DNA of 56,047 nucleotides, taken from Acidimicrobiia bacterium (GTDB lineage Bacteria; Acidobacteriota; Vicinamibacteria; Vicinamibacterales; UBA2999). The notes beneath the pieces are model-generated. The model did not search any database. It worked only from the letters and a program-made list of their open reading frames with translations, and was not told where the DNA came from. Location of the stretch: NCBI GenBank assembly GCA_016871375.1, contig VFYY01000004.1, forward strand, positions 1 through 56,047. Reading direction: 5' to 3'. Both the position numbers and the translations under genes were made by a program. This document shows, piece after piece, positions 1-56,047 of this stretch. Positions within the stretch are counted from its first letter, which is position 1. Each line of letters starts with the position of its first letter.

Positions 1-68
1 CGGACCAACGCGTTCCGCTCGTCATCGGTCAGGACCAAGGCTTTCTTGGGGCGTCCAGTCTTTGGCAT
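1..68 (-). CDS. IS630-family transposase, N-terminal fragment (partial)
   Basis: Manual translation MPKTGRPKKALVLTDDERNALVR matches the 'GRPK..LVL.DEER..L' start of IS630 transposases. The ORF runs off the window edge. Confidence 0.75.
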   Translation of the reverse strand, partial: MPKTGRPKKALVLTDDERNALV

Positions 69-127
69 GCCCCTTTTAGATCACAATGCGCGTTCTATTT
101 CCAGCTATTTCGTTTCCGGGGTACTAG
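1..127 (-). mobile_element. End of an IS630-family insertion sequence (terminal repeat plus start of transposase), truncated by the window edge
   Basis: Minus strand reads CTAG-TACCCCGGAAACGAAATAG..., followed by an ATG at 68 opening an IS630-like N-terminus. A TA/CTAG boundary is typical of IS630. Confidence 0.75.
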
Positions 128-239
128 CGCGGTTTCGACTTCTTCGTAGTGTCCGGCTTTAGCCGGACCACACACGGCGGTGCCGATCAACGTGGTCCGG
201 CTAAAGCCGGACACTACGACGTTTCAGAAACCGCTCGAA
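124..239 (-). repeat. CTAG-bounded miniature inverted-repeat element with REP doublet, copy 1 (116 bp)
   Basis: Near-identical to the reverse complement of 27951-28066. Shares CTAG 124-127 with the IS630 end. Confidence 0.9.
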
Positions 240-268
240 GCCGTTCTGCCGAGCCGTGAAGGCCCGCC

Positions 269-1024
269 CTACTTCCCTCTTACTTGCCGGCCGGCGCGGA
301 CGTCGTCCGCGTAGGCGGTGATGGCGTCGAGTGTGACGCGCGCGACGTTGGCGTAGCGGTCCACGTTGTCGTCGAGCGCGGCGGCGATGTTGCCGATGGC
401 GTTGCCGATGGCGCGCACGCGGCCGTCGAGCCACGGTCCGCCGCCCAGGCCGCCGAGAACGGGAATCGACACGGCACTCACGACGGCGGGCCCCGCCTCT
501 GGACCGGAGTGCCGGAAGTCGAGCATCGACGCCCCCGCGCCTTCCAGCTGGCGGGCGTGCTCGACGTAACGATGTATGTCGATCGTAGTGTCCGGCTTCA
601 GCCGGACCACACTCAGCTGGGCCCAGGTCGCGATGCCGGCCACTGCAACGGCACGCACCGTCTCCGCCGGCGCCTCGAGCTTGACCATGTCCGCGCCGCC
701 GTCGTTCACCAGCGTTCTCGCCGCGCGCACGGCGGCCCCGGGTCCGTCGTTCGCCGCCGCCGCGGGCACGTCGCAGCTCACCAGCGCGCGCCGCACGCCC
801 CGCCGCACGGCGCGGCACGCCAGCAGCATCTCGTCGAGCGTCACGTCCGCTTCGTCGCGCTGTCCCCACAGCGTCATGCCGACCGAGTCGCCCACCGACA
901 CGAGATCGACCCCCGCGCGGTCCACGATCTGCGCGGTCTGGAAGTCGTAGACCACCACGGCGACGATCTTGCGCCCCTCGCGCTTCATGCGCTGCAGCGC
1001 CGCCATCGTCACCGGGTCGGACAC
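269..1024 (-). CDS. PanB-like (ketopantoate hydroxymethyltransferase / PEP mutase-ICL superfamily) enzyme, divergent
   Basis: VYD, VSVGDS, CDVP and VKLE motifs of PanB are present, but HIGLTPQ and the LVLE catalytic segment are altered (WAQLS, LDFRHSG). Confidence 0.8.
   Translation of the reverse strand: MSDPVTMAALQRMKREGRKIVAVVVYDFQTAQIVDRAGVDLVSVGDSVGMTLWGQRDEADVTLDEMLLACRAVRRGVRRALVSCDVPAAAANDGPGAAVRAARTLVNDGGADMVKLEAPAETVRAVAVAGIATWAQLSVVRLKPDTTIDIHRYVEHARQLEGAGASMLDFRHSGPEAGPAVVSAVSIPVLGGLGGGPWLDGRVRAIGNAIGNIAAALDDNVDRYANVARVTLDAITAYADDVRAGRQVRGK
584..612. repeat. Single REP-like palindrome inside a coding sequence
   Basis: CGTAGTGTCCGGCTTCAGCCGGACCACAC matches the REP arm of the miniature element. 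It is read as VVRLKPDTT in the PanB-like ORF. Confidence 0.85.
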
Positions 1025-1027
1025 GCT

Positions 1028-1387
1028 CTACCGGAAGGACCTGAGGATGTCGTCCACGTAGTCGTCGTCGTTGGTGACGACGACCATGAGCGACCAGGGG
1101 CGGACCTGCGCGAGCGTCCTGGAGAGCGCGGCATCCGAGACCGCGGACGCGCGCACGATGATCGTGTGGGTCATCACGCGCCGGGCGCTGCACGCCTCGC
1201 CGATGATCGCCGCCGCGTGCGCGTCGCTGCCGGCGGCGACGATCATCACCACCAGATCCGCGGTGTCCACGCCGGCCACCAGCCGCGCGATGTCGTGCCC
1301 GGTCGCGGTGTCGAGGTCGATCGTGCGGATGACGCGGCCCGTGGGCGCCTGGCTCGTACGGAACTGCACGGCGCGGAACTGCGTCAC
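1028..1387 (-). CDS. Small hypothetical protein with resemblance to part of the FtsZ/tubulin GTPase fold
   Basis: GTG start overlaps the Rieske stop (GTGA). The segment ADLVVMIVAAG...AAAIIGEACSARRVMTHTIIV parallels FtsZ ADMVFI.AG...APVIAE.A....ILTVAVV, without GGGTG. Confidence 0.65.
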   Translation of the reverse strand: MTQFRAVQFRTSQAPTGRVIRTIDLDTATGHDIARLVAGVDTADLVVMIVAAGSDAHAAAIIGEACSARRVMTHTIIVRASAVSDAALSRTLAQVRPWSLMVVVTNDDDYVDDILRSFR

Positions 1388-2667
1388 ACGGTGGCCGGCT
1401 CGACGCCGGGACGCGCGACGAGCGCCTCGCGCGCCGCGTCCTTGAACGGCTGGTCGGGCGGCAGGACGACCGCCGCGGAGCGCACCCGCTGATGGACAGG
1501 ATCGACGCCGGGCGGCACCGTGCCCGACTCCTCGAGCGCCTTCACCGCACGCAGCAGCTTCTGGCGCGCCACGATGATGCCGCTGTCGGTGGAGACGAGC
1601 GTCTCCTTCGTCCGATCGACGATCGGCCCCATGCTCTCCTGCAGCGAGGCGTCCTGCATGGCGATCCCCGTGATGCCGCTGTAGGTGCGGCCCTCGCGCT
1701 GCGCCACGCGGTCCATCAGGTAGTCGTTGTCCCTGTGCGCGAGCGGCCGGTAGTTCGCGTCCACCTTCGCATGAATGCCGAGGCCGGCGCGCATCGCGGC
1801 CAGCTCGCCATCCGTCAGCGCGCGCGTCGGGTGGTAGTCGAAGCTCCACGCCCAGCAGTTCTCGTCGTCGATGGGAATCCAGAAGTGGCCGTGCACCGGA
1901 TGGCCGCCGCGGGGCGGAATCATCGTGTACGACGGCATCACCCACTGCGTGATGCGCCAGTAGTAGTGGCCGTGTTCGGCGTTGCGGCGCGCGCCGATGT
2001 AGAGGCCGCCCGCGCTCTCGACCACCTCGAAGACGGGGCTGAGGTCGCTGAGGTTGTAGCGGTTGCCGCGCGTGCCCTTGAACAGCGGATCGGTGTTGAG
2101 GCTGCCGCGGTGCAGGAACGAGACGTGGCTCGAGTCGATGCCGCCTTCCATCGCCTGCAGCCAGTTGCACTCCTGCATGCGCTTCGACATGTACGACTGG
2201 TTCGCCGGCACGGTGGCGAACTCGTAGGCAGGCCGCGGCGGCTCGCTGTCGGCCGGTCCCAGGTAGGTCCAGAGCACGCCGCCCTGCTCGACGAGCGGAT
2301 ACGACTTGAGCGTCACCTTCTTCGCGAACGCGGTGTGCTCCGGCTCGTTCGGCATGTCCGTGCACTGGCCGGTGACGTCGAATTTCCAGCCGTGATACGG
2401 ACAGCGCAGCCCGCATTCCTCGTTCCGGCCGAACCACAGCGAGACACCGCGGTGCGCGCAGAACTCGTCCATCAACCCGAGCCGGCCGTCGGTGTCGCGG
2501 AACGCGATCAGCCGCTCGGACAGCAGCTTCACGCGCACCGGCGGACAGTCGGGCTCCGGCAGCTCCTCCGCCAGCAGCGCGGGGATCCAGTAGCGGCGGA
2601 AGAGACGCCCGAGCGGCGTCCCCGGTCCCGTCTGGGTCAGGAGATCGTTCTGTTCCTTCTTGAGCAT
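1384..2667 (-). CDS. Rieske non-heme iron oxygenase alpha subunit (phthalate 4,5-dioxygenase/LigXa type)
   Basis: Rieske motif CAHRG...CPYHGW, mononuclear iron motif EGGIDSSHVSFLH and a downstream QD. Confidence 0.93.
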   Translation of the reverse strand: MLKKEQNDLLTQTGPGTPLGRLFRRYWIPALLAEELPEPDCPPVRVKLLSERLIAFRDTDGRLGLMDEFCAHRGVSLWFGRNEECGLRCPYHGWKFDVTGQCTDMPNEPEHTAFAKKVTLKSYPLVEQGGVLWTYLGPADSEPPRPAYEFATVPANQSYMSKRMQECNWLQAMEGGIDSSHVSFLHRGSLNTDPLFKGTRGNRYNLSDLSPVFEVVESAGGLYIGARRNAEHGHYYWRITQWVMPSYTMIPPRGGHPVHGHFWIPIDDENCWAWSFDYHPTRALTDGELAAMRAGLGIHAKVDANYRPLAHRDNDYLMDRVAQREGRTYSGITGIAMQDASLQESMGPIVDRTKETLVSTDSGIIVARQKLLRAVKALEESGTVPPGVDPVHQRVRSAAVVLPPDQPFKDAAREALVARPGVEPATV

Positions 2668-2687
2668 GCGTCTGTTCGAATTATCCT

Positions 2688-2718
2688 ACTGCCGACCGCC
2701 GACTGCCGACTGCCGACT
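2688..2718. repeat. 7-bp tandem repeat (ACTGCCG, about 4.5 copies) directly before the aroE ATG
   Basis: ACTGCCG ACCGCCG ACTGCCG ACTGCCG ACT. Confidence 0.8.
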
Positions 2719-3561
2719 ATGTCCGATTTTTTTCATCTCGCGGGCGTCATGGGGTGGCCGGTGATGCACTCGCGCTCCCCCGCGCTCCACAACTACTGGT
2801 TCCGGCAGCATGGCCTCGCGGGCACCTACGTCCCGCTCGCCATCAGGCCGGAAAATCTCGCACCCGCCCTGCGGGCGCTTGCGCCGCTGGGATTTGCCGG
2901 CTGCAACCTCACGATTCCCCACAAGCAGCAGGCGATGGCCATCGTGGACGAGGTCGACCCCGTGGCGCGCCGCATCGGGGCCATCAGCTGCGTCGTCGTC
3001 CGCGATGACGGGTCGCTGGCGGGGACCAATAACGACAGCTACGGGTTCATCCAGAACGTGCTGCAGCACCACCCATCGTGGCGGGCCGACGCGGGGCCGG
3101 CCGTGGTCGTCGGCGCGGGTGGCGGCGCGCGCGCAGTGATCTACAGCCTGGCGGACCGCGGCGCGCGTGAGATCCGCGTCGTCAACCGCTCGCCCGAACG
3201 GGCGCGGGCGCTCGCGAAGGAATTCGGTCCGCCGCTGGTCGCCGTGCCCTGGGAGGACCGCGGCGCCTCGCTCGCCGGCGCGGCCATGCTCGTCAACACG
3301 ACCAGCCAGGGCATGGTCGGCCACCCGCCGCTCGACCTCAGCCTCGACGCGCTGCCCACCCGCGCGCTCGTCTGCGACATCGTCTACGTGCCGCTGGAGA
3401 CGCCGCTCCTGACCGCCGCCGGCCACCGCGGCAATCCCACGGTCGACGGCCTCGGCATGCTGCTCCACCAGGGCCGGCCGGCCTGGAAGGCGTGGTTCGG
3501 CATCGAGCCGCAGGTGACGCCCGAACTCCGCGCGTCGATCGAATCAACGTTCCAGCTGTAG
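2719..3561 (+). CDS. aroE: Shikimate dehydrogenase
   Basis: GWPVMHSRSP, GCNLTIPHK, GTNND, GAGGGARA, NTTS.GM, DIVY.P.ET and DGLGML..QG motifs. Confidence 0.92.
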   Translation: MSDFFHLAGVMGWPVMHSRSPALHNYWFRQHGLAGTYVPLAIRPENLAPALRALAPLGFAGCNLTIPHKQQAMAIVDEVDPVARRIGAISCVVVRDDGSLAGTNNDSYGFIQNVLQHHPSWRADAGPAVVVGAGGGARAVIYSLADRGAREIRVVNRSPERARALAKEFGPPLVAVPWEDRGASLAGAAMLVNTTSQGMVGHPPLDLSLDALPTRALVCDIVYVPLETPLLTAAGHRGNPTVDGLGMLLHQGRPAWKAWFGIEPQVTPELRASIESTFQL

Positions 3562-3659
3562 GAGGGTGCCGCAATCTCGATGCCCACGCCGACCACCCAG
3601 ACGACCGTCTGCGCTGTCTTCACTCTTTGCGACACCTTGGCCAACTCCGCCTGCACTGC

Positions 3660-3862
3660 CTTCTGAATTCGCGGGCCCGCAGAGGGTCTCAGCCGTCCTT
3701 GGGTTCACACGTGCGGCTCAGCCGCGGCGGGTGGCGCCGGGTGGGGCCGCCCCGCCCGCGCCGCAGGCGCCTCCCCCGTGTGGGTGCTCGTGGCGCCGAG
3801 CACGGGTGGGGCTACCCGGCGACAGGACCCGCCGCGGTCCAAGTCCCGCGAGTTTCCGGAGG
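3660..3862. ncRNA. Candidate structured non-coding RNA or non-autonomous element (family unidentified)
   Basis: Nested complementary segments read by eye: AATTCGCGGG/CCCGCGAGTT, CTTGGG/TCCAAG, CCGCGGCGGGT/ACCCGCCGCGG, CGCCGGGTGG/CTACCCGGCG, GCCCCGCCC/GGGTGGGGC. Inner hairpins GCGCC-GCA-GGCGC and GTGCTCG-N6-CGAGCAC. Confidence 0.4.
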
Positions 3863-3886
3863 CCCGAGCCTCCCGCTGCCGCGCTT

Positions 3887-3911
3887 GGTCCGGCTGAAGC
3901 CGGACACTACG
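3887..3911. repeat. Single REP-like palindrome
   Basis: GGTCCGGCTGAAGCCGGACACTACG, identical to the right arm of the 43321 copy. Confidence 0.85.
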
Positions 3912-3922
3912 TACGCTGCGGA

Positions 3923-4579
3923 TCACCCAATCTTCGAGTAGTAGTGGTCCCAGGTCTTCTTGAACAGGTTCGCGGACCAGAGCTTCTCGCGGCACGCCTG
4001 CTGCTCGGCTTCGCTGAAAACGTACGGATCGCCGATCTGCATCGCCATGTACTGGCGGTAGGCGTTCTCCTCCAGGTACGCCGCGAGGACGAAGGCTTCG
4101 ACGACGGTGGCGCCGACGGTGACCGCGCCATGCGCCTTGAGCAGCGCGGCGGGGCGCGCGCCGAGCGTGGCGGCGAGCTTCTCGCCCATCGGCCTGGTGT
4201 TGACCGAGAGCGGCGAGTCCATCACCGGCATGTCGCCGAGCAGGACACCCTGCGCGTAGACCGCCTTGTACGGGACGCCGGTCATCGTCAGGAACGTGGA
4301 CCACTGCGGATGCGTGTGCATCACGGAGTGCACGTCCGGCCGGGCGCGGTAGATCTCGGCGTGGATGTGGAACTCGAGCGGCGGCCGCGCGTCGCCGTCC
4401 ACCAGGTCGCCCTTCAGGTTCACGGTGACGATGTCGTTGGTGGTCAGCGTGCCGCGGACGGACGCGCCTGAGTTGATGTAGAACGACGTCTCGTCCCGCC
4501 GCGCGCTGCAGTGGCCGTTGTGGTCGATGATGCCGGCGCGCTCCAGCATGCGGATCGCATCGACGAGCTGCTGCTTCAC
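3923..4579 (-). CDS. Class II aldolase/adducin family protein
   Basis: GHCSAR, EFHIHAEIYRARPDV, HTH and LLKAHG metal-binding motifs. GTG start overlaps the upstream stop (alternative starts 4597/4606). Confidence 0.88.
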   Translation of the reverse strand: MKQQLVDAIRMLERAGIIDHNGHCSARRDETSFYINSGASVRGTLTTNDIVTVNLKGDLVDGDARPPLEFHIHAEIYRARPDVHSVMHTHPQWSTFLTMTGVPYKAVYAQGVLLGDMPVMDSPLSVNTRPMGEKLAATLGARPAALLKAHGAVTVGATVVEAFVLAAYLEENAYRQYMAMQIGDPYVFSEAEQQACREKLWSANLFKKTWDHYYSKIG

Positions 4580-5304
4580 ATCACTCGCTTTTTCCATAAC
4601 TCCCATGACCGGCCGAGCGTCGCCAGGTTGACAGCGTCGGCCTTCCGCCCTTCTTCTTCATCGAGTGCGGCGATCTCGCCGCCGAGCGCCGCGGCCTGCA
4701 ACTGCACCCGCGCGCTGACCTCGGTGAAGACCGCGCGGAACACGGCCGCCTGGATGCTCGGGCCGACCGCGACGAACCCGTGCGCGCGCAGCAGCACCAC
4801 GTGCTTGTCGCCGAGCGCCTCGGCCAGCGCGGCGCCGCGTTCCGCGCTGCTGATCACGATGTCGCTGGCGCCGAATTTCTCGCGGATGTCGAAGACGGGC
4901 ACGCCCGCCGCGAGGAACGCGGCGTTGTGGTACGTGGCGCGCATCGGCGTGTCTGTCAGCCCGAACGGGATGACCGACGTCGAGTGCCCGTGCGCGATCG
5001 CCATGACATCCGATCGCTTGCGGTAAATCTCGGCGTGGAGGAAGCGCTCGACGAACGGCGACCGCCCGCGCGCGTCGATCGCCTCGCCGTCGAGCGTCAG
5101 CTCCATGATGTCGTCGGCGGTGACGAGCGCCGGCGCAAGGGACCGCGACATGAGAAAGCGATCGGCCTTCGCCGGATGCCGCATCGACGTATGGCCGGCG
5201 GCGTCGAACACGCCTCGATCGGCGAGGATGCGGCTCGCCGCCGCCAGGTCCTCGAGGATCGCGCTTGCCACGCCGACGCGTTGCGAAGGCGGGTCTACTT
5301 CCAC
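4576..5304 (-). CDS. Class II aldolase/adducin family protein (decarboxylase-like subgroup)
   Basis: AGHTSMRHP, ERFLHAEIY, AHGHS and LLRAHG motifs. Confidence 0.88.
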   Translation of the reverse strand: MEVDPPSQRVGVASAILEDLAAASRILADRGVFDAAGHTSMRHPAKADRFLMSRSLAPALVTADDIMELTLDGEAIDARGRSPFVERFLHAEIYRKRSDVMAIAHGHSTSVIPFGLTDTPMRATYHNAAFLAAGVPVFDIREKFGASDIVISSAERGAALAEALGDKHVVLLRAHGFVAVGPSIQAAVFRAVFTEVSARVQLQAAALGGEIAALDEEEGRKADAVNLATLGRSWELWKKRVM

Positions 5305-6407
5305 GGCATCACGGACACGTGAATGGCGCCCGGCGCGCCCTCGCCGCCCACGGACTTGATCGCATGGTCCACCTCCGACAGGCCGAACCGGTGGGTCGTC
5401 ATCAGCTCCAGCGGGAACCGCCGCGCGGCAAGGTGGTACAGCGCGAGCTCCACGGCGCGGTACGAGTGGCCGCGCGCGCTCTTGAGCGTCATCCCCTTGC
5501 GCGTCAGCCGGCCGATCGGGAAGTCCGGGAAGGTCGCGTTCCCCTCACCCTGGATCACCATCGTGCCGCCGCGGCGCTTCGTCGCTTCGATTCCGAGCAG
5601 CACCGCCGCCTTGCCGGCGCCGCTCGTGCAGTCCACGACGACGTCCACGCCGCGGCCGCCGGTGATGGCCATGATGCGGTCGAGCGCGTTCTCCTTCTCG
5701 ACGTCGATGACCTCGTCAGCGCCCATCTGCTTCGCCACTTGGAGCCGCCGCGCGTCCTTCGACGTCCCGGTGACGATGACGCGATCCGCGCCGGCCTGGC
5801 GCGCGGCCATCGCGCAGCACAGGCCCTGCTGCCCCGGCCCCTGGATCAGCACGGTGGAGGCGTAGCCGACGCCGCCGTCCATCAGCGTCCACTGGATGCC
5901 GTTCGACATCGGCGTCGCGATCCCCGCCTCCTCGGGCGAGAGGCCGGGCGGCACGCGGTGCAGCACCGCGTTCAGCGGCAGGTAGACGTAGTGGCTGAAG
6001 CCGCCCCAGAGCGACGGCGCGATCTCGATGGAGGTGTAGCCGTAGCGGATGGCCTTCGGGTCGTAGAACCACTCGGTGGCCGCGCAGTGGCGGTACTCGC
6101 CCCTGTGGTCCCACTCGCAGTGGCCGCACGGCAGATAGTGCTCGAGGAAGACGAGGTCGCCCTCCCTGAAGCCCTTGTGCCGCTCGAACAGGCGGCCGAC
6201 TCTGGCGAGATAGCCCACGTTTTCGTGGCCCATAATCAACGGCGCCCCGCGCAGCGGCAGCTTGTACTGGCTGACGTCGGTGCCGCAGACGCCCGCCACC
6301 TCCATCCTCAGCAGCGCCGCGTCGGGCGGGATCTCGGGCAGGTCGAACTCGCGCACTTCCGTGGTGGCCGGGCCGGTCTTGAGCGCGGCCAGCATCTTTT
6401 CCGCCAA
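5295..6407 (-). CDS. Zinc-dependent medium-chain alcohol dehydrogenase
   Basis: GVCGTD, MGHE, CGHCEWD..GEYRHC and GPGQQG motifs. GGAGG precedes the TTG start. Confidence 0.9.
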   Translation of the reverse strand: MAEKMLAALKTGPATTEVREFDLPEIPPDAALLRMEVAGVCGTDVSQYKLPLRGAPLIMGHENVGYLARVGRLFERHKGFREGDLVFLEHYLPCGHCEWDHRGEYRHCAATEWFYDPKAIRYGYTSIEIAPSLWGGFSHYVYLPLNAVLHRVPPGLSPEEAGIATPMSNGIQWTLMDGGVGYASTVLIQGPGQQGLCCAMAARQAGADRVIVTGTSKDARRLQVAKQMGADEVIDVEKENALDRIMAITGGRGVDVVVDCTSGAGKAAVLLGIEATKRRGGTMVIQGEGNATFPDFPIGRLTRKGMTLKSARGHSYRAVELALYHLAARRFPLELMTTHRFGLSEVDHAIKSVGGEGAPGAIHVSVMPWK

Positions 6408-6485
6408 AACGGTGGTCCTCCGGTCTTGCGCCGGATACGGCGCGAAGCCATCATATGCGCCCGGCTCCGGGAAAAGCAGCAGCCT

Positions 6486-6701
6486 ATGTTCACCCAGCTC
6501 ACGATCCGCGAGCGCAACCGCATCTCGGTCGTCGGCGACGGCATCGAGGCGCTGGCGTTCCTGCGCCGCGAGGGCCAGTACGCGAACGCGCCGCAGTGCA
6601 GCTGCTACGTCGCCACGCCGGTGGACCTGCCGCGCTTCCTGGAGGTCGTCCGCGCCATCGAGGACTTCTGGCTGTGCGTCGTCCAGCTGCCGCCGCGATG
6701 A
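6486..6701 (+). pseudogene. Rcp1-like single-domain response regulator with internal deletion
   Basis: VVGDGIEALAFLRREGQYANAP is joined to CSCYVATPVDLPRFLEVVRAIEDFWLCVVQLP. The central PDLILLDLNLP...PVVVLTTS part with the phospho-Asp is absent. Confidence 0.75.
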
Positions 6702-8332
6702 GCACGCTGTTGGCCGACGATCGCGTCTGGATCCTGCTGATCGAGGACAACCCCGCGGACGCGGACCTCGTGCGCGAGCACCTCGACGCCGACGGGATGG
6801 CGGGCAACGTGGAGCTGACCCACGTGTCGCGGGTCGCCGACGCGCTGGCCCAGCTCCGCGCGCAGCACTTCGACGCCATCCTCACGGATTTCAACCTCCC
6901 CGACGGCGCGGGCATCCCCATGCTGCAGACGCTGCGCGAGGCGGTGCCCGACACACCGATCGTCGTGATCACCGGCGAGTCGCAGAACCTCGGCCTCGCG
7001 CTCGAGGCGCTGCGCCACGGCGCGCAGGATTACCTGATCAAGGGCGCCGGCACCAGCCAGGTGCACCGCAGCCTGCGCTACGCGATCGAGCGCAAGCAGT
7101 TGCAGGACAAGCTCACGAGCAGCGAGTGGGAACTGCGGGAGAAGAACGACCTGCTGCGGGCGGTGCTCGACAACATGGGCGACGGCGTGATCGTGGCCGC
7201 GCGCGACGGCCGCATGCTGCTGTTCAACCCGGCGGCCACCCGGATCTTCGGCCGCGGCATCACCGACACGCTGCCGGATCGCTGGAGCGACACTTACGGC
7301 ATCCAGCGGCTCGAGACCGGCGAGCCGATCGCCGCCGACGACCTGCCACTCGTGCGCGCGATCCGCGGCCAGGCGTCCGACTCCGTCGACCTGGTGATCC
7401 GGCACAACGCGCTCTCGAAGAACGTGTACGTCCAGTCCACCGGGCGGCCGCTGCGCGACTGGAAGGGCGACGTCTACGGCGGCATGGTGGTGATCCACGA
7501 CATCACCGCGCACAAGGAGGCCGAGGAGGCGCTGAAGCAGAAGAACGACGAGCTGACGCACGCCTACTTCGAGCTCGATCGGAGCCGCAAGCAGCAGCTC
7601 GAGCTGAAGGACCAGGTGCTGTCGCACGTGTCGCACGAGCTGCGGACGCCGCTCAACGCCGCCGCGCAGTTCGTCACCATCCTCCGGCGCGGGTTCGCCG
7701 GCCCGCTGCAGGAGCAGCAGCAGGAGCTCGTCGAGGACATCGAGCGCAACCTGAAGCAGCTCCGCTCGATGATCGCGGACCTGCTCGACACGACGCGCGC
7801 GGAAAGCGGCAAGCTGACGCTCAAGCTGCGGCGGCTGCCGCTGCACGACGCCGTGGCCGACGTGCTGCGGACCATGCACTCCACCGCGGCCGACAAGGGC
7901 GTCGCGCTCGCCGCGGACGTGCCCGCGGAGCTGCCGCACGTCGCCGCCGACCCGGCGCGCATCCGGCAGGTGCTGACCAACCTCGTGGACAACGCGCAGA
8001 AGTTCACCCCGTCCGGCGGCTCGATCACCGTGCGCGCCCGCAGGTTCGAGGCCGACCCCGCCTTCGTCTGCGTCTCGGTCGTCGACACGGGCCGCGGCAT
8101 CGACGCCGCCGAGCATCAGCGGATCTTCAGCCGGCTCGCGCAGGTTGAGCAGTCGGTGACCGACGACAGCAGCACGCGCAAGGGGCTCGGCCTCGGCCTG
8201 TTCATCTGCCGCGAGATCGTGCGCCGTCACGGCGGCGACATCGGCGTGGACAGCCGCCCCGGCGAGGGCTCGACCTTCTACTTCACGCTTCCGATTCACC
8301 CCGCCGCGCTGCCCCAGGGAGGTTCCGCATGA
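6698..8332 (+). CDS. Hybrid sensor histidine kinase (REC-PAS-HisKA-HATPase), cytoplasmic
   Basis: ILLIEDN...ILTDFNLPD receiver, PAS region, SHELRTPL H-box, NLVDNA.KF, DTGRGI and GLGLGL. ATGA overlap at the start. Confidence 0.93.
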   Translation: MSTLLADDRVWILLIEDNPADADLVREHLDADGMAGNVELTHVSRVADALAQLRAQHFDAILTDFNLPDGAGIPMLQTLREAVPDTPIVVITGESQNLGLALEALRHGAQDYLIKGAGTSQVHRSLRYAIERKQLQDKLTSSEWELREKNDLLRAVLDNMGDGVIVAARDGRMLLFNPAATRIFGRGITDTLPDRWSDTYGIQRLETGEPIAADDLPLVRAIRGQASDSVDLVIRHNALSKNVYVQSTGRPLRDWKGDVYGGMVVIHDITAHKEAEEALKQKNDELTHAYFELDRSRKQQLELKDQVLSHVSHELRTPLNAAAQFVTILRRGFAGPLQEQQQELVEDIERNLKQLRSMIADLLDTTRAESGKLTLKLRRLPLHDAVADVLRTMHSTAADKGVALAADVPAELPHVAADPARIRQVLTNLVDNAQKFTPSGGSITVRARRFEADPAFVCVSVVDTGRGIDAAEHQRIFSRLAQVEQSVTDDSSTRKGLGLGLFICREIVRRHGGDIGVDSRPGEGSTFYFTLPIHPAALPQGGSA

Positions 8333-9078
8333 GCGCCCAGAAGATCCTGATTGTGGAAGACGACGACGCGACGCAGAAGGGGCTGACCATGCTCCTGCGC
8401 GGCGACGGCTTCCACGTGAGCTCCGCGCCGGATGCGATCGCGGCGATGGTCAGCGTGCGGCGCATCAACCCCGACCTGGTGATCCTCGACCTCGGGCTGC
8501 CCGCCGGCGACGGCTTCAGCCTGCTCGAATCCATCAAGGCGCACCGGCCGTACGACCCGATCCCCACGATCGTCCTCACGGGCCGGGATCGGAAGTCCAA
8601 CGAGCAGCGCGCGACGACGGCGGGCGCCGTGGCGTTCTTCCAGAAACCGGCGGACCACGAGGAGCTGCTCTGGACCATTCGCCGGCACATCGGGCAGAAG
8701 CGGGCGACGCTGAAGAAGGTGCTGATCATCGAGGACGACCCCGACACGCAGAAGGGGCTGGCGACGCTGCTGAAAGCCGAAGGGTTCGTCGCCAACTTCG
8801 CCTCCGACGGCGCCACCGCGCTGTCGGTGGCCTCGCGCGAGGAGCCCGACGTCATCCTGCTCGACCTCGGGCTGCCGGCGGGCGACGGGTTCATCGTGCT
8901 CGACCGGCTCAAGCGCCACCCGACGCTCAACAGCGTGCCGGTGATCGTGGTCAGCGCGCGCGACGCGGAGGCGAACCGCCCGAAGGCGCTGCAGGCGGGG
9001 GCGGACGCCTATTTCCAGAAGCCGGCGGACTTCGAGGCGCTGCTGAAGGCGGTCCGCTCGGCCCTCGGAGAGGACTAG
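8329..9078 (+). CDS. Response regulator made of two tandem receiver domains, no output domain
   Basis: Two copies of (I/V)LI.EDD...QKGL...ILDLGLPAGDGF...FQKPAD. Confidence 0.9.
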   Translation: MSAQKILIVEDDDATQKGLTMLLRGDGFHVSSAPDAIAAMVSVRRINPDLVILDLGLPAGDGFSLLESIKAHRPYDPIPTIVLTGRDRKSNEQRATTAGAVAFFQKPADHEELLWTIRRHIGQKRATLKKVLIIEDDPDTQKGLATLLKAEGFVANFASDGATALSVASREEPDVILLDLGLPAGDGFIVLDRLKRHPTLNSVPVIVVSARDAEANRPKALQAGADAYFQKPADFEALLKAVRSALGED

Positions 9079-9098
9079 GATATGGGCGTGGAGCTGCC

Positions 9099-9692
9099 AT
9101 GATGCGAACGTCCGCGGCGCTCGTCCTGCTCATGACCGTGTGGCTTCCGGCCTCAGCCGGACGGCTCGCCGCGCAGGAGTGGATCGAATACACGGATCGC
9201 GCCGAGCGGTTCATGGTCAACTTCCCCGGCCAGCCGGTCGTGAGAGACGCCACGTGGGAGTCGCAGCGCGACGACGCGCTGCCGGCGCGCGTGTACCTGG
9301 CGCAGACCGGCCCGCAGCGCTATACGCTGACCGTGGTCAACCTCGCCAAGGTGGCGCAGCCATCCGACGTCAAGGGATCGGTGGCGTGGGCGGCGTGGCA
9401 GTTCCGGCAGCGCGGCGGCCAGATCACCTACGACGCCTACGCGCAGTCGGACCGCATCGAGGGCCACGAGCTCCACATCACCAACCGCGACACGACCCAG
9501 ACGTGGGTGGCGATCTACATGCTGGCCAGGCGCATGTACATCCTCGAGGCGGCCGTGCCCGCCAACTCGCCGGGCGCCGTGCACTTCCTGCAGTCGCTCA
9601 TCGTGCTCGACGAGAAGGGCCTCCGCATCCGCTACGAGATCGATTCCGACGGCAATCGCACCAGGCGTACGACGAACTTCGGCGACCAGTAG
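9099..9692 (+). CDS. Secreted hypothetical protein
   Basis: N-terminal signal peptide ending LAAQ, GC-biased codon use and operon position. Confidence 0.75.
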   Translation: MMRTSAALVLLMTVWLPASAGRLAAQEWIEYTDRAERFMVNFPGQPVVRDATWESQRDDALPARVYLAQTGPQRYTLTVVNLAKVAQPSDVKGSVAWAAWQFRQRGGQITYDAYAQSDRIEGHELHITNRDTTQTWVAIYMLARRMYILEAAVPANSPGAVHFLQSLIVLDEKGLRIRYEIDSDGNRTRRTTNFGDQ

Positions 9693-9715
9693 CCGGGGAC
9701 AACCGAGGAGGACAC

Positions 9716-12700
9716 ATGCCGGTCAGGCTCGGGCTTTGCTTCGCGTTCGTGTTTGTCTGTCTCTCGACGGCGGCCCGGGCACAGGACACCACCGCCACTC
9801 TCCTGGGCACGCTCTCCGACGCCTCGGGCAGCGTCCTTCCGGGTGTCACCGTCACGGTGACCAACGTCGGCACCTCGCAGGCGCGGACCCTCGTCACCGA
9901 CGAGAACGGCCGCTACCGCGCTCCGCTCCTGCCGCCCGGGCGCTATGAAGTGACGGCGCAGCTGCAGGGCTTCCAGACCGTCGTGCGGTCCGGCATCGGC
10001 CTCACCGTCGGCCAGGAGGCGCTCGTCAACATCCAGATGGCGCTCGGCAGCGTGACCGAGTCGATCACGGTGGAGGCGGCCGCGCCGCTCGTCGAGACGA
10101 CGACGGGCTCCATCTCCAACGTCGTCACGGAGGAGCAGCTCGGGTCGCTGCCGCTGAACGGCCGCGACTTCTCGCAGCTCGCGCTCCTGCAGCCGGGCGT
10201 CGTCGTGAGCCGCGCCAGCGCCAACTCGGCCAACGTCGGCCAGGGCATCAAGATCTCGGTGGCGGGCTCGCGCCCGAGCCAGAACATGTTCTCGCTGGAC
10301 GGGACGGCGTACAACGACGCGCTCAACAACACGCCGGCGAGCGCCAACGGCGTCATGACCGGCGTCGAGACGATCAAGGAGTTCCGCGTCGTCACCAACG
10401 CGATGAGCGCGGAGTACGGGCGCGGCGGCGGCGGCATCTTCAACGTCGTCACCAAGTCGGGCACGAACGCGTTCACCGGATCCGTCTTCGAGTTCTTCCG
10501 CGACGATGCGCTCGACGCGAAGAACTACTTCGAGGACGACAAGCCCGACTTCCGGCGGAACCAGTTCGGCGGCTCGCTCGGCGGGCCGCTCGTCCGCGAC
10601 CGCACGTTCTTCTTCACCAGCTACGAGGGGCTGCGCGAGCACAAGGGGATCACGCAGGTGGCCACGGTGCTCGACGACAACGCGCGCCGCGGCATCCTGC
10701 CGGGCCTGGCGCCCATTGCCGTCCCCGCCACGATCCAGCCGTACATCTCGCTGTACCCGGTCGCCAACGGCGAGCTGATTCGCGACGCCCGCGGCAATCC
10801 CACGGGCCTGGCCCGATACTCCAGCGTGCTGAACCGGCAGTCGACCCAGGACTTCGGGATGATCCGGGTCGATCATTCGTTCAGCTCGAGCAGCTCGCTG
10901 TTCGGCCGCTACCTGATCGACGACTCGCAGCGCGACGAGCCGGTCAACTACGCGGAGTGGCCCAGCGTGTCGCTCAACACCAAGCACGTATTGACGGTCG
11001 AGCAGCGGCAGATCCTGTCAGGCTCGGTGGTCAACGAAGCCCGCGCCGGGTTCAACCGCTCGATCCCGCGCGAGGACGTCAACCCCGTGGACCCGCGGAC
11101 CGATCTGGCGTTCGTGCCGGGCAAGATGTTCGGCGAGCTCGCCGTCACGGGGCTGACCGAGATCGGGACCGACCGCAACAACCCGAAGCGGTTCGCGCAG
11201 GACCTCTATCAGTTCACCAACCAGCTCTACGTCGTCACCGGCCGGCATGCGCTGAAGACCGGCGTGGACTGGCAGCACTTCCGCTACGACGGCAACTCCG
11301 AGAGCCGGACGCGCGGGCGCCTGCGCTTCCGCAACGTGCAGCAGTTCCTGCAGGGCGTGACGCAGCAGTTCGAGATCGCGAAGCCGGGCTCGGACTTCGA
11401 GCGCCACTACCGCCAGAACCTGGTCGGCGCCTGGCTGCAGGACGACATCAAGGTGAACGAGCAGCTGACGCTGAACGCGGGCGTGCGCTACGAGTTCGTC
11501 ACCACGCCGACCGAGCGTGACGGCAAGGTCTCGAACCTGCGCGCCCTCGGCGACCGGGCGGTCACCGTCGGCGATCCCCTGTTCCTCAACCCGACGAAGA
11601 CGCAGTTCGCGCCGCGCGTGGCGTTTGCGTGGAACGTCGGCGGGCGGGGACGCACCGCGATCCGCGGCGGCTACGGCATCTTCTACGAGGAGCCGCTCTT
11701 CCATCAGTACCGCGCGCCGATCTTCCGCGGGCTGCCCTACGTGGACCGCGCGGCGGTGAGCGCGCCGGCGCTGCCGATCAACCTGGCGAGCGTCACCGCC
11801 GGCGGCGTCCCCGAGAACGAGCTCATGGTCTACGACCTCGAGAAGAGCTACATGACGCAGTACAACGTCAACGTGCAGCGCGAGCTGCCGTGGGACAGCG
11901 CCGTCACCGTCGCCTACATGGGATCGCGCGGCAGCAACCTGCTCGGCTCCGGCGACGTCAATATCGCGGTGCCGCAGATCGTCAACGGCCGCCAGTTCTT
12001 CCCGGCCGGCTCACCCCGGCGCAACCCGGCATTCGGCACGATGCGCGCGATCCTGCAGGGGTTCCGTTCCGAGTACAACGGGCTCAGCGTCGGCTGGGTG
12101 AAGCGGCAGACCCAGGGGCTCCAGTTCCAGACGTCGTACACCTACGGCCACGGGAGGGACAACCGGTCGGGCACCGGCGGGCGTCTCGAGTCGAGGAACG
12201 GCCAGGCGCGGACGTTCGACCCGTACAACTTCGATCTCGACTGGGGCCGGTCGGACTACGACGTCCGGCACAATCTCGTCGTCAATGCGTCGTACGATCT
12301 GCCGTTCACCGGATCGCGCCTCGCGGACGGGTGGCAGGTCAGCGCGGTGGCGACAATGGCGAGCGGCGTTCCGTTCTCGCCGATCATTCCGGGCGACTCG
12401 GACCGCGACGGCAGCACCGACAACGTGAACCGGCCCGACGTCGTGCCGGGCACGTCCACGACGCCGAGCGGCGGCCGGACGCCGGAGCGGTGGTTCAACC
12501 CCGAGGCGTTCGCGTTCCCGGGGGCGGGGTTCAGGGGGAACGCCGGGCGCAACATCCTCGAGGGGCCCGGACTCGCGGTGGTCGACTTCTCGCTCGTGAA
12601 GACGCACCGGCTCGCCGGCGGCACGAGCGTGCAGCTCCGCTTCGAGGTGTTCAACCTGCTCAACCGCGCCAACTTCGACGTTCCGTTCAACGAGCCGGAC

Positions 12701-12811
12701 GGCGAAGCGGTGTTCGACGAGGCGGGTGGACGCGTGCCGACGGCGGGACGGATCTTCTCCACCGCCACCGACGCGCGTGAGGCGCAGATCGCGCTGCGAT
12801 TCGTATTTTAA
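9716..12811 (+). CDS. TonB-dependent receptor (Oar-like, N-terminal carboxypeptidase-regulatory-like domain)
   Basis: GGAGG RBS, signal peptide, G..SDASG.VLPGVTV, LPLNGRDF, SAEYGR.GG..NVVTKSGTN and terminal Phe. Confidence 0.93.
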   Translation: MPVRLGLCFAFVFVCLSTAARAQDTTATLLGTLSDASGSVLPGVTVTVTNVGTSQARTLVTDENGRYRAPLLPPGRYEVTAQLQGFQTVVRSGIGLTVGQEALVNIQMALGSVTESITVEAAAPLVETTTGSISNVVTEEQLGSLPLNGRDFSQLALLQPGVVVSRASANSANVGQGIKISVAGSRPSQNMFSLDGTAYNDALNNTPASANGVMTGVETIKEFRVVTNAMSAEYGRGGGGIFNVVTKSGTNAFTGSVFEFFRDDALDAKNYFEDDKPDFRRNQFGGSLGGPLVRDRTFFFTSYEGLREHKGITQVATVLDDNARRGILPGLAPIAVPATIQPYISLYPVANGELIRDARGNPTGLARYSSVLNRQSTQDFGMIRVDHSFSSSSSLFGRYLIDDSQRDEPVNYAEWPSVSLNTKHVLTVEQRQILSGSVVNEARAGFNRSIPREDVNPVDPRTDLAFVPGKMFGELAVTGLTEIGTDRNNPKRFAQDLYQFTNQLYVVTGRHALKTGVDWQHFRYDGNSESRTRGRLRFRNVQQFLQGVTQQFEIAKPGSDFERHYRQNLVGAWLQDDIKVNEQLTLNAGVRYEFVTTPTERDGKVSNLRALGDRAVTVGDPLFLNPTKTQFAPRVAFAWNVGGRGRTAIRGGYGIFYEEPLFHQYRAPIFRGLPYVDRAAVSAPALPINLASVTAGGVPENELMVYDLEKSYMTQYNVNVQRELPWDSAVTVAYMGSRGSNLLGSGDVNIAVPQIVNGRQFFPAGSPRRNPAFGTMRAILQGFRSEYNGLSVGWVKRQTQGLQFQTSYTYGHGRDNRSGTGGRLESRNGQARTFDPYNFDLDWGRSDYDVRHNLVVNASYDLPFTGSRLADGWQVSAVATMASGVPFSPIIPGDSDRDGSTDNVNRPDVVPGTSTTPSGGRTPERWFNPEAFAFPGAGFRGNAGRNILEGPGLAVVDFSLVKTHRLAGGTSVQLRFEVFNLLNRANFDVPFNEPDGEAVFDEAGGRVPTAGRIFSTATDAREAQIALRFVF

Positions 12812-12812
12812 C

Positions 12813-12892
12813 AGGGCGTGTAAGGCGGGTAGGGCGGGCAGGGCCAGTGGGATCTTACTCGCCCCACCAGCCTCACTCGCCCCACCAGCCTT
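12813..12892. repeat. Short periodic intergenic repeat / imperfect hairpin
   Basis: 9-bp periodic GGCGGG(T/C)AG units, then two tandem ACTCGCCCCACCAGCCT copies. Confidence 0.6.
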
Positions 12893-12907
12893 CAGGAGTG
12901 ACGCAGG

Positions 12908-14659
12908 ATGGCACGCTGGCATGAAGAAGGACGGGAGTGGGACGACGACCGCGGCTTCCTGAATGAGCAGCAGCTGACGGAGTGCGCCCGCGCCTACGAG
13001 CGCGAGCCGTACGCGTCGCCCGTCCCGACGCGGATGATCTCCAACGGCGAGTACATGCCGGCGCCGCAGACCGAGCAGCAGCGGCGCGTGGAAGCGCGCG
13101 TCGAGGAACTGTCGCAGGAGGCCAGCCGCAGGCTCGGGGTTGACCGCCGGCAGTTCCTCCGCAGCACCGGCGGCATGGCGGCCGCGCTCCTGGCGATGAA
13201 CGAGGTGTTCGGCCGCTTCTTCGACGTCAGCCCGATCGAGATGTTCGAGCCGGCGGCGTACGCGCAGGCGGGCGCGCCCCGGGATCTCTTCGTCTTCGAC
13301 GACCAGCTCCACTTCGTCCGCGGCACGCGCGGCGCCGTCGGCATGGGGCTGCGCGCGCTCTCGCAGGGCCCGAGCTCCGGCGCCCCGCGCAACCCGAACA
13401 ACCCGAAGGGGCTGCCCGACGAGCACGGCAACCCGTGGGCGGCGTGGAACCCGGCGCTCGTCGGCCTCCCGAACAACCCGGACAACTTCCTGCTCGTGCA
13501 GTTCATCAAGGACGTGTACCTGGACAGCCAGGTCAACGTCGGCCTCCTCAGCAACGTGACGGCAAGCGTCGTCAGCGTGGACGGCGAGCCGCAGCGGCCG
13601 CCGCGCAGCGCCCGCGACGCCATGGCCGGCGAGATGCTGACCGCGGCGCAGACCGCGGCCGCGCGCGACTTCGTGAACGAGATCTCCGGATCGACGCGCA
13701 TGCTCGCGCACGGGCTGCTCTACGTCGGGCGCGGCAACCTCGATTTCATCCAGGAGCAGATCGAGCAGAACGAGCCCGACTCGTGGAAGGGCTACAACAT
13801 CTCGAACGCCGCGAAGATCGACAACGACCCGATGAGCCCGATGCGGCAGTGGCGCCACGACGACGAGGCCGTGGCCTACCCGACGTTCGAGCTGATCAAC
13901 AGGATGTACCCGGCGCTGCGCGCGCAGAAGCCGGGGTTCAACAACATCTGCGTGCACAAGGGGCTGTCGAACGGCACGCCGGTGCGGCCGGAGATCGGCC
14001 ACCCCGCGGACCTGCCGAAGGCGGCGCGCGACTGGCCGAACCTCAACTTCATCACCTACCACGCCTGCATCCAGCCGCCGTTCTTCCTCCACGACTCGCT
14101 GCAGGAGGTCCGCTCGGGCCGGCTGCGCGACGGCGTGCCCGACATCAGCTGGACCACCGAGTACGCGCAGCTCGTGGCGCCGCTGCGGAACACCTACGCG
14201 GAGATCGGCACGACGTGGGCCTCCTCCATCGTCACGTTCCCGACGGTGGCGGCGCACATCATGGGACAGCTGATGAAGTACCTGGGACCGGACCGGATCG
14301 TCTTCGGCTCCGACTCGGTGTGGTACGGATCGCCGCAGTGGCAGATCGACGCGCTGTGGCGGTTCCAGATCCCGGAGGCGCTGCGCAGGCAGTACGGCTA
14401 CCCGGAGCTGACACAGGACGCCAAGCGCAGGATTCTCGGCCTCAACTCGGCGCGGCTCTACGGCATGGCGACCTCCGGCAATCTGCAGGAGCGCTTCAAG
14501 CCCGTGCCGCGCGACTACGAGCGGCGGATGTCCGACGGGCTCAAGAAGGTGCTCGAGCTGCCGCCGTCGCGCGCCGACAACCTCGACACGATCCGCGAAC
14601 AGTACGCGGCCGTCGGCGAAGATCCGAGCTTCACGCGCTACGGGTGGGTTCGCATATGA
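12908..14659 (+). CDS. Amidohydrolase family protein (Amidohydro_2 type)
   Basis: DDQLHF, ICVHKG, ITYH and IVFGSDSVWYGSPQWQI motifs, KRRILGLNSARLY; internal RRQFL motif. Confidence 0.85.
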   Translation: MARWHEEGREWDDDRGFLNEQQLTECARAYEREPYASPVPTRMISNGEYMPAPQTEQQRRVEARVEELSQEASRRLGVDRRQFLRSTGGMAAALLAMNEVFGRFFDVSPIEMFEPAAYAQAGAPRDLFVFDDQLHFVRGTRGAVGMGLRALSQGPSSGAPRNPNNPKGLPDEHGNPWAAWNPALVGLPNNPDNFLLVQFIKDVYLDSQVNVGLLSNVTASVVSVDGEPQRPPRSARDAMAGEMLTAAQTAAARDFVNEISGSTRMLAHGLLYVGRGNLDFIQEQIEQNEPDSWKGYNISNAAKIDNDPMSPMRQWRHDDEAVAYPTFELINRMYPALRAQKPGFNNICVHKGLSNGTPVRPEIGHPADLPKAARDWPNLNFITYHACIQPPFFLHDSLQEVRSGRLRDGVPDISWTTEYAQLVAPLRNTYAEIGTTWASSIVTFPTVAAHIMGQLMKYLGPDRIVFGSDSVWYGSPQWQIDALWRFQIPEALRRQYGYPELTQDAKRRILGLNSARLYGMATSGNLQERFKPVPRDYERRMSDGLKKVLELPPSRADNLDTIREQYAAVGEDPSFTRYGWVRI

Positions 14660-14715
14660 TTCAGCGTTCACGCAGGGGCACGGCGCCGCCCTGCCCCTGC
14701 CACATAGGAGTTCGC

Positions 14716-15573
14716 ATGGCTTTGAAGACACTGCGGGCGCTGGCGCTCGCCGCCGTGTTCGCCGCCGCCGCCCTTCCGGCCTCGGCCCAGACCACCGAGG
14801 ACCGCACGCAGGACCGCGTCGCGTTCCCGGCGCACAAGATCGTCGGCAACCTCTATTACGTCGGCACCGGCACGCTGAACTCGTACCTGATCACCACGCC
14901 GCAGGGACACATCCTCATCAACACCAACTTCGAGGAGACGGTGCCGCTGATGGAGCAGTCGCTCCAGAAGCTCGGGTTCACGTGGGCCGACGTGAAGGTC
15001 ATCCTCGGCAGCCACGCGCACGGCGATCACCAGCAGGCCAACGGCATGGTGAAGGATCTCACCGGCGGCGCGCAGGTGATGGTGATGGAACAGGACGTCC
15101 CGGCGATGAAGGGGATGAAGTCGCCCGCCGGCAAGGTGCAGGCCATCGATCGCGTGCTCAAGGACGGCGAGGTCGTCGCCTTCGGCGGGATGAACCTGAC
15201 CGCGCACCTCACGCCCGGCCACACGCGCGGCTGCACGACGTGGACGTTCCCGGTCACCGACGCCGGCCGGACCTACAACGTGCTCATCGCCTGCGGCGGC
15301 CTGCAGGAGGACGCGCGCCTCGTCGGCAACAAGAACTATCCCGAGATCGCCGACCACTTCGCGCAGAGCATCGCGAAGTACAAGACGCTCAAGCCGGACA
15401 TCTTCCTGGCGTCGCACAGCTGGTTCTTCGACCTGGCCGGCAAGTACAAGCGGCTGCAGGCGAGCGCCAACCCGAACCCGTACCTCGACGCCGCCGGCTA
15501 CCAGGCGTGGGTGGCGAACATGGAGAAGAACTGGAACACCCTCATCGCCGAGCAGAAGAAGGCCATCCAATAG
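14716..15573 (+). CDS. Subclass B3-like metallo-beta-lactamase-fold hydrolase, secreted
   Basis: Signal peptide, GNLYYVGT, SHAHGDH, TPGHTRGCTTW and FLASH motifs. Confidence 0.88.
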   Translation: MALKTLRALALAAVFAAAALPASAQTTEDRTQDRVAFPAHKIVGNLYYVGTGTLNSYLITTPQGHILINTNFEETVPLMEQSLQKLGFTWADVKVILGSHAHGDHQQANGMVKDLTGGAQVMVMEQDVPAMKGMKSPAGKVQAIDRVLKDGEVVAFGGMNLTAHLTPGHTRGCTTWTFPVTDAGRTYNVLIACGGLQEDARLVGNKNYPEIADHFAQSIAKYKTLKPDIFLASHSWFFDLAGKYKRLQASANPNPYLDAAGYQAWVANMEKNWNTLIAEQKKAIQ

Positions 15574-16124
15574 ACCTCGAACTCCTCGACATCCCCGATC
15601 GACGCCGCTGGAGGGCGTGGCTGCAGACGCACCACGCCTCCAGCCCCGGCGTCTGGGTCATCTTCCACAAGGCACACACCGGCAAGCCGTCGCTCGCCTA
15701 CGAGGACTTCGTCCGCGAGGCGCTCTGCTTCGGCTGGATCGACAGCCTGGGCAAGCGGCTCGACGACGACCGCTTCCTGCGCAAGGTCACGCCGCGCAGG
15801 CCCACGAGCAAGTGGTCGGATCTGAACCGCACGCGCTGGAAGGCGCTCGAGGCCGAAGGACGGCTGGCGCCGCCCGGACGCGCGGCCGCGCCGACCGCCA
15901 ACCGCTACGCGCCGCGCCCGACGATTCCGCTGCTGCCCGCCTACATCGCACAGGCGTTCAAGGCCAACGCGAAGGCGTGGGCGTTCTTCGAGGAACTGCC
16001 GCCGGGGGAGCGCCGCAACTTCGTCGTCTGGATCCACGTCGCGAAGCGGCCGGAGACGCGTGAGCGCCGCATCCGCGAGGCGGTGACGTTGCTGGCCAAA
16101 GGCAGGAGACTTGGACTCCGCTAG
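15570..16124 (+). CDS. YdeI/OmpD-associated family protein (start codon non-canonical or lost)
   Basis: WRAWL..HH...PGVW, EALCFGWIDS, TPRRP.SKWS..N and AKRPETRERRI motifs. Confidence 0.85.
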   Translation: MDLELLDIPDRRRWRAWLQTHHASSPGVWVIFHKAHTGKPSLAYEDFVREALCFGWIDSLGKRLDDDRFLRKVTPRRPTSKWSDLNRTRWKALEAEGRLAPPGRAAAPTANRYAPRPTIPLLPAYIAQAFKANAKAWAFFEELPPGERRNFVVWIHVAKRPETRERRIREAVTLLAKGRRLGLR

Positions 16125-16192
16125 AGCGGTTTCTGAAACGTCGTAGTGTCCGGCTAAAGCCGGACACTACGAAGAAGTCGAAACCGCGCTAG
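16121..16192 (+). repeat. CTAG-bounded miniature element, collapsed 72-bp copy with a single REP palindrome
   Basis: CTAGAGCGGTTTC...GAAACCGCGCTAG with perfect 15-bp arms TCGTAGTGTCCGGCT-AA-AGCCGGACACTACGA. Confidence 0.92.
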
Positions 16193-16284
16193 CGCGCTGA
16201 TCGACGTCGTACACGTGCCTGATACACCCGTCGATGGCGGAGACGATCAACAGGATGCTGCCGCCGGAGCCGGAGGCGTGCGGA

Positions 16285-16290
16285 TAGAAT
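16285..16290 (+). promoter_or_regulatory. Putative -10 box of a leaderless transcript
   Basis: TAGAAT 6 nt before the ATG at 16297, with no RBS between them. Confidence 0.5.
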
Positions 16291-16296
16291 GGCGGC

Positions 16297-16398
16297 ATGT
16301 GCCGCAACATCCGCACGCTCTTCAATTTCGATCCGCCGGCCACCGACGACGTGGCCGCCAGGGCGCGCGCCCGCGCCGCCCAGCGATTCGCCAGCTGA
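16297..16398 (+). pseudogene. DUF2277-family small protein with in-frame internal deletion (33 aa)
   Basis: Manual translation MCRNIRTLFNFDPPATDDVAARARARAAQRFAS joins the family's N-terminus directly to its C-terminus. Absent from the ORF track. Confidence 0.75.
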
Positions 16399-16406
16399 CC
16401 GCGCCG

Positions 16407-16934
16407 ATGCCCGACGCCGGGTTGCACGTGCGCCGCGCGACGGCCGATGACGCCGAACGGATCGCGGCGGTGCTGCAGGCGGTCACGGCCGAGCGCGTCC
16501 ACTCCGCCATCGATCGGCCGTGGAGCGTCGCCGAGCAGCGGCGCTACCTGGCGTCGCTCTCGCCGCGCGACGCGTTCCATCTCGCCGCAACGGACACGGG
16601 CGAGGTGGTCGGCTATCAGAGCCTCGACCGCTACTCCACGGTGCTCGACTCCATGGCGCACGTCGGGCAGCTCGGGACGTTCGTACTGCCGGCCTGGCGC
16701 GGCCGCGGCGTCGGCCGCGCCCTGTTCGGAGAGACGACGCGCTTCGCGGCCGCGGCCGGCTACCGGAAATTCGTGATCGCCGTGCGCGCCTCCAACGCCT
16801 CCGCTCAGGCGTTCTACCGCCGCCTCGGGTTTGCCGACTGCGGCCGCCTGCAGGCGCAGGTCGTCATCGACGGCCGCGACGACGACGAAATCCTCATGGA
16901 GTTCTTCCTCACGATCTCCGGACCGGGTTGGTAA
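16407..16934 (+). CDS. GNAT family N-acetyltransferase
   Basis: VRRATADDA, VLPAWRGRGVGRAL and N..AQAFYRRLGF motifs. Confidence 0.9.
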   Translation: MPDAGLHVRRATADDAERIAAVLQAVTAERVHSAIDRPWSVAEQRRYLASLSPRDAFHLAATDTGEVVGYQSLDRYSTVLDSMAHVGQLGTFVLPAWRGRGVGRALFGETTRFAAAAGYRKFVIAVRASNASAQAFYRRLGFADCGRLQAQVVIDGRDDDEILMEFFLTISGPGW

Positions 16935-17967
16935 GCGACCCGATCTTCTCGATCGCGCACACGCCCGTGTCGCCGCCTTTCAGGTACACGGGCGGCGTCC
17001 GCCCCTCCCCCACGCCGCCGGGCGTGCCGGTGCCGAGCAGATCGCCAGGCCGCAGCGTCGAGATGTTCGACGCGTAGGTCACGAGGTCGCGCACGGTGTG
17101 CGTCATGAGCGCGGTGCTGTCGTCCTGCATCACGCTGCCGTTCAGCGTGTAGCGGACGCGCAGGTTCTGCGGATCGCCGACGAAGGCGGCGGGGACGATG
17201 AAGGGGCCGCTCGGGCCGAACGTGTCGTAGCTCTTGCTGATCAGCCAGTCGGATCCGTAGCGGCCGTCGGCGCGGTCCTCGCGGTCCGACACGTCGGTCA
17301 TCGCCATGTAGCCGAAGACGTAGTCGAGCGCGCGGTCGAGCGGCACCCGTTTTGCCTGGCGGCCGATCACCGCGACGAGCTCGCACTCGTAGTCGATCTT
17401 CTCGCGGCCCGGCGGGAGCACGATCGCGTCCCTGTCCGCAATCAGCGACGACTTCAGCTTCGGGAAGAGATACGGGTTGCCGCGCGGGTCGTTCGCCTGC
17501 CTCGTCCACAGTCCCGGAATCCCGACCCGCACCTTCTCGTCGATCACCGTCGTCGTCCCCAGGGTGCGTCCGGCCTGCGCCATCTCGTTGGCATGCTCGG
17601 CGTAGTTGCGCGCGGCCATCAGGATCGCGTCCGGATCGGGGATCGGCACCAGCGTCTTCACCTGCGCGAGCTGGAACGCGAACGAGGGCGCCTGGCGCTG
17701 CGCGTCGCCGGCGAGGCGGCCGAGTCGATCGGCCATCGCGCCGTCCCAGCCGGCGATGAGCTCGTGCAGCGTCGCCGGCGCGTTCACGTTGGCGCGCGAC
17801 AGATCGACGACCAGCGAGTCGCCGACCACCAGGCCGGCGAACGCGCGGCCGCCCTCCTGGAACATGCCGAGCTTGTACGGCGCGGGCGGGTTCTGCGCCG
17901 CGCCGCTCGAGCAGCCGGGCGCCGCCAGCGCCAGAGCCGCGACCATCCCGCCCAGGACCTTTTTCAT
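16909..17967 (-). CDS. Fumarylacetoacetate hydrolase family protein with N-terminal signal/lipoprotein peptide
   Basis: NY.EH, IDYECEL, DVSDR, SKSYDTFGP.GP and LRPGDLLGTGTPGGVG motifs. MKKVLGGMVAALALAAPGC leader. Confidence 0.9.
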   Translation of the reverse strand: MKKVLGGMVAALALAAPGCSSGAAQNPPAPYKLGMFQEGGRAFAGLVVGDSLVVDLSRANVNAPATLHELIAGWDGAMADRLGRLAGDAQRQAPSFAFQLAQVKTLVPIPDPDAILMAARNYAEHANEMAQAGRTLGTTTVIDEKVRVGIPGLWTRQANDPRGNPYLFPKLKSSLIADRDAIVLPPGREKIDYECELVAVIGRQAKRVPLDRALDYVFGYMAMTDVSDREDRADGRYGSDWLISKSYDTFGPSGPFIVPAAFVGDPQNLRVRYTLNGSVMQDDSTALMTHTVRDLVTYASNISTLRPGDLLGTGTPGGVGEGRTPPVYLKGGDTGVCAIEKIGSLTNPVRRS

Positions 17968-18010
17968 GTATACCCTCGTAGAAGATCGTGATGATACCCG
18001 GAGCCATCTC

Positions 18011-18403
18011 ATGAACACGAACGTGACGACCGGCTCGCTGTACACCTGGACGCAGGGCATCTACCTGCTGCACGCGTTCAGCATCCTGACGGGCATCCTC
18101 GGCGCCGCCACCGTGATCGGCGCGTTCCTCACCGGCTGGCCCTCGATCATCGCCGTGATCCTCAACTACGTGAAGCGCGCCGAGGCGCGGGGCACGTGGC
18201 TGGAGTCGCACTTCCGCTGGCAGATCCGCACCTTCTGGTACGGCCTGATGTGGGTCTGCCTGTGCGGGCTGTTCGTGCTGCTCACGCTCGGCCTCGGCAT
18301 CTTCGTCGTCTGGGTGCCGCTCGGGATCGTGACCGTCTGGTTCGTCTACCGGGTCATCCGCGGCTGGATGGCGCTGACGTCCGGGCGTCCGCTGTACGTG
18401 TAG
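18011..18403 (+). CDS. DUF4870-like small membrane protein
   Basis: IIAVILNYVKR, WLESHFRWQIRTFW and YRVIRGW motifs with hydrophobic helices. Confidence 0.82.
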   Translation: MNTNVTTGSLYTWTQGIYLLHAFSILTGILGAATVIGAFLTGWPSIIAVILNYVKRAEARGTWLESHFRWQIRTFWYGLMWVCLCGLFVLLTLGLGIFVVWVPLGIVTVWFVYRVIRGWMALTSGRPLYV

Positions 18404-18424
18404 GGGCCGACCGCGGGGTCGGCC

Positions 18425-18976
18425 CTACCCCTGAGCGCCGCTGATCACCCGCAGGTACTCCCGCCAGGGGCCGACTTCCTCCGCGTACTGCTTCGCGATC
18501 ACGCGCGAGATCTGGACGAGGTGATCGAGGTCGTGGGCGACCCACGTGGCGAGGAGCTGCCGCAGCGTCACGACGCCGAGCGCCGGATGGCGGCCGCGGC
18601 GGTCGAGGGCCGCGTCAGTGACGTGCAGCGCGGCCAGCGCGCGAAGACTCTCGCGGCGCAGCGCCCCGAACTCGTCGAGGAGCTGCGGCAGCGTCTTTCC
18701 TTCCGACTCGCGGAACTGCGCGAAGCGATCGAAGGTCTCGAAGGCGCGCGCCTCGCCGTGCTCGAGAATGATGCGGGCGCGGGGCATCCAGTCCGTCCGC
18801 TCGCCGTGAATGAGGTGGCCGAGGACGTCGAACGGGCTCCAGGTGTCGCCGCCTTCGTGCGCCGACGTCCATCCGTCGGGCAGGCCGCGCAGCAGCGCGT
18901 CGAGCGTGGCGGGCGTCCGCGACAGGATGGCGACGGCCTCATCCAGCGCGAACGGCCGCCGCGTGCGATCCGTCAC
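18425..18976 (-). CDS. DinB family protein
   Basis: WSPFDVLGHLIHGE and WVAHDLDHL..I His triad. GTGA overlap with the upstream stop. Confidence 0.88.
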   Translation of the reverse strand: MTDRTRRPFALDEAVAILSRTPATLDALLRGLPDGWTSAHEGGDTWSPFDVLGHLIHGERTDWMPRARIILEHGEARAFETFDRFAQFRESEGKTLPQLLDEFGALRRESLRALAALHVTDAALDRRGRHPALGVVTLRQLLATWVAHDLDHLVQISRVIAKQYAEEVGPWREYLRVISGAQG

Positions 18977-20724
18977 GGCAGCGCGAACACGTAGATCGCG
19001 TTGTGGGCGGGCACCGGGTTGGGGATCGCCTTCGGCATCACCTCGAGCGGCCCCGAGGTCGCCGACTGCGCGTTGCCGGTGAAGATCATCACGTACTGCT
19101 TGCCGTTCACCGCGTAGGTGATCGTGCTGTTGACGATCATCCCGCCGACCACCGCCTCCCACAGCACCGTGCCGCTGTCGGCGTCGAGCGCGCGGAAGCG
19201 GCGGTTGAGGTCGCCGAAGAACACGAGGTCGCCCGCGGTGGCCAGCGCCGAGCCGTTCACCGGCTGCGGCTGCGAGTAGATGATCCGCATCTCGCCCGTG
19301 GACGCGTCGATCCGCGCCATGTTCATGAACCTGTTCGGGTCGGACCCGGGGCGCGGCACGCCGACGCGGCGTCCGTAGCCGGTCGGGCTGTCGTTCACCG
19401 ACTCCATCGACAGGCACTGGTCGTGGAACGGGACGTAGATGGCGTTCTTGCCCGGGTGATACGCGATCTGCCAGAGGCTCCGCGTGTTGTGGAAGCACTC
19501 GAGCACGGTCTCGCGGTCGCGCCGGAACATCTTCTCGGGGTTGGCGCCGGTCTTCCCCGTCTTGACGTCCACCACGCTGAAGTTGAACTCGGGCACGTCG
19601 AACGGAAACGGCCTGCCCCAGAGGAAGCGGCCGGTCTGCCGATCCAGCGCGAACATGCCGCCGGCCTCGGCGACCGTGATCACCACGTCCTGCGCGGTGC
19701 CGCGCGCGATGTCCGGGTTGATCCACTTGACGTGCTTCGGATCCGGGTTGACGCGCGTGCGGATCAGCAGGCGCTCCTGATTGTGGTCGGCGTCCCAGTC
19801 GTCGCCCGGCAGCTCCTGGAAGTACCACGCGAGCTTGCCGGTGGCGACGTCGAGCGCGAGCGTCGAGTTGCTGTACAGCTCGGTCGGCGACATCGGCGAG
19901 ATCTCGTCGTAGCGGCCGTGGCGCTTGAAGCGCGTGTACGGGTTCGGGTTCGCGACGCCCCAGTAGACGATCTTCCGCACGGGATCGTAGGAGCCGGGCA
20001 GGCCCCAGGGACACGCTGCGCGCTGCTCGACGGGAATCTGTCCCCACGTATCGCCGCCCGGCTCACCCGGCGCGGCCGTCGTGTAGAAGCGCCACACCTC
20101 CTTGCCGGTGCGCGCGTCGTGCGCGGCAAGGAAGGCGAAGTCGCGCCGCGACTGCTGGCAGGTGCGGTTGGAGATCACCTTGCCGTCGGCGACGAGCAGG
20201 CCGCCGGCGGTGATCTGGCCGTTGTCGATCTTCGTCTCCCAGCGCAGCCGGCCGGTGGCGGCGTCGAGGGCGACGAGGAAGCCGTCGGGCGCGCCGAAGT
20301 AGATCATGTCCTCGAAGATGCCGAGGTTCTTGGCGCGCGCGGCGGCGGCGGCGACGCCCTGCGGATATTCGCGGCGGTACTCCCAGATCAGATCGCCGTT
20401 GGTCGCGTCGAGCGCCTGCACGCGGCCACCAGGCGCCATCACGTACATGACGCCGCGGTAGACGATCGGCGTGGACTCCTGCACGCCCGGCGGCAGGCCG
20501 CGCGACCACGCCATGCGGAGCTGCGCGACGTTGCCCTGGTTGATCTGGCTCAGCGGGCTGTAGCGATGCTGATCCTGCGTCCGGCTGATGTGCAGCCAGT
20601 CGGCGGGATCCGGGTTGGTCAGCACCGCGTCGGTGGCGGGGACAAACGCGGGCCGCTGCGCGTGCGCGGGAACGATCAACGCGGCAGCAAGCGACCCGGC
20701 AATCAACAGCGCGTTCTTCTTCAT
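18973..20724 (-). CDS. PQQ-dependent dehydrogenase-like beta-propeller protein, periplasmic
   Basis: Signal peptide, RYSPL.QIN..NV..L..AW, ESTPIV, repeated ALDA.TG...W, D.WD.D and TY.VNGKQYV motifs. Confidence 0.9.
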   Translation of the reverse strand: MKKNALLIAGSLAAALIVPAHAQRPAFVPATDAVLTNPDPADWLHISRTQDQHRYSPLSQINQGNVAQLRMAWSRGLPPGVQESTPIVYRGVMYVMAPGGRVQALDATNGDLIWEYRREYPQGVAAAAARAKNLGIFEDMIYFGAPDGFLVALDAATGRLRWETKIDNGQITAGGLLVADGKVISNRTCQQSRRDFAFLAAHDARTGKEVWRFYTTAAPGEPGGDTWGQIPVEQRAACPWGLPGSYDPVRKIVYWGVANPNPYTRFKRHGRYDEISPMSPTELYSNSTLALDVATGKLAWYFQELPGDDWDADHNQERLLIRTRVNPDPKHVKWINPDIARGTAQDVVITVAEAGGMFALDRQTGRFLWGRPFPFDVPEFNFSVVDVKTGKTGANPEKMFRRDRETVLECFHNTRSLWQIAYHPGKNAIYVPFHDQCLSMESVNDSPTGYGRRVGVPRPGSDPNRFMNMARIDASTGEMRIIYSQPQPVNGSALATAGDLVFFGDLNRRFRALDADSGTVLWEAVVGGMIVNSTITYAVNGKQYVMIFTGNAQSATSGPLEVMPKAIPNPVPAHNAIYVFALP

Positions 20725-20855
20725 GACTCCTACCTGCGCAGCGAGCCAGGCCGTCAGGCACGCCACCGACAGACCCTTGCACATGGAATGTCCCCCCGGC
20801 GTTCGCGATTGTATTCCGTCTCGTTTCTCCAGAGTAGGATGCCGCACACGGGCCC

Positions 20856-21908
20856 ATGAGCCACATCCTGTTCTTCGTCCACGGCGTCGGCAAGCACGCG
20901 ACCGACTGGGCGGAAGCCGCGGGCGGTCCCATCGAGGCGCTGAAGGCGGCGAGCCGGCAGTACGCGTACTTCGGCGATCGCCGCCTCGAAACCCGCGTGG
21001 AGATGGTGTCGATCCACTACGACCCGATCTTCACGCAGGTCATCGCCGACTGGCAGCAGAACGCCAACGCGGTCAATGACCTCGACGCCTCGGGACAGCT
21101 GCAGACGGCGCTCGGGTGGCTCGCCGACGCGACGGAGGAGCAGTTCTGGTGGAGCCACGTCGCCGACGTGGTGCTCTACAAGCTGTCGCTGCCCTACCGC
21201 CAGATGGTGCGGACCTACATCATCAACGAGCTGGCCACGCGCATCGAGGCCGAGTTCGACGCGAACGGCAGCGCGACGTGCTCGGTGCTGGCCCACAGCC
21301 TGGGCACCGCCGTCGCCCACGACTGCCTCCACTATCTCGGCACGACGAGGTGGGGCAACGTGGCCAACCCCTTCCACCCGCGCCACTGGCGGTTCCAGCA
21401 CGTCTTCATGCTGGCCAACACGTCGCGGCTGCTCGAATCCACCGACGCCGGCATGGCCCGCGCCTACACCTCCATCGTCCGGCCCGGACCAGCCGAGGAC
21501 CCGGCGTCGTATTGCGGCACGTACTGGAACTTCCGGCACGAGTACGACCCGGTGGCCATCCCGCGGCGCTTCGACGCCGTCGGCTGGAACGGCTACTCGC
21601 TCGAGGTCGTCTCGCACTACCACGACGTCAACATCCACGGGTTCAGCCACTACCTGGCGAACCCGAGAGTGCACGTGCCGATCCTGCGCAAGGTGGTCAG
21701 GCGCTCGGCGGTGACCGACGAGGAATTCCGCGACGCGATCCACCCCGACAACTTCCCGCAGTTCCGGATCGCGCAGGTGGACAAGGCGAGGGCGCACCTC
21801 GTGGCGCTGGCGCGAGAGACGGTGACCGTCGGCGAGGATCCGGATACGCGGGCGTTCGTGCGGATGCTCCTCAACGTCTACAAGCTCCTCCAGGAGTTCC
21901 GCCAGTGA
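20856..21908 (+). CDS. Alpha/beta-hydrolase-fold protein (lipase-like)
   Basis: FVHGVG oxyanion region, VLAHSLGT nucleophile elbow, YDPV Asp and IHGFSHY His. Confidence 0.75.
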   Translation: MSHILFFVHGVGKHATDWAEAAGGPIEALKAASRQYAYFGDRRLETRVEMVSIHYDPIFTQVIADWQQNANAVNDLDASGQLQTALGWLADATEEQFWWSHVADVVLYKLSLPYRQMVRTYIINELATRIEAEFDANGSATCSVLAHSLGTAVAHDCLHYLGTTRWGNVANPFHPRHWRFQHVFMLANTSRLLESTDAGMARAYTSIVRPGPAEDPASYCGTYWNFRHEYDPVAIPRRFDAVGWNGYSLEVVSHYHDVNIHGFSHYLANPRVHVPILRKVVRRSAVTDEEFRDAIHPDNFPQFRIAQVDKARAHLVALARETVTVGEDPDTRAFVRMLLNVYKLLQEFRQ

Positions 21909-22990
21909 CCCGCATGCGACACGTCGCGGCTGGAGCGTGGCTGCTCGTCCTCATCACGGCCCAGGCCGCATTCGCGCAGGTCAACGACGTCACCGCATGG
22001 AAAGCAGCACCCGCCCACGAGGCGTCGTACGAGAGCGTGCGGCGGCGCCACGCCGATCTCCTCGGCACCTGGAGCTACGGCCGCCTCTTCACCGAGCTCG
22101 CCAGCGAGCTCGACACGAGCACGGCCTGGCCCGCGGGGGACAGGACGCGCGCGAACCTCGTCACCGCGCTGCGCGAGATGGCCGCGCGGTTCGCCGGCGA
22201 AGACGCGAAGCTGGCTGCCGCGACCGACGAGGCGTCGAAGAACGCGATCGTGAACACCATTCTCGACACCCGCCCCACGGGCCTGTTCCAGCTCGTGGAC
22301 GAGACGTGGTTCAGCGGACGGCAGTTTGTCGTGACGGCGGAGGAGGTCGAGGCGCTGCCGGCCGCGCGCTTCCAGGACTTCATGCACCGCGTCACCGTGG
22401 CCGAGCGGCTGCTCCGCGAGATGGCGCGCCCCAACCGCGCCGCCGCCGTGGCCGCCATCGCCGCCGCCGCGGAGCGCTGGCGCCAGTACGTGTTCGACGG
22501 CCGATCGCAGTATCCGTGGGAGATGGCGCTCAACGGGCTCACCACCGCGGCGCGCAGCGACATCCAGAACCCGCCGCGCCGGCAGTGGGTCCTGCTGCAT
22601 CCCGAGGTCGGCGTGGAGATGGGCCGCGGCGGCGCCAACGGCGACTACGTGACCGGCAAGGAAAGCGCGCTCGTCCAGGCGCTCGGCCACGTCTGGTACC
22701 GCTGGCCCGCGTCGGCCGGCGAGGAGCTGCGCTGGTGGGGCGTCTCCGGATCCGTCTCGCTGCGCGAGGAGCAGCGTCCCGGCGTCGGCTTCACCGTGCA
22801 CTACGGCAAGGTGGTGAACGTCGGCGTGTTGTGGCGCGAGGTCGATCGCAACGGGCGCCGCGAGCGGCTGCCGTACGTCCACACCGGCGTGGATCTCTTC
22901 CGCCTCGCGCGCAAGCGCCTGCCCGACTGGCTGTCGAAGCGGCTCGCCGACGGCAGCGCGCAGGCAGCCGCCCTCCCGGCGTCACCCTGA
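21905..22990 (+). CDS. Secreted hypothetical protein, possible C-terminal beta-barrel
   Basis: GTGA coupling, signal peptide ending AFA-Q, helical N-half and alternating aromatic beta-strands in the C-half. Confidence 0.7.
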   Translation: MTRMRHVAAGAWLLVLITAQAAFAQVNDVTAWKAAPAHEASYESVRRRHADLLGTWSYGRLFTELASELDTSTAWPAGDRTRANLVTALREMAARFAGEDAKLAAATDEASKNAIVNTILDTRPTGLFQLVDETWFSGRQFVVTAEEVEALPAARFQDFMHRVTVAERLLREMARPNRAAAVAAIAAAAERWRQYVFDGRSQYPWEMALNGLTTAARSDIQNPPRRQWVLLHPEVGVEMGRGGANGDYVTGKESALVQALGHVWYRWPASAGEELRWWGVSGSVSLREEQRPGVGFTVHYGKVVNVGVLWREVDRNGRRERLPYVHTGVDLFRLARKRLPDWLSKRLADGSAQAAALPASP

Positions 22991-23008
22991 CAATCCGTTT
23001 TTCCCACC

Positions 23009-23017
23009 TGCTACCGT
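23009..23017 (+). promoter_or_regulatory. Putative extended -10 box of a leaderless transcript
   Basis: TGCTACCGT 6 nt before the ATG at 23024. Confidence 0.4.
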
Positions 23018-23023
23018 AGGGCG

Positions 23024-24286
23024 ATGCGCACGCGCGTCCACTACGCCTGGGTCATCGCCGGCGTCACCTTCGTCGTGCTGCTCGTGACGGCGGGCATCCG
23101 CGCCACGCCGGGCGTGCTGATGGTGTCGCTCGAGGCGGAGTTCGGGTGGACGCGGACGGTCGTCTCGGGGGCGGTGGCGATCAACATCGCGCTCTTCGGG
23201 CTGCTCGGCCCCTTCGCCGCGTCGGTGATGGACCGGTGGGGACTGCGCCGCGTCGTGCTCGGCGCGCTCGCCCTGCTCGGCATCTCGGTCGCGCTCACCA
23301 CGCGCATGCAGAACCAGTGGCAGCTCACGCTGCTGTGGGGCGTGCTGGTCGGCACGGGCACGGGCGTGACGTCGATGGTGCTGGCGGCCATCATCGCCAA
23401 CCGCTGGTTCGACGCGCGGCGCGGCCTCGTGCTGGGCGTGCTCTCCGCCGCCAACGCGACGGGACAGCTGATCTTCCTCCCGCTGCTCGCGCAGCTCGCC
23501 GCCGAGCGCGGCTGGCGCGCGGCGGCGCTCCTCGTCGCCGGCGCGGCGGCCGTGGTCTTCGTGGTCGTGCTGGTCTTCATGCGCGACCGGCCGGAAGACC
23601 TCGGGCTGCGGCGCTACGGTCGCCCGCACGACGCGCCGCCGGACACGGGACCGAGGCCGATGGCGCCGATGGCGGCGCTCGGCTTCGCGATGCGGTCGCG
23701 CGCGTTCTGGATCCTGGCGGGGACGTTCTTCGTCTGCGGCGCGAGCACCAACGGCCTCATCGGCACGCACCTCATCGCCGCCTGCCACGACTACGGCATC
23801 GCGGAGGTGCGCTCGGCGCAGCTGCTGGCGATGATGGGCATCTTCGACATCATCGGCACCACCGCCTCGGGCTGGCTGACCGACCGCTACTCGAGCCGTC
23901 ACCTGCTCTTCGGCTACTACACGCTGCGCGGGATCTCGCTGCTCTTCCTGCCGCTGACGCTGCAGAGCGGCGGCAGCCAGCTGGCGTGGTTCGCGGTGTT
24001 CTACGGTCTCGACTGGATCGCCACCGTGCCGCCGACCGTCCGGCTGACGAGCGAGGCGTTCGGCCGCGAGAACACCGGCGTGATCTACGGATGGATCGGG
24101 GCCAGCCACCAGCTCGGCGCCTCGATGGCGGCGATCGGCGCCGGCACCATCCGCCAGGTGACCGGCGACTACCAGACGGCGTTCTGGATCGCCGGCCTGC
24201 TCTGCGTCGCCGCCGGCACGTCGTTCCTCACCTTCGGCCGACGCACGTTCTCCAAGGCGCCGGCGGCCGCGCTCGCGACGGCCTGA
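23024..24286 (+). CDS. MFS transporter
   Basis: About 12 hydrophobic segments, MDRWGLRR, RWF..RRGL..G and GWLTDRY motifs. Confidence 0.93.
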   Translation: MRTRVHYAWVIAGVTFVVLLVTAGIRATPGVLMVSLEAEFGWTRTVVSGAVAINIALFGLLGPFAASVMDRWGLRRVVLGALALLGISVALTTRMQNQWQLTLLWGVLVGTGTGVTSMVLAAIIANRWFDARRGLVLGVLSAANATGQLIFLPLLAQLAAERGWRAAALLVAGAAAVVFVVVLVFMRDRPEDLGLRRYGRPHDAPPDTGPRPMAPMAALGFAMRSRAFWILAGTFFVCGASTNGLIGTHLIAACHDYGIAEVRSAQLLAMMGIFDIIGTTASGWLTDRYSSRHLLFGYYTLRGISLLFLPLTLQSGGSQLAWFAVFYGLDWIATVPPTVRLTSEAFGRENTGVIYGWIGASHQLGASMAAIGAGTIRQVTGDYQTAFWIAGLLCVAAGTSFLTFGRRTFSKAPAAALATA

Positions 24287-24287
24287 G

Positions 24288-24572
24288 CCCACTAAGAGCA
24301 CAAAGACGATCAGCCACAAAGGCCACTAAAGCTTTTTCACAAAGGTCACAAAGGACGACGTTCGACCGCGCCGCCGAAGGCGGCAGCGCGAACGTCGAGA
24401 GCGCGAGCACAAGCCGATCTGCCCGTCGAAGCGGCTTGTGCTCGCGCTCTCGACGTTCGCGCTCTCGGCCTGCTGCGCAGGCCGGCCGGTCGAACGTTGC
24501 CTTGGTGTCCTTTGTGTCGTGATCCGGGTGTAGACGGCTTTGTGGCAAAACCGTCTTCGTGTCCTTGGTGGG
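24288..24572. repeat. Large (~285 bp) palindromic intergenic element between convergent genes
   Basis: Perfect 32-bp stem 24385-24416/24432-24463, side hairpins GCCGCCGAAGGCGGC and GGCCTGC-T-GCGCAGGCC, and outer CACAAAG / CTTTGTG periodic arms. Confidence 0.85.
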
Positions 24573-24575
24573 AAG

Positions 24576-26651
24576 TTACTCGACGAACGGCTCGATGCCC
24601 GCCGCCTCGAGCACCCGCCTGGCGGCAGGCGTCGTGAAGGACAGGAGCAGCTCGCTCGCGCCCACCTCGTCACGCGTGTTCGCGCACACGCCGCCGGTGA
24701 ACCCGATCCACGTCTGCAGCTCCTGCGGGATGCGGCCGACCAGCTGCACGCCCTTCACGCCCGTGATGCGCGACGCCACGACGACGACGTACTCGGCGCC
24801 GCCGTCGGCGACGACTTCGACGTTGTACTCGCCGGGCATCGGCTTCATCTTCGGCTTCATCTGGCGCGTGATGCCGAGGCGATCGACGAGGCTGACGAAG
24901 TAGCGGCCGCTGGCGCCGTCGCCGGGATAGGCGACCGATGTCGCGCCGAGCAAGGTCTTTGTGAACGCCGCGGTGGTGGAGATGTCGGGCCTGGGCGCGC
25001 CCTCGCGCATGCCCATGCCGATGCCGGCGCGGCCGATCACCGTACGCGTGGCCGCGACGACCTTCTCCTTCCTGATCAGCGCGTCGAGGTTCTCCGGGTT
25101 GAGCACGGCGACGTCGCACGGCTCGCCGGCTTCGATCGTCCGCTGCGTCTCGGGATTCACCGCGAAGCGGACGTTGACGCGGCGCCCGGTCGCGCGTTCG
25201 AACTGCGACGCGATGCCGGCCACCGCCACGCGCGGGCCGTTACCGCTGAGGAGCGTGAGGGCCGGCGTCTTCGCGGCCTCGAACTTCGTGCGCAGCGCCG
25301 CGCGGTCCACCGCCGCCCCGCGCATGTAGACGGCCGAGATCCGCCGCGTGTTGTCGATGTCCTCGAGCGGGTTGGCGTCGAGGACCAGGAAGTCGGCGCT
25401 CTTCCCTGCCGCCACGGTGCCGACCTCCGTGAGCTTCAGAAATTCCGCCGGGTTGCGCGTGGCCGCCGTGATCGCTTCCGCCGGCGTGAGCCCGGCCTCG
25501 ACCATGCTCGCCATCTCGATGTGCGAGCCGAAGCCGAAGTAGAACGCCCCGTTGGTCGCGCCCGCATCGTCGCCCAGCCCGAACCGGATGCCGGCGGCCT
25601 TCAGCGCCTGCACGCCACGCGGGACGATGCCGGCCTTCCAGCGGGCGGCGGCGTCGGCAGGCGCGGCCGGCCGTTCGAGCGCGGCGATCTCCTCGGCGGA
25701 GAACGTCTCGCGCAGCAGCGGATCGTCGATCCACGCGGGCCGCCGGCCGAAGATGTCGTTGCGCGTGCTCCAGAGCGTGAGGAAGACGAAGACGTTCGGG
25801 CGCCGGCGGAACAGCCCGATCAGCTCCTCGTCCATCGCCGTGCCGTCGCGCCACGGCGGGTGCACCAGTCCGTCGATGCCCGCCCGCATGATCCCCTTGA
25901 CGTCGTCCTGCGCGAAGGCGTGCGTGACCGCGACGAGGCCCTGCGCGTGCGCCTCGTCGATGGCCGCGGTGTAGATCTCCGGCGTGAGCTTCTTCACCGT
26001 GCCCTCGCGATCGTCCACCCAGATCTTCACGAACTGATCGATGTTGCGCGCCTCGAGCTCGCGGACGGCGGCGCGGGCCTCCTCCGGCGTCGTGACGCCG
26101 TAGGGCGCGTCGCGCAGCGGCGGCGCCGGCCCGCCGAGCGGCATCGCCAGGCCGCGGCCCGCGGTGAGGAACCGGGCGGTGTTCGGCAGGGGATTGGCTC
26201 TCAGCTCGTCGCGGAGCGCAAAGCCGGCTTCCCGCTCGGCGCCCATGCTCATCACGGTCGTCACGCCGTGATACGCGAAGCGCTGAAGGTGATCGATGAG
26301 GTTCTCGCGCGTGTAGTTCTCGGCCGTGAAGCTTGCGCCCTTGCGGTAGCCGAGATGCGCATGCGCGTCGACGATCGCCGGCATGACGGTCTTGCCCGTC
26401 AGGTCCACGCGCGCGGCCCCATCGGGCGCCGTGACCTCTCCCCTGCGGCCGACGCGCGTGAAGACGCCGTTCTCGACGAGGAACGCGGAGCCTTCGATCG
26501 GCGCCTGCTCGTCGCCGATGATGAGCCGCGCGCCTTCGAACAGCGTGGCGGTCGATCCGGGTGCGGGCTGCGGTTCAGAGGGCGCCTGCGAGCACGCGGC
26601 CGCCGCCATCGCCAGTACGCACGCGAGCGCGGCTACGGAACGGACAGCCAT
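24576..26651 (-). CDS. Lipoprotein amidohydrolase fused to a ModA-like substrate-binding domain
   Basis: AAAAC lipobox; MPAIVDAHAHL, FVKIWVD, TH, H, G.DAG and GKSADF..LDANPL motifs; then LTLLSGNG...GASGRYF...IPQELQ SBP domain. Confidence 0.85.
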   Translation of the reverse strand: MAVRSVAALACVLAMAAAACSQAPSEPQPAPGSTATLFEGARLIIGDEQAPIEGSAFLVENGVFTRVGRRGEVTAPDGAARVDLTGKTVMPAIVDAHAHLGYRKGASFTAENYTRENLIDHLQRFAYHGVTTVMSMGAEREAGFALRDELRANPLPNTARFLTAGRGLAMPLGGPAPPLRDAPYGVTTPEEARAAVRELEARNIDQFVKIWVDDREGTVKKLTPEIYTAAIDEAHAQGLVAVTHAFAQDDVKGIMRAGIDGLVHPPWRDGTAMDEELIGLFRRRPNVFVFLTLWSTRNDIFGRRPAWIDDPLLRETFSAEEIAALERPAAPADAAARWKAGIVPRGVQALKAAGIRFGLGDDAGATNGAFYFGFGSHIEMASMVEAGLTPAEAITAATRNPAEFLKLTEVGTVAAGKSADFLVLDANPLEDIDNTRRISAVYMRGAAVDRAALRTKFEAAKTPALTLLSGNGPRVAVAGIASQFERATGRRVNVRFAVNPETQRTIEAGEPCDVAVLNPENLDALIRKEKVVAATRTVIGRAGIGMGMREGAPRPDISTTAAFTKTLLGATSVAYPGDGASGRYFVSLVDRLGITRQMKPKMKPMPGEYNVEVVADGGAEYVVVVASRITGVKGVQLVGRIPQELQTWIGFTGGVCANTRDEVGASELLLSFTTPAARRVLEAAGIEPFVE

Positions 26652-27604
26652 CGCCTGGCGAGCTCCGCATAGGTGGTCGAATTCGACACGCGGCTGAGGA
26701 TGTCCGCCGACAGCGTCGGGCGCGGTGTCACCTCGCCGTTGGTCCGCAGCTCCTGCAGCATCGCGTCGCACAGCGCCATCGCCGGCTGCGACACCATGTT
26801 GGGGTGGATGTTGACCTTCATCCGCGTGTTCGTCAGCAGCGGCTTCGCCACGCCGATGCCGAGCAGCGGCACGGGCAGCTCGCCGGCGATCCGGTTGATC
26901 TGCTCCGCGCTGAACCCGGTGAGGCTGTTCATGACGACGTCGGCGCCCGCGCGGGCGAACGCCTGGCCGCGGCGGATGACTGTGTCGAGATCCTCGGCAA
27001 CCGTGCGGCCGATGATGACGAAGTCGCGGTTCGTCCGCCCGTCCACCGCCGCCTCGAGCCGCTCGCGCATCCGCTCGACCGTCTGCAGCGCGCTCGTGGT
27101 CGGTCCGCCCGGGCCGGCCCACGTTTCCATCTTTTTCGGGTTGACGCTGTCTTCGATATGCAGCGCGGCGATGCCCGCGCGCTCGTAGAGCTGCACCGTG
27201 CGATAGACGTTCAGCGACGTCTCGCCCGCCTGGTCGGCGTCCACGATCGCGGGAATCCGCACCTCGCGCGCGATGCGGCCGGCGATCTCGACCATGTCGG
27301 TGGTCGTGATGATGCCCCAGTCAGGGGCGCCGAGGTACGTCATCGACATCATGTTGCCGCCGATGTAGACGGCGTCGAAGCCGCGCGCCTCCGCGAGCTT
27401 GCCGGCGATGACGGTGTACGCCTCGGGCGCGGTGAGCAGGCCCGGCGCGCGCAGCAGCGCGCGCAGTCTGGCGAACTTCGAGGCCCCGTCCGGTGGGGGC
27501 GCCTGTGCCTGGACCGGTACCGCGTTCAACCCGAGCGTCGCGGCGGCGCCCGCTGCCGCGGCCGCCTGCTGCAGGAAATCACGACGTGATGCTGGACTGT
27601 CCAT
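26633..27604 (-). CDS. Isocitrate lyase/PEP mutase family protein with Tat signal
   Basis: SRRDFL leader; GFDAVYIGG, VDADQAG, HIEDS..PKK and FVIIGRT motifs. Confidence 0.85.
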   Translation of the reverse strand: MDSPASRRDFLQQAAAAAGAAATLGLNAVPVQAQAPPPDGASKFARLRALLRAPGLLTAPEAYTVIAGKLAEARGFDAVYIGGNMMSMTYLGAPDWGIITTTDMVEIAGRIAREVRIPAIVDADQAGETSLNVYRTVQLYERAGIAALHIEDSVNPKKMETWAGPGGPTTSALQTVERMRERLEAAVDGRTNRDFVIIGRTVAEDLDTVIRRGQAFARAGADVVMNSLTGFSAEQINRIAGELPVPLLGIGVAKPLLTNTRMKVNIHPNMVSQPAMALCDAMLQELRTNGEVTPRPTLSADILSRVSNSTTYAELARRWLSVP

Positions 27605-27636
27605 ACGCTCCTCTGCTGGAGCCGACAGTGTAAGTC

Positions 27637-27954
27637 ATGGGCGGCGCGCGACGGACGCCGCGCGCCGCCGGTCCGGCGTGTTATCGGGCGCAGGTGCAGC
27701 TCTTGCCGCAGTTGCACGTCTGGCCACAGCGGCATCCCGCACGGCGGCCCTGGGTCGAGTACGACTTTCCCCGGTTCCGCCTGGGAGCCGGCTACGGCGC
27801 CTATCAGTCACGCGGCGCGGTGTGGCAGCACAAGCCGTTCGTCACCGCGACCGTCAAGGTGCCGCCCGTCGGCAACGTGGAGCTCTGGCTGCAGCGGCTC
27901 CACGACAATCACCTCACCGCGCAGATCCGCTTCGCGAAAGTATTCGTGCACTAG
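27637..27954 (+). CDS. Hypothetical protein, probably a remnant of a beta-strand-rich protein
   Basis: The C-terminal half has coding-like codon bias (WVEYDF..FRLGAGYGAY...VELWLQ), but the N-terminal part is not protein-like. Confidence 0.4.
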   Translation: MGGARRTPRAAGPACYRAQVQLLPQLHVWPQRHPARRPWVEYDFPRFRLGAGYGAYQSRGAVWQHKPFVTATVKVPPVGNVELWLQRLHDNHLTAQIRFAKVFVH

Positions 27955-28066
27955 AGCGGTTTCTGAAACGTCGTAGTGTCCGGCTTGAGCCGGACCACGT
28001 CGATCGGCACCGCCGTGTGTGGTCCGGCTAAAGCCGGACACTACGAAGAAGTCGAAACCGCGCTAA
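27951..28066 (+). repeat. CTAG-bounded miniature element with REP doublet, copy 3 (116 bp)
   Basis: Same arms as the other copies. Both ends coincide with TAG stops of convergent ORFs. Confidence 0.92.
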
Positions 28067-29034
28067 GGCGACAGCGGCGCGAAGAGCTCCTCGATCGGGA
28101 CGACACGCGGCGCGAGGTGCTGCTCGAACAGGTACTGGGGCAGCGTCTCCAGCGAGCGCCGGTTACGTTCGACCCCGTACGGCCAGAAGTCCTCACCCAT
28201 GCTCCGGCGGGTCTCCTCCGTCTCGGCCACGATCCAGGGCAGCGTGATCTTCAGCGCGTCGATCTCGACGAGCTGCTCGTACGCCCACTGCTTCGCCCGC
28301 TCGAACGCGTCGAAGAGGCTCCTGGCCATCCACGGGTTCGCGTCGTACACGTCCCTGCGCACGACGATGACGTGCATGATCGGAAAGATGCCGGTCTTCT
28401 CGAAGTAGGTTTTTTCCACCCGCCGGTAGTCCTCGAACAACCGGCGCACCGGCGACCCGGGACGGGCGAGCGCCTGCGGCGCGTTGGGCGAGATGATGGC
28501 GTCGAGGGTCCCCTGCTCGAGCATCGGGCCCATGTCCTGCTCGAGGGGCATTCGTGTGAGCTTCACGCCGGGCAGGTCGAAGTCGATGCGCGTCGGCCGC
28601 TGCAGGCCGTCCTGCGTGCCGCTGAACCACTCGCTGGTCTCGGGGGCCACGCCGTACTCGTGCAGCAGCAGGCCGCGCGCGAATACCGCGGCCGTCATCG
28701 AGTACTCGGGAACCCCGATGCGCGTGCCGACGAGATCCGCCGGCTGACTGATCCCCGCGTGCCGGTTCACGTAGATGCAGGAGTGCCGGAAGAGCCGCGA
28801 GGGAAACACCGGGATGGCGATGAACGAGTCGTCGCCCCGCGCGCGGAGCATCGTGTAGTTGGAGAACGACAGCTCCGAGACGTCGAACGCCTTGTGGCGC
28901 AGCATGCGGAAGAACGTCTCGCTCGGCCTCGAGATGACCGGCGTCAGCTCGATGCCGTCCGGCACGATCGTCCGGTCGATCAGCGGGCGGACCCGGTCGT
29001 AATCCCAGAAGGCGATGGTCAGCCGCAGAGCCAT
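28063..29034 (-). CDS. 4,5-dihydroxyphthalate decarboxylase-like protein (SBP fold)
   Basis: YDRVRPL, FDVSELSFS.Y, IPVFPSRLFRHS, IGVPEY.MTA and GIFPIMH motifs. Confidence 0.88.
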   Translation of the reverse strand: MALRLTIAFWDYDRVRPLIDRTIVPDGIELTPVISRPSETFFRMLRHKAFDVSELSFSNYTMLRARGDDSFIAIPVFPSRLFRHSCIYVNRHAGISQPADLVGTRIGVPEYSMTAAVFARGLLLHEYGVAPETSEWFSGTQDGLQRPTRIDFDLPGVKLTRMPLEQDMGPMLEQGTLDAIISPNAPQALARPGSPVRRLFEDYRRVEKTYFEKTGIFPIMHVIVVRRDVYDANPWMARSLFDAFERAKQWAYEQLVEIDALKITLPWIVAETEETRRSMGEDFWPYGVERNRRSLETLPQYLFEQHLAPRVVPIEELFAPLSP

Positions 29035-29769
29035 CTATTCGACGCCGGCGTCGCGCAGCGTCCGCCGCGCGGCGGCAGTGGTGATGAAGCGGAGGAACGC
29101 CGAGGCGGCGACCGGCTCGCGCGCGGCGTGCATCACCACCGCGTCGTAGGTGGTGAAGTTCTGCAGCGGCGCAGGCAGCGGACCGGCATACTGCAGACCT
29201 GTTGCCCGGATGGCGTCTGACCTCGCGAGGAACGCGAGCTCGCTGCCGCGCGCGGCCGCGAGGCGCTCCATGACCGCCTCCCCATTGAGGACGCGGACGG
29301 TCTTCGCCTCGACGCGATCGGCGATGCCGAGCTGCGCGAGCAGCGTCTCGATGTACGTGCCGCTCGAGCCCTGGTTGTAGATGACCGCGTCCGCCGCGAG
29401 CAGTTCGCGGCGCAGCGCATCAGCGGACGAGACGTCGGGTGTGGCCGCGCCGGCGCGAACGACCACCGCCACGCCGACGCGGCCGACCGTCGTGCGCGAC
29501 GCGGCAGCGGCGCGGCGATCCGCGATCGCCTGGTCGACGACGGCCGCGGGCGCGATGAGGACGTCGGCGGCGTCGCCGGCCGCGAGCCGCGCCGTCAGTT
29601 GCGGCGCGTTGCCGATCTCGATGCGGACGACGTCACCGGTGTCACGCCGGTACTGGGCGGCGAGCTGCGTCACGCCCGCTTCCAGCGCGCCCGCGCTCAT
29701 CACGACGAGTTCCGCCGCGAAGAGCGTGGCCGCGCCGGCCGCGAGCACCACCGGCAGGACGAGTCTCAG
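29035..29769 (-). CDS. ModA-like extracellular substrate-binding protein (start uncertain: CTG 29769 or GTG 29751)
   Basis: Signal-like N-terminus; VMSAGA, PDVSS.DAL, GSSGTYI and GPLP.PLQ..T.Y motifs. Confidence 0.82.
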   Translation of the reverse strand: MRLVLPVVLAAGAATLFAAELVVMSAGALEAGVTQLAAQYRRDTGDVVRIEIGNAPQLTARLAAGDAADVLIAPAAVVDQAIADRRAAAASRTTVGRVGVAVVVRAGAATPDVSSADALRRELLAADAVIYNQGSSGTYIETLLAQLGIADRVEAKTVRVLNGEAVMERLAAARGSELAFLARSDAIRATGLQYAGPLPAPLQNFTTYDAVVMHAAREPVAASAFLRFITTAAARRTLRDAGVE

Positions 29770-32700
29770 AAATCGACCGTCAGGTTCCACCGGACGAAGC
29801 GCGGCGTGTAGATCGCGGTCGGGTTGTTCCACGTCCCGCCGTTGCCCGCGTTGTTGGCGCTGAACTGGTAGATGTTCTCGTACGTCGTCGTGTAGTTCGT
29901 GTTGAGCAGGTTGCCCAGGTCCACGCCCACGTCGAAGCGCCGCTGGCCCCACCGCAGGATCTTCGCGAAGCGCATGTCGATCTGCGTGCGCCGGTTGTCC
30001 GCGTACAGGCGGTGGTCGTTGTCCAGGATCTCGATGGTCGTGAAGCCGGTGGCGAGGCCGCCCGGGGGCAGCCGGCCCGCGGCGGCCTGGATCACCGAGT
30101 TCGGCACCTGCCACGTGGCGATGCGCTCGAGCGGCGCCTGCGAGCGCACGGTGGCGCTGACGAGCACGTCCACCTTCGGCACGGTGTAGGAGCCGAGCCC
30201 GCGGATCGTCGTCTGCCACGGATCGGCATCCAGGCAGTTGCGCAGGTCCTTGATCACGCCGCCGTTGGTCAGCGTCCGGCCGAGCGCGGGAATGAACGCA
30301 CCGCCGACGGCGACCACCGCGACGTCGCTGACGCGCGCGGTCTCGCAGGCATCCTCGACCGACCGGCCGGTCTGCGTGCCGAACTGCAGCGTCAGCCCCT
30401 GGCGGAGGCGCGCGTTGACCGTGAAGTCCACGCCGTGCCAGTACTGGGAGCGCGCCGGGCCGAAGTCCTCCTCGAAGGTGACGTAGTTCTGCGCGCCGCG
30501 CGAGGCGGCCGCCGCCGTGACCATCGACACCGTGATCGGGTACCCGCCGCCGCCGGGCAGCCGGTTATCGCGCGGCGCCGTGAGCGTGAACGGCTGGTAG
30601 TCCTCGGGCCCCCGCAGGCGGTTGTCGATGACCTTGTTGCCCAGGAACCAGCGGCGGTTGTAGGCGACCTCCGCCGACACGCGCGGGATCAGCTCCTGCT
30701 GCAGCGTGACACCCCACTGCCAGTCGGCCTGCCGCACGCCCCACCCGCGCAGCGTGTCCTGGTTGACCTGCTGGACGTTGCCGGAGACGGCGCCGAAGTT
30801 CAGCAGGTCGCCGGTCAGCGCCGCGCACTCTCCGTTGGCGGCGAAGTTCATGATGGTGCAGTCCACCACCTTGTTGCCGTTGGTGTCGTTCCAGTTCCGC
30901 GCCGCGGTCCGGACGATGCGGACCGCCGGGTTGTTGCTGGTGTACTCGCTGTCGTTGGTGGCGGCATCGAGGTACTTGCCCAGGTTGAACTTGAGCGCCG
31001 TGCGGCCGTCGCCGAACACGTCGTAGGCGGCGCCGAACCGCGGCGTGACGTCGTTGAATGCATCAACGCCGGGCGTGCGCTCGAACCTGATCGGCGCGGC
31101 GTTGAACGGCGAGGTTTTCGTCGTGCCGTTGCCCTCAGCCGGGCTGAAGCTCCACGCGCGGTCGTAGCGCAGCGCGCCCTGCAGCGTCAGCCGCCCCCGC
31201 GTCCACCGGTCCTGGACGTAAAAGGCAGAGGTCCCCGTGCGGTCCGCCGTATTCCAGTCCGGCAGCCGGAACGTGAACTGATTCGGCACGCCCTGGTTGA
31301 AGCGGTACTGCAGCCCGGCATCGGGAGTGGTGAAGAAGAAGTTCACGCGGATGTAGGCGCCCTGATAGCCGACCTTCAGATCGTGCGACCCGGTGACGTA
31401 GGAGGCCGAGGCGCGCCAGTTGTTCGGGTTGGCGTAGTTGGGGCTGATCGCCGGCACGCCGCGGTAGGTATAGTTCGCGCGCGGCGCGAACGGCAGCCCG
31501 GTCGCGGGATTGATCGCGGTGGACTGCTCGACGACGGAGATCAGATCGAACACGCCGTCCGGAGGCTGCCGGCCCGTCGTCCCGCCCTTGAACGAGAAGC
31601 GCGTGACGCCGGCCTCGAGGAGCAGCCGGTTCGTCAACGGCGCGCTCCAGGTCCCCTGCGTCACGTAGTAGGGCGTGTTGCCGAAGTAGTTCGGGTTCGC
31701 CTCGGGCGAGACCGTCGCCGTGCCGGCCGCGATCCAGTTGTCGCCGCGCGTGTTGCAGCCGTCGGTGTCCACCTTCAGCGGCGACCCTTCGCAGCGGCGC
31801 TGGTATTCCTGGTTGAACGAGACGCGGTTGCGCGGGGTGACCTGCATCGTGACGCGCGCGATGTACGTCTCGCGTCCCTGCAGCTGCCGTGCGTTCACGC
31901 TGGCGTCCCCCACCCAGTCCCACCGCGACGCGTCGGAGGTGTTCCGGTTCGCGACGACACCCTGGACCGACGACGCCGTATCGAGCTGGCGATAGCTGCC
32001 GAAGAACCAGATGCGATCGCGCTGAATCGGGCCGCCGTACGACGCGCTCCAGTCGTAGGAGCCGATGATCCCGGGAGGTTCCCTGAGACCCACCGCGCGC
32101 AGCTCGTCGGTCAGGTTGTTGCCGCGCGACCAGTCGCCGGCGTTGTTGACGAACGCCTGCCCGCGGAACGTGTTGCCGCCGGAGCGCGGCACCAGGTTCA
32201 TCACCGGGCCGCCGATGTCCGACTCGCCGAGGCCGCCGGCGACCGACACCGACACCTCGTCCACGTTGATCGAGTCGAGGATGTAGGTGGACACGCCGCC
32301 GCCGTTGAACGGGGCGGCCACGGTCATGCCGTTGATCGTCATGCGCCCTTCGTTGATCGGGCCGCCGCGCGCGGCGAAGAACGTCATCGTCGGCGAGGCG
32401 GCCAGCGCCCCGTCGTTGACGGTGAGGCCGGGCACCGCGTTGAGCAGCGTGCCGACCGAGCGGTTGCCGGGGATGGCGGCGACGACGTCGGCGCTCAGCA
32501 CCGTCTCGCGCTGCGTGGTCTGCACGTCGACGACCGGCGTCTCGCCGGTGACGGTGACCGTCTCCTCGAGCGTCCCGACGCTCATCTCGGCCGGAATCGC
32601 CAGCGTGGCGGTGCCACTGAGCTCGATGCCGTCGCGCCTGATCACCCTGAAGCCCGGGAGCGTGAAGGTCAGGGAGTAGGTGCCGGGGTTGAGGCCGGTG

Positions 32701-32903
32701 ATGCGGTACTGCCCCGTGCCATCGGTGATGGCCGTGCGTACCTTTTCAATCAAGGCGGGGCTGGCCGCCTCGACGGTGACACCGGGCAGCACGGCGCCCG
32801 ATTCGTCTCTCACGGCGCCCGTGAGAGTGCCTTGCGCAAACGCCAACGACGGCAGGAAGGCCGTGATCGCCAGGACCAGGACGGCCTTCGACACCACGCG
32901 CAT
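29766..32903 (-). CDS. TonB-dependent receptor (carboxypeptidase-regulatory-like N-domain)
   Basis: G.VRDESGAVLPGVTVEAASPALIEK, YVQDRW..GRLTL.GALRYD, PRFGAAYD and terminal Phe. Confidence 0.92.
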   Translation of the reverse strand: MRVVSKAVLVLAITAFLPSLAFAQGTLTGAVRDESGAVLPGVTVEAASPALIEKVRTAITDGTGQYRITGLNPGTYSLTFTLPGFRVIRRDGIELSGTATLAIPAEMSVGTLEETVTVTGETPVVDVQTTQRETVLSADVVAAIPGNRSVGTLLNAVPGLTVNDGALAASPTMTFFAARGGPINEGRMTINGMTVAAPFNGGGVSTYILDSINVDEVSVSVAGGLGESDIGGPVMNLVPRSGGNTFRGQAFVNNAGDWSRGNNLTDELRAVGLREPPGIIGSYDWSASYGGPIQRDRIWFFGSYRQLDTASSVQGVVANRNTSDASRWDWVGDASVNARQLQGRETYIARVTMQVTPRNRVSFNQEYQRRCEGSPLKVDTDGCNTRGDNWIAAGTATVSPEANPNYFGNTPYYVTQGTWSAPLTNRLLLEAGVTRFSFKGGTTGRQPPDGVFDLISVVEQSTAINPATGLPFAPRANYTYRGVPAISPNYANPNNWRASASYVTGSHDLKVGYQGAYIRVNFFFTTPDAGLQYRFNQGVPNQFTFRLPDWNTADRTGTSAFYVQDRWTRGRLTLQGALRYDRAWSFSPAEGNGTTKTSPFNAAPIRFERTPGVDAFNDVTPRFGAAYDVFGDGRTALKFNLGKYLDAATNDSEYTSNNPAVRIVRTAARNWNDTNGNKVVDCTIMNFAANGECAALTGDLLNFGAVSGNVQQVNQDTLRGWGVRQADWQWGVTLQQELIPRVSAEVAYNRRWFLGNKVIDNRLRGPEDYQPFTLTAPRDNRLPGGGGYPITVSMVTAAAASRGAQNYVTFEEDFGPARSQYWHGVDFTVNARLRQGLTLQFGTQTGRSVEDACETARVSDVAVVAVGGAFIPALGRTLTNGGVIKDLRNCLDADPWQTTIRGLGSYTVPKVDVLVSATVRSQAPLERIATWQVPNSVIQAAAGRLPPGGLATGFTTIEILDNDHRLYADNRRTQIDMRFAKILRWGQRRFDVGVDLGNLLNTNYTTTYENIYQFSANNAGNGGTWNNPTAIYTPRFVRWNLTVDF

Positions 32904-32951
32904 GGGGCCTCCTTCAGTACCGGGTTGAGGGGTACCACGCCGGCGGATGAC

Positions 32952-33329
32952 TTAACGGCCGTAGACGTTGATGGTCTTCCCGTCGGCGAGCACGACGTGT
33001 TCGAGCCGGATGATCTTCTGGCCGTCGGCGAACTGGTAGCCGGTGCCGGTGATCACGTCGCCCGGCTTCACCGTCGTCCTGGTCCAGCCGCTCGCTTCCA
33101 TCCGATTGAGCGCGGGACCGCCGATCAGCCACTGCTCCATCTGGCCGTTGTCGGCCTGGACCTGCAGCGTGATCATCGGGTGCGGGTTCACCCAGTTGAA
33201 GTCCTTCACCACGCCCTTCACGGTGACGAGCCGGGCGCGACTGACGGGCCACTGGTGGTGCGCGGACAGCGGGACTGCCGCGGCGATCAGCGTAAGGACA
33301 AGGAATACCGGAACAAGCACAGCCTTCAT
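32952..33329 (-). CDS. DUF6152-like secreted protein
   Basis: Signal peptide followed by AHH, G.V..F.W.NPH and KPGDVIT.TG. Confidence 0.82.
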   Translation of the reverse strand: MKAVLVPVFLVLTLIAAAVPLSAHHQWPVSRARLVTVKGVVKDFNWVNPHPMITLQVQADNGQMEQWLIGGPALNRMEASGWTRTTVKPGDVITGTGYQFADGQKIIRLEHVVLADGKTINVYGR

Positions 33330-33504
33330 CGTGGCGCTCCTTCCGGGGGTGATTCTAGGTCAGAACGCGCGTCGGCGGCTGAGATACTGCGGTGCCTCCC
33401 TTGCCCGTCTTCCGGAGATGAGTGAAGCGCCGGCCCCGAAGCCGCCGCCCGGAGAGTCGACCGCGTCCCTCATCGGCGGCGGATCGTGACGGTGACGCTG
33501 ACGT

Positions 33505-33801
33505 TCACGCTGCACGCGCAGCCATTACGGCCACTCCCTCGACGGCGGGGGGCGGAGTCCCGGCGAGCCACTCCAGGCGAACGGCGCAGTGCTCCGCGCG
33601 CGAGGTGTCACACGTGCAGTTGCCCTCCTCCCGGATGGCGCCGCACTGGTCGCACACGTATTCCGCGTGGCAGCGCACGAAGGTGGATGTCACGGTGTTG
33701 CCCCACATCCCGGTCTCGGTCGTGGGAACGGTCTCGGCGCCGGTGACGCGACGGCGCCACGCGTGACGGTGACGGCTCAGCAGATGCCGGCAGCAATCCA
33801 T
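33505..33801 (-). CDS. Small Cys/His-rich hypothetical protein (possible zinc-binding)
   Basis: GGAGG RBS; HRHAW, RCH...CDQCG, CTCD and HC. Confidence 0.65.
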   Translation of the reverse strand: MDCCRHLLSRHRHAWRRRVTGAETVPTTETGMWGNTVTSTFVRCHAEYVCDQCGAIREEGNCTCDTSRAEHCAVRLEWLAGTPPPAVEGVAVMAARAA

Positions 33802-33829
33802 GATGCACCTCCCGGCTTTCCGTGAACGG

Positions 33830-33845
33830 TGCAATTGCTGCTCCA
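33830..33845 (-). promoter_or_regulatory. Putative sigma-54 (-24/-12) promoter
   Basis: TGGAGCAGCAATTGCA gives GG-N10-GC, upstream of the ATG at 33801. Confidence 0.55.
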
Positions 33846-33966
33846 GCGGCGTCGATCGCTCGACGCCGCCCAACGGCGCAGCGCCTGCGTTCAGGCGCGG
33901 GATTGTTCCGCCGGCTGCGCAAGAATCCCCACGGTGGCGCGCTCGACGCCTCCAGCCGGACCCGGT

Positions 33967-34605
33967 TCAGCGCTGTTGGAGCAGCGCGTCCACGGCCAGC
34001 AGCTCGTCGCGGACGATCGTGTGTCCCATCCGCGGATAGATGCGCTCGTCCACCGCGGCACCCATGCGCCGGAACACCTCGGCGGACTCCTGCACGCGGT
34101 CGAGCGGAATGTGCGCGTCCACGTCGCTGCAGCCGATGAAGACCGGCGTGCCGTCGAACGCGCCCGCGTAGTCGCGCGCGGTTCCTGGCGGGCCGATCAG
34201 GCCGCCGCTGAAGGCGACGACCGCCGCGTAGCGCCGCGCGTGACGCGCGGCGAATTCCAGCGACAGGCACGCGCCCTGTGAGAACCCCATCACCGCCACA
34301 CGGCCGGGCGGAACGCCCTGGCGCTCGACGTCACCGACGAGCTCGTCGAGCCGGCGCAGCGCGGACGGGAGAAACGGCTCGTTCTGCTCCAACGGCGCAA
34401 GAAACGAGTAGGGATACCAGGCGCCGCCGCTCGCCTGCGGCGCGAGGTAGGCGATGTCGCGCGCGCTGAACTCTCCCGCCAGGCCGATGATGTCCTCCGC
34501 GGACGCGCCGCGCCCGTGGACGAGGATGGCGACGAGCCGTGCGTCCGCGAGCGGCGCTCCCGCATGGAGCACCGGTTGGTTGCCGTGCGGATGATTGGAA
34601 TCCAT
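33967..34605 (-). CDS. Phospholipase/carboxylesterase (MhqD-like)
   Basis: VHGRG, GFSQGA, D.HIP and GH catalytic motifs; next to a ring-cleaving dioxygenase. Confidence 0.9.
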   Translation of the reverse strand: MDSNHPHGNQPVLHAGAPLADARLVAILVHGRGASAEDIIGLAGEFSARDIAYLAPQASGGAWYPYSFLAPLEQNEPFLPSALRRLDELVGDVERQGVPPGRVAVMGFSQGACLSLEFAARHARRYAAVVAFSGGLIGPPGTARDYAGAFDGTPVFIGCSDVDAHIPLDRVQESAEVFRRMGAAVDERIYPRMGHTIVRDELLAVDALLQQR

Positions 34606-34608
34606 GGG

Positions 34609-35562
34609 TCAGTCGATCGGCTCGAGCCGTGAGGCGATCTGCGCGCGGTGCGTTTCGAGGAACGGCGGCAGCACGAGGTGCTCGCCGAGCGTGGCGGGAT
34701 CCTCGTCCACGCCGAATCCGGGGCCGTCGGTGGCGATCTCGAAGAGGACGCCGTTCGGCTCGCGCACGTACAGGCTGCGGAACCAGAACCGATCCACCTT
34801 GCCGCTGTTGGGGACGCCGAACTCGTTCAGCCGATCCGCCCACGCGTCGTAGTCGGCGTCCGGCGTCCGGAACGCGACGTGGTGGACGCCGCCCGCGCCC
34901 TGCCGCACATCGGGCAGATCCGGCTGCACGGCCACGTGCAGCTCGGCATGCGGGCCGCCGGCGGCGCCCATCTCGAACACGTGCACCGTGGCCGCCGGAT
35001 TGTCCGGATGCGGGGTGTCGCGCACCAGGCGCATGTTGAACACCCGCGTCAGGAGGATGTCGGTCGGGTTCAGCGTCGGCACGCTGATGACAATCGGGCC
35101 GAGGCCGCGGATCTGAAACTCCGGCGGAACGGGACTGCGCTCCCACGGCGCCGGCGCATCGCCGCGGCCGCCGTCGTCGACGAGCGCGAGCCGCTGCCCT
35201 TCCGGATCCTCGAACCGCAGGTTCAGCCGGCCGTCGCGCTCGAAGACGTCGCCGTGGCTCACCCCGAGCTCGTCGAAGCGGCGCACCCACCAGTCGATCG
35301 CACGGGCGCCGTTCACGCGCAGGCAGGTGCGGACGATGCTGCGGGTGCCGCGGCGCTCGCGGGGAACGGGCCAGTCGAAGAACGTCAGGTCCGTGCCCGG
35401 CGTGCCCTTCGCATCCGCGTAAAACAGGTGATACGCGCTCACATCGTCCTGGTTCACGGAACGCTTGACGAGGCGCATGCCGAGCGTCTGCGTGTAGAAC
35501 CGGTGGTTCTCGCGGATGGCGCCGGAAATTGCGGTCAGATGGTGGATGCCGGTCAGATCCAT
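34609..35562 (-). CDS. Ring-cleaving dioxygenase, VOC/glyoxalase family (MhqO/PcpA-like)
   Basis: [33 protein letters not shown] and [26 protein letters not shown] motifs. Confidence 0.93.
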
Positions 35563-35597
35563 GGCGTCCCTATATTAGAATCCGCGCGGAGGTCATC

Positions 35598-36182
35598 ATG
35601 AGCCGCACGTTCGTTCTTTCGGTTGCGATGCTGGTGCTGTCGGCAAGCGCGTTCGCCCAGCAGGTCACCGGCACACCGCCGCCGCTCGAGCCGGGCGCGT
35701 CGCAGGCCGACGTGGACAAGGCGCTCCTCGCGGCGCCGGCCAACCTGCGTACGCAGGCCACCGTGGTCAAGTGGAAGCCCGACTTCACCTACGACACGCT
35801 GCGGAAGGGCACCAACCGCCTGGTGTGCTACGACCGGTCGGGGCAGCCGGCACAGCCGGCGTATTCGATCGAGTGCACGAGCCTCGGCAACCTCGAGCGC
35901 GTCGCGCAGAACATGAGATTCGAGGTGGAGACCGACCGCACGAAGCGGCAGGCGGCGCTCGACGCCGCGGAGAAGGACGGCAGCCGCGTGAAGCCCGAGT
36001 TCGGATCGGTGTTCTACAACCTGTCCGGACCGGACCAGGCGGCAGCGCGCACGCACACGACGGTCGCAGTGCCGGGCGCTACGGCGCAGTCGCTCGGACT
36101 GCCCGACACGGCCAAAATGGGCGGGGCATGGATCATGAACGCGGGCACGACGACCGCGCACATCATGATTCCCGGTCATTGA
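35598..36182 (+). CDS. Secreted hypothetical protein
   Basis: GGAGG RBS, signal peptide, ALLAAP..L...ATV and WIMNAGT..AHIM.P. Confidence 0.78.
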   Translation: MSRTFVLSVAMLVLSASAFAQQVTGTPPPLEPGASQADVDKALLAAPANLRTQATVVKWKPDFTYDTLRKGTNRLVCYDRSGQPAQPAYSIECTSLGNLERVAQNMRFEVETDRTKRQAALDAAEKDGSRVKPEFGSVFYNLSGPDQAAARTHTTVAVPGATAQSLGLPDTAKMGGAWIMNAGTTTAHIMIPGH

Positions 36183-36508
36183 TGAAACATCTCATCCTCG
36201 GGTTCCTGGCCGCCGTCTCGCTGTCGGCCGGCCAGGACGCCCGGACGTTCACCGGGACGATCACCGACAGCATGTGCGCCGACGGCAACCATGCGCCCAT
36301 GCGCATGGGGCCGACCGCCGCGGAGTGCACCACCGCGTGCGTCATGGCGCACGGCGCGCTCTACGTGCTGTACGACGGCGAGAACGCCTACGACCTCAGC
36401 GATCAGAAGACGCCCGAGCAGTTCGCCGGGCAGCCGGTGCGCGTCGTCGGCACCCTCGACGTGAAGACGAAGACCATCCGCGTCGAGTCGATCACAGCCC
36501 GGAAGTGA
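36182..36508 (+). CDS. Small secreted Cys/His-containing OB-fold-like protein (DUF5818-like)
   Basis: Signal peptide; G.ITDSMC...H...C...CV..HG and V.V.GTL. Confidence 0.72.
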
Positions 36509-37304
36509 GCCGGTAGACGCCGTACTCCGGGTTGACCGCGTAGCCTTCGGCGACGAGCGCGCGGTTGCCGCGGCCGGCGTCCCGACGCGAGAGGCCCGTC
36601 ACCCGCGCCAGCTCGCCGGGGACGGTCATGCCGGCGCACGACAGAAAGCCGCGCGCGATCTCGCGCAGCGCCACCTCGCGCGAGACGCGCGTGCGAAGCG
36701 CATCGGGAAACCGCCCGACAGCCAGCGTCCAGAGATAGGTGAGCTTCGGCAGGTACAACACCTGGCTGGGCACCACGAGCATCGCCGCCTGGAGCTCGTC
36801 GAGCGCCCTGGTGAACGCCGCCCGGTCCTTCACGCCGGAGTCGTCCCGGAGGTCCGAGGTGGCCATCTCCCACTCGTGGCGCAGGACCTTCAGGATCTTC
36901 TGCGCGTTGCGGCTCAACCGCCGGCCCTCGTCGGCGCGCCGTATGCCCCACACGGCGTGGAAGTACGGAATCATGCGCGGCGCCACGAACGTCGCCTTGC
37001 CGCGCGCGAACTTCGCGTAGTACACGCGGCCGCGCCGCACGAGCTCGTCCTTCAGCCGCCACGTCAGCGACGATTCCGGATCCTTCTGCACGTTGCGCGG
37101 CATCACCGCGTCGCGGCGGCCGCAGACGGCGACATAGAGGGACGGCCCCGGCCGGCGGCCGTCGGTCAGGCACGCCGCGAAGCCGACACGCGCGATGAAG
37201 CCCTCCGCGGCGATCGGGCTGTCGATCTGGCGCGGCCCCTCACGATGCCAGTGGTAGTCGCGATACTCCTCGATATCCGCGGGAAGCTCCGGCCTGCGTC
37301 GCAT
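36492..37304 (-). CDS. AlkZ/YcaQ-like winged-helix protein
   Basis: [15 protein letters not shown]...G.VYYAK..RGKATF and ALDELQ..MLV. Confidence 0.65.
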
Positions 37305-37307
37305 CGC

Positions 37308-37595
37308 TCACTCGGTCCGATCCCTCCGCCGGCGGCGCTTTCTGGCGGATCCGCCGAAGATCCCGAGATCGATCAGGACGGCGAGGACCACGATCGCCAG
37401 ATAGATCCCTTCCACCGACCCGCGAGCGTTCATCGCCAACGCGTAGGCGAGCGTCGTCAGCGGCAGGAACAGGAATCCAAGCAACGGCCAGAGCGTCGTC
37501 TGGTAGGCACGGCCGATGTAGTCGCTGACGATCACCACCAGGATGATGGCGAATCGCGGCGCGAGGAGGGCGAGGCAACCGACGAGGAACGGCAT
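37308..37595 (-). CDS. Small membrane protein
   Basis: Three hydrophobic segments and PLLGFLFLP.TTLAY. Confidence 0.75.
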   Translation of the reverse strand: MPFLVGCLALLAPRFAIILVVIVSDYIGRAYQTTLWPLLGFLFLPLTTLAYALAMNARGSVEGIYLAIVVLAVLIDLGIFGGSARKRRRRRDRTE

Positions 37596-37605
37596 GACGA
37601 CGCCC

Positions 37606-38397
37606 TCAGCGCGTCAGCACGAGATAGGCGCCCCAGGTCACGGCCGCGCTGCCGGCGAGGCGGCCAAACAGTGCGCCGCCGCGCAGGAGCTTCTCGAGCA
37701 GCACGAATCCCGCCAGCGCGGCGACCCACCACAGATTCATGACGCCGACGACGAAGAGGAGCGTCATCAGGAGCCAGCAGCACCCGACGCAGAACATCCC
37801 GTGACGGAAGCCCAGCCCGAATCCGCCTCCGGCACCTTCCGCCCAGTACCGTGAGAGGAACCCGAACGGCGACTGGCAGTGCGTCAGGCACATCTGCTTC
37901 AGAGGCAGCCACTGGTAGAGTCCGGCGACGATCAGCACCACGCCGGACACCCCGGCCGCACCGATGCGCATGTCGGCCGAGAGGAGCGCCGCGCGGTGCA
38001 GGACGAGTTGCGTGCTCGCGGCGGCCACGCTGAACGCCGTCCAGGCGGCCAGGTACCCCGTGACGAATGCGATCGAGGCGATTCGCGCCTGTGGATCGTT
38101 GCGCCGCCGATAGACGCCGAGCACGAGCAGAATCACCGGCGCAGCCGACGGCAGCATCATCGCCACCATCATGACCGTCCACATCGTCAACAGGCCGGCC
38201 CAGTCGGCTATCCCCCACGCGCGCATGTCGGCCATTCCCATGGCGGCATGCATCCGGGCGTCCGCCGCCATGGCGTCCATGCCGGCGGCGGCCCGGGCCA
38301 GATACACCCACGCGAGCGCCGTCATCGCGGCAAGACCGAGGCCCACCAGCAGCCGGTCCCGCCGGACGACGTGATCGAGCGTCGCGACCGCGTCCAT
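37606..38397 (-). CDS. DUF2182 family metal-binding membrane protein
   Basis: MWTVMMVAMMLPS, YQW.PLK..CL.HC.SP and CVGCCW.LM..LFV.GVMN. Confidence 0.92.
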   Translation of the reverse strand: MDAVATLDHVVRRDRLLVGLGLAAMTALAWVYLARAAAGMDAMAADARMHAAMGMADMRAWGIADWAGLLTMWTVMMVAMMLPSAAPVILLVLGVYRRRNDPQARIASIAFVTGYLAAWTAFSVAAASTQLVLHRAALLSADMRIGAAGVSGVVLIVAGLYQWLPLKQMCLTHCQSPFGFLSRYWAEGAGGGFGLGFRHGMFCVGCCWLLMTLLFVVGVMNLWWVAALAGFVLLEKLLRGGALFGRLAGSAAVTWGAYLVLTR

Positions 38398-38398
38398 C

Positions 38399-39031
38399 CT
38401 ATTCGTTGGTCCAGTTCACTTCCGCCGCTGCCGCGTATTTGCCGGGCCATTCGAGCCGGAAGTCTCCGTGCTGCGCCCGCATGGTCTCCGTCGTGGCGAT
38501 CTTCGCGTCGTTCCAGAAGAAGCCGCCCTGCGGGTAGACGATGTGCACTTCTTTCGCCTGACCGGACATGACGTCTCGAATCGGCGTCAACTGCAGCTCC
38601 ACGGCGCCCGCCACCCGCACGAGGGACTGCTCGCCGGCGGCTTTGATCTCCACGGGCTTGCGAATCGGGCCTTCGAACTTCGCGATGGTGCCCGCCAGCG
38701 CCTCCCACGGCATGCCGCCGAGCTGTCCGGACAGCACGGACGCGAACGCGTTCACTTGCGCGTCGCTCGCCTTGTCGTCGATGAACAACACGACGTGGCC
38801 GTGTCCTTCATGGATGGCCTTCGGGTACTTCGCGGCGACCACCGCGCGAACCCCCTTCAGAGACACGTCGCCGACGCGGCCGTCCGTGACGTCGAAGCCG
38901 ACGATGAACTCGCACTTGCCCTCGTTTGGAAACCCCGCGAACTGGCAGTTGCACCCATGCTGACAGTTGCAGGCTTCGATGCTCTCGGCCTTCACCCGGT
39001 AACCGGTCTTTCCAGCTGGCGCTGCACTCAT
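38399..39031 (-). CDS. DUF1326 family protein
   Basis: EACNC...CNC...C motif; usual partner of DUF2182. Confidence 0.9.
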   Translation of the reverse strand: MSAAPAGKTGYRVKAESIEACNCQHGCNCQFAGFPNEGKCEFIVGFDVTDGRVGDVSLKGVRAVVAAKYPKAIHEGHGHVVLFIDDKASDAQVNAFASVLSGQLGGMPWEALAGTIAKFEGPIRKPVEIKAAGEQSLVRVAGAVELQLTPIRDVMSGQAKEVHIVYPQGGFFWNDAKIATTETMRAQHGDFRLEWPGKYAAAAEVNWTNE

Positions 39032-39116
39032 CGCATGTTCTCCATCTTCAGGCCCTCGGACAGCCCTTGTCATAGCGGTGTGCCCCGTCGGATCGCCGCG
39101 GCGAATTGTAATCCGG

Positions 39117-40949
39117 TCAGGCGACCGACGACGCGTGCGCGCGGATGGCGGACAGGAAGATGGGGCCGAGGTCCTCGGCCTTGCGCGCGCCGATCCCCTT
39201 GACCGACCGGAGCGCGTCGAGGGAGCTCGGCCGCAGACGGGCCATCTCGCGCAGCGTGGCGTCGTGAAAGATGACGTACGGCGGCACGCCACGCTGGCGC
39301 GCGGTCTCGAGCCGGAGGGCGCGAAGCCGTTCGAACAGCGCGCGATCCACGTCTTCCCACGATTGCGCCTCGACGCGCGACCGTGCCCGCGGCGCGTCCC
39401 GGCGCACGGCGCGCTGCCGCGCGAGCGTGAGGCCGGGACAGCTCGTCTCGTCCCGCAGCAGCGTCAGCCCCTTCGCCGTCAGCGCCAGCACGGCGTACGG
39501 ATCGTCGCTCGTCCTCAGCAGGCCGAGCGCGGTGAGCTGCTGGATGTATCCGCGGAGCTCGGACGCCGCAGCCTGGCGCAACAGCCCGAATGTGCTCAGC
39601 CGGTCGTGCGCCCTGGCGAGCACCTGCTCGCTCGCGTGGCCGCGGAGCACGTTCACCACGTGCAGCGCGCCGAACCGTTGTCCGACCCGCGCCACGCACG
39701 AGAGGATTTGCCGCGCGACGACGACCGGCTCCGCCACGGCCTCGAGCTCGTCGAGGCAGTAGTCGCAGGCGCCGCAGCTGCCGGGCGCGTAGCCGTCGCC
39801 GAAGTACTCCGCGAGATGGCGGTGGCGGCAGCCGACGCCCGCCGCGTAGCGTTCCATCTGCCGCAGCAGCGCGAGGTTCGCGTCCGTCAGCTCACCGTTG
39901 GTCTGCAGCATGACGCGCCAGCGCATGAAGTCGGCGGCTGAATACATCAGCAGGCACTCGGCCTCGAGACCGTCCCGCCCCGCGCGCCCCGACTCCTGCT
40001 GATAGTGCTCGACCGATCGGGGTGCGCCCGCATGGACCACGAAGCGCACGTTCGAGCGGTCGATGCCCATGCCGAAGGCGACGGTGGCGACGATGACGTC
40101 GATGCGCTCGGCGATGAAGTCGTCCTGGTTCCTGCTCCGCTCGGCCTCCCCGAGGCCGGCGTGGTACGGAAGCGCGGGAATGCCTTCGCCGGTCAGCCAC
40201 GCCGCCAGTGCGTCAACCTCGCGCCGCGCCGTGCAGTAGATGATCCCGGCCTCCCGAGGGTGCCGCGCCAGGGTGTCGAGGAGCTGCTGCTTCAGCCGGG
40301 CACGCGGCAGCACGCGGTAGACGAGGTTCGGCCTATCGAACGATCCGACGAGCTCGACGGGATCCACCAGGCCGAGCTGCGTGGCAATGTCGTGCCGCAC
40401 CCTCGCGGTGGCCGTGGCCGTGTAGGCGTGGACGCTGACCCCGGGCAGCCGTTGCCGGAGCTGCGCCAACTGACGGTACTCCGGCCTGAAGTCATGGCCC
40501 CACTGGCTGATGCAGTGCGCTTCGTCAACCGCCAGGAAGCTGACGTCACACGCCGCGAGCAGCGCCAGAAAGCTCTCGCTGCCCTCACCCACCAGCCGCT
40601 CAGGAGAGACGTACAACAAACGGTAGCGCCCCTCGCGCAGACCGGCGACCGCCCGCGCTTTCTCCGCTGCCGTGAGCGAGCTGTTGTACAGGACCGCTGG
40701 CACGCCGTTGCCCACCAGCGCGTCCACCTGGTCTTTCATGAGCGAGATCAGCGGCGATACCACGACCGCGAGTCCGGGCCGCACGAGGGCCGGCGCCTGG
40801 AAGCAGAGCGACTTGCCGCCGCCGGTGGGCAGCACGACCAGCGAGTCGCGCCGGGCGAGCACGGCCTCCATGGCCTGGCGTTGAAGGGGCCGGAACGAGG
40901 AGTACCCCCAGTACCGTGCGAGGACGTCTTCGAGCGGTGAGTCAGGCAA
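39117..40949 (-). CDS. recQ: ATP-dependent DNA helicase RecQ
   Basis: PTGGGKS, DEAHCISQWGHDFRPEY, TATA, QESGRAGRDG, RQC cysteines and HRDC domain. Confidence 0.96.
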   Translation of the reverse strand: MPDSPLEDVLARYWGYSSFRPLQRQAMEAVLARRDSLVVLPTGGGKSLCFQAPALVRPGLAVVVSPLISLMKDQVDALVGNGVPAVLYNSSLTAAEKARAVAGLREGRYRLLYVSPERLVGEGSESFLALLAACDVSFLAVDEAHCISQWGHDFRPEYRQLAQLRQRLPGVSVHAYTATATARVRHDIATQLGLVDPVELVGSFDRPNLVYRVLPRARLKQQLLDTLARHPREAGIIYCTARREVDALAAWLTGEGIPALPYHAGLGEAERSRNQDDFIAERIDVIVATVAFGMGIDRSNVRFVVHAGAPRSVEHYQQESGRAGRDGLEAECLLMYSAADFMRWRVMLQTNGELTDANLALLRQMERYAAGVGCRHRHLAEYFGDGYAPGSCGACDYCLDELEAVAEPVVVARQILSCVARVGQRFGALHVVNVLRGHASEQVLARAHDRLSTFGLLRQAAASELRGYIQQLTALGLLRTSDDPYAVLALTAKGLTLLRDETSCPGLTLARQRAVRRDAPRARSRVEAQSWEDVDRALFERLRALRLETARQRGVPPYVIFHDATLREMARLRPSSLDALRSVKGIGARKAEDLGPIFLSAIRAHASSVA

Positions 40950-41095
40950 CGGTCTTCATGATTGCACGGCTGCCGGCATCGCCGCGCGCATGAGCGCATG
41001 GCTTTAGGGTCTTCTCAGGATCGCCGTAAGGACAGTTCAGGAATCGCGGCCCGCGGGCGCCGAACGGGCAGGGGCCGAGCGGGAGCGCGACGGGG

Positions 41096-41854
41096 CTATG
41101 AGCGGGTCCGGGTGCGGACGGTGCGCTTTTTCCTGCCCGCGACGAGCTGCCACGCGTCGCGGATATGAATTCGCAGCGCATCGTCGCGAATCGCGCCGAG
41201 CATGATCCCCACCCAGCCGCTGGCTCCCATGTAGGGCGGCTTGAAATAGGTGCGCGGCGCGTCCTCGATCAGGAACGGCTGCAGGCCGTTGGGCACCGGG
41301 ACCCAGAGCGCGAGCCGGCCGTCATCATGATGATGGTCGGCGAACATCGCGAACACCCCTTTGTCCTTCTCGACGAAGAAGGTCGGCGTGCCGTGGGACA
41401 GCTTCTCGGTCACGCTCGGCATTGCTGCGCACAGACGACGCACGCGCTCGAGCTGCGCCTGACGGCCCTTCGAGCGCGCGCCCGCTCCCTTCTCGCGGCC
41501 GGTGAGGACGTCGGCGCGAAACCTGGCGATCCGTCCGATCAGGGTCGTGGGAACCGGTTTCGACAGCGGGAACCGGATTGAGCTCTTGCTGCGCTCGTAG
41601 GGCGCGAGCTCGCGCCTGAAGGCCGCGACGAGCGCGTCGTTCACCGGATACAGCGCGTAATGCGCTTTCCACCCCGCGAAATAGAGCACCGGCACGCCGT
41701 CCAGCGTGTACGACGGAATCTGATACGAGAGCCGCTCTTCCGCGCGCGGCACGGCCTTGCGGATCGCGCGGCGCACGCCTTCGAGGATCCCGCGGACGTC
41801 CCTGGGCTTCGCCGCGATATACGCGTCCACGGATGTGAACCGCGTCTTTGCCAT
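41096..41854 (-). CDS. DUF1801 (YdhG-like) fused to an MmcQ/YjbR-like domain
   Basis: SVDAYIAA...E.LSYQIP.Y...IRFPL.KPVP, followed by E.LSHGTPTFFV...YF.PPY.G..GWVG. Confidence 0.82.
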   Translation of the reverse strand: MAKTRFTSVDAYIAAKPRDVRGILEGVRRAIRKAVPRAEERLSYQIPSYTLDGVPVLYFAGWKAHYALYPVNDALVAAFRRELAPYERSKSSIRFPLSKPVPTTLIGRIARFRADVLTGREKGAGARSKGRQAQLERVRRLCAAMPSVTEKLSHGTPTFFVEKDKGVFAMFADHHHDDGRLALWVPVPNGLQPFLIEDAPRTYFKPPYMGASGWVGIMLGAIRDDALRIHIRDAWQLVAGRKKRTVRTRTRS

Positions 41855-42023
41855 CAGAACCCCGCCATGTTCAGCACGCGGCCGGCGATCCTTGCGCTTC
41901 CCTGGGCGAAGGCCGAGGCGGCGCGTGAACCATCGCACGCATTCTGGCATGGGATCGCTCGACGCGAAGCGGGCCGGGCGATATCATGGTCCCGCAGATG
42001 GACCGAGAGGAGATCCCGTCCAC

Positions 42024-42938
42024 ATGAGAGGCATCATCCGACTCGCGGCCGCGCTTTCGTGGATTGCGCTCACCGTACCTGTCGCCCGCGCCCAGGGCGA
42101 TGGGCAGGCGCAGCTCGCACCGGGGGAATGGCAGCGTCTGCACGCAATGGGACTGCGCTACACGAGCGCGGACGATCTGTATCAGGCGCTCGAGCAGTCG
42201 GCGCGCGGGGGCCGCGTGTCGCCGCCGTTCAGCGGACTGCCCGACTGGACCGGGCTGTGGACGGCCGCTGGCGGCGGGACGTTCTTCGGCGCGGCCCCTG
42301 GAGGCGCGGTGCCAAAGCTCACGGCCACCGCCGCCGCGGCGCTGAAGGCCGGGAATGAGCTCGCTGCGCAGGGCATCCAGTACGACGAGAATCTGAGCGA
42401 GTGCGGACCCCCGGGATTCCCGCGATGGCTCGTGATCCCGTTCCTGCGCGAGTTCATCGTCAGGCCGGAGCAGACGTGGCTCTCGTCGGAGACCGTGAAC
42501 AACGTCCGCCGGATCTACACCGACGGCCGCGGCCATCCGTCGGCAGCCGACGCCTTTCCCCTCTACTACGGCGACTCGATCGGGTTCTGGGACGGTCAGA
42601 AGCTCGTGATCCACACCGCCCAGTTGATGGAGCGCTCGATGGGCCGCGGGCAACCCACCCAGAGCGAGCAGATGGAAACCGTCGAAGTCTGGGAGAGACT
42701 CGACGCGCGTACCATCAAGGCCGACGCGTGGATCTACGACCCCGCCACCTATACCGAGCCGTGGTTCCTCCAGCGGCGCTACCGGCAGGTCGAGAACCCC
42801 GACAAGAGCCTGCGGATGAACTACTGGCATTGCGGCGAGAACCCGAACAACGACGTCTACAAGACCCCTGAGGGCGGGACGCAATATCGAAACTTCACGT
42901 TCACGACCACTGACGACGCAAAGGAGCAGGGGAAATGA
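42024..42938 (+). CDS. Secreted hypothetical protein (family usually adjacent to DUF6152)
   Basis: Signal peptide; LPDWTG.W, C.PPGFPRW, RRIYTDGR.H and GDSIGFWDG..LVIHT. Confidence 0.82.
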   Translation: MRGIIRLAAALSWIALTVPVARAQGDGQAQLAPGEWQRLHAMGLRYTSADDLYQALEQSARGGRVSPPFSGLPDWTGLWTAAGGGTFFGAAPGGAVPKLTATAAAALKAGNELAAQGIQYDENLSECGPPGFPRWLVIPFLREFIVRPEQTWLSSETVNNVRRIYTDGRGHPSAADAFPLYYGDSIGFWDGQKLVIHTAQLMERSMGRGQPTQSEQMETVEVWERLDARTIKADAWIYDPATYTEPWFLQRRYRQVENPDKSLRMNYWHCGENPNNDVYKTPEGGTQYRNFTFTTTDDAKEQGK

Positions 42939-43324
42939 AGACATCACTGCCGCCCGCGATCTGCGCCGCGCTGCTCGTGGCGGTCCCTGCCGCCGGGCAT
43001 CACTCCGGCACGATGTTCGACGATGACAAGACCGTCACCGTCGAGGGCGTCGTGAAGGAATTCCAGTACACGAACCCGCATTCGTGGCTGCTGGTCGATG
43101 TCCCGGGTGCCGACGGCAAAGTCACGACCTGGGGCTTCGAGGCGGAGGGACCGACGACGCTGATGATGCGGCAGGTACGACGCAGCGACTTCACGCCGGG
43201 GACCAGGGTGACGATCACCGGCCATCCCATGAAGGACGGCCGGCCGGCCGCTGCCTGGGTGAAGGCGGTGCGCGCCGACGGAAAGCAGTTCTACCCGCGC
43301 GGGCAGGCCGCGGCCGAGCCCTAG
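42935..43324 (+). CDS. DUF6152-like secreted protein
   Basis: Signal peptide, HHS..MFD, EG.V.EFQY.NPHSW; ATGA coupling. Confidence 0.85.
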   Translation: MKTSLPPAICAALLVAVPAAGHHSGTMFDDDKTVTVEGVVKEFQYTNPHSWLLVDVPGADGKVTTWGFEAEGPTTLMMRQVRRSDFTPGTRVTITGHPMKDGRPAAAWVKAVRADGKQFYPRGQAAAEP

Positions 43325-43436
43325 AGCGGTTTCTGAAACGTCGTAGTGTCCGGCTTTAGCCGGACCACACACGGCGGTGCCGATCAACTTGGTCCGGCTG
43401 AAGCCGGACACTACGAAGAAGTCGAAACCGCGCCAG
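43321..43436 (+). repeat. CTAG-bounded miniature element with REP doublet, copy 4 (116 bp, core inverted)
   Basis: Arms as in the 27951 copy, but spacer 43367-43390 is the reverse complement of that copy's spacer (2 mismatches). Confidence 0.92.
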
Positions 43437-43469
43437 GCAATCCTCCCGGTTCGGCTTCCCGAGGACCGC

Positions 43470-44492
43470 GTGAAGCGGATCGGTTTCCTGTCGTTCGGGC
43501 ACTGGACACCATCGCCCCACTCGGAAGTGCGGACGGCTGCGGATTCGCTGCTGCAGTCGATCGAGCTGGCCGTCGCCGCCGAGGAGCTGGGCGCCGACGG
43601 CGCGTACTTCCGTGTGCACCACTTCGCCAGGCAGCTCGCGTCGCCGTTCCCGCTCCTCGCCGCCATCGGCGCCCGCACGCGCAGGATCGAGATTGGCACC
43701 GCCGTCGTCGACATGCGCTACGAGAATCCGCTGTACATGGTCGAAGACGCGGGCGCGGCGGACGTCATTGCGGGCGGCCGCCTCCAGCTGGGCATCAGCC
43801 GCGGGTCACCCGAGCAGGTCATCGACGGCTGGCGTCATTTCGGTTACGCGCCGGCGGAGGGCGAGAGCGACGCGGAGATGGCCCGGCGCCACGCGGAGGT
43901 CTTCCTCGAGTTGCTCGCCGGGAAAGGATTCGCGACGCCACATCCGCGGCCGATGTTCCCCAATCCGCCCGGGCTGCTCCGGCTCGAGCCGCACCCGGAA
44001 GGGCTCCGCGATCGGATCTGGTGGGGCTCCAGTTCGAACGCCACGTCCGTCTGGGCCGCGCGGCTGGGGATGAACCTCCAGAGCTCGACCCTCAAGACCG
44101 ACGAGACCGGCGAGCCGCTGCACGTTCAGCAGCGGAAGCAGATAGACGCGTTCCGGGACGCGTGGAAGGAGGCGGGACACACGCGTGAGCCGCGCGTCTC
44201 GGTGAGCCGCAGCATCTTCCCGCTCGTCAACGACCGCGACCGCGCGTACTTCGGACGGGACGCGCGCGATCAGGATCAGATCGGCTACATCGACCCGAGC
44301 ACCCGCGCCATCTTCGGCCGATCGTACGCGGCCGAGCCCGACGTGCTGGTCCGGCAACTGGCTGCGGACGAGGCCATCGCCGCCGCCGACACGCTCTTGC
44401 TGACCGTGCCGAACCAATTGGGCGTGGACTACAACGCCCACGTCATCGAGAGCATTCTGAAGTTGGTGGCCCCCGAGCTCCACTGGCGTTGA
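43470..44492 (+). CDS. LLM-class flavin-dependent oxidoreductase (luciferase-like)
   Basis: IGFLSFGHW, AEELG.DGAYFRVHHF, EDAGAAD and RLQLGISRGSPE. Confidence 0.92.
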   Translation: MKRIGFLSFGHWTPSPHSEVRTAADSLLQSIELAVAAEELGADGAYFRVHHFARQLASPFPLLAAIGARTRRIEIGTAVVDMRYENPLYMVEDAGAADVIAGGRLQLGISRGSPEQVIDGWRHFGYAPAEGESDAEMARRHAEVFLELLAGKGFATPHPRPMFPNPPGLLRLEPHPEGLRDRIWWGSSSNATSVWAARLGMNLQSSTLKTDETGEPLHVQQRKQIDAFRDAWKEAGHTREPRVSVSRSIFPLVNDRDRAYFGRDARDQDQIGYIDPSTRAIFGRSYAAEPDVLVRQLAADEAIAAADTLLLTVPNQLGVDYNAHVIESILKLVAPELHWR

Positions 44493-44554
44493 TGTCGCGT
44501 GCGTCCGGCACGCGCACGACGCGTGACCCTGGCTCCTCGGCGCCGGACAGGGAG

Positions 44555-44746
44555 TCAACCGAGGCCGCGGACGTCGAAGCCAAATGCCCGCGCCGCCACG
44601 CCGAGCGCGGCGTCGTGCGTGGCCATCGCTGGCAGCGGTCCCATGCGGTCGCGCCAGATGAGCACGGTCAGCGTGCCGCCGTTGCGCACGGACCGCAGAT
44701 GTTCGCTCAGGCGGGCTTTCAGTTCCGCAATGCCGACGTCGCTCAT
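44555..44746 (-). pseudogene. Collapsed toxin-antitoxin operon: Phd/YefM antitoxin N-terminus fused to a PIN toxin C-terminus
   Basis: MSDVGIAELKARLSEHLRSVRNGGTLTVL is joined in frame to IWRDRMG...MATHDAALGVAARAFGFDV.G. Confidence 0.7.
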
Positions 44747-44817
44747 GACCAATTGTGGTCACGAGGGGTCACGATTGCTCAAGTGCGGCTGAGATGGCGG
44801 GGAGAGGGTCTCGAATC

Positions 44818-45060
44818 TCAGTCACTCGCATACGCTCCCCGAGCTACGCCGCATGCGTCACCATCGGCTTGCCTGAAGTGCCGGACGACATTGACGCCGG
44901 TGAGAATGGCTGCAACTCCGAATAGCCATGCACCCTCGGGCACCTGCCGGGGCAGCATCCATGCCAGCCCAGTGAGAATGAACAGAAGTCCCCAACCGAT
45001 GTCGTCGAGCCGGCGATCGAGCCCGGTCCCACGCCCTCGCGATTGTTCTGAGAAGGCCGC
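44818..45060 (-). pseudogene. Fragment of a small membrane protein
   Basis: LDDIGWGLLFILTG...WLFGVAAILTGVNVVR segment without a credible start. Confidence 0.45.
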
Positions 45061-45065
45061 CACAG

Positions 45066-45368
45066 CGTGAAGTCGCCAAGCGCCGCTTCGGCCGTCTCGT
45101 CGTCGCCGAGCAGGCGAACCCACCGGTTCGCACGATAGGCGTCCGGCCAGTCGGCCTCGGCGGCCACGATGCCGAACCCCCGCTGCTCGATCAGGGCACG
45201 CGTGACGTCGGCTCGAATCCGATAGAACTCGTGTGTGCCGTGGGTCGCTTCACCGATGAGGACCAGCGACGCGCGTTCGTCGATCGCGTCGAGCATGCGG
45301 CTCGCGGCCGACTCCGCGGTCAGTCGTATCGCATGCTGCCGGACGACCGTCACCGCAGGGTCCTGCAT
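45066..45368 (-). pseudogene. Erythromycin esterase-like protein, N-terminal fragment only
   Basis: LVLIGEATHGTHEFY..RA..T..LI...GF..VA.EADWPDAYR.NR similarity stops at ALGDFT. Confidence 0.8.
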
Positions 45369-46054
45369 CACGCGCTCCGCTTGACACGTGTCGCCGCCGC
45401 AGACGCCGCGAGGAGATGACGGACCTCTTCGTCGGACGTCTGATCGAAGTTCTCGTACCACAGCCCAACGGCGCTGAATGGCTCCGGCATCCGTGCACAG
45501 ACGACTTCGTCGGCGACCTCGTCCATCGCCCGGCACGTCTCCCGCGCCCCAACCGGAACGGCAACAACGATGTGGGACGGGAGCCGACGTCGAATCGCCA
45601 GCACCGCCGCGCGCATCGTCGAGCCGGTCGCCAGGCCGTCGTCGACGAGAATGACGGTGCGTCCTTCTACCGCAATGGCAGGCCGCGTACCCCGATAGGC
45701 ACGTTCCCGGCGTTCGAGCTCCAGCTGTTCGGCACGAGCGACCGCCTCGACGGCCGACGGTGGGACGTGGATCTGTCTCATGGCCTCGTCGTTGAGGACG
45801 CGGACGCCCCCACTGGCGATGGCCCCCATCGCGAACTCAGGATGCCCGGGCAGTCCGAGCTTGCGGACGACGAAGACGTCGAGAGGCGCGTTCAGCACCC
45901 GCGCCACTTCATAGGCGACGGGAACGCCGCCGCGCGGCAGGCCCAGGACAACGACGTCGTCTCGTCCGGCATAGTCCCGGAGTCGGTCGGCGAGCATACG
46001 ACCTGCCTCGCCACGATCGACATATCGAACGCGCCCGAAGGCGGACATGCTCAT
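45368..46054 (-). CDS. Phosphoribosyltransferase-like protein
   Basis: LGLPRGGVPVA, VRKLG.PGHPE.AMGAIA and ILVDDGLATGSTM PRPP motif. Confidence 0.92.
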   Translation of the reverse strand: MSMSAFGRVRYVDRGEAGRMLADRLRDYAGRDDVVVLGLPRGGVPVAYEVARVLNAPLDVFVVRKLGLPGHPEFAMGAIASGGVRVLNDEAMRQIHVPPSAVEAVARAEQLELERRERAYRGTRPAIAVEGRTVILVDDGLATGSTMRAAVLAIRRRLPSHIVVAVPVGARETCRAMDEVADEVVCARMPEPFSAVGLWYENFDQTSDEEVRHLLAASAAATRVKRSA

Positions 46055-46066
46055 GCACCTGCACGG

Positions 46067-46082
46067 TGCAATCGCAATACCT
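46067..46082 (-). promoter_or_regulatory. Putative sigma-54 (-24/-12) promoter
   Basis: AGGTATTGCGATTGCA gives GG-N10-GC just upstream of the PRTase start. Confidence 0.45.
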
Positions 46083-46312
46083 GTTCGCAGGCGGCGCGAA
46101 CACGTCGGTGCCCCGCGAGACCGGATTTCACGCAGCGTCACCGGTGCGTGAAATTCCTGATGGCTCCGAGAATTTTCCCGGGGGGATCACCATCGGAGGC
46201 GCCTCTCGCACGTTATGGATTGGCGGGCTGTCCGGGACGATTTCCGCAACCGGCTCATCCAATTTGCGTGAGGCGTGCCACCTGTTCACACCGAGCTCGC
46301 CGAAGGCAAGAC

Positions 46313-48532
46313 TCAGAGCCTGAATAACCTGTTCACCTTGACGATCACCGCACGTGACGCGCCGCCGGGGTCTGGCCGGCCGAGCGTGTCCCGCTGTTCG
46401 TTGTAGACGACGAACAGCTCGCTGCCAGGATGGTATTCCCATCGCAGCCGCGCGTTGACGGCCGCCGTGCGCGTCGCGGAGTTGTACTGAACGAGGGTGC
46501 TGGCGAACATCAGCGGGGAGATGGAGTACGTGACGCGCGACCCGGCCAGGTGCGTCGCGAACGCGCCCTGCGGCAGATCTATCCAGTTGACCGAATAGGA
46601 CGGCTCCGCCGACAGGCGCGCGCTCAGGTTGACGCGTCCCCGCGCGAGGCTGAGCGCCGTCCGCTGCCCGCCATAAAAGGCGCCGTGCTCGAGCGAGACG
46701 TTTGCCGACAGCCGACGCTGCTGGCCGACGTTGTACGACACCCGCAGCAGATCGAAGTCATGGGCCCCAACGCCGATGACGGCTCGCTCGCCTGTGCGGA
46801 ATGGTGCGGGGATGAACTCGCGGCCCCGGCTGGCGGCGAGGCCGAACCGATCGCCGCTCTGGAATTCGAGGCCGAAATCGAGACCGGTGTCGCGATACTC
46901 GACGCGCCGCCGGGTGTTCTCGATGTAGGTCAGGGATCCGGTCCAGGAGTACCTGCGGATCGCGCCCACGCGGCGCGGCCTCGGGCTGAAGCGCGCGGCC
47001 GCGTAATTGCGGCGCATGTCGTCCCGCCGGACGAACCCCACTTCTGGATTGAAATCGTCGTCGACCGTCAGGTGCTCGAGCTGCAGTCCGTAGCGGTCCG
47101 AGTTGTAATCGAGCTGCGCCCGGTAGCTCGTCCCGTCGCGCGCCGCGCGCGTCCGCGCCCAGTACGTATTGACGTCGAGGCTGTTGAAGAACCGGAACAG
47201 GCCATCGGCGCCGTAGGTCTGTGCCGCGCCAGGCGCCGCCTGGCTCACGGAGCGGTTCGTCATGAGCAGGCCCACGCTGCTGCTCCGGAGCAGATCCCGC
47301 CTCACCCGCACGACGCTGAAATTGGTCGACGGGACAGCTGCCGGCACGTCATCGGCGTGCATGTTCAGCGCGCCCACGCTCCACCGGCCGACGCGGCCCG
47401 TGAGACGTGCGCCGCCCACGATCGGCACGTCACGGCTGCCGTGGAGGCCGATGCGACGGCTGTAGAAGAGGATGGGCGTGTCGCCGGCGCCGAAGCTCGA
47501 CACGCCGCCGAAGGCAAACAGCCCCTGGTTTTCCAGAAAGAACTCGCGCTTCTCGGGGAAGAACAGGTTGAACCGCGTGAGGTTGATCTGCTGCTCGTCG
47601 GCCTCCACCTGCGCGAAGTCGGTGTTGTACGTCAGGTCGAGGGCGACGTTCTGCGTGATCGCATACCGTGCGTCGACGCCGATGTCCCCGTCGAGATCCC
47701 CGGTCGCGCCGCCGGCTCCTGGACCGCCGGTGCCTGACGCCGTCAGGAACGGCTTGACGTCGAGGCTCTTCGCACCGGGTGGCACCTCGAGGCCGGCCAC
47801 GGTCGCCGAGAGCGACACCTGCATGATGGCGGCGAACCCGCGTGCCGCCGGAATCGGCGCCAGGTATGAGACCTCGTTCTTCCAGCGATTGATGCGGCGG
47901 GCGTTGAAACCCCACACCTGGTCGCGGCCCGGACCGTAACGCAACGACTTGAACGGCACGGCGGTTTCCGCGATCCAGCCGCCCTCGAACCGCCGGGCCG
48001 CCGCCGCCCACACAGGATTCCAGTCGGGACTCCACTGCCGCTCGTTGGCGCCCTGGCCGTCCATCCGCCCGCCGAGTGGATTGACGTGAAAGATGGAGGC
48101 GTTCCGGCGGTCGTGGAACGTGTCGAGCGTGAACGAGAACGCGTCGTTCGCGCCGCCGCCGATCGCGCCGGCATCGCGGCGCATGTCCGTGGCAATGATG
48201 CGCGCGGGCTCGCTCTCCCAGCATCTGGCCACGACGTACACGTAGTCGTCGTCGAACAGCAGCCAGAGCTCGGTCTTCTCGGTGGCGGGCATGCCTTCCT
48301 GCGGCTCCTGCTGCACGAAGCCGCTCATTGGCGCAAGCGTGGCGTAGACCGCCTCGTCGAGCCGGCCGTCAATCTGCAGCGGCGCGGAGACGCGCACGGC
48401 CTGGACCGTGATGCTGCTGTCGCGGGGTTGCTGCGCTTCCGCCGCCGTGGCGCAACAGAGGATCGCGGCGCAGGCGACCCTAGCGCAACTGGCGGCGGAA
48501 GAACTCAATGGTCCGGGGCCATGCATCGGCAA
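46313..48532 (-). CDS. DUF5916 / CBM9-like domain outer-membrane protein (start uncertain)
   Basis: IDGRLDE, GW.AE..VPFKSLRY, NTDFAQVEAD..Q.NLTRF.LFFPEKR.FFLEN and LFYSRRIG. Confidence 0.88.
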   Translation of the reverse strand: MPMHGPGPLSSSAASCARVACAAILCCATAAEAQQPRDSSITVQAVRVSAPLQIDGRLDEAVYATLAPMSGFVQQEPQEGMPATEKTELWLLFDDDYVYVVARCWESEPARIIATDMRRDAGAIGGGANDAFSFTLDTFHDRRNASIFHVNPLGGRMDGQGANERQWSPDWNPVWAAAARRFEGGWIAETAVPFKSLRYGPGRDQVWGFNARRINRWKNEVSYLAPIPAARGFAAIMQVSLSATVAGLEVPPGAKSLDVKPFLTASGTGGPGAGGATGDLDGDIGVDARYAITQNVALDLTYNTDFAQVEADEQQINLTRFNLFFPEKREFFLENQGLFAFGGVSSFGAGDTPILFYSRRIGLHGSRDVPIVGGARLTGRVGRWSVGALNMHADDVPAAVPSTNFSVVRVRRDLLRSSSVGLLMTNRSVSQAAPGAAQTYGADGLFRFFNSLDVNTYWARTRAARDGTSYRAQLDYNSDRYGLQLEHLTVDDDFNPEVGFVRRDDMRRNYAAARFSPRPRRVGAIRRYSWTGSLTYIENTRRRVEYRDTGLDFGLEFQSGDRFGLAASRGREFIPAPFRTGERAVIGVGAHDFDLLRVSYNVGQQRRLSANVSLEHGAFYGGQRTALSLARGRVNLSARLSAEPSYSVNWIDLPQGAFATHLAGSRVTYSISPLMFASTLVQYNSATRTAAVNARLRWEYHPGSELFVVYNEQRDTLGRPDPGGASRAVIVKVNRLFRL

Positions 48533-49943
48533 TGGCGTCGGCGTTGGTGCCGATGTGCTGAAACATCGCGAACGAATGCGTCGTCTTCGCGTAGACGCGC
48601 GCTTCGTACTGTTTGCCGAGGCGCGCCATCGTCACCCTCGTCTCGGCGACGTTGTCGGCCATGCGACCGTCGTTCTCGCCGTAGAGGCCGAGCACCGGCG
48701 CCTGGATCCTCGCCATCTGCGCCTCGGGCGGCGCTCCGCCGTAATACACGACCGCGCCGTTGAGTTGGGGCACCTCGGCCGCGAACCTGAAGCTGTTTCC
48801 CCCGCCCATGCAGAAGCCGATGGACGCGCTCTTGCCGTTGGCACGCGGCAGCTTCAACGCCCACTCGCGCGCCGTCGTGTAGCGCTTCATCGCCTCTTCC
48901 GGGGACACCTTGCCAGCGGCGTTTCGGACCGCGTCGTCCACGAACTCGGACGCGTCCCAATTGCCGCCGTTCGGCCCGGTACCTGACCACAAGTCCGGCA
49001 GGACCGCGATAAACCCGTCCTCGGCGATCTGATACGCCAGCGCGCGTTGCCATTCGTCCACGCCGACGCCGTGCTGCATCACGACGACGACGCCGGTTCT
49101 CGCGGCGCCCGCCGGGTAGACGACGAGCGTGTGCAGTGTGACCGTGTCGCCCTCGAGAGGAATATCGACCCACTCCGCCTTCAGCGTCGAATCGCGGATC
49201 GTGGCTCGGGCCATGAAGTAGTCCGCCGGGAGACGCGGATCCTTCCGTCCGATGTCGCCCGCGACCGGACGCGCGGCGCCGGCGGAGGCCTGCGACACCA
49301 TCGCCATGTGCATCGCGTGCGGATTGTCGGTCAACGTCGGCGCGTTGCCGGTACGCTCGTTCAAGTACTGGACGAGGGTAGGCCACGCAGCCGCGGACGC
49401 CGCGAACGATTCGCGTCCCTCCCTCGTTTCGACGGAGATACCGGTTGCCGAGACGTTGAGCTCGACGGGCCGGAGCGTGGCATCGGCGTCCGGCAGCTGC
49501 AGCGCCGCGCGGCGAACGGCGTCGTCGCGGCGACCGATCTCCGACACGTCCAGAGCGTCGCGCGTCTGCCGGTTCCCCTGCCGATCGATTTCGGTGAGCA
49601 CGTCAGGCACCACCGTCACGTACCCTTCGGCGGAGAGTTGATCGCTGACGGCACGCGTCCAGTCAGACGGGAGGGCCGTCTCGCCTCTCACGACGAGGAC
49701 CTGCGCACGGTCGCTGCGCTCGGGATGGACCACCCACGCCAGCACCGAGGCGTCCGGAGAGATGGGAACAACGATCCATTCGCGATGGCGCGTCGTCGTG
49801 TTCAGCAGGTGCTTCGCCCCGGTGACCGACGGCAGCGTCGAATGCGGCGTAATCGCGGGTCGAGCAGGCGCACGTCCGGCGATGCTCGCGCCGGCCACGG
49901 CGACCAGCGTCAACGCCTTCACGACGGTCATCGTTCTGCTCAC
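48480..49943 (-). CDS. Exported dienelactone hydrolase family protein with a degenerate N-terminal repeat domain
   Basis: C-terminal domain has GFCMGG, G.YGEND and THSF. The N-terminal domain retains DW.RAV.DQL..EGY....PD but no nucleophile motif. Confidence 0.85.
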   Translation of the reverse strand: MSRTMTVVKALTLVAVAGASIAGRAPARPAITPHSTLPSVTGAKHLLNTTTRHREWIVVPISPDASVLAWVVHPERSDRAQVLVVRGETALPSDWTRAVSDQLSAEGYVTVVPDVLTEIDRQGNRQTRDALDVSEIGRRDDAVRRAALQLPDADATLRPVELNVSATGISVETREGRESFAASAAAWPTLVQYLNERTGNAPTLTDNPHAMHMAMVSQASAGAARPVAGDIGRKDPRLPADYFMARATIRDSTLKAEWVDIPLEGDTVTLHTLVVYPAGAARTGVVVVMQHGVGVDEWQRALAYQIAEDGFIAVLPDLWSGTGPNGGNWDASEFVDDAVRNAAGKVSPEEAMKRYTTAREWALKLPRANGKSASIGFCMGGGNSFRFAAEVPQLNGAVVYYGGAPPEAQMARIQAPVLGLYGENDGRMADNVAETRVTMARLGKQYEARVYAKTTHSFAMFQHIGTNADAIADAWPRTIEFFRRQLR

Positions 49944-50812
49944 TGGAGATGCTCCTTGAAAAACGCGAGCGTGCGCGTCCAGGCGTCCTGAGTCGCGGGA
50001 CCATTCCGCCCCTCGACCTGGATCAGGCCGAAATGGTGGGTGGCGCCGGGATACGTGCGGTGCTCGAAGCTCTTTCCCGCGCGCTGCAGTGTCGCCGCCG
50101 TCGCGGCGACGGTGCCGGTGACGGCGGGATCGTCCTCGCCGTAGAACCCGAGGACGGGAACCGTGATCTTCCGCAGGGTGGCGTCGTCCGGCGCGACGCC
50201 ATAGAACACGACCGCCGCGTGCACGACGGGCGCTTCGGCCGCGAAGCGGAAGCTGAAGGTGCCCCCCGGCCCGAAGCCGACGCTCCCGATCCTGCCGTTG
50301 GCGCGCGGCAACGTCGCGCCGTATGTTGCGGCGGCAAGATACTGCCGCATGGCCTGCTCCGGAACCACGCGCGTTCGGATCGCACGAATGACTTCATCCG
50401 GCGACCGCAAGGCGTCGTAGTTGCCGCCGTTCGGTCCGAGGCCGGTCAGCACGTCCGGCGCGAGAGCGATGAACCCGCTGGCCGCCAGTTCGTCGGCGAC
50501 GCTCCGGATCCAGTCGTCGAGCCCCGCTTCGTACGACATCACGACGACGACACCCGCCGGCGCGTCTCCATTCGGGTACTCGATCCAGGTGTGCACCGTG
50601 CTCGAGCCCACCGGGATGTCCACCCACTCGTGGCGGAGCGTGGTGCGGGCGACCGTGGACGGGGCGTTCCAGCCGCTGGCCAGCTGGCCTGGAACCTTGG
50701 CGAACGGCCCGCCGCCCGCCCCGCGGCCGCCGCGACCCGCCGGCGCCTGTCCGCCGACGACGATCGGGATGGCCAGAGCGACCGACAGCACCGCGACCGT
50801 ACAGCGCTTCAT
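49940..50812 (-). CDS. Exported dienelactone hydrolase-like protein lacking the catalytic Cys
   Basis: GLDDWIRSVADELA..GFIALAPD, GFGPGG in place of GFCxGG, and YPGA.H.F. Confidence 0.85.
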   Translation of the reverse strand: MKRCTVAVLSVALAIPIVVGGQAPAGRGGRGAGGGPFAKVPGQLASGWNAPSTVARTTLRHEWVDIPVGSSTVHTWIEYPNGDAPAGVVVVMSYEAGLDDWIRSVADELAASGFIALAPDVLTGLGPNGGNYDALRSPDEVIRAIRTRVVPEQAMRQYLAAATYGATLPRANGRIGSVGFGPGGTFSFRFAAEAPVVHAAVVFYGVAPDDATLRKITVPVLGFYGEDDPAVTGTVAATAATLQRAGKSFEHRTYPGATHHFGLIQVEGRNGPATQDAWTRTLAFFKEHLQ

Positions 50813-50848
50813 TGACGACCTCGCATGAGCAGGCGCGCATTCTCGCAC

Positions 50849-50881
50849 TTGTTTGACGCGTTAAACAATCCGAATTATCGT
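50849..50881 (+). promoter_or_regulatory. Sigma-70 promoter of the marR-like gene overlapped by a palindromic operator
   Basis: TTGTTTGAC-GC-GTTAAACAA inverted repeat (50849-50868). TTGACG-N17-TATCGT lies 7 nt before the GTG start. Confidence 0.7.
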
Positions 50882-50888
50882 TGCCGCC

Positions 50889-51332
50889 GTGCGCCCATCC
50901 GGAAAGGACCTCGTGCTGCCGCGTCACGCAATCATGGCGCTGATGACGGCGGCCGACCGCGCGCGGCGAGCGATGACCCAGGCACTGCAGCCGTTCGACC
51001 TGACACTGCCGCAGTTCAACGTGCTGGCCATCCTCGCGCACGAACGAGCGCTCCCGACGTTCCAGGTCGCTGCGCGGATGGTCGAGAACACACCGGGCAT
51101 CACGCGCCTGATGACGACGCTCGAGGCGAAGCGCTACATCCGGCGCAGCCAGTCTGCCGGCGATCGCCGCCAGCAGTTGTGTGCGCTGACGCCGCGGGGC
51201 CGCCGCGTGATGAGAGCCGCGATGCCAGGATTCACCGGCGCGCAGGCGCAGCTGCTCGGCGCGTTGACCAGGTCCGAGGCGCGACAGATGACCGCGTTGC
51301 TGCGGCGCGTCACGCCCGTCACGGAGGTGTGA
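50889..51332 (+). CDS. MarR family transcriptional regulator
   Basis: LT.PQFNVL.IL, ITRL...LE.K.YI.R and DRR.....LT..GR. Confidence 0.92.
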   Translation: MRPSGKDLVLPRHAIMALMTAADRARRAMTQALQPFDLTLPQFNVLAILAHERALPTFQVAARMVENTPGITRLMTTLEAKRYIRRSQSAGDRRQQLCALTPRGRRVMRAAMPGFTGAQAQLLGALTRSEARQMTALLRRVTPVTEV

Positions 51333-51462
51333 ATGCAGCGCTCGGTCACGCCGCTGCAACCGCCGCCGGGGGCGGGGCGTCAAGGCGGCCGCGGCAACTG
51401 AGACGGGCTGATCCGCGACCAATGCGCTCCATTGGCGGTGATCACACGCAGGAGAGGGCTCC

Positions 51463-51943
51463 ATGCACGCACGTGCTGCGCTGGTCGCGTTGGTCCTGCT
51501 GGCCATCATGTCATCGGCGCTCGCCGTCCGCGGGAGGACCGACGACGCACACCGCCGCGACCCTGCCGGCGTGGAACGGCTGGTACGCGCGGGGCGCGCA
51601 GCAGGAACAGTGGACATACGGCGGTAACGTCCAGACAGCGACGATGCTGTCGCTGCCCACGCCGGAGTATCAGACGCGGATGGTGCGGATGGGCTACCAC
51701 GAAGCGGTCACCGATTCGCCGCAGTGGAACGCCGCATTCTGCTATCCCGAGGGACTGATGCGGTGGTGGGGCCAGGCGAGCCTGAGGAACATCGAAGTGC
51801 TGGGCAAGATCGTCAACGGCCCCGACGGTCGGCCCACGCAGATACTGCCGGGAGAAGAAGGCCACATCGACTTCTTCGGTCGGCCATGGGCGCAAGTGTG
51901 GGAGCGGTACTACGAGCAGGGCTGGCAAGAGCCGCAGCCGTAA
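51463..51943 (+). pseudogene. Frameshifted, internally deleted secreted protein related to 42024-42938
   Basis: Signal peptide MHARAALVALVLLAIMSSALA in one frame. GGPT...LPAWNGWY...FCYPEGLMRWW in another frame jumps to a C-terminal segment. Confidence 0.55.
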
Positions 51944-52215
51944 GACGGCAAGACCACGACGTGGCGGTTCATCCACGGTTTGCGCATGCGCACCGGAAGG
52001 ACGTCTCGTGACCACGCCCCCACCCACGCGCAACTGAGGATCGGCAAGGACTTGCGACAGGTGACGCGCCAAGCCTTGGCTTTGTCCGGGCTTTATCCGC
52101 GGTTTTCGTCCGTTCGCGCCCGCTCACCGGCACGTGCGTCCGCTGACGACCGAATGTCGCACGAAGTGTCACACGCGTGGGCCGCCGCGTTAGAATTTCT
52201 GAGGTTGTCTCCACC

Positions 52216-52464
52216 ATGGACCGCGAAGCCGAGCTTCTCACGCGTATCACGACAAACCCCGAGATCTTCGGCGGCAAGCCGATCATTCGAGGACGTCGCC
52301 TCGCCGTGGAGCATGTCCTGGGAATGCTCGCTGCTGGCGATACTGCAGAGACAATCCTCGAAGGGTACGCCTGGCTCCAACCGGAGGACATTCGCGCCTG
52401 CCTGCTGTACGCGCAACGTCTCGTCGGCCACGAGCGCGTTGAACCTGCGCTGACCGATCGTTAG
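52216..52464 (+). CDS. DUF433 family antitoxin-like protein
   Basis: RI..NPEIFGGKPIIRG.RL.VE.VL..LAAG....IL..Y..L..EDIRACL.YA. Confidence 0.92.
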   Translation: MDREAELLTRITTNPEIFGGKPIIRGRRLAVEHVLGMLAAGDTAETILEGYAWLQPEDIRACLLYAQRLVGHERVEPALTDR

Positions 52465-52470
52465 TCCGCC

Positions 52471-52827
52471 GTGAAGGTGCTCCTCGACGCGTGCGTCTGG
52501 GGAGGGGCCGCGACTGTTCTCACGGCGACTGGTCATGACGTCGAGGCCGTCGCCGGCTGGTCTGAAGACCCAGGCGATCGAGACATCCTCCGCCGCGCCT
52601 TTGACTCCGCCCAGGTCGTCGTGACGATCGACAAAGACTTCGGAGAACTCGCGGTGGTTCATCGCGTGGCCCACCGAGGCATTGTTCGACTGGTTGGCTT
52701 CGCCGCAGAACGTCAGGGAACTGCCGCGGCTGAAGCGCTCGCGAAGTACGGCGCGGAGCTGGATGCCGGAGCGATCGTAACGGTGGAACCCAGCCGCGTT
52801 CGAGTGAGACCTCCCGAGGCTGATTGA
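52471..52827 (+). CDS. DUF5615 family PIN-like toxin
   Basis: MKVLLDAC, GHDV, D..IL and VVTIDKDFGEL motifs; directly follows DUF433. Confidence 0.9.
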   Translation: MKVLLDACVWGGAATVLTATGHDVEAVAGWSEDPGDRDILRRAFDSAQVVVTIDKDFGELAVVHRVAHRGIVRLVGFAAERQGTAAAEALAKYGAELDAGAIVTVEPSRVRVRPPEAD

Positions 52828-52839
52828 CGAGTCGACACG

Positions 52840-53108
52840 TCACCCACTCGCGGCGCCACAGCATTTCTCGTACTTGCGCCCGCTGCCGCATGGACACGGT
52901 TCGTTGCGGCCGACCTTCGTGCTCGACGCCCGTTGCGACGCTTGGGCACCCTCCTCCAGCACGCTCCGCTGAATCGAACGACCCAGATGCGCATAGCCGG
53001 CCATCGCCTCGGGAAACACGTCACGCATCGTCGTCGCCAGATCCGGTAATGCTCGTCCACCTGTTTCTGCTCAATAGGCTTCCGCGAGCCGTTTCGAGGC
53101 AAAGACAC
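52840..53108 (-). pseudogene. SEC-C motif protein remnant
   Basis: [21 protein letters not shown] at the C-terminus; upstream part is broken across frames. Confidence 0.6.
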
Positions 53109-53114
53109 TCAGCG

Positions 53115-53480
53115 TCATGAGCATCGCAGCGTAGTCTGTGCGCTGAGGCCTTCGCGTCGCAGATAGTGGGGCCGAATTGGACTGGCATGAACCTGGACCG
53201 CAACCACGTGGCTCCGACGCCATGGGATGATCTCCAGCTCGGGGACCAGTCGGGGAGTGATGTTGTCGCTGATCAGATTCGCCAGACGCTCTTCGAGATC
53301 GAGCGGCTCCCTGATTCCGCGCACATGGCGCGTCCGATCCTCGACGCCGACGAGCACGGTTCCACCGGCGGTGTTGGCGAAGGCCACGAGGCTTCGCAGC
53401 GCGCCCTCGGGGGACGAGAGGTCGCGCTTGAACTCGAGGGTCTTTCCTTCGGGCCGTTTCAGGAGCTCGAGCAAATCCAC
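53115..53480 (-). pseudogene. AlbA/Schlafen DNA-binding domain protein, C-terminally truncated
   Basis: EGKTLEFKR and VAFANTAGG.VLVGVED motifs. Ends shortly after PHYL, without the usual downstream ATPase-like/HTH part. Confidence 0.75.
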
Positions 53481-53541
53481 GAGCTCAGAAGTACACTCTG
53501 AAGCGCCGCAGCTGTCGGCACGTCAGAGTCTGGAGATTTCG

Positions 53542-53907
53542 ATGACCAGCCCCTCACGCAGACGCCGTGAGCCTCCGCCACGCGTGCGGCGTCGAATCGC
53601 GCCGGGCCGTCTCGACGCCATGATCGAGGAAGCCATCGTCGATGCGTACACGGAATCCGAGCAGGCGGTTGGCTTTCACGCGACGCTTGACCAGCGCCTG
53701 CTGTGTCCCTTCGACACCGTTGTGCTCGGCACCACTGTCACGGTGAAGAAGATCGACGTCACCGCAGCCGGCACGATCGTCGCGATCTGCCACCGCGGGC
53801 GTGAACGACAGGCAATCCCGATCCTCGAGTTACCGCTGCCGCATCCGCCGCCGGCGGGATGGGAGTGGATCGAGGCCTACCGCAGATGGGCGCGAGGCCG
53901 CTGGTAG
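53542..53907 (+). CDS. CcbP-like ('calcium-binding protein' family) hypothetical protein
   Basis: MIEEAIVDAY.ESEQ..GF...L...L..PF...VLG..V.V and G.EWIEAYR.W. Confidence 0.75.
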   Translation: MTSPSRRRREPPPRVRRRIAPGRLDAMIEEAIVDAYTESEQAVGFHATLDQRLLCPFDTVVLGTTVTVKKIDVTAAGTIVAICHRGRERQAIPILELPLPHPPPAGWEWIEAYRRWARGRW

Positions 53908-53923
53908 CGGGAGCCGCGCGCCG

Positions 53924-55060
53924 ATGAGCGAGCATCAATACTACGAGTTCCGAGCCATCGACCGGGTGCTGACAGACCGTCAGATGCGTGAGCTGCGCGC
54001 GATCTCCACGCGTGCCGTCATCTCGCGCACATCGTTCAGCAACTACTACACGTTCGGTGACTTGAAGGCCAATCCGCGCGACCTCCTGGTGAAGTACTTC
54101 GACGCCTCGCTGTATTTCGCCAACTGGCTTTTTCTGGAGGTGGCGTTCCGATACCCGAAGAGCGCTCTGGACCTCAAGAGGCTCCGCCGCTACGCTGCCG
54201 GCCCCACGGTCGAAGTTCGCTCCACTGGGCCAGACGTCGTCGTCGCCATTTCCGTCGAGAGTGATGGCGAGAGCTTCGATACCGCGGATGACGCAACCGG
54301 TTGGTTGGCGTCCCTGATGGCGCTTCGTGCCGACATCGCAAGCGGAGACGACCGAGCTCTCTATTTGGGGTGGCTGTTTGATGTCCAGTGCGGCGAGATC
54401 GAGGACGACGTCGTCGAGCCGGCACGACCAGAAGAACTCGGTCACCTCAATCCTGCGCTCGACAGCTTCATCGACATCGTCGGAATCGATCGCGATCTCG
54501 TGACCGTGGCCGCAGAAGGCGCGTCGCCGACGGCGCCGTCATCTGCGACTCGCGATATCCACGGATGGTTGGCCGGGCTCGAGACCAGTGAACACCTCAC
54601 GCTGCTGGCGCGCATTGCTCGCGGCGACGCGATTGTGGGAGCCGAGCTCAGGCGCCGGTTTCGCCAACACACGCAGGGGCGCGCGGCCGCTTTGCCGTTG
54701 CGCACAGCCGGTGAACTGCGTGCTCGAGCCGAAGCCATCGCCGAAAGACGGCGCAAGACCGCTCTGGAGCATGAAGCTCGCGAACGCGCCGCGCGCGAGC
54801 GGGAGGAGCAGACTGCCCGCGATCGATACCTGACTCACCTGGGGAAGCGAGAACGTCGGGCGTGGCAGCAGGTTGAGGCGCTCATCGGTACCAGGCGCCC
54901 CGCCGACTACGCCGCCGCGGTGGAGCTACTCGTGGACTTGCGGGATGTAAGCGGGCGGAAAGGACACGGGGCCACGTTCGCGAAGCGCATCCGGGCGTTG
55001 CGACTGGCGCACACGAAGAAGCCGAGTTTGTTCGCACGCCTTCGCAAGGCCGGCCTCTGA
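53924..55060 (+). CDS. Conserved hypothetical protein (MSE.QYYEF.AIDR type)
   Basis: MSEHQYYEFRAIDR.L...QM.ELRAISTRA.I, YFDA.LY.ANW, GD.RALYLGWL and a helical C-terminus ending H.KKPSL..RL.KAGL. Confidence 0.85.
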   Translation: MSEHQYYEFRAIDRVLTDRQMRELRAISTRAVISRTSFSNYYTFGDLKANPRDLLVKYFDASLYFANWLFLEVAFRYPKSALDLKRLRRYAAGPTVEVRSTGPDVVVAISVESDGESFDTADDATGWLASLMALRADIASGDDRALYLGWLFDVQCGEIEDDVVEPARPEELGHLNPALDSFIDIVGIDRDLVTVAAEGASPTAPSSATRDIHGWLAGLETSEHLTLLARIARGDAIVGAELRRRFRQHTQGRAAALPLRTAGELRARAEAIAERRRKTALEHEARERAAREREEQTARDRYLTHLGKRERRAWQQVEALIGTRRPADYAAAVELLVDLRDVSGRKGHGATFAKRIRALRLAHTKKPSLFARLRKAGL

Positions 55061-55544
55061 CCGCCACCGATCTCGACCGACGCAATTATTCGACGGAATA
55101 AGTACATGGGATTCGAACCGTGACAGTCGCAGCCAACAACTTTGGACAGGTAAGAGCGCTTCACGGAGATGGTGATTCCCACGGTGGGCTCACAGCCAGC
55201 AGCGTGGAGTCCGGGTTGGATCGCTGTTTCTCGAGAGCAACTGCGGAGACCGCGTAAGTCGCTGCACGATGAACAGCATTTGAAACCTGCGGAAGGCCGA
55301 TGTCGTAAACGGCTCGAGCTTGTTGTCGCGCCATGGCGCGCCCAGCTACCCTGAGTTCCTAAATCGCGCGCGTTGCACGCGGAGAACCGATGAGTCCTTG
55401 CAAGTTGCTGATGCGACAGGATCGCTGCGCTGGAGAGAGTGGGAGTTGCGACCTGCGGCAGTGAATCCAGCATAATTGCAGGCGCGAACGGCGATCGCAC
55501 CGCAGCAGATCCGTATATCTCTTGTGAAATCAATAGGTTATGAT

Positions 55545-55561
55545 TGGCGGAGAGAGTGGGA
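55545..55561 (-). other. tRNA-Ser 3'-end fragment (att-like site of an integrative element)
   Basis: Minus strand TCCCACTCTCTCCGCCA matches a tRNA T-stem/acceptor 3' end with CCA. A partial copy GGAGAGAGTGGGAG lies at 55432-55445. Confidence 0.6.
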
Positions 55562-55668
55562 GCCTTGCCCATCGATTGCGGCAACTCGCTGAACCGCAGC
55601 CACGATAACCGCTTGAAGCGAAAGTCGGTTATCCCTTTTCCATCCTCTTCCGCTGATCGCTGACTCGT

Positions 55669-55949
55669 TCAGACTTTCGCTGCTATTTCCGAGGGCGATG
55701 GAACGTGAAATGGAACATCGGAACACCGCGAGCTCCGACTTTCACCGATATGCCCCGCAACGACGCGCAGCAACCCGCTTGCTTCGTCGAGCTCCAGAAC
55801 GAGCGTAGCCGCAATGAAGTGCTGGTTCAGTCTGACGAAGTAGTCCGCGAGCGCCTCTCCGATTTCGAGCTTGCAGTGCCGTTTCATGACGAGGAACGTC
55901 GTCGTCCCTGCTGGCAGCGCGTGAAGGAATTGCAACGCTGCCTTGAGCT
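55669..55949 (-). pseudogene. Possible C-terminal part of a gene interrupted by the terminal IS
   Basis: Open frame ...LQFLHALPAG...EIAAKV begins at the putative IS boundary; no family recognised. Confidence 0.3.
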
Positions 55950-56047
55950 TGTGGGTTCCGGAAATTCTGGCCGCTGGATTCCGGAAATTCTGGCCGGTGG
56001 ATCTGATGCCCCAGGTGAGGTCGGGTCGTCAAGCCCGAGGTGCTTGG
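55950..56047. mobile_element. Probable IS21-family terminal region (partial)
   Basis: Starts with TG and carries two tandem 23-bp repeats TTCCGGAAATTCTGGCCG(C/G)TGGA (55956-55978, 55979-56001), as in IS21 ends. No transposase is visible. Confidence 0.5.

Follow-up and report, generated by a model that had tools for sequence, protein, structure and literature searches.

A host REP pair forms the core of a 110-bp miniature transposon family in an uncultured acidobacterium

The four related repeats in the window (the whole 56,047-nt stretch of DNA analysed) are members of a family of about 150 copies of a 110-bp miniature transposon that carries a pair of host REP sequences as its core. The genome searched (G000) is a 4.2-Mb Vicinamibacterales MAG, 91.7% complete, with a GC content of 69%. 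The original prediction had placed the copies at 124-239, 16121-16192, 27951-28066 and 43321-43436 and had described them as composites, with arms bearing terminal inverted repeats and TA/CTAG ends around a GTAG REP doublet; both the positions and the composite nature are confirmed. The element is probably a lineage-specific, non-autonomous terminal-inverted-repeat element (MITE) of IS630/Tc1-like type, with secondary variants derived from its palindrome. The relevant features of the window are as follows:

1-124, minus strand: terminal 124 nt of an IS630-family IS (end ...GGGGTAC; transposase gene start on the minus strand); the window start is the tail of contig C151
127-236, minus strand: full-length MITE, common spacer orientation (spacer 170-193, ACGTT allele); listed as C4:129-234-
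585-607, plus strand: solo GTAG REP (GTAGTGTCCGGCTTCAGCCGGAC), without MITE arms
3888-3910, minus strand: solo GTAG REP, without MITE arms, in the orientation opposite to 585-607
16124-16189, plus strand: 66-bp derivative with a single palindrome, composed of the arms and one long REP palindrome (AAA loop); hairpin -27.2 kcal/mol, z -7.7
27954-28063, plus strand: full-length MITE, common spacer orientation (spacer 27997-28020); one long hairpin, -47.8 kcal/mol, z -10.3
43324-43433, plus strand: full-length MITE, spacer inverted (43367-43390); hairpin -45.4 kcal/mol, z -10.3

The element proper measures 110 bp in the three full-length copies, and the predicted CTAG boundary is split, the C belonging to the flank and the G to the element, with a duplicated TA flanking the element proper. 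The unit is short and non-coding; its ends read G[A/C]GCGGTTTC, and its terminal inverted repeats (GAGCGGTTTC versus GCGCGGTTTC) agree at 9 of 10 positions. The arms enclose two inverted GTAG REPs that are separated by a spacer and fold as a hairpin; perfect inverted REP arms of 26-28 bp enclose a segment of 20-24 nt. None of 200 shuffles folded as well as the hairpins of the two plus-strand full-length copies (z about -10). The short copy contains a single long palindrome, TCGTAGTGTCCGGCT AA AGCCGGACACTACGA. The spacer at 43367-43390 is indeed reverse-complemented relative to the arms when compared with the spacers of the other two full-length window copies, but it is the commoner AAGTT allele that is reversed, not the ACGT(T/C) allele that those two copies carry.

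Copies 27954-28063 and 16124-16189 keep TA on both sides (27952-27953 and 28064-28065; 16122-16123 and 16190-16191). One side has decayed in the others, to CA (43434-43435) opposite the TA at 43322-43323, and to GA (237-238) opposite the TA at 125-126. This last TA is common to the MITE and to the end of the adjoining IS630-family IS; window nucleotides 1-127 are identical to the last 127 nt of C151, which encodes a 364-aa ORF with DDE_3 (89 bits) and HTH domains. Two window copies abut gene ends: the stop of ORF 14982-16124 is the TAG at 16122-16124, overlapping the single-palindrome copy, and the minus-strand TAG stop of ORF 28063-29034 occupies 28063-28065, at the edge of the full-length copy 27954-28063.

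Across G000, the 19-nt left arm (up to two mismatches) occurs 151 times (86+65), with no occurrence of the reversed control, and an exact 17-mer of each arm occurs 118 and 125 times, numbers well above what chance would give. The arms recur as a unit genome-wide, as expected from the original prediction. The 96 full-length copies comprise 88 in the common orientation, seven with an inverted spacer and one degenerate; together with four single-palindrome copies these represent the three structural states proposed from the window, and there are at least 11 REP-less shells besides. Among 400 further genomes from the order the left arm turned up in 18, never more than once in each. An autonomous element with the ends of the MITE was found neither in G000 nor in these 400 genomes (the arm is expanded in none of them), and no unpaired arm flanking a longer insert was found in G000. 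Likewise, the suggestion of an IS630 with ends TAGAGCGGTTTC found no counterpart, the two DDE_3 (IS630-family) genes having GTACCCC/GTCCCC ends. The MAG, at 91.7% completeness, does not contain the interiors of multi-copy IS, and an autonomous partner could therefore be missing from it.

Insertion targets conform to YTAR, mostly CTAG, with the TA duplicated. Among the 96 full-length copies the flanks are CTA..TAG in 47, CTA..TAA in 10 and TTA..TAG in four; the pairing of a left TTAG with a right CTAG, and of a left CTAG with a right CTAA, is as expected for a duplication of 2 bp, not 4 bp. Four complete insertions lie within REP hairpin loops (C98:11240, C25:5831, C3:4557 and C153:980), where the uninterrupted loop sequence is known from hundreds of copies; all four read GGC(N)-TA-[element]-TA-(N)GCC, with one TA decayed in three. 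Both sets of flanks fit IS630-type transposition, as had been anticipated, and CTAG/TA is likewise the target of the IS630-family IS that adjoins the window copy at 124. CTAG is rare in this GC-rich genome and often overlaps TAG stop codons. The terminal TA plus G forms the TAG stop of a GC3-rich ORF (at least 100 codons) in 61 of 96 copies, compared with 276 of 637 CTAG sites away from the element. Since the element begins with G, insertion restores the stop, and most copies thus sit harmlessly at gene ends, which would account for the tolerance of the element by its host. Nested insertions record past movement only, and the 382 kb that could be aligned to other assemblies showed neither an element-sized indel nor an insertion polymorphism.

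The REP of the core also flanks a RAYT gene on contig C59, as had been predicted. There, a 152-aa ORF matches NF047646 at 82.6 bits (cut-off 80), its translation has HLH and a YIVENP motif, and it sits between a five-copy array and two more copies of this REP (copies at 16298, 16338-16520 and 17068). Separate mobility of the core as a REPIN was not borne out: a REP doublet with this spacer was never found outside the arms, every spacer-bearing cluster also having an outer arm, and the doublet therefore does not behave as an independent REPIN. The replicating unit is larger than the doublet, the TA duplication lying outside the arms.

The target pattern suggests that the MITE inserts at YTAR and duplicates the central TA as in IS630/Tc1-mariner-type DDE transposition, a transposase presumably acting in trans on the non-autonomous element. 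Because its interior is a host GTAG REP doublet, the whole element folds as a single long hairpin, whose apical loop is the 24-nt spacer. Template switching or recombination between the perfect REP arms may then have flipped the loop, central deletions may have left a single long palindrome, the REP-less shells may have lost theirs altogether, and one arm may have been homogenised on the other. The inverted-spacer form would have arisen once or a few times from the modal copy and then spread by transposition to at least seven loci.

The variants themselves provide several points of evidence. The seven inverted copies are dispersed over seven loci, and all belong to one haplotype class held by 42 of the 88 common copies (P = 0.0056), which favours a common origin over locus-by-locus flipping, a result also compatible with a single master copy whose spacer flipped more than once while it was being copied. 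The four single-palindrome copies have AAA loops in two cases and TTT in two, implying at least two central-deletion events. Shells with identical breakpoints read L-GTA-R at five loci and L-TAC-R at four (three simple, one compound); with identical breakpoints at several loci and just 1 nt of microhomology, simple slippage explains them poorly. Pointing to arm homogenisation, complementary non-modal loop pairs (TGTA/TACA in four copies, TTGA/TCAA in four, GTTA/TAAC in one) occur on different spacer haplotypes, and a single R..R chimera was found, on C195.

The identity of the enzyme may be questioned, as a HUH enzyme with identical target and right-end cleavage sites could yield the same apparent 2-bp duplication, and the TA flanks are thus not proof of a DDE mechanism. 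The 110-bp unit might then be an extended REPIN moved by RAYT (a HUH single-strand transposase) alone, its TAs being the target cleavage site and the identical cleavage site of the element. We consider this unlikely, although the RAYT gene beside the same REP, the failure to find a DDE transposase with matching ends in G000, the unexpanded arm in 400 genomes and the folding of the element as a single, REPIN-like hairpin are all in its favour, as are three copies of related TA-GAGCGGCTTC units around REP pairs in another genus (G017). Compensated arm changes are also described for REPINs (PMC3116915), and REP dimers within longer palindromes for other phyla (PMC3733652). Arguing for IS630-like movement instead are the TA on each side of the element at a CTAG/YTAR target, which is the IS630 pattern and one followed by the IS630-family IS of the same genome, and the shells (at least 11), whose ends and TA flanks are unchanged at different loci; had they moved in that form, the GTAG REP would be dispensable. 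To our knowledge, REPINs are not reported to make target duplications, which also counts against movement by RAYT alone. Alternatively, two enzymes may have been at work, a DDE transposase moving the shell and RAYT making strand-specific cuts in the REP doublet, which would be excised and at times put back in either orientation to give the inverted, single-palindrome and REP-less states. The mirror-image shells recommend this idea, each corresponding to retention of 5'-GTA and removal of the rest of the palindrome on one or the other strand, as do the co-occurrence of RAYT and REP and the asymmetric and central REPIN excisions seen in Pseudomonas reads (PMC3116915; PMC3337134). It is nonetheless quite improbable: the confinement of the doublet to the arms means that re-insertion elsewhere is not seen, the single haplotype class is what one event followed by spread would give, and the shells may simply have transposed after single deletions.

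The original prediction had also envisaged a core that is invertible or excisable at a given locus, and nothing shows that it is so now. An active switch, flipped in situ by REP-arm recombination or a site-specific recombinase so that populations carry mixed orientations, is very improbable, even though perfect inverted arms around a short segment and the presence of both orientations in one genome are what such a switch would have. The haplotype of the inverted copies speaks against it, as does the re-sampling of elements in other metagenome assemblies: 49 of 52 re-sampled element occurrences had the same structural signature, and the remaining three differences were effects of contig ends or IS junctions, the 56 metagenome loci recovered not including the seven inverted loci. 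Moreover, none of the 10 scanned ORFs flanking window copies matched a recombinase family, and the segment, just 24 nt long, has no recognisable promoter or ORF and no Rfam match. Rather than a working switch, the flipped and shortened cores look like by-products of the palindrome that have become fixed. That they are assembly artefacts, with an inverted repeat mis-traversed in a de Bruijn graph, is barely credible. The element is a high-copy palindrome, inside which Logan contigs (k=31) do break; but 13 of 20 contig ends at IS junctions extend into the IS for exactly 127 nt, and the tail of C151 equals the head of C4 over 127 nt. Together these point to a final k of 127, which exceeds the length of the element with its TAs (114 bp). 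The variant states also recur at several loci (seven inverted, four single-palindrome), the single-palindrome locus C153:7481 and many full-length loci are reproduced in other assemblies (the former in L139), and one further inverted copy exists in another metagenome assembly (L107).

Set beside the known systems, the MITE retained as the preferred reading has features of several. Bacterial MITEs derived from IS630/Tc1-mariner elements are likewise small and non-coding; they too have terminal inverted repeats, duplicate TA at a CTAG-type target, lie beside genes and form subtypes by end type and internal deletion; the present family differs in having a host RAYT-associated REP doublet as its interior, where those have an IS remnant, and in that no IS with matching ends was found in the genome or the 400 relatives searched. 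RUP of Streptococcus pneumoniae and NEMIS/Correia of Neisseria show TA duplication, mixed end types and internal-deletion forms. We know of no cognate transposase for Correia elements, and none was found for the 110-bp MITE. RUP and NEMIS/Correia are named as bacterial MITEs by Di Nocera et al. (2013; PMC3733652), who also describe REP dimers "inserted within long palindromic sequences" in Anabaena variabilis, Thermomicrobium roseum and Halothiobacillus neapolitanus. There, as here, a conserved outer palindrome regularly encloses a REP dimer; that paper gives consensus sequences only, whereas the present family includes REP-less shells and an inverted-spacer subtype, its TA duplication and choice of target are documented, and the host is an acidobacterium. 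The REPIN/RAYT system, as described by Bertels and Rainey (2011; PMC3116915, PMC3337134), also has two inverted GTAG REPs around a spacer, a long hairpin, frequent compensatory changes in its arms (PMC3116915) and the same REP beside a RAYT gene. Long palindromic REP singlets (a-palindrome-a^c) come from central excision of REPINs (PMC3337134), and the single palindromes found here match them. Unlike in REPINs, the doublet lies within 19-nt asymmetric arms bearing 10-bp terminal inverted repeats, and the amplified unit includes these arms and is flanked by duplicated TA, the doublet not occurring alone. Template switching between inverted repeats leads to arm homogenisation and spacer inversion (PMC8604942; for E. 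coli quasipalindromes, PMC7202029); it is a general replication error and not a feature peculiar to this element, and for this family a candidate mechanism. Central-excision singlets, compensatory arm changes and template-switch spacer inversion are thus each already in print.

Current ideas on the movement and decay of REPs and REPINs still come largely by inference from Pseudomonas and E. coli. The uncultured acidobacterium studied here has a REP doublet that was amplified about 100-fold as part of a different kind of mobile element, and the asymmetric arms supply an external reference in each copy against which inversion, homogenisation, central deletion and palindrome loss can be read and counted directly. 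The family can thus serve as a natural data set on palindrome instability, and on RAYT cleavage as well should the mirror-image footprints prove enzymatic. If two enzymes were in fact involved, RAYT cleavage products would here be preserved inside a second transposon, the first natural record of the kind. Stop-codon-overlapping CTAG sites, in turn, explain the pile-up of such elements at gene ends in GC-rich genomes. A separate observation on insertion sites is that REP hairpin loops (TTAG/CTAA) are landing sites for at least three mobile elements in G000.

All four copies of the element placed in the window by the original prediction are present there, and a repeat search of the window returned the same families, with solo REPs besides:

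124-239, reverse-oriented: element copy in the common arrangement
585-607: solo REP
3888-3910: solo REP
16121-16192: single-palindrome copy, arms around one long palindrome
27951-28066: full-length copy in the common arrangement, with both arms and both REP hairpins
43321-43436: full-length copy with inverted spacer, sharing both arms and both REP hairpins with 27951-28066

The 24-nt spacers of the copies at 27951-28066 and 43321-43436 are reverse complements relative to the arms. The inversion proposed for the 43321 copy was confirmed, with one departure in detail from the original prediction: turned back, its spacer (...GATCAACTT) gives the AAGTT allele, and not ACGT(T/C), which the other two spacers in the window carry.

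The host genome (G000), in which the window is contig C4, comprises 4.22 Mb in 295 contigs, with 68.9% GC and 91.7% completeness. A fragment of its RpoB shares 70-76% identity with MAGs labelled Vicinamibacterales/Acidobacteriota. The window stretch was found at 0.96-0.98 of sampled words in lake-water metagenome runs, and Logan contigs of lake-water metagenomes match the window without differences. Copies were counted throughout G000 by a census of four short signature motifs.

Signature census of G000 (L, left arm; R, right arm; S, spacer; H, REP half)
L H S+ H R: 82
L H S- H R: 6, plus 1 within a compound
R..R chimera: 1
Solo REP halves: about 95
Compound or truncated forms: many

When a more stringent pattern for full-length copies was applied, 96 were found, made up of 88 common, 7 inverted and 1 with a degenerate spacer. 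Together with the left arm, which occurs 151 times in G000 at up to 2 mismatches (reversed control, 0), these bear out the claim that the arms recur as a unit genome-wide. Among 400 further genomes from the order, the left arm turned up in 18, never more than once in each, and a search of 30 relatives did not find the full element, while the REP part alone was common to them; the expansion is therefore specific to the G000 lineage. Matches to TAGMGCGGYTTC in relatives (11 in 5 genomes) were fewer than in the reversed control, and an exact-pattern scan of genome contigs gave 0 matches in a set from which the window's own genome is possibly absent. A related unit, TA-GAGCGGCTTC ... two different REPs ... 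GCCGCAC-TA, is present three times in one genome of another genus (G017); at two loci of this genome (L088, L090) a further insert of ~45 nt, itself palindromic, sits in the second REP hairpin loop of the related composite. No Rfam family was found in the window at the gathering threshold.

The flanks of the 96 full-length copies read CTA..TAG in 47, CTA..TAA in 10 and TTA..TAG in 4, with degenerate forms scattered among the copies. The pairing of left TTAG with right CTAG, and of left CTAG with right CTAA, indicates that a target of the form N-TA-N had its TA (2 bp) duplicated, the adjoining G and C being the element's own bases; a 4-bp duplication would give identical tetranucleotides on both sides, unlike the mixed flanks seen. 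The TA duplication is proved directly by four complete copies that lie within REP hairpin loops of known intact sequence (GGCTAAAGCC / GGCTCTAGCC / GCCTTTAGGC):

C98:11240: insertion in REP loop, GGC-TA-[element]-TA-AAGCC
C25:5831, C3:4557 and C153:980: insertions in REP loops, same reading with one TA degenerated

From the flanks and these loop insertions, the element proper is thus 110 bp long, with ends GAGCGGTTTC and GCGCGGTTTC. Nested insertions of this kind, with later deletion between the direct copies, explain the partial tandems (L H L H S H R; L H S H R H R). The genome contains just 887 CTAG sites. In 61 of the 96 copies, TA and the element's first G together serve, on one or the other side, as TAG stop for a GC3-rich ORF of 100 codons or more (on both sides in 11 of 96), as against stop overlap at 276 of 637 CTAG sites away from the element. 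In the window, two ORFs close at a copy:

14982-16124: ORF (OmdA domain), closed by the element-overlapping TAG at 16122-16124
28063-29034, minus strand: ORF closed by 28063-28065

IS630 elements characteristically duplicate TA at CTAG. G000 holds two DDE_3/HTH transposase genes (contigs C29 and C151). An IS of this type has one end at position 124 of the window, where it shares its TA with the MITE that starts at 127, and its other end adjoins another MITE on C184. The ends of these ISs (GTACCCC..., GTCCCC...) have no likeness to those of the MITE, and no long insert flanked by one or both arms was found among the unpaired arms examined in G000. Therefore a cognate transposase was not found in G000, and the expected IS630 with matching ends did not materialize. 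An IS5-like IS (ends CACTAC...) was rejected as parent, since its ends do not resemble those of the element, and since the bases that follow TA differ between its flanks (CTAA/CTAG/TTAG), which implies a 3-4-bp duplication. The ends of an IS5-like multi-copy IS both start CACTACTTTGTCAGATTC and lie at CTAA/TTAG/CTAG sites (20 junctions at G000 contig ends, e.g., C24:31240, C48:24703, C139:110 and C246:4234), most of them within the loops of REP hairpins or at the ends of MITEs; here too the base following TA is variable, implying a 3-4-bp duplication, and the interior of this IS is absent from the MAG. A separate 1.45-kb IS (C192:2723-4171, L166; and L150:2698) encodes a 451-aa DDE_Tnp_1 protein, has ends TAATGCC.../...GGCATTA and is inserted at REP hairpin tips. 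The 10-nt hairpin tip (GGCTNNNGCC) is tandemly duplicated at 12 loci (e.g., C10:36790, C36:26102, C72:18862), and in 10 of the 12 the two units are separated by a single additional A or T; these could be excision footprints of the 1.45-kb IS.

The REP itself has a partner. G000 has four Y1_Tnp matches, among them a 152-aa ORF on C59 with HLH and YIVENP motifs that passes the NCBIfam REP-associated tyrosine transposase model (82.6 bits, cut-off 80). This RAYT gene sits between a five-copy tandem array GTAGTGTCCGGCTT(C/T)AGCCGGAC and two more inverted copies. The flanking REP is the core REP, an arrangement that the original prediction had suggested looking for, and thus the MITE core is a doublet of the C59 RAYT's REP. 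In the census, a doublet with the element's spacer was never found without an arm, so the amplified unit is the whole MITE. That a DDE transposase moves the 110-bp unit while the RAYT cuts the embedded doublet strand-specifically seems to us unlikely. Head-to-tail arrays of 5-7 copies of this REP with a 37-39-nt period occur at C59:16338-16520, in G017 (L095) and in G001 (L096), and one directly adjoins the RAYT gene.

Folding of the whole element gives a single long hairpin whose loop is the spacer (-47.8 and -45.4 kcal/mol, z about -10). The stems of the two REPs supply 8-nt direct repeats, and each of the four single-palindrome copies is a deletion between these; since the loop is AAA in two (C4:16126, C153:7481) and TTT in two (C14:11803, C28:26927), at least two deletion events took place. 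REP-less shells occur as L-GTA-R (5 loci) and its mirror image L-TAC-R (3 loci and one in a compound), both of which keep 3 nt of the REP termini and are therefore deletion products, not virgin targets; in others the arms are fused via GTCG (3 loci and one variant). Arm homogenisation is seen in the one R..R chimera, and the left end is changed to GCGCGG in several copies. Complementary two-sided loop changes (TGTA/TACA in 4, TTGA/TCAA in 4, GTTA/TAAC in 1) sit on different spacer haplotypes, and 28 copies have the loop changed on one side only.

The inverted spacers (7 of 96 copies) lie at seven different loci, each with its own flanks: C4:43324, C8:32056, C40:11368, C42:25490, C117:11448, C134:10730 and C2:33613. 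When un-flipped, all seven fall into haplotype class A, T, G (spacer positions 2, 5 and 21), which is held by 42 of the 88 common copies. Independent flips of extant copies would give this with P = 0.0056 in the three-site class test; the single-site test at spacer position 2 was not significant (P = 0.086). These data favor either a single origin or flips from a single master copy, with spread thereafter. A scan of metagenome contigs listed at least 56 loci with 65 arm-bearing clusters, the seven inverted loci not being among them; 8 clusters had no G000 counterpart, 5 matched by one flank only with no element nearby (contig ends), and 52 were comparable. Among these listed clusters the signature was the same in 49 of 52, and the three that differed (L100, L131, L150) reflect one contig-end truncation and two IS-junction effects. 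Several listed loci showed the same state in two or three assemblies, one more inverted copy (L107) occupies a locus that the MAG lacks, and no element-sized indel separated G000 from the metagenome contigs over 382 kb aligned. The "invertible/excisable core" of the original prediction, given the single haplotype class and this constancy, is better called a set of fixed, palindrome-driven derivatives. Misassembly, also raised for the variants, would here be a de Bruijn graph artefact. Logan contigs over window 27700-43700 end ~25 nt inside each element, and none bridges. G000 contig ends overlap by exactly 127 nt (the C151 tail is the C4 head, and at one IS 13 of 20 contig ends reach 127 nt into the IS); the final k-mer therefore exceeded the element length, which argues against an artefact. 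The sole indel of at least 20 bp in the 382 kb was a length difference of ~80 bp between L133 and C55:9746-9770.

As to known systems, the element shares terminal repeats, TA duplication and CTAG target with IS630-type MITEs, but no cognate IS was found in G000, and it shares doublet, hairpin and RAYT link with REPINs, although the doublet is not the replicating unit. The composite nature proposed for it holds to that extent. Bertels and Rainey (PMC3337134) trace "long palindromic REP singlets" to central excision in REPINs, and the single-palindrome form matches these. Arm homogenisation and spacer inversion are both reported outcomes of template switching at inverted repeats (PMC8604942), and compensatory changes are reported for REPINs (PMC3116915). 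Brief mention of REP dimers enclosed by longer palindromes in three other species (PMC3733652) gives the composite some precedent. New here are the TA duplication, the shells without REP and the inverted-spacer subtype. Elsewhere in the window, a perfect inverted repeat of 32 nt around a 15-nt loop (24385-24463) is unrelated to the REP family, and an 88-nt direct repeat (8339-8426 and 8714-8801; 70% identity, 375 nt apart) within an ORF region looks like duplicated coding domains.
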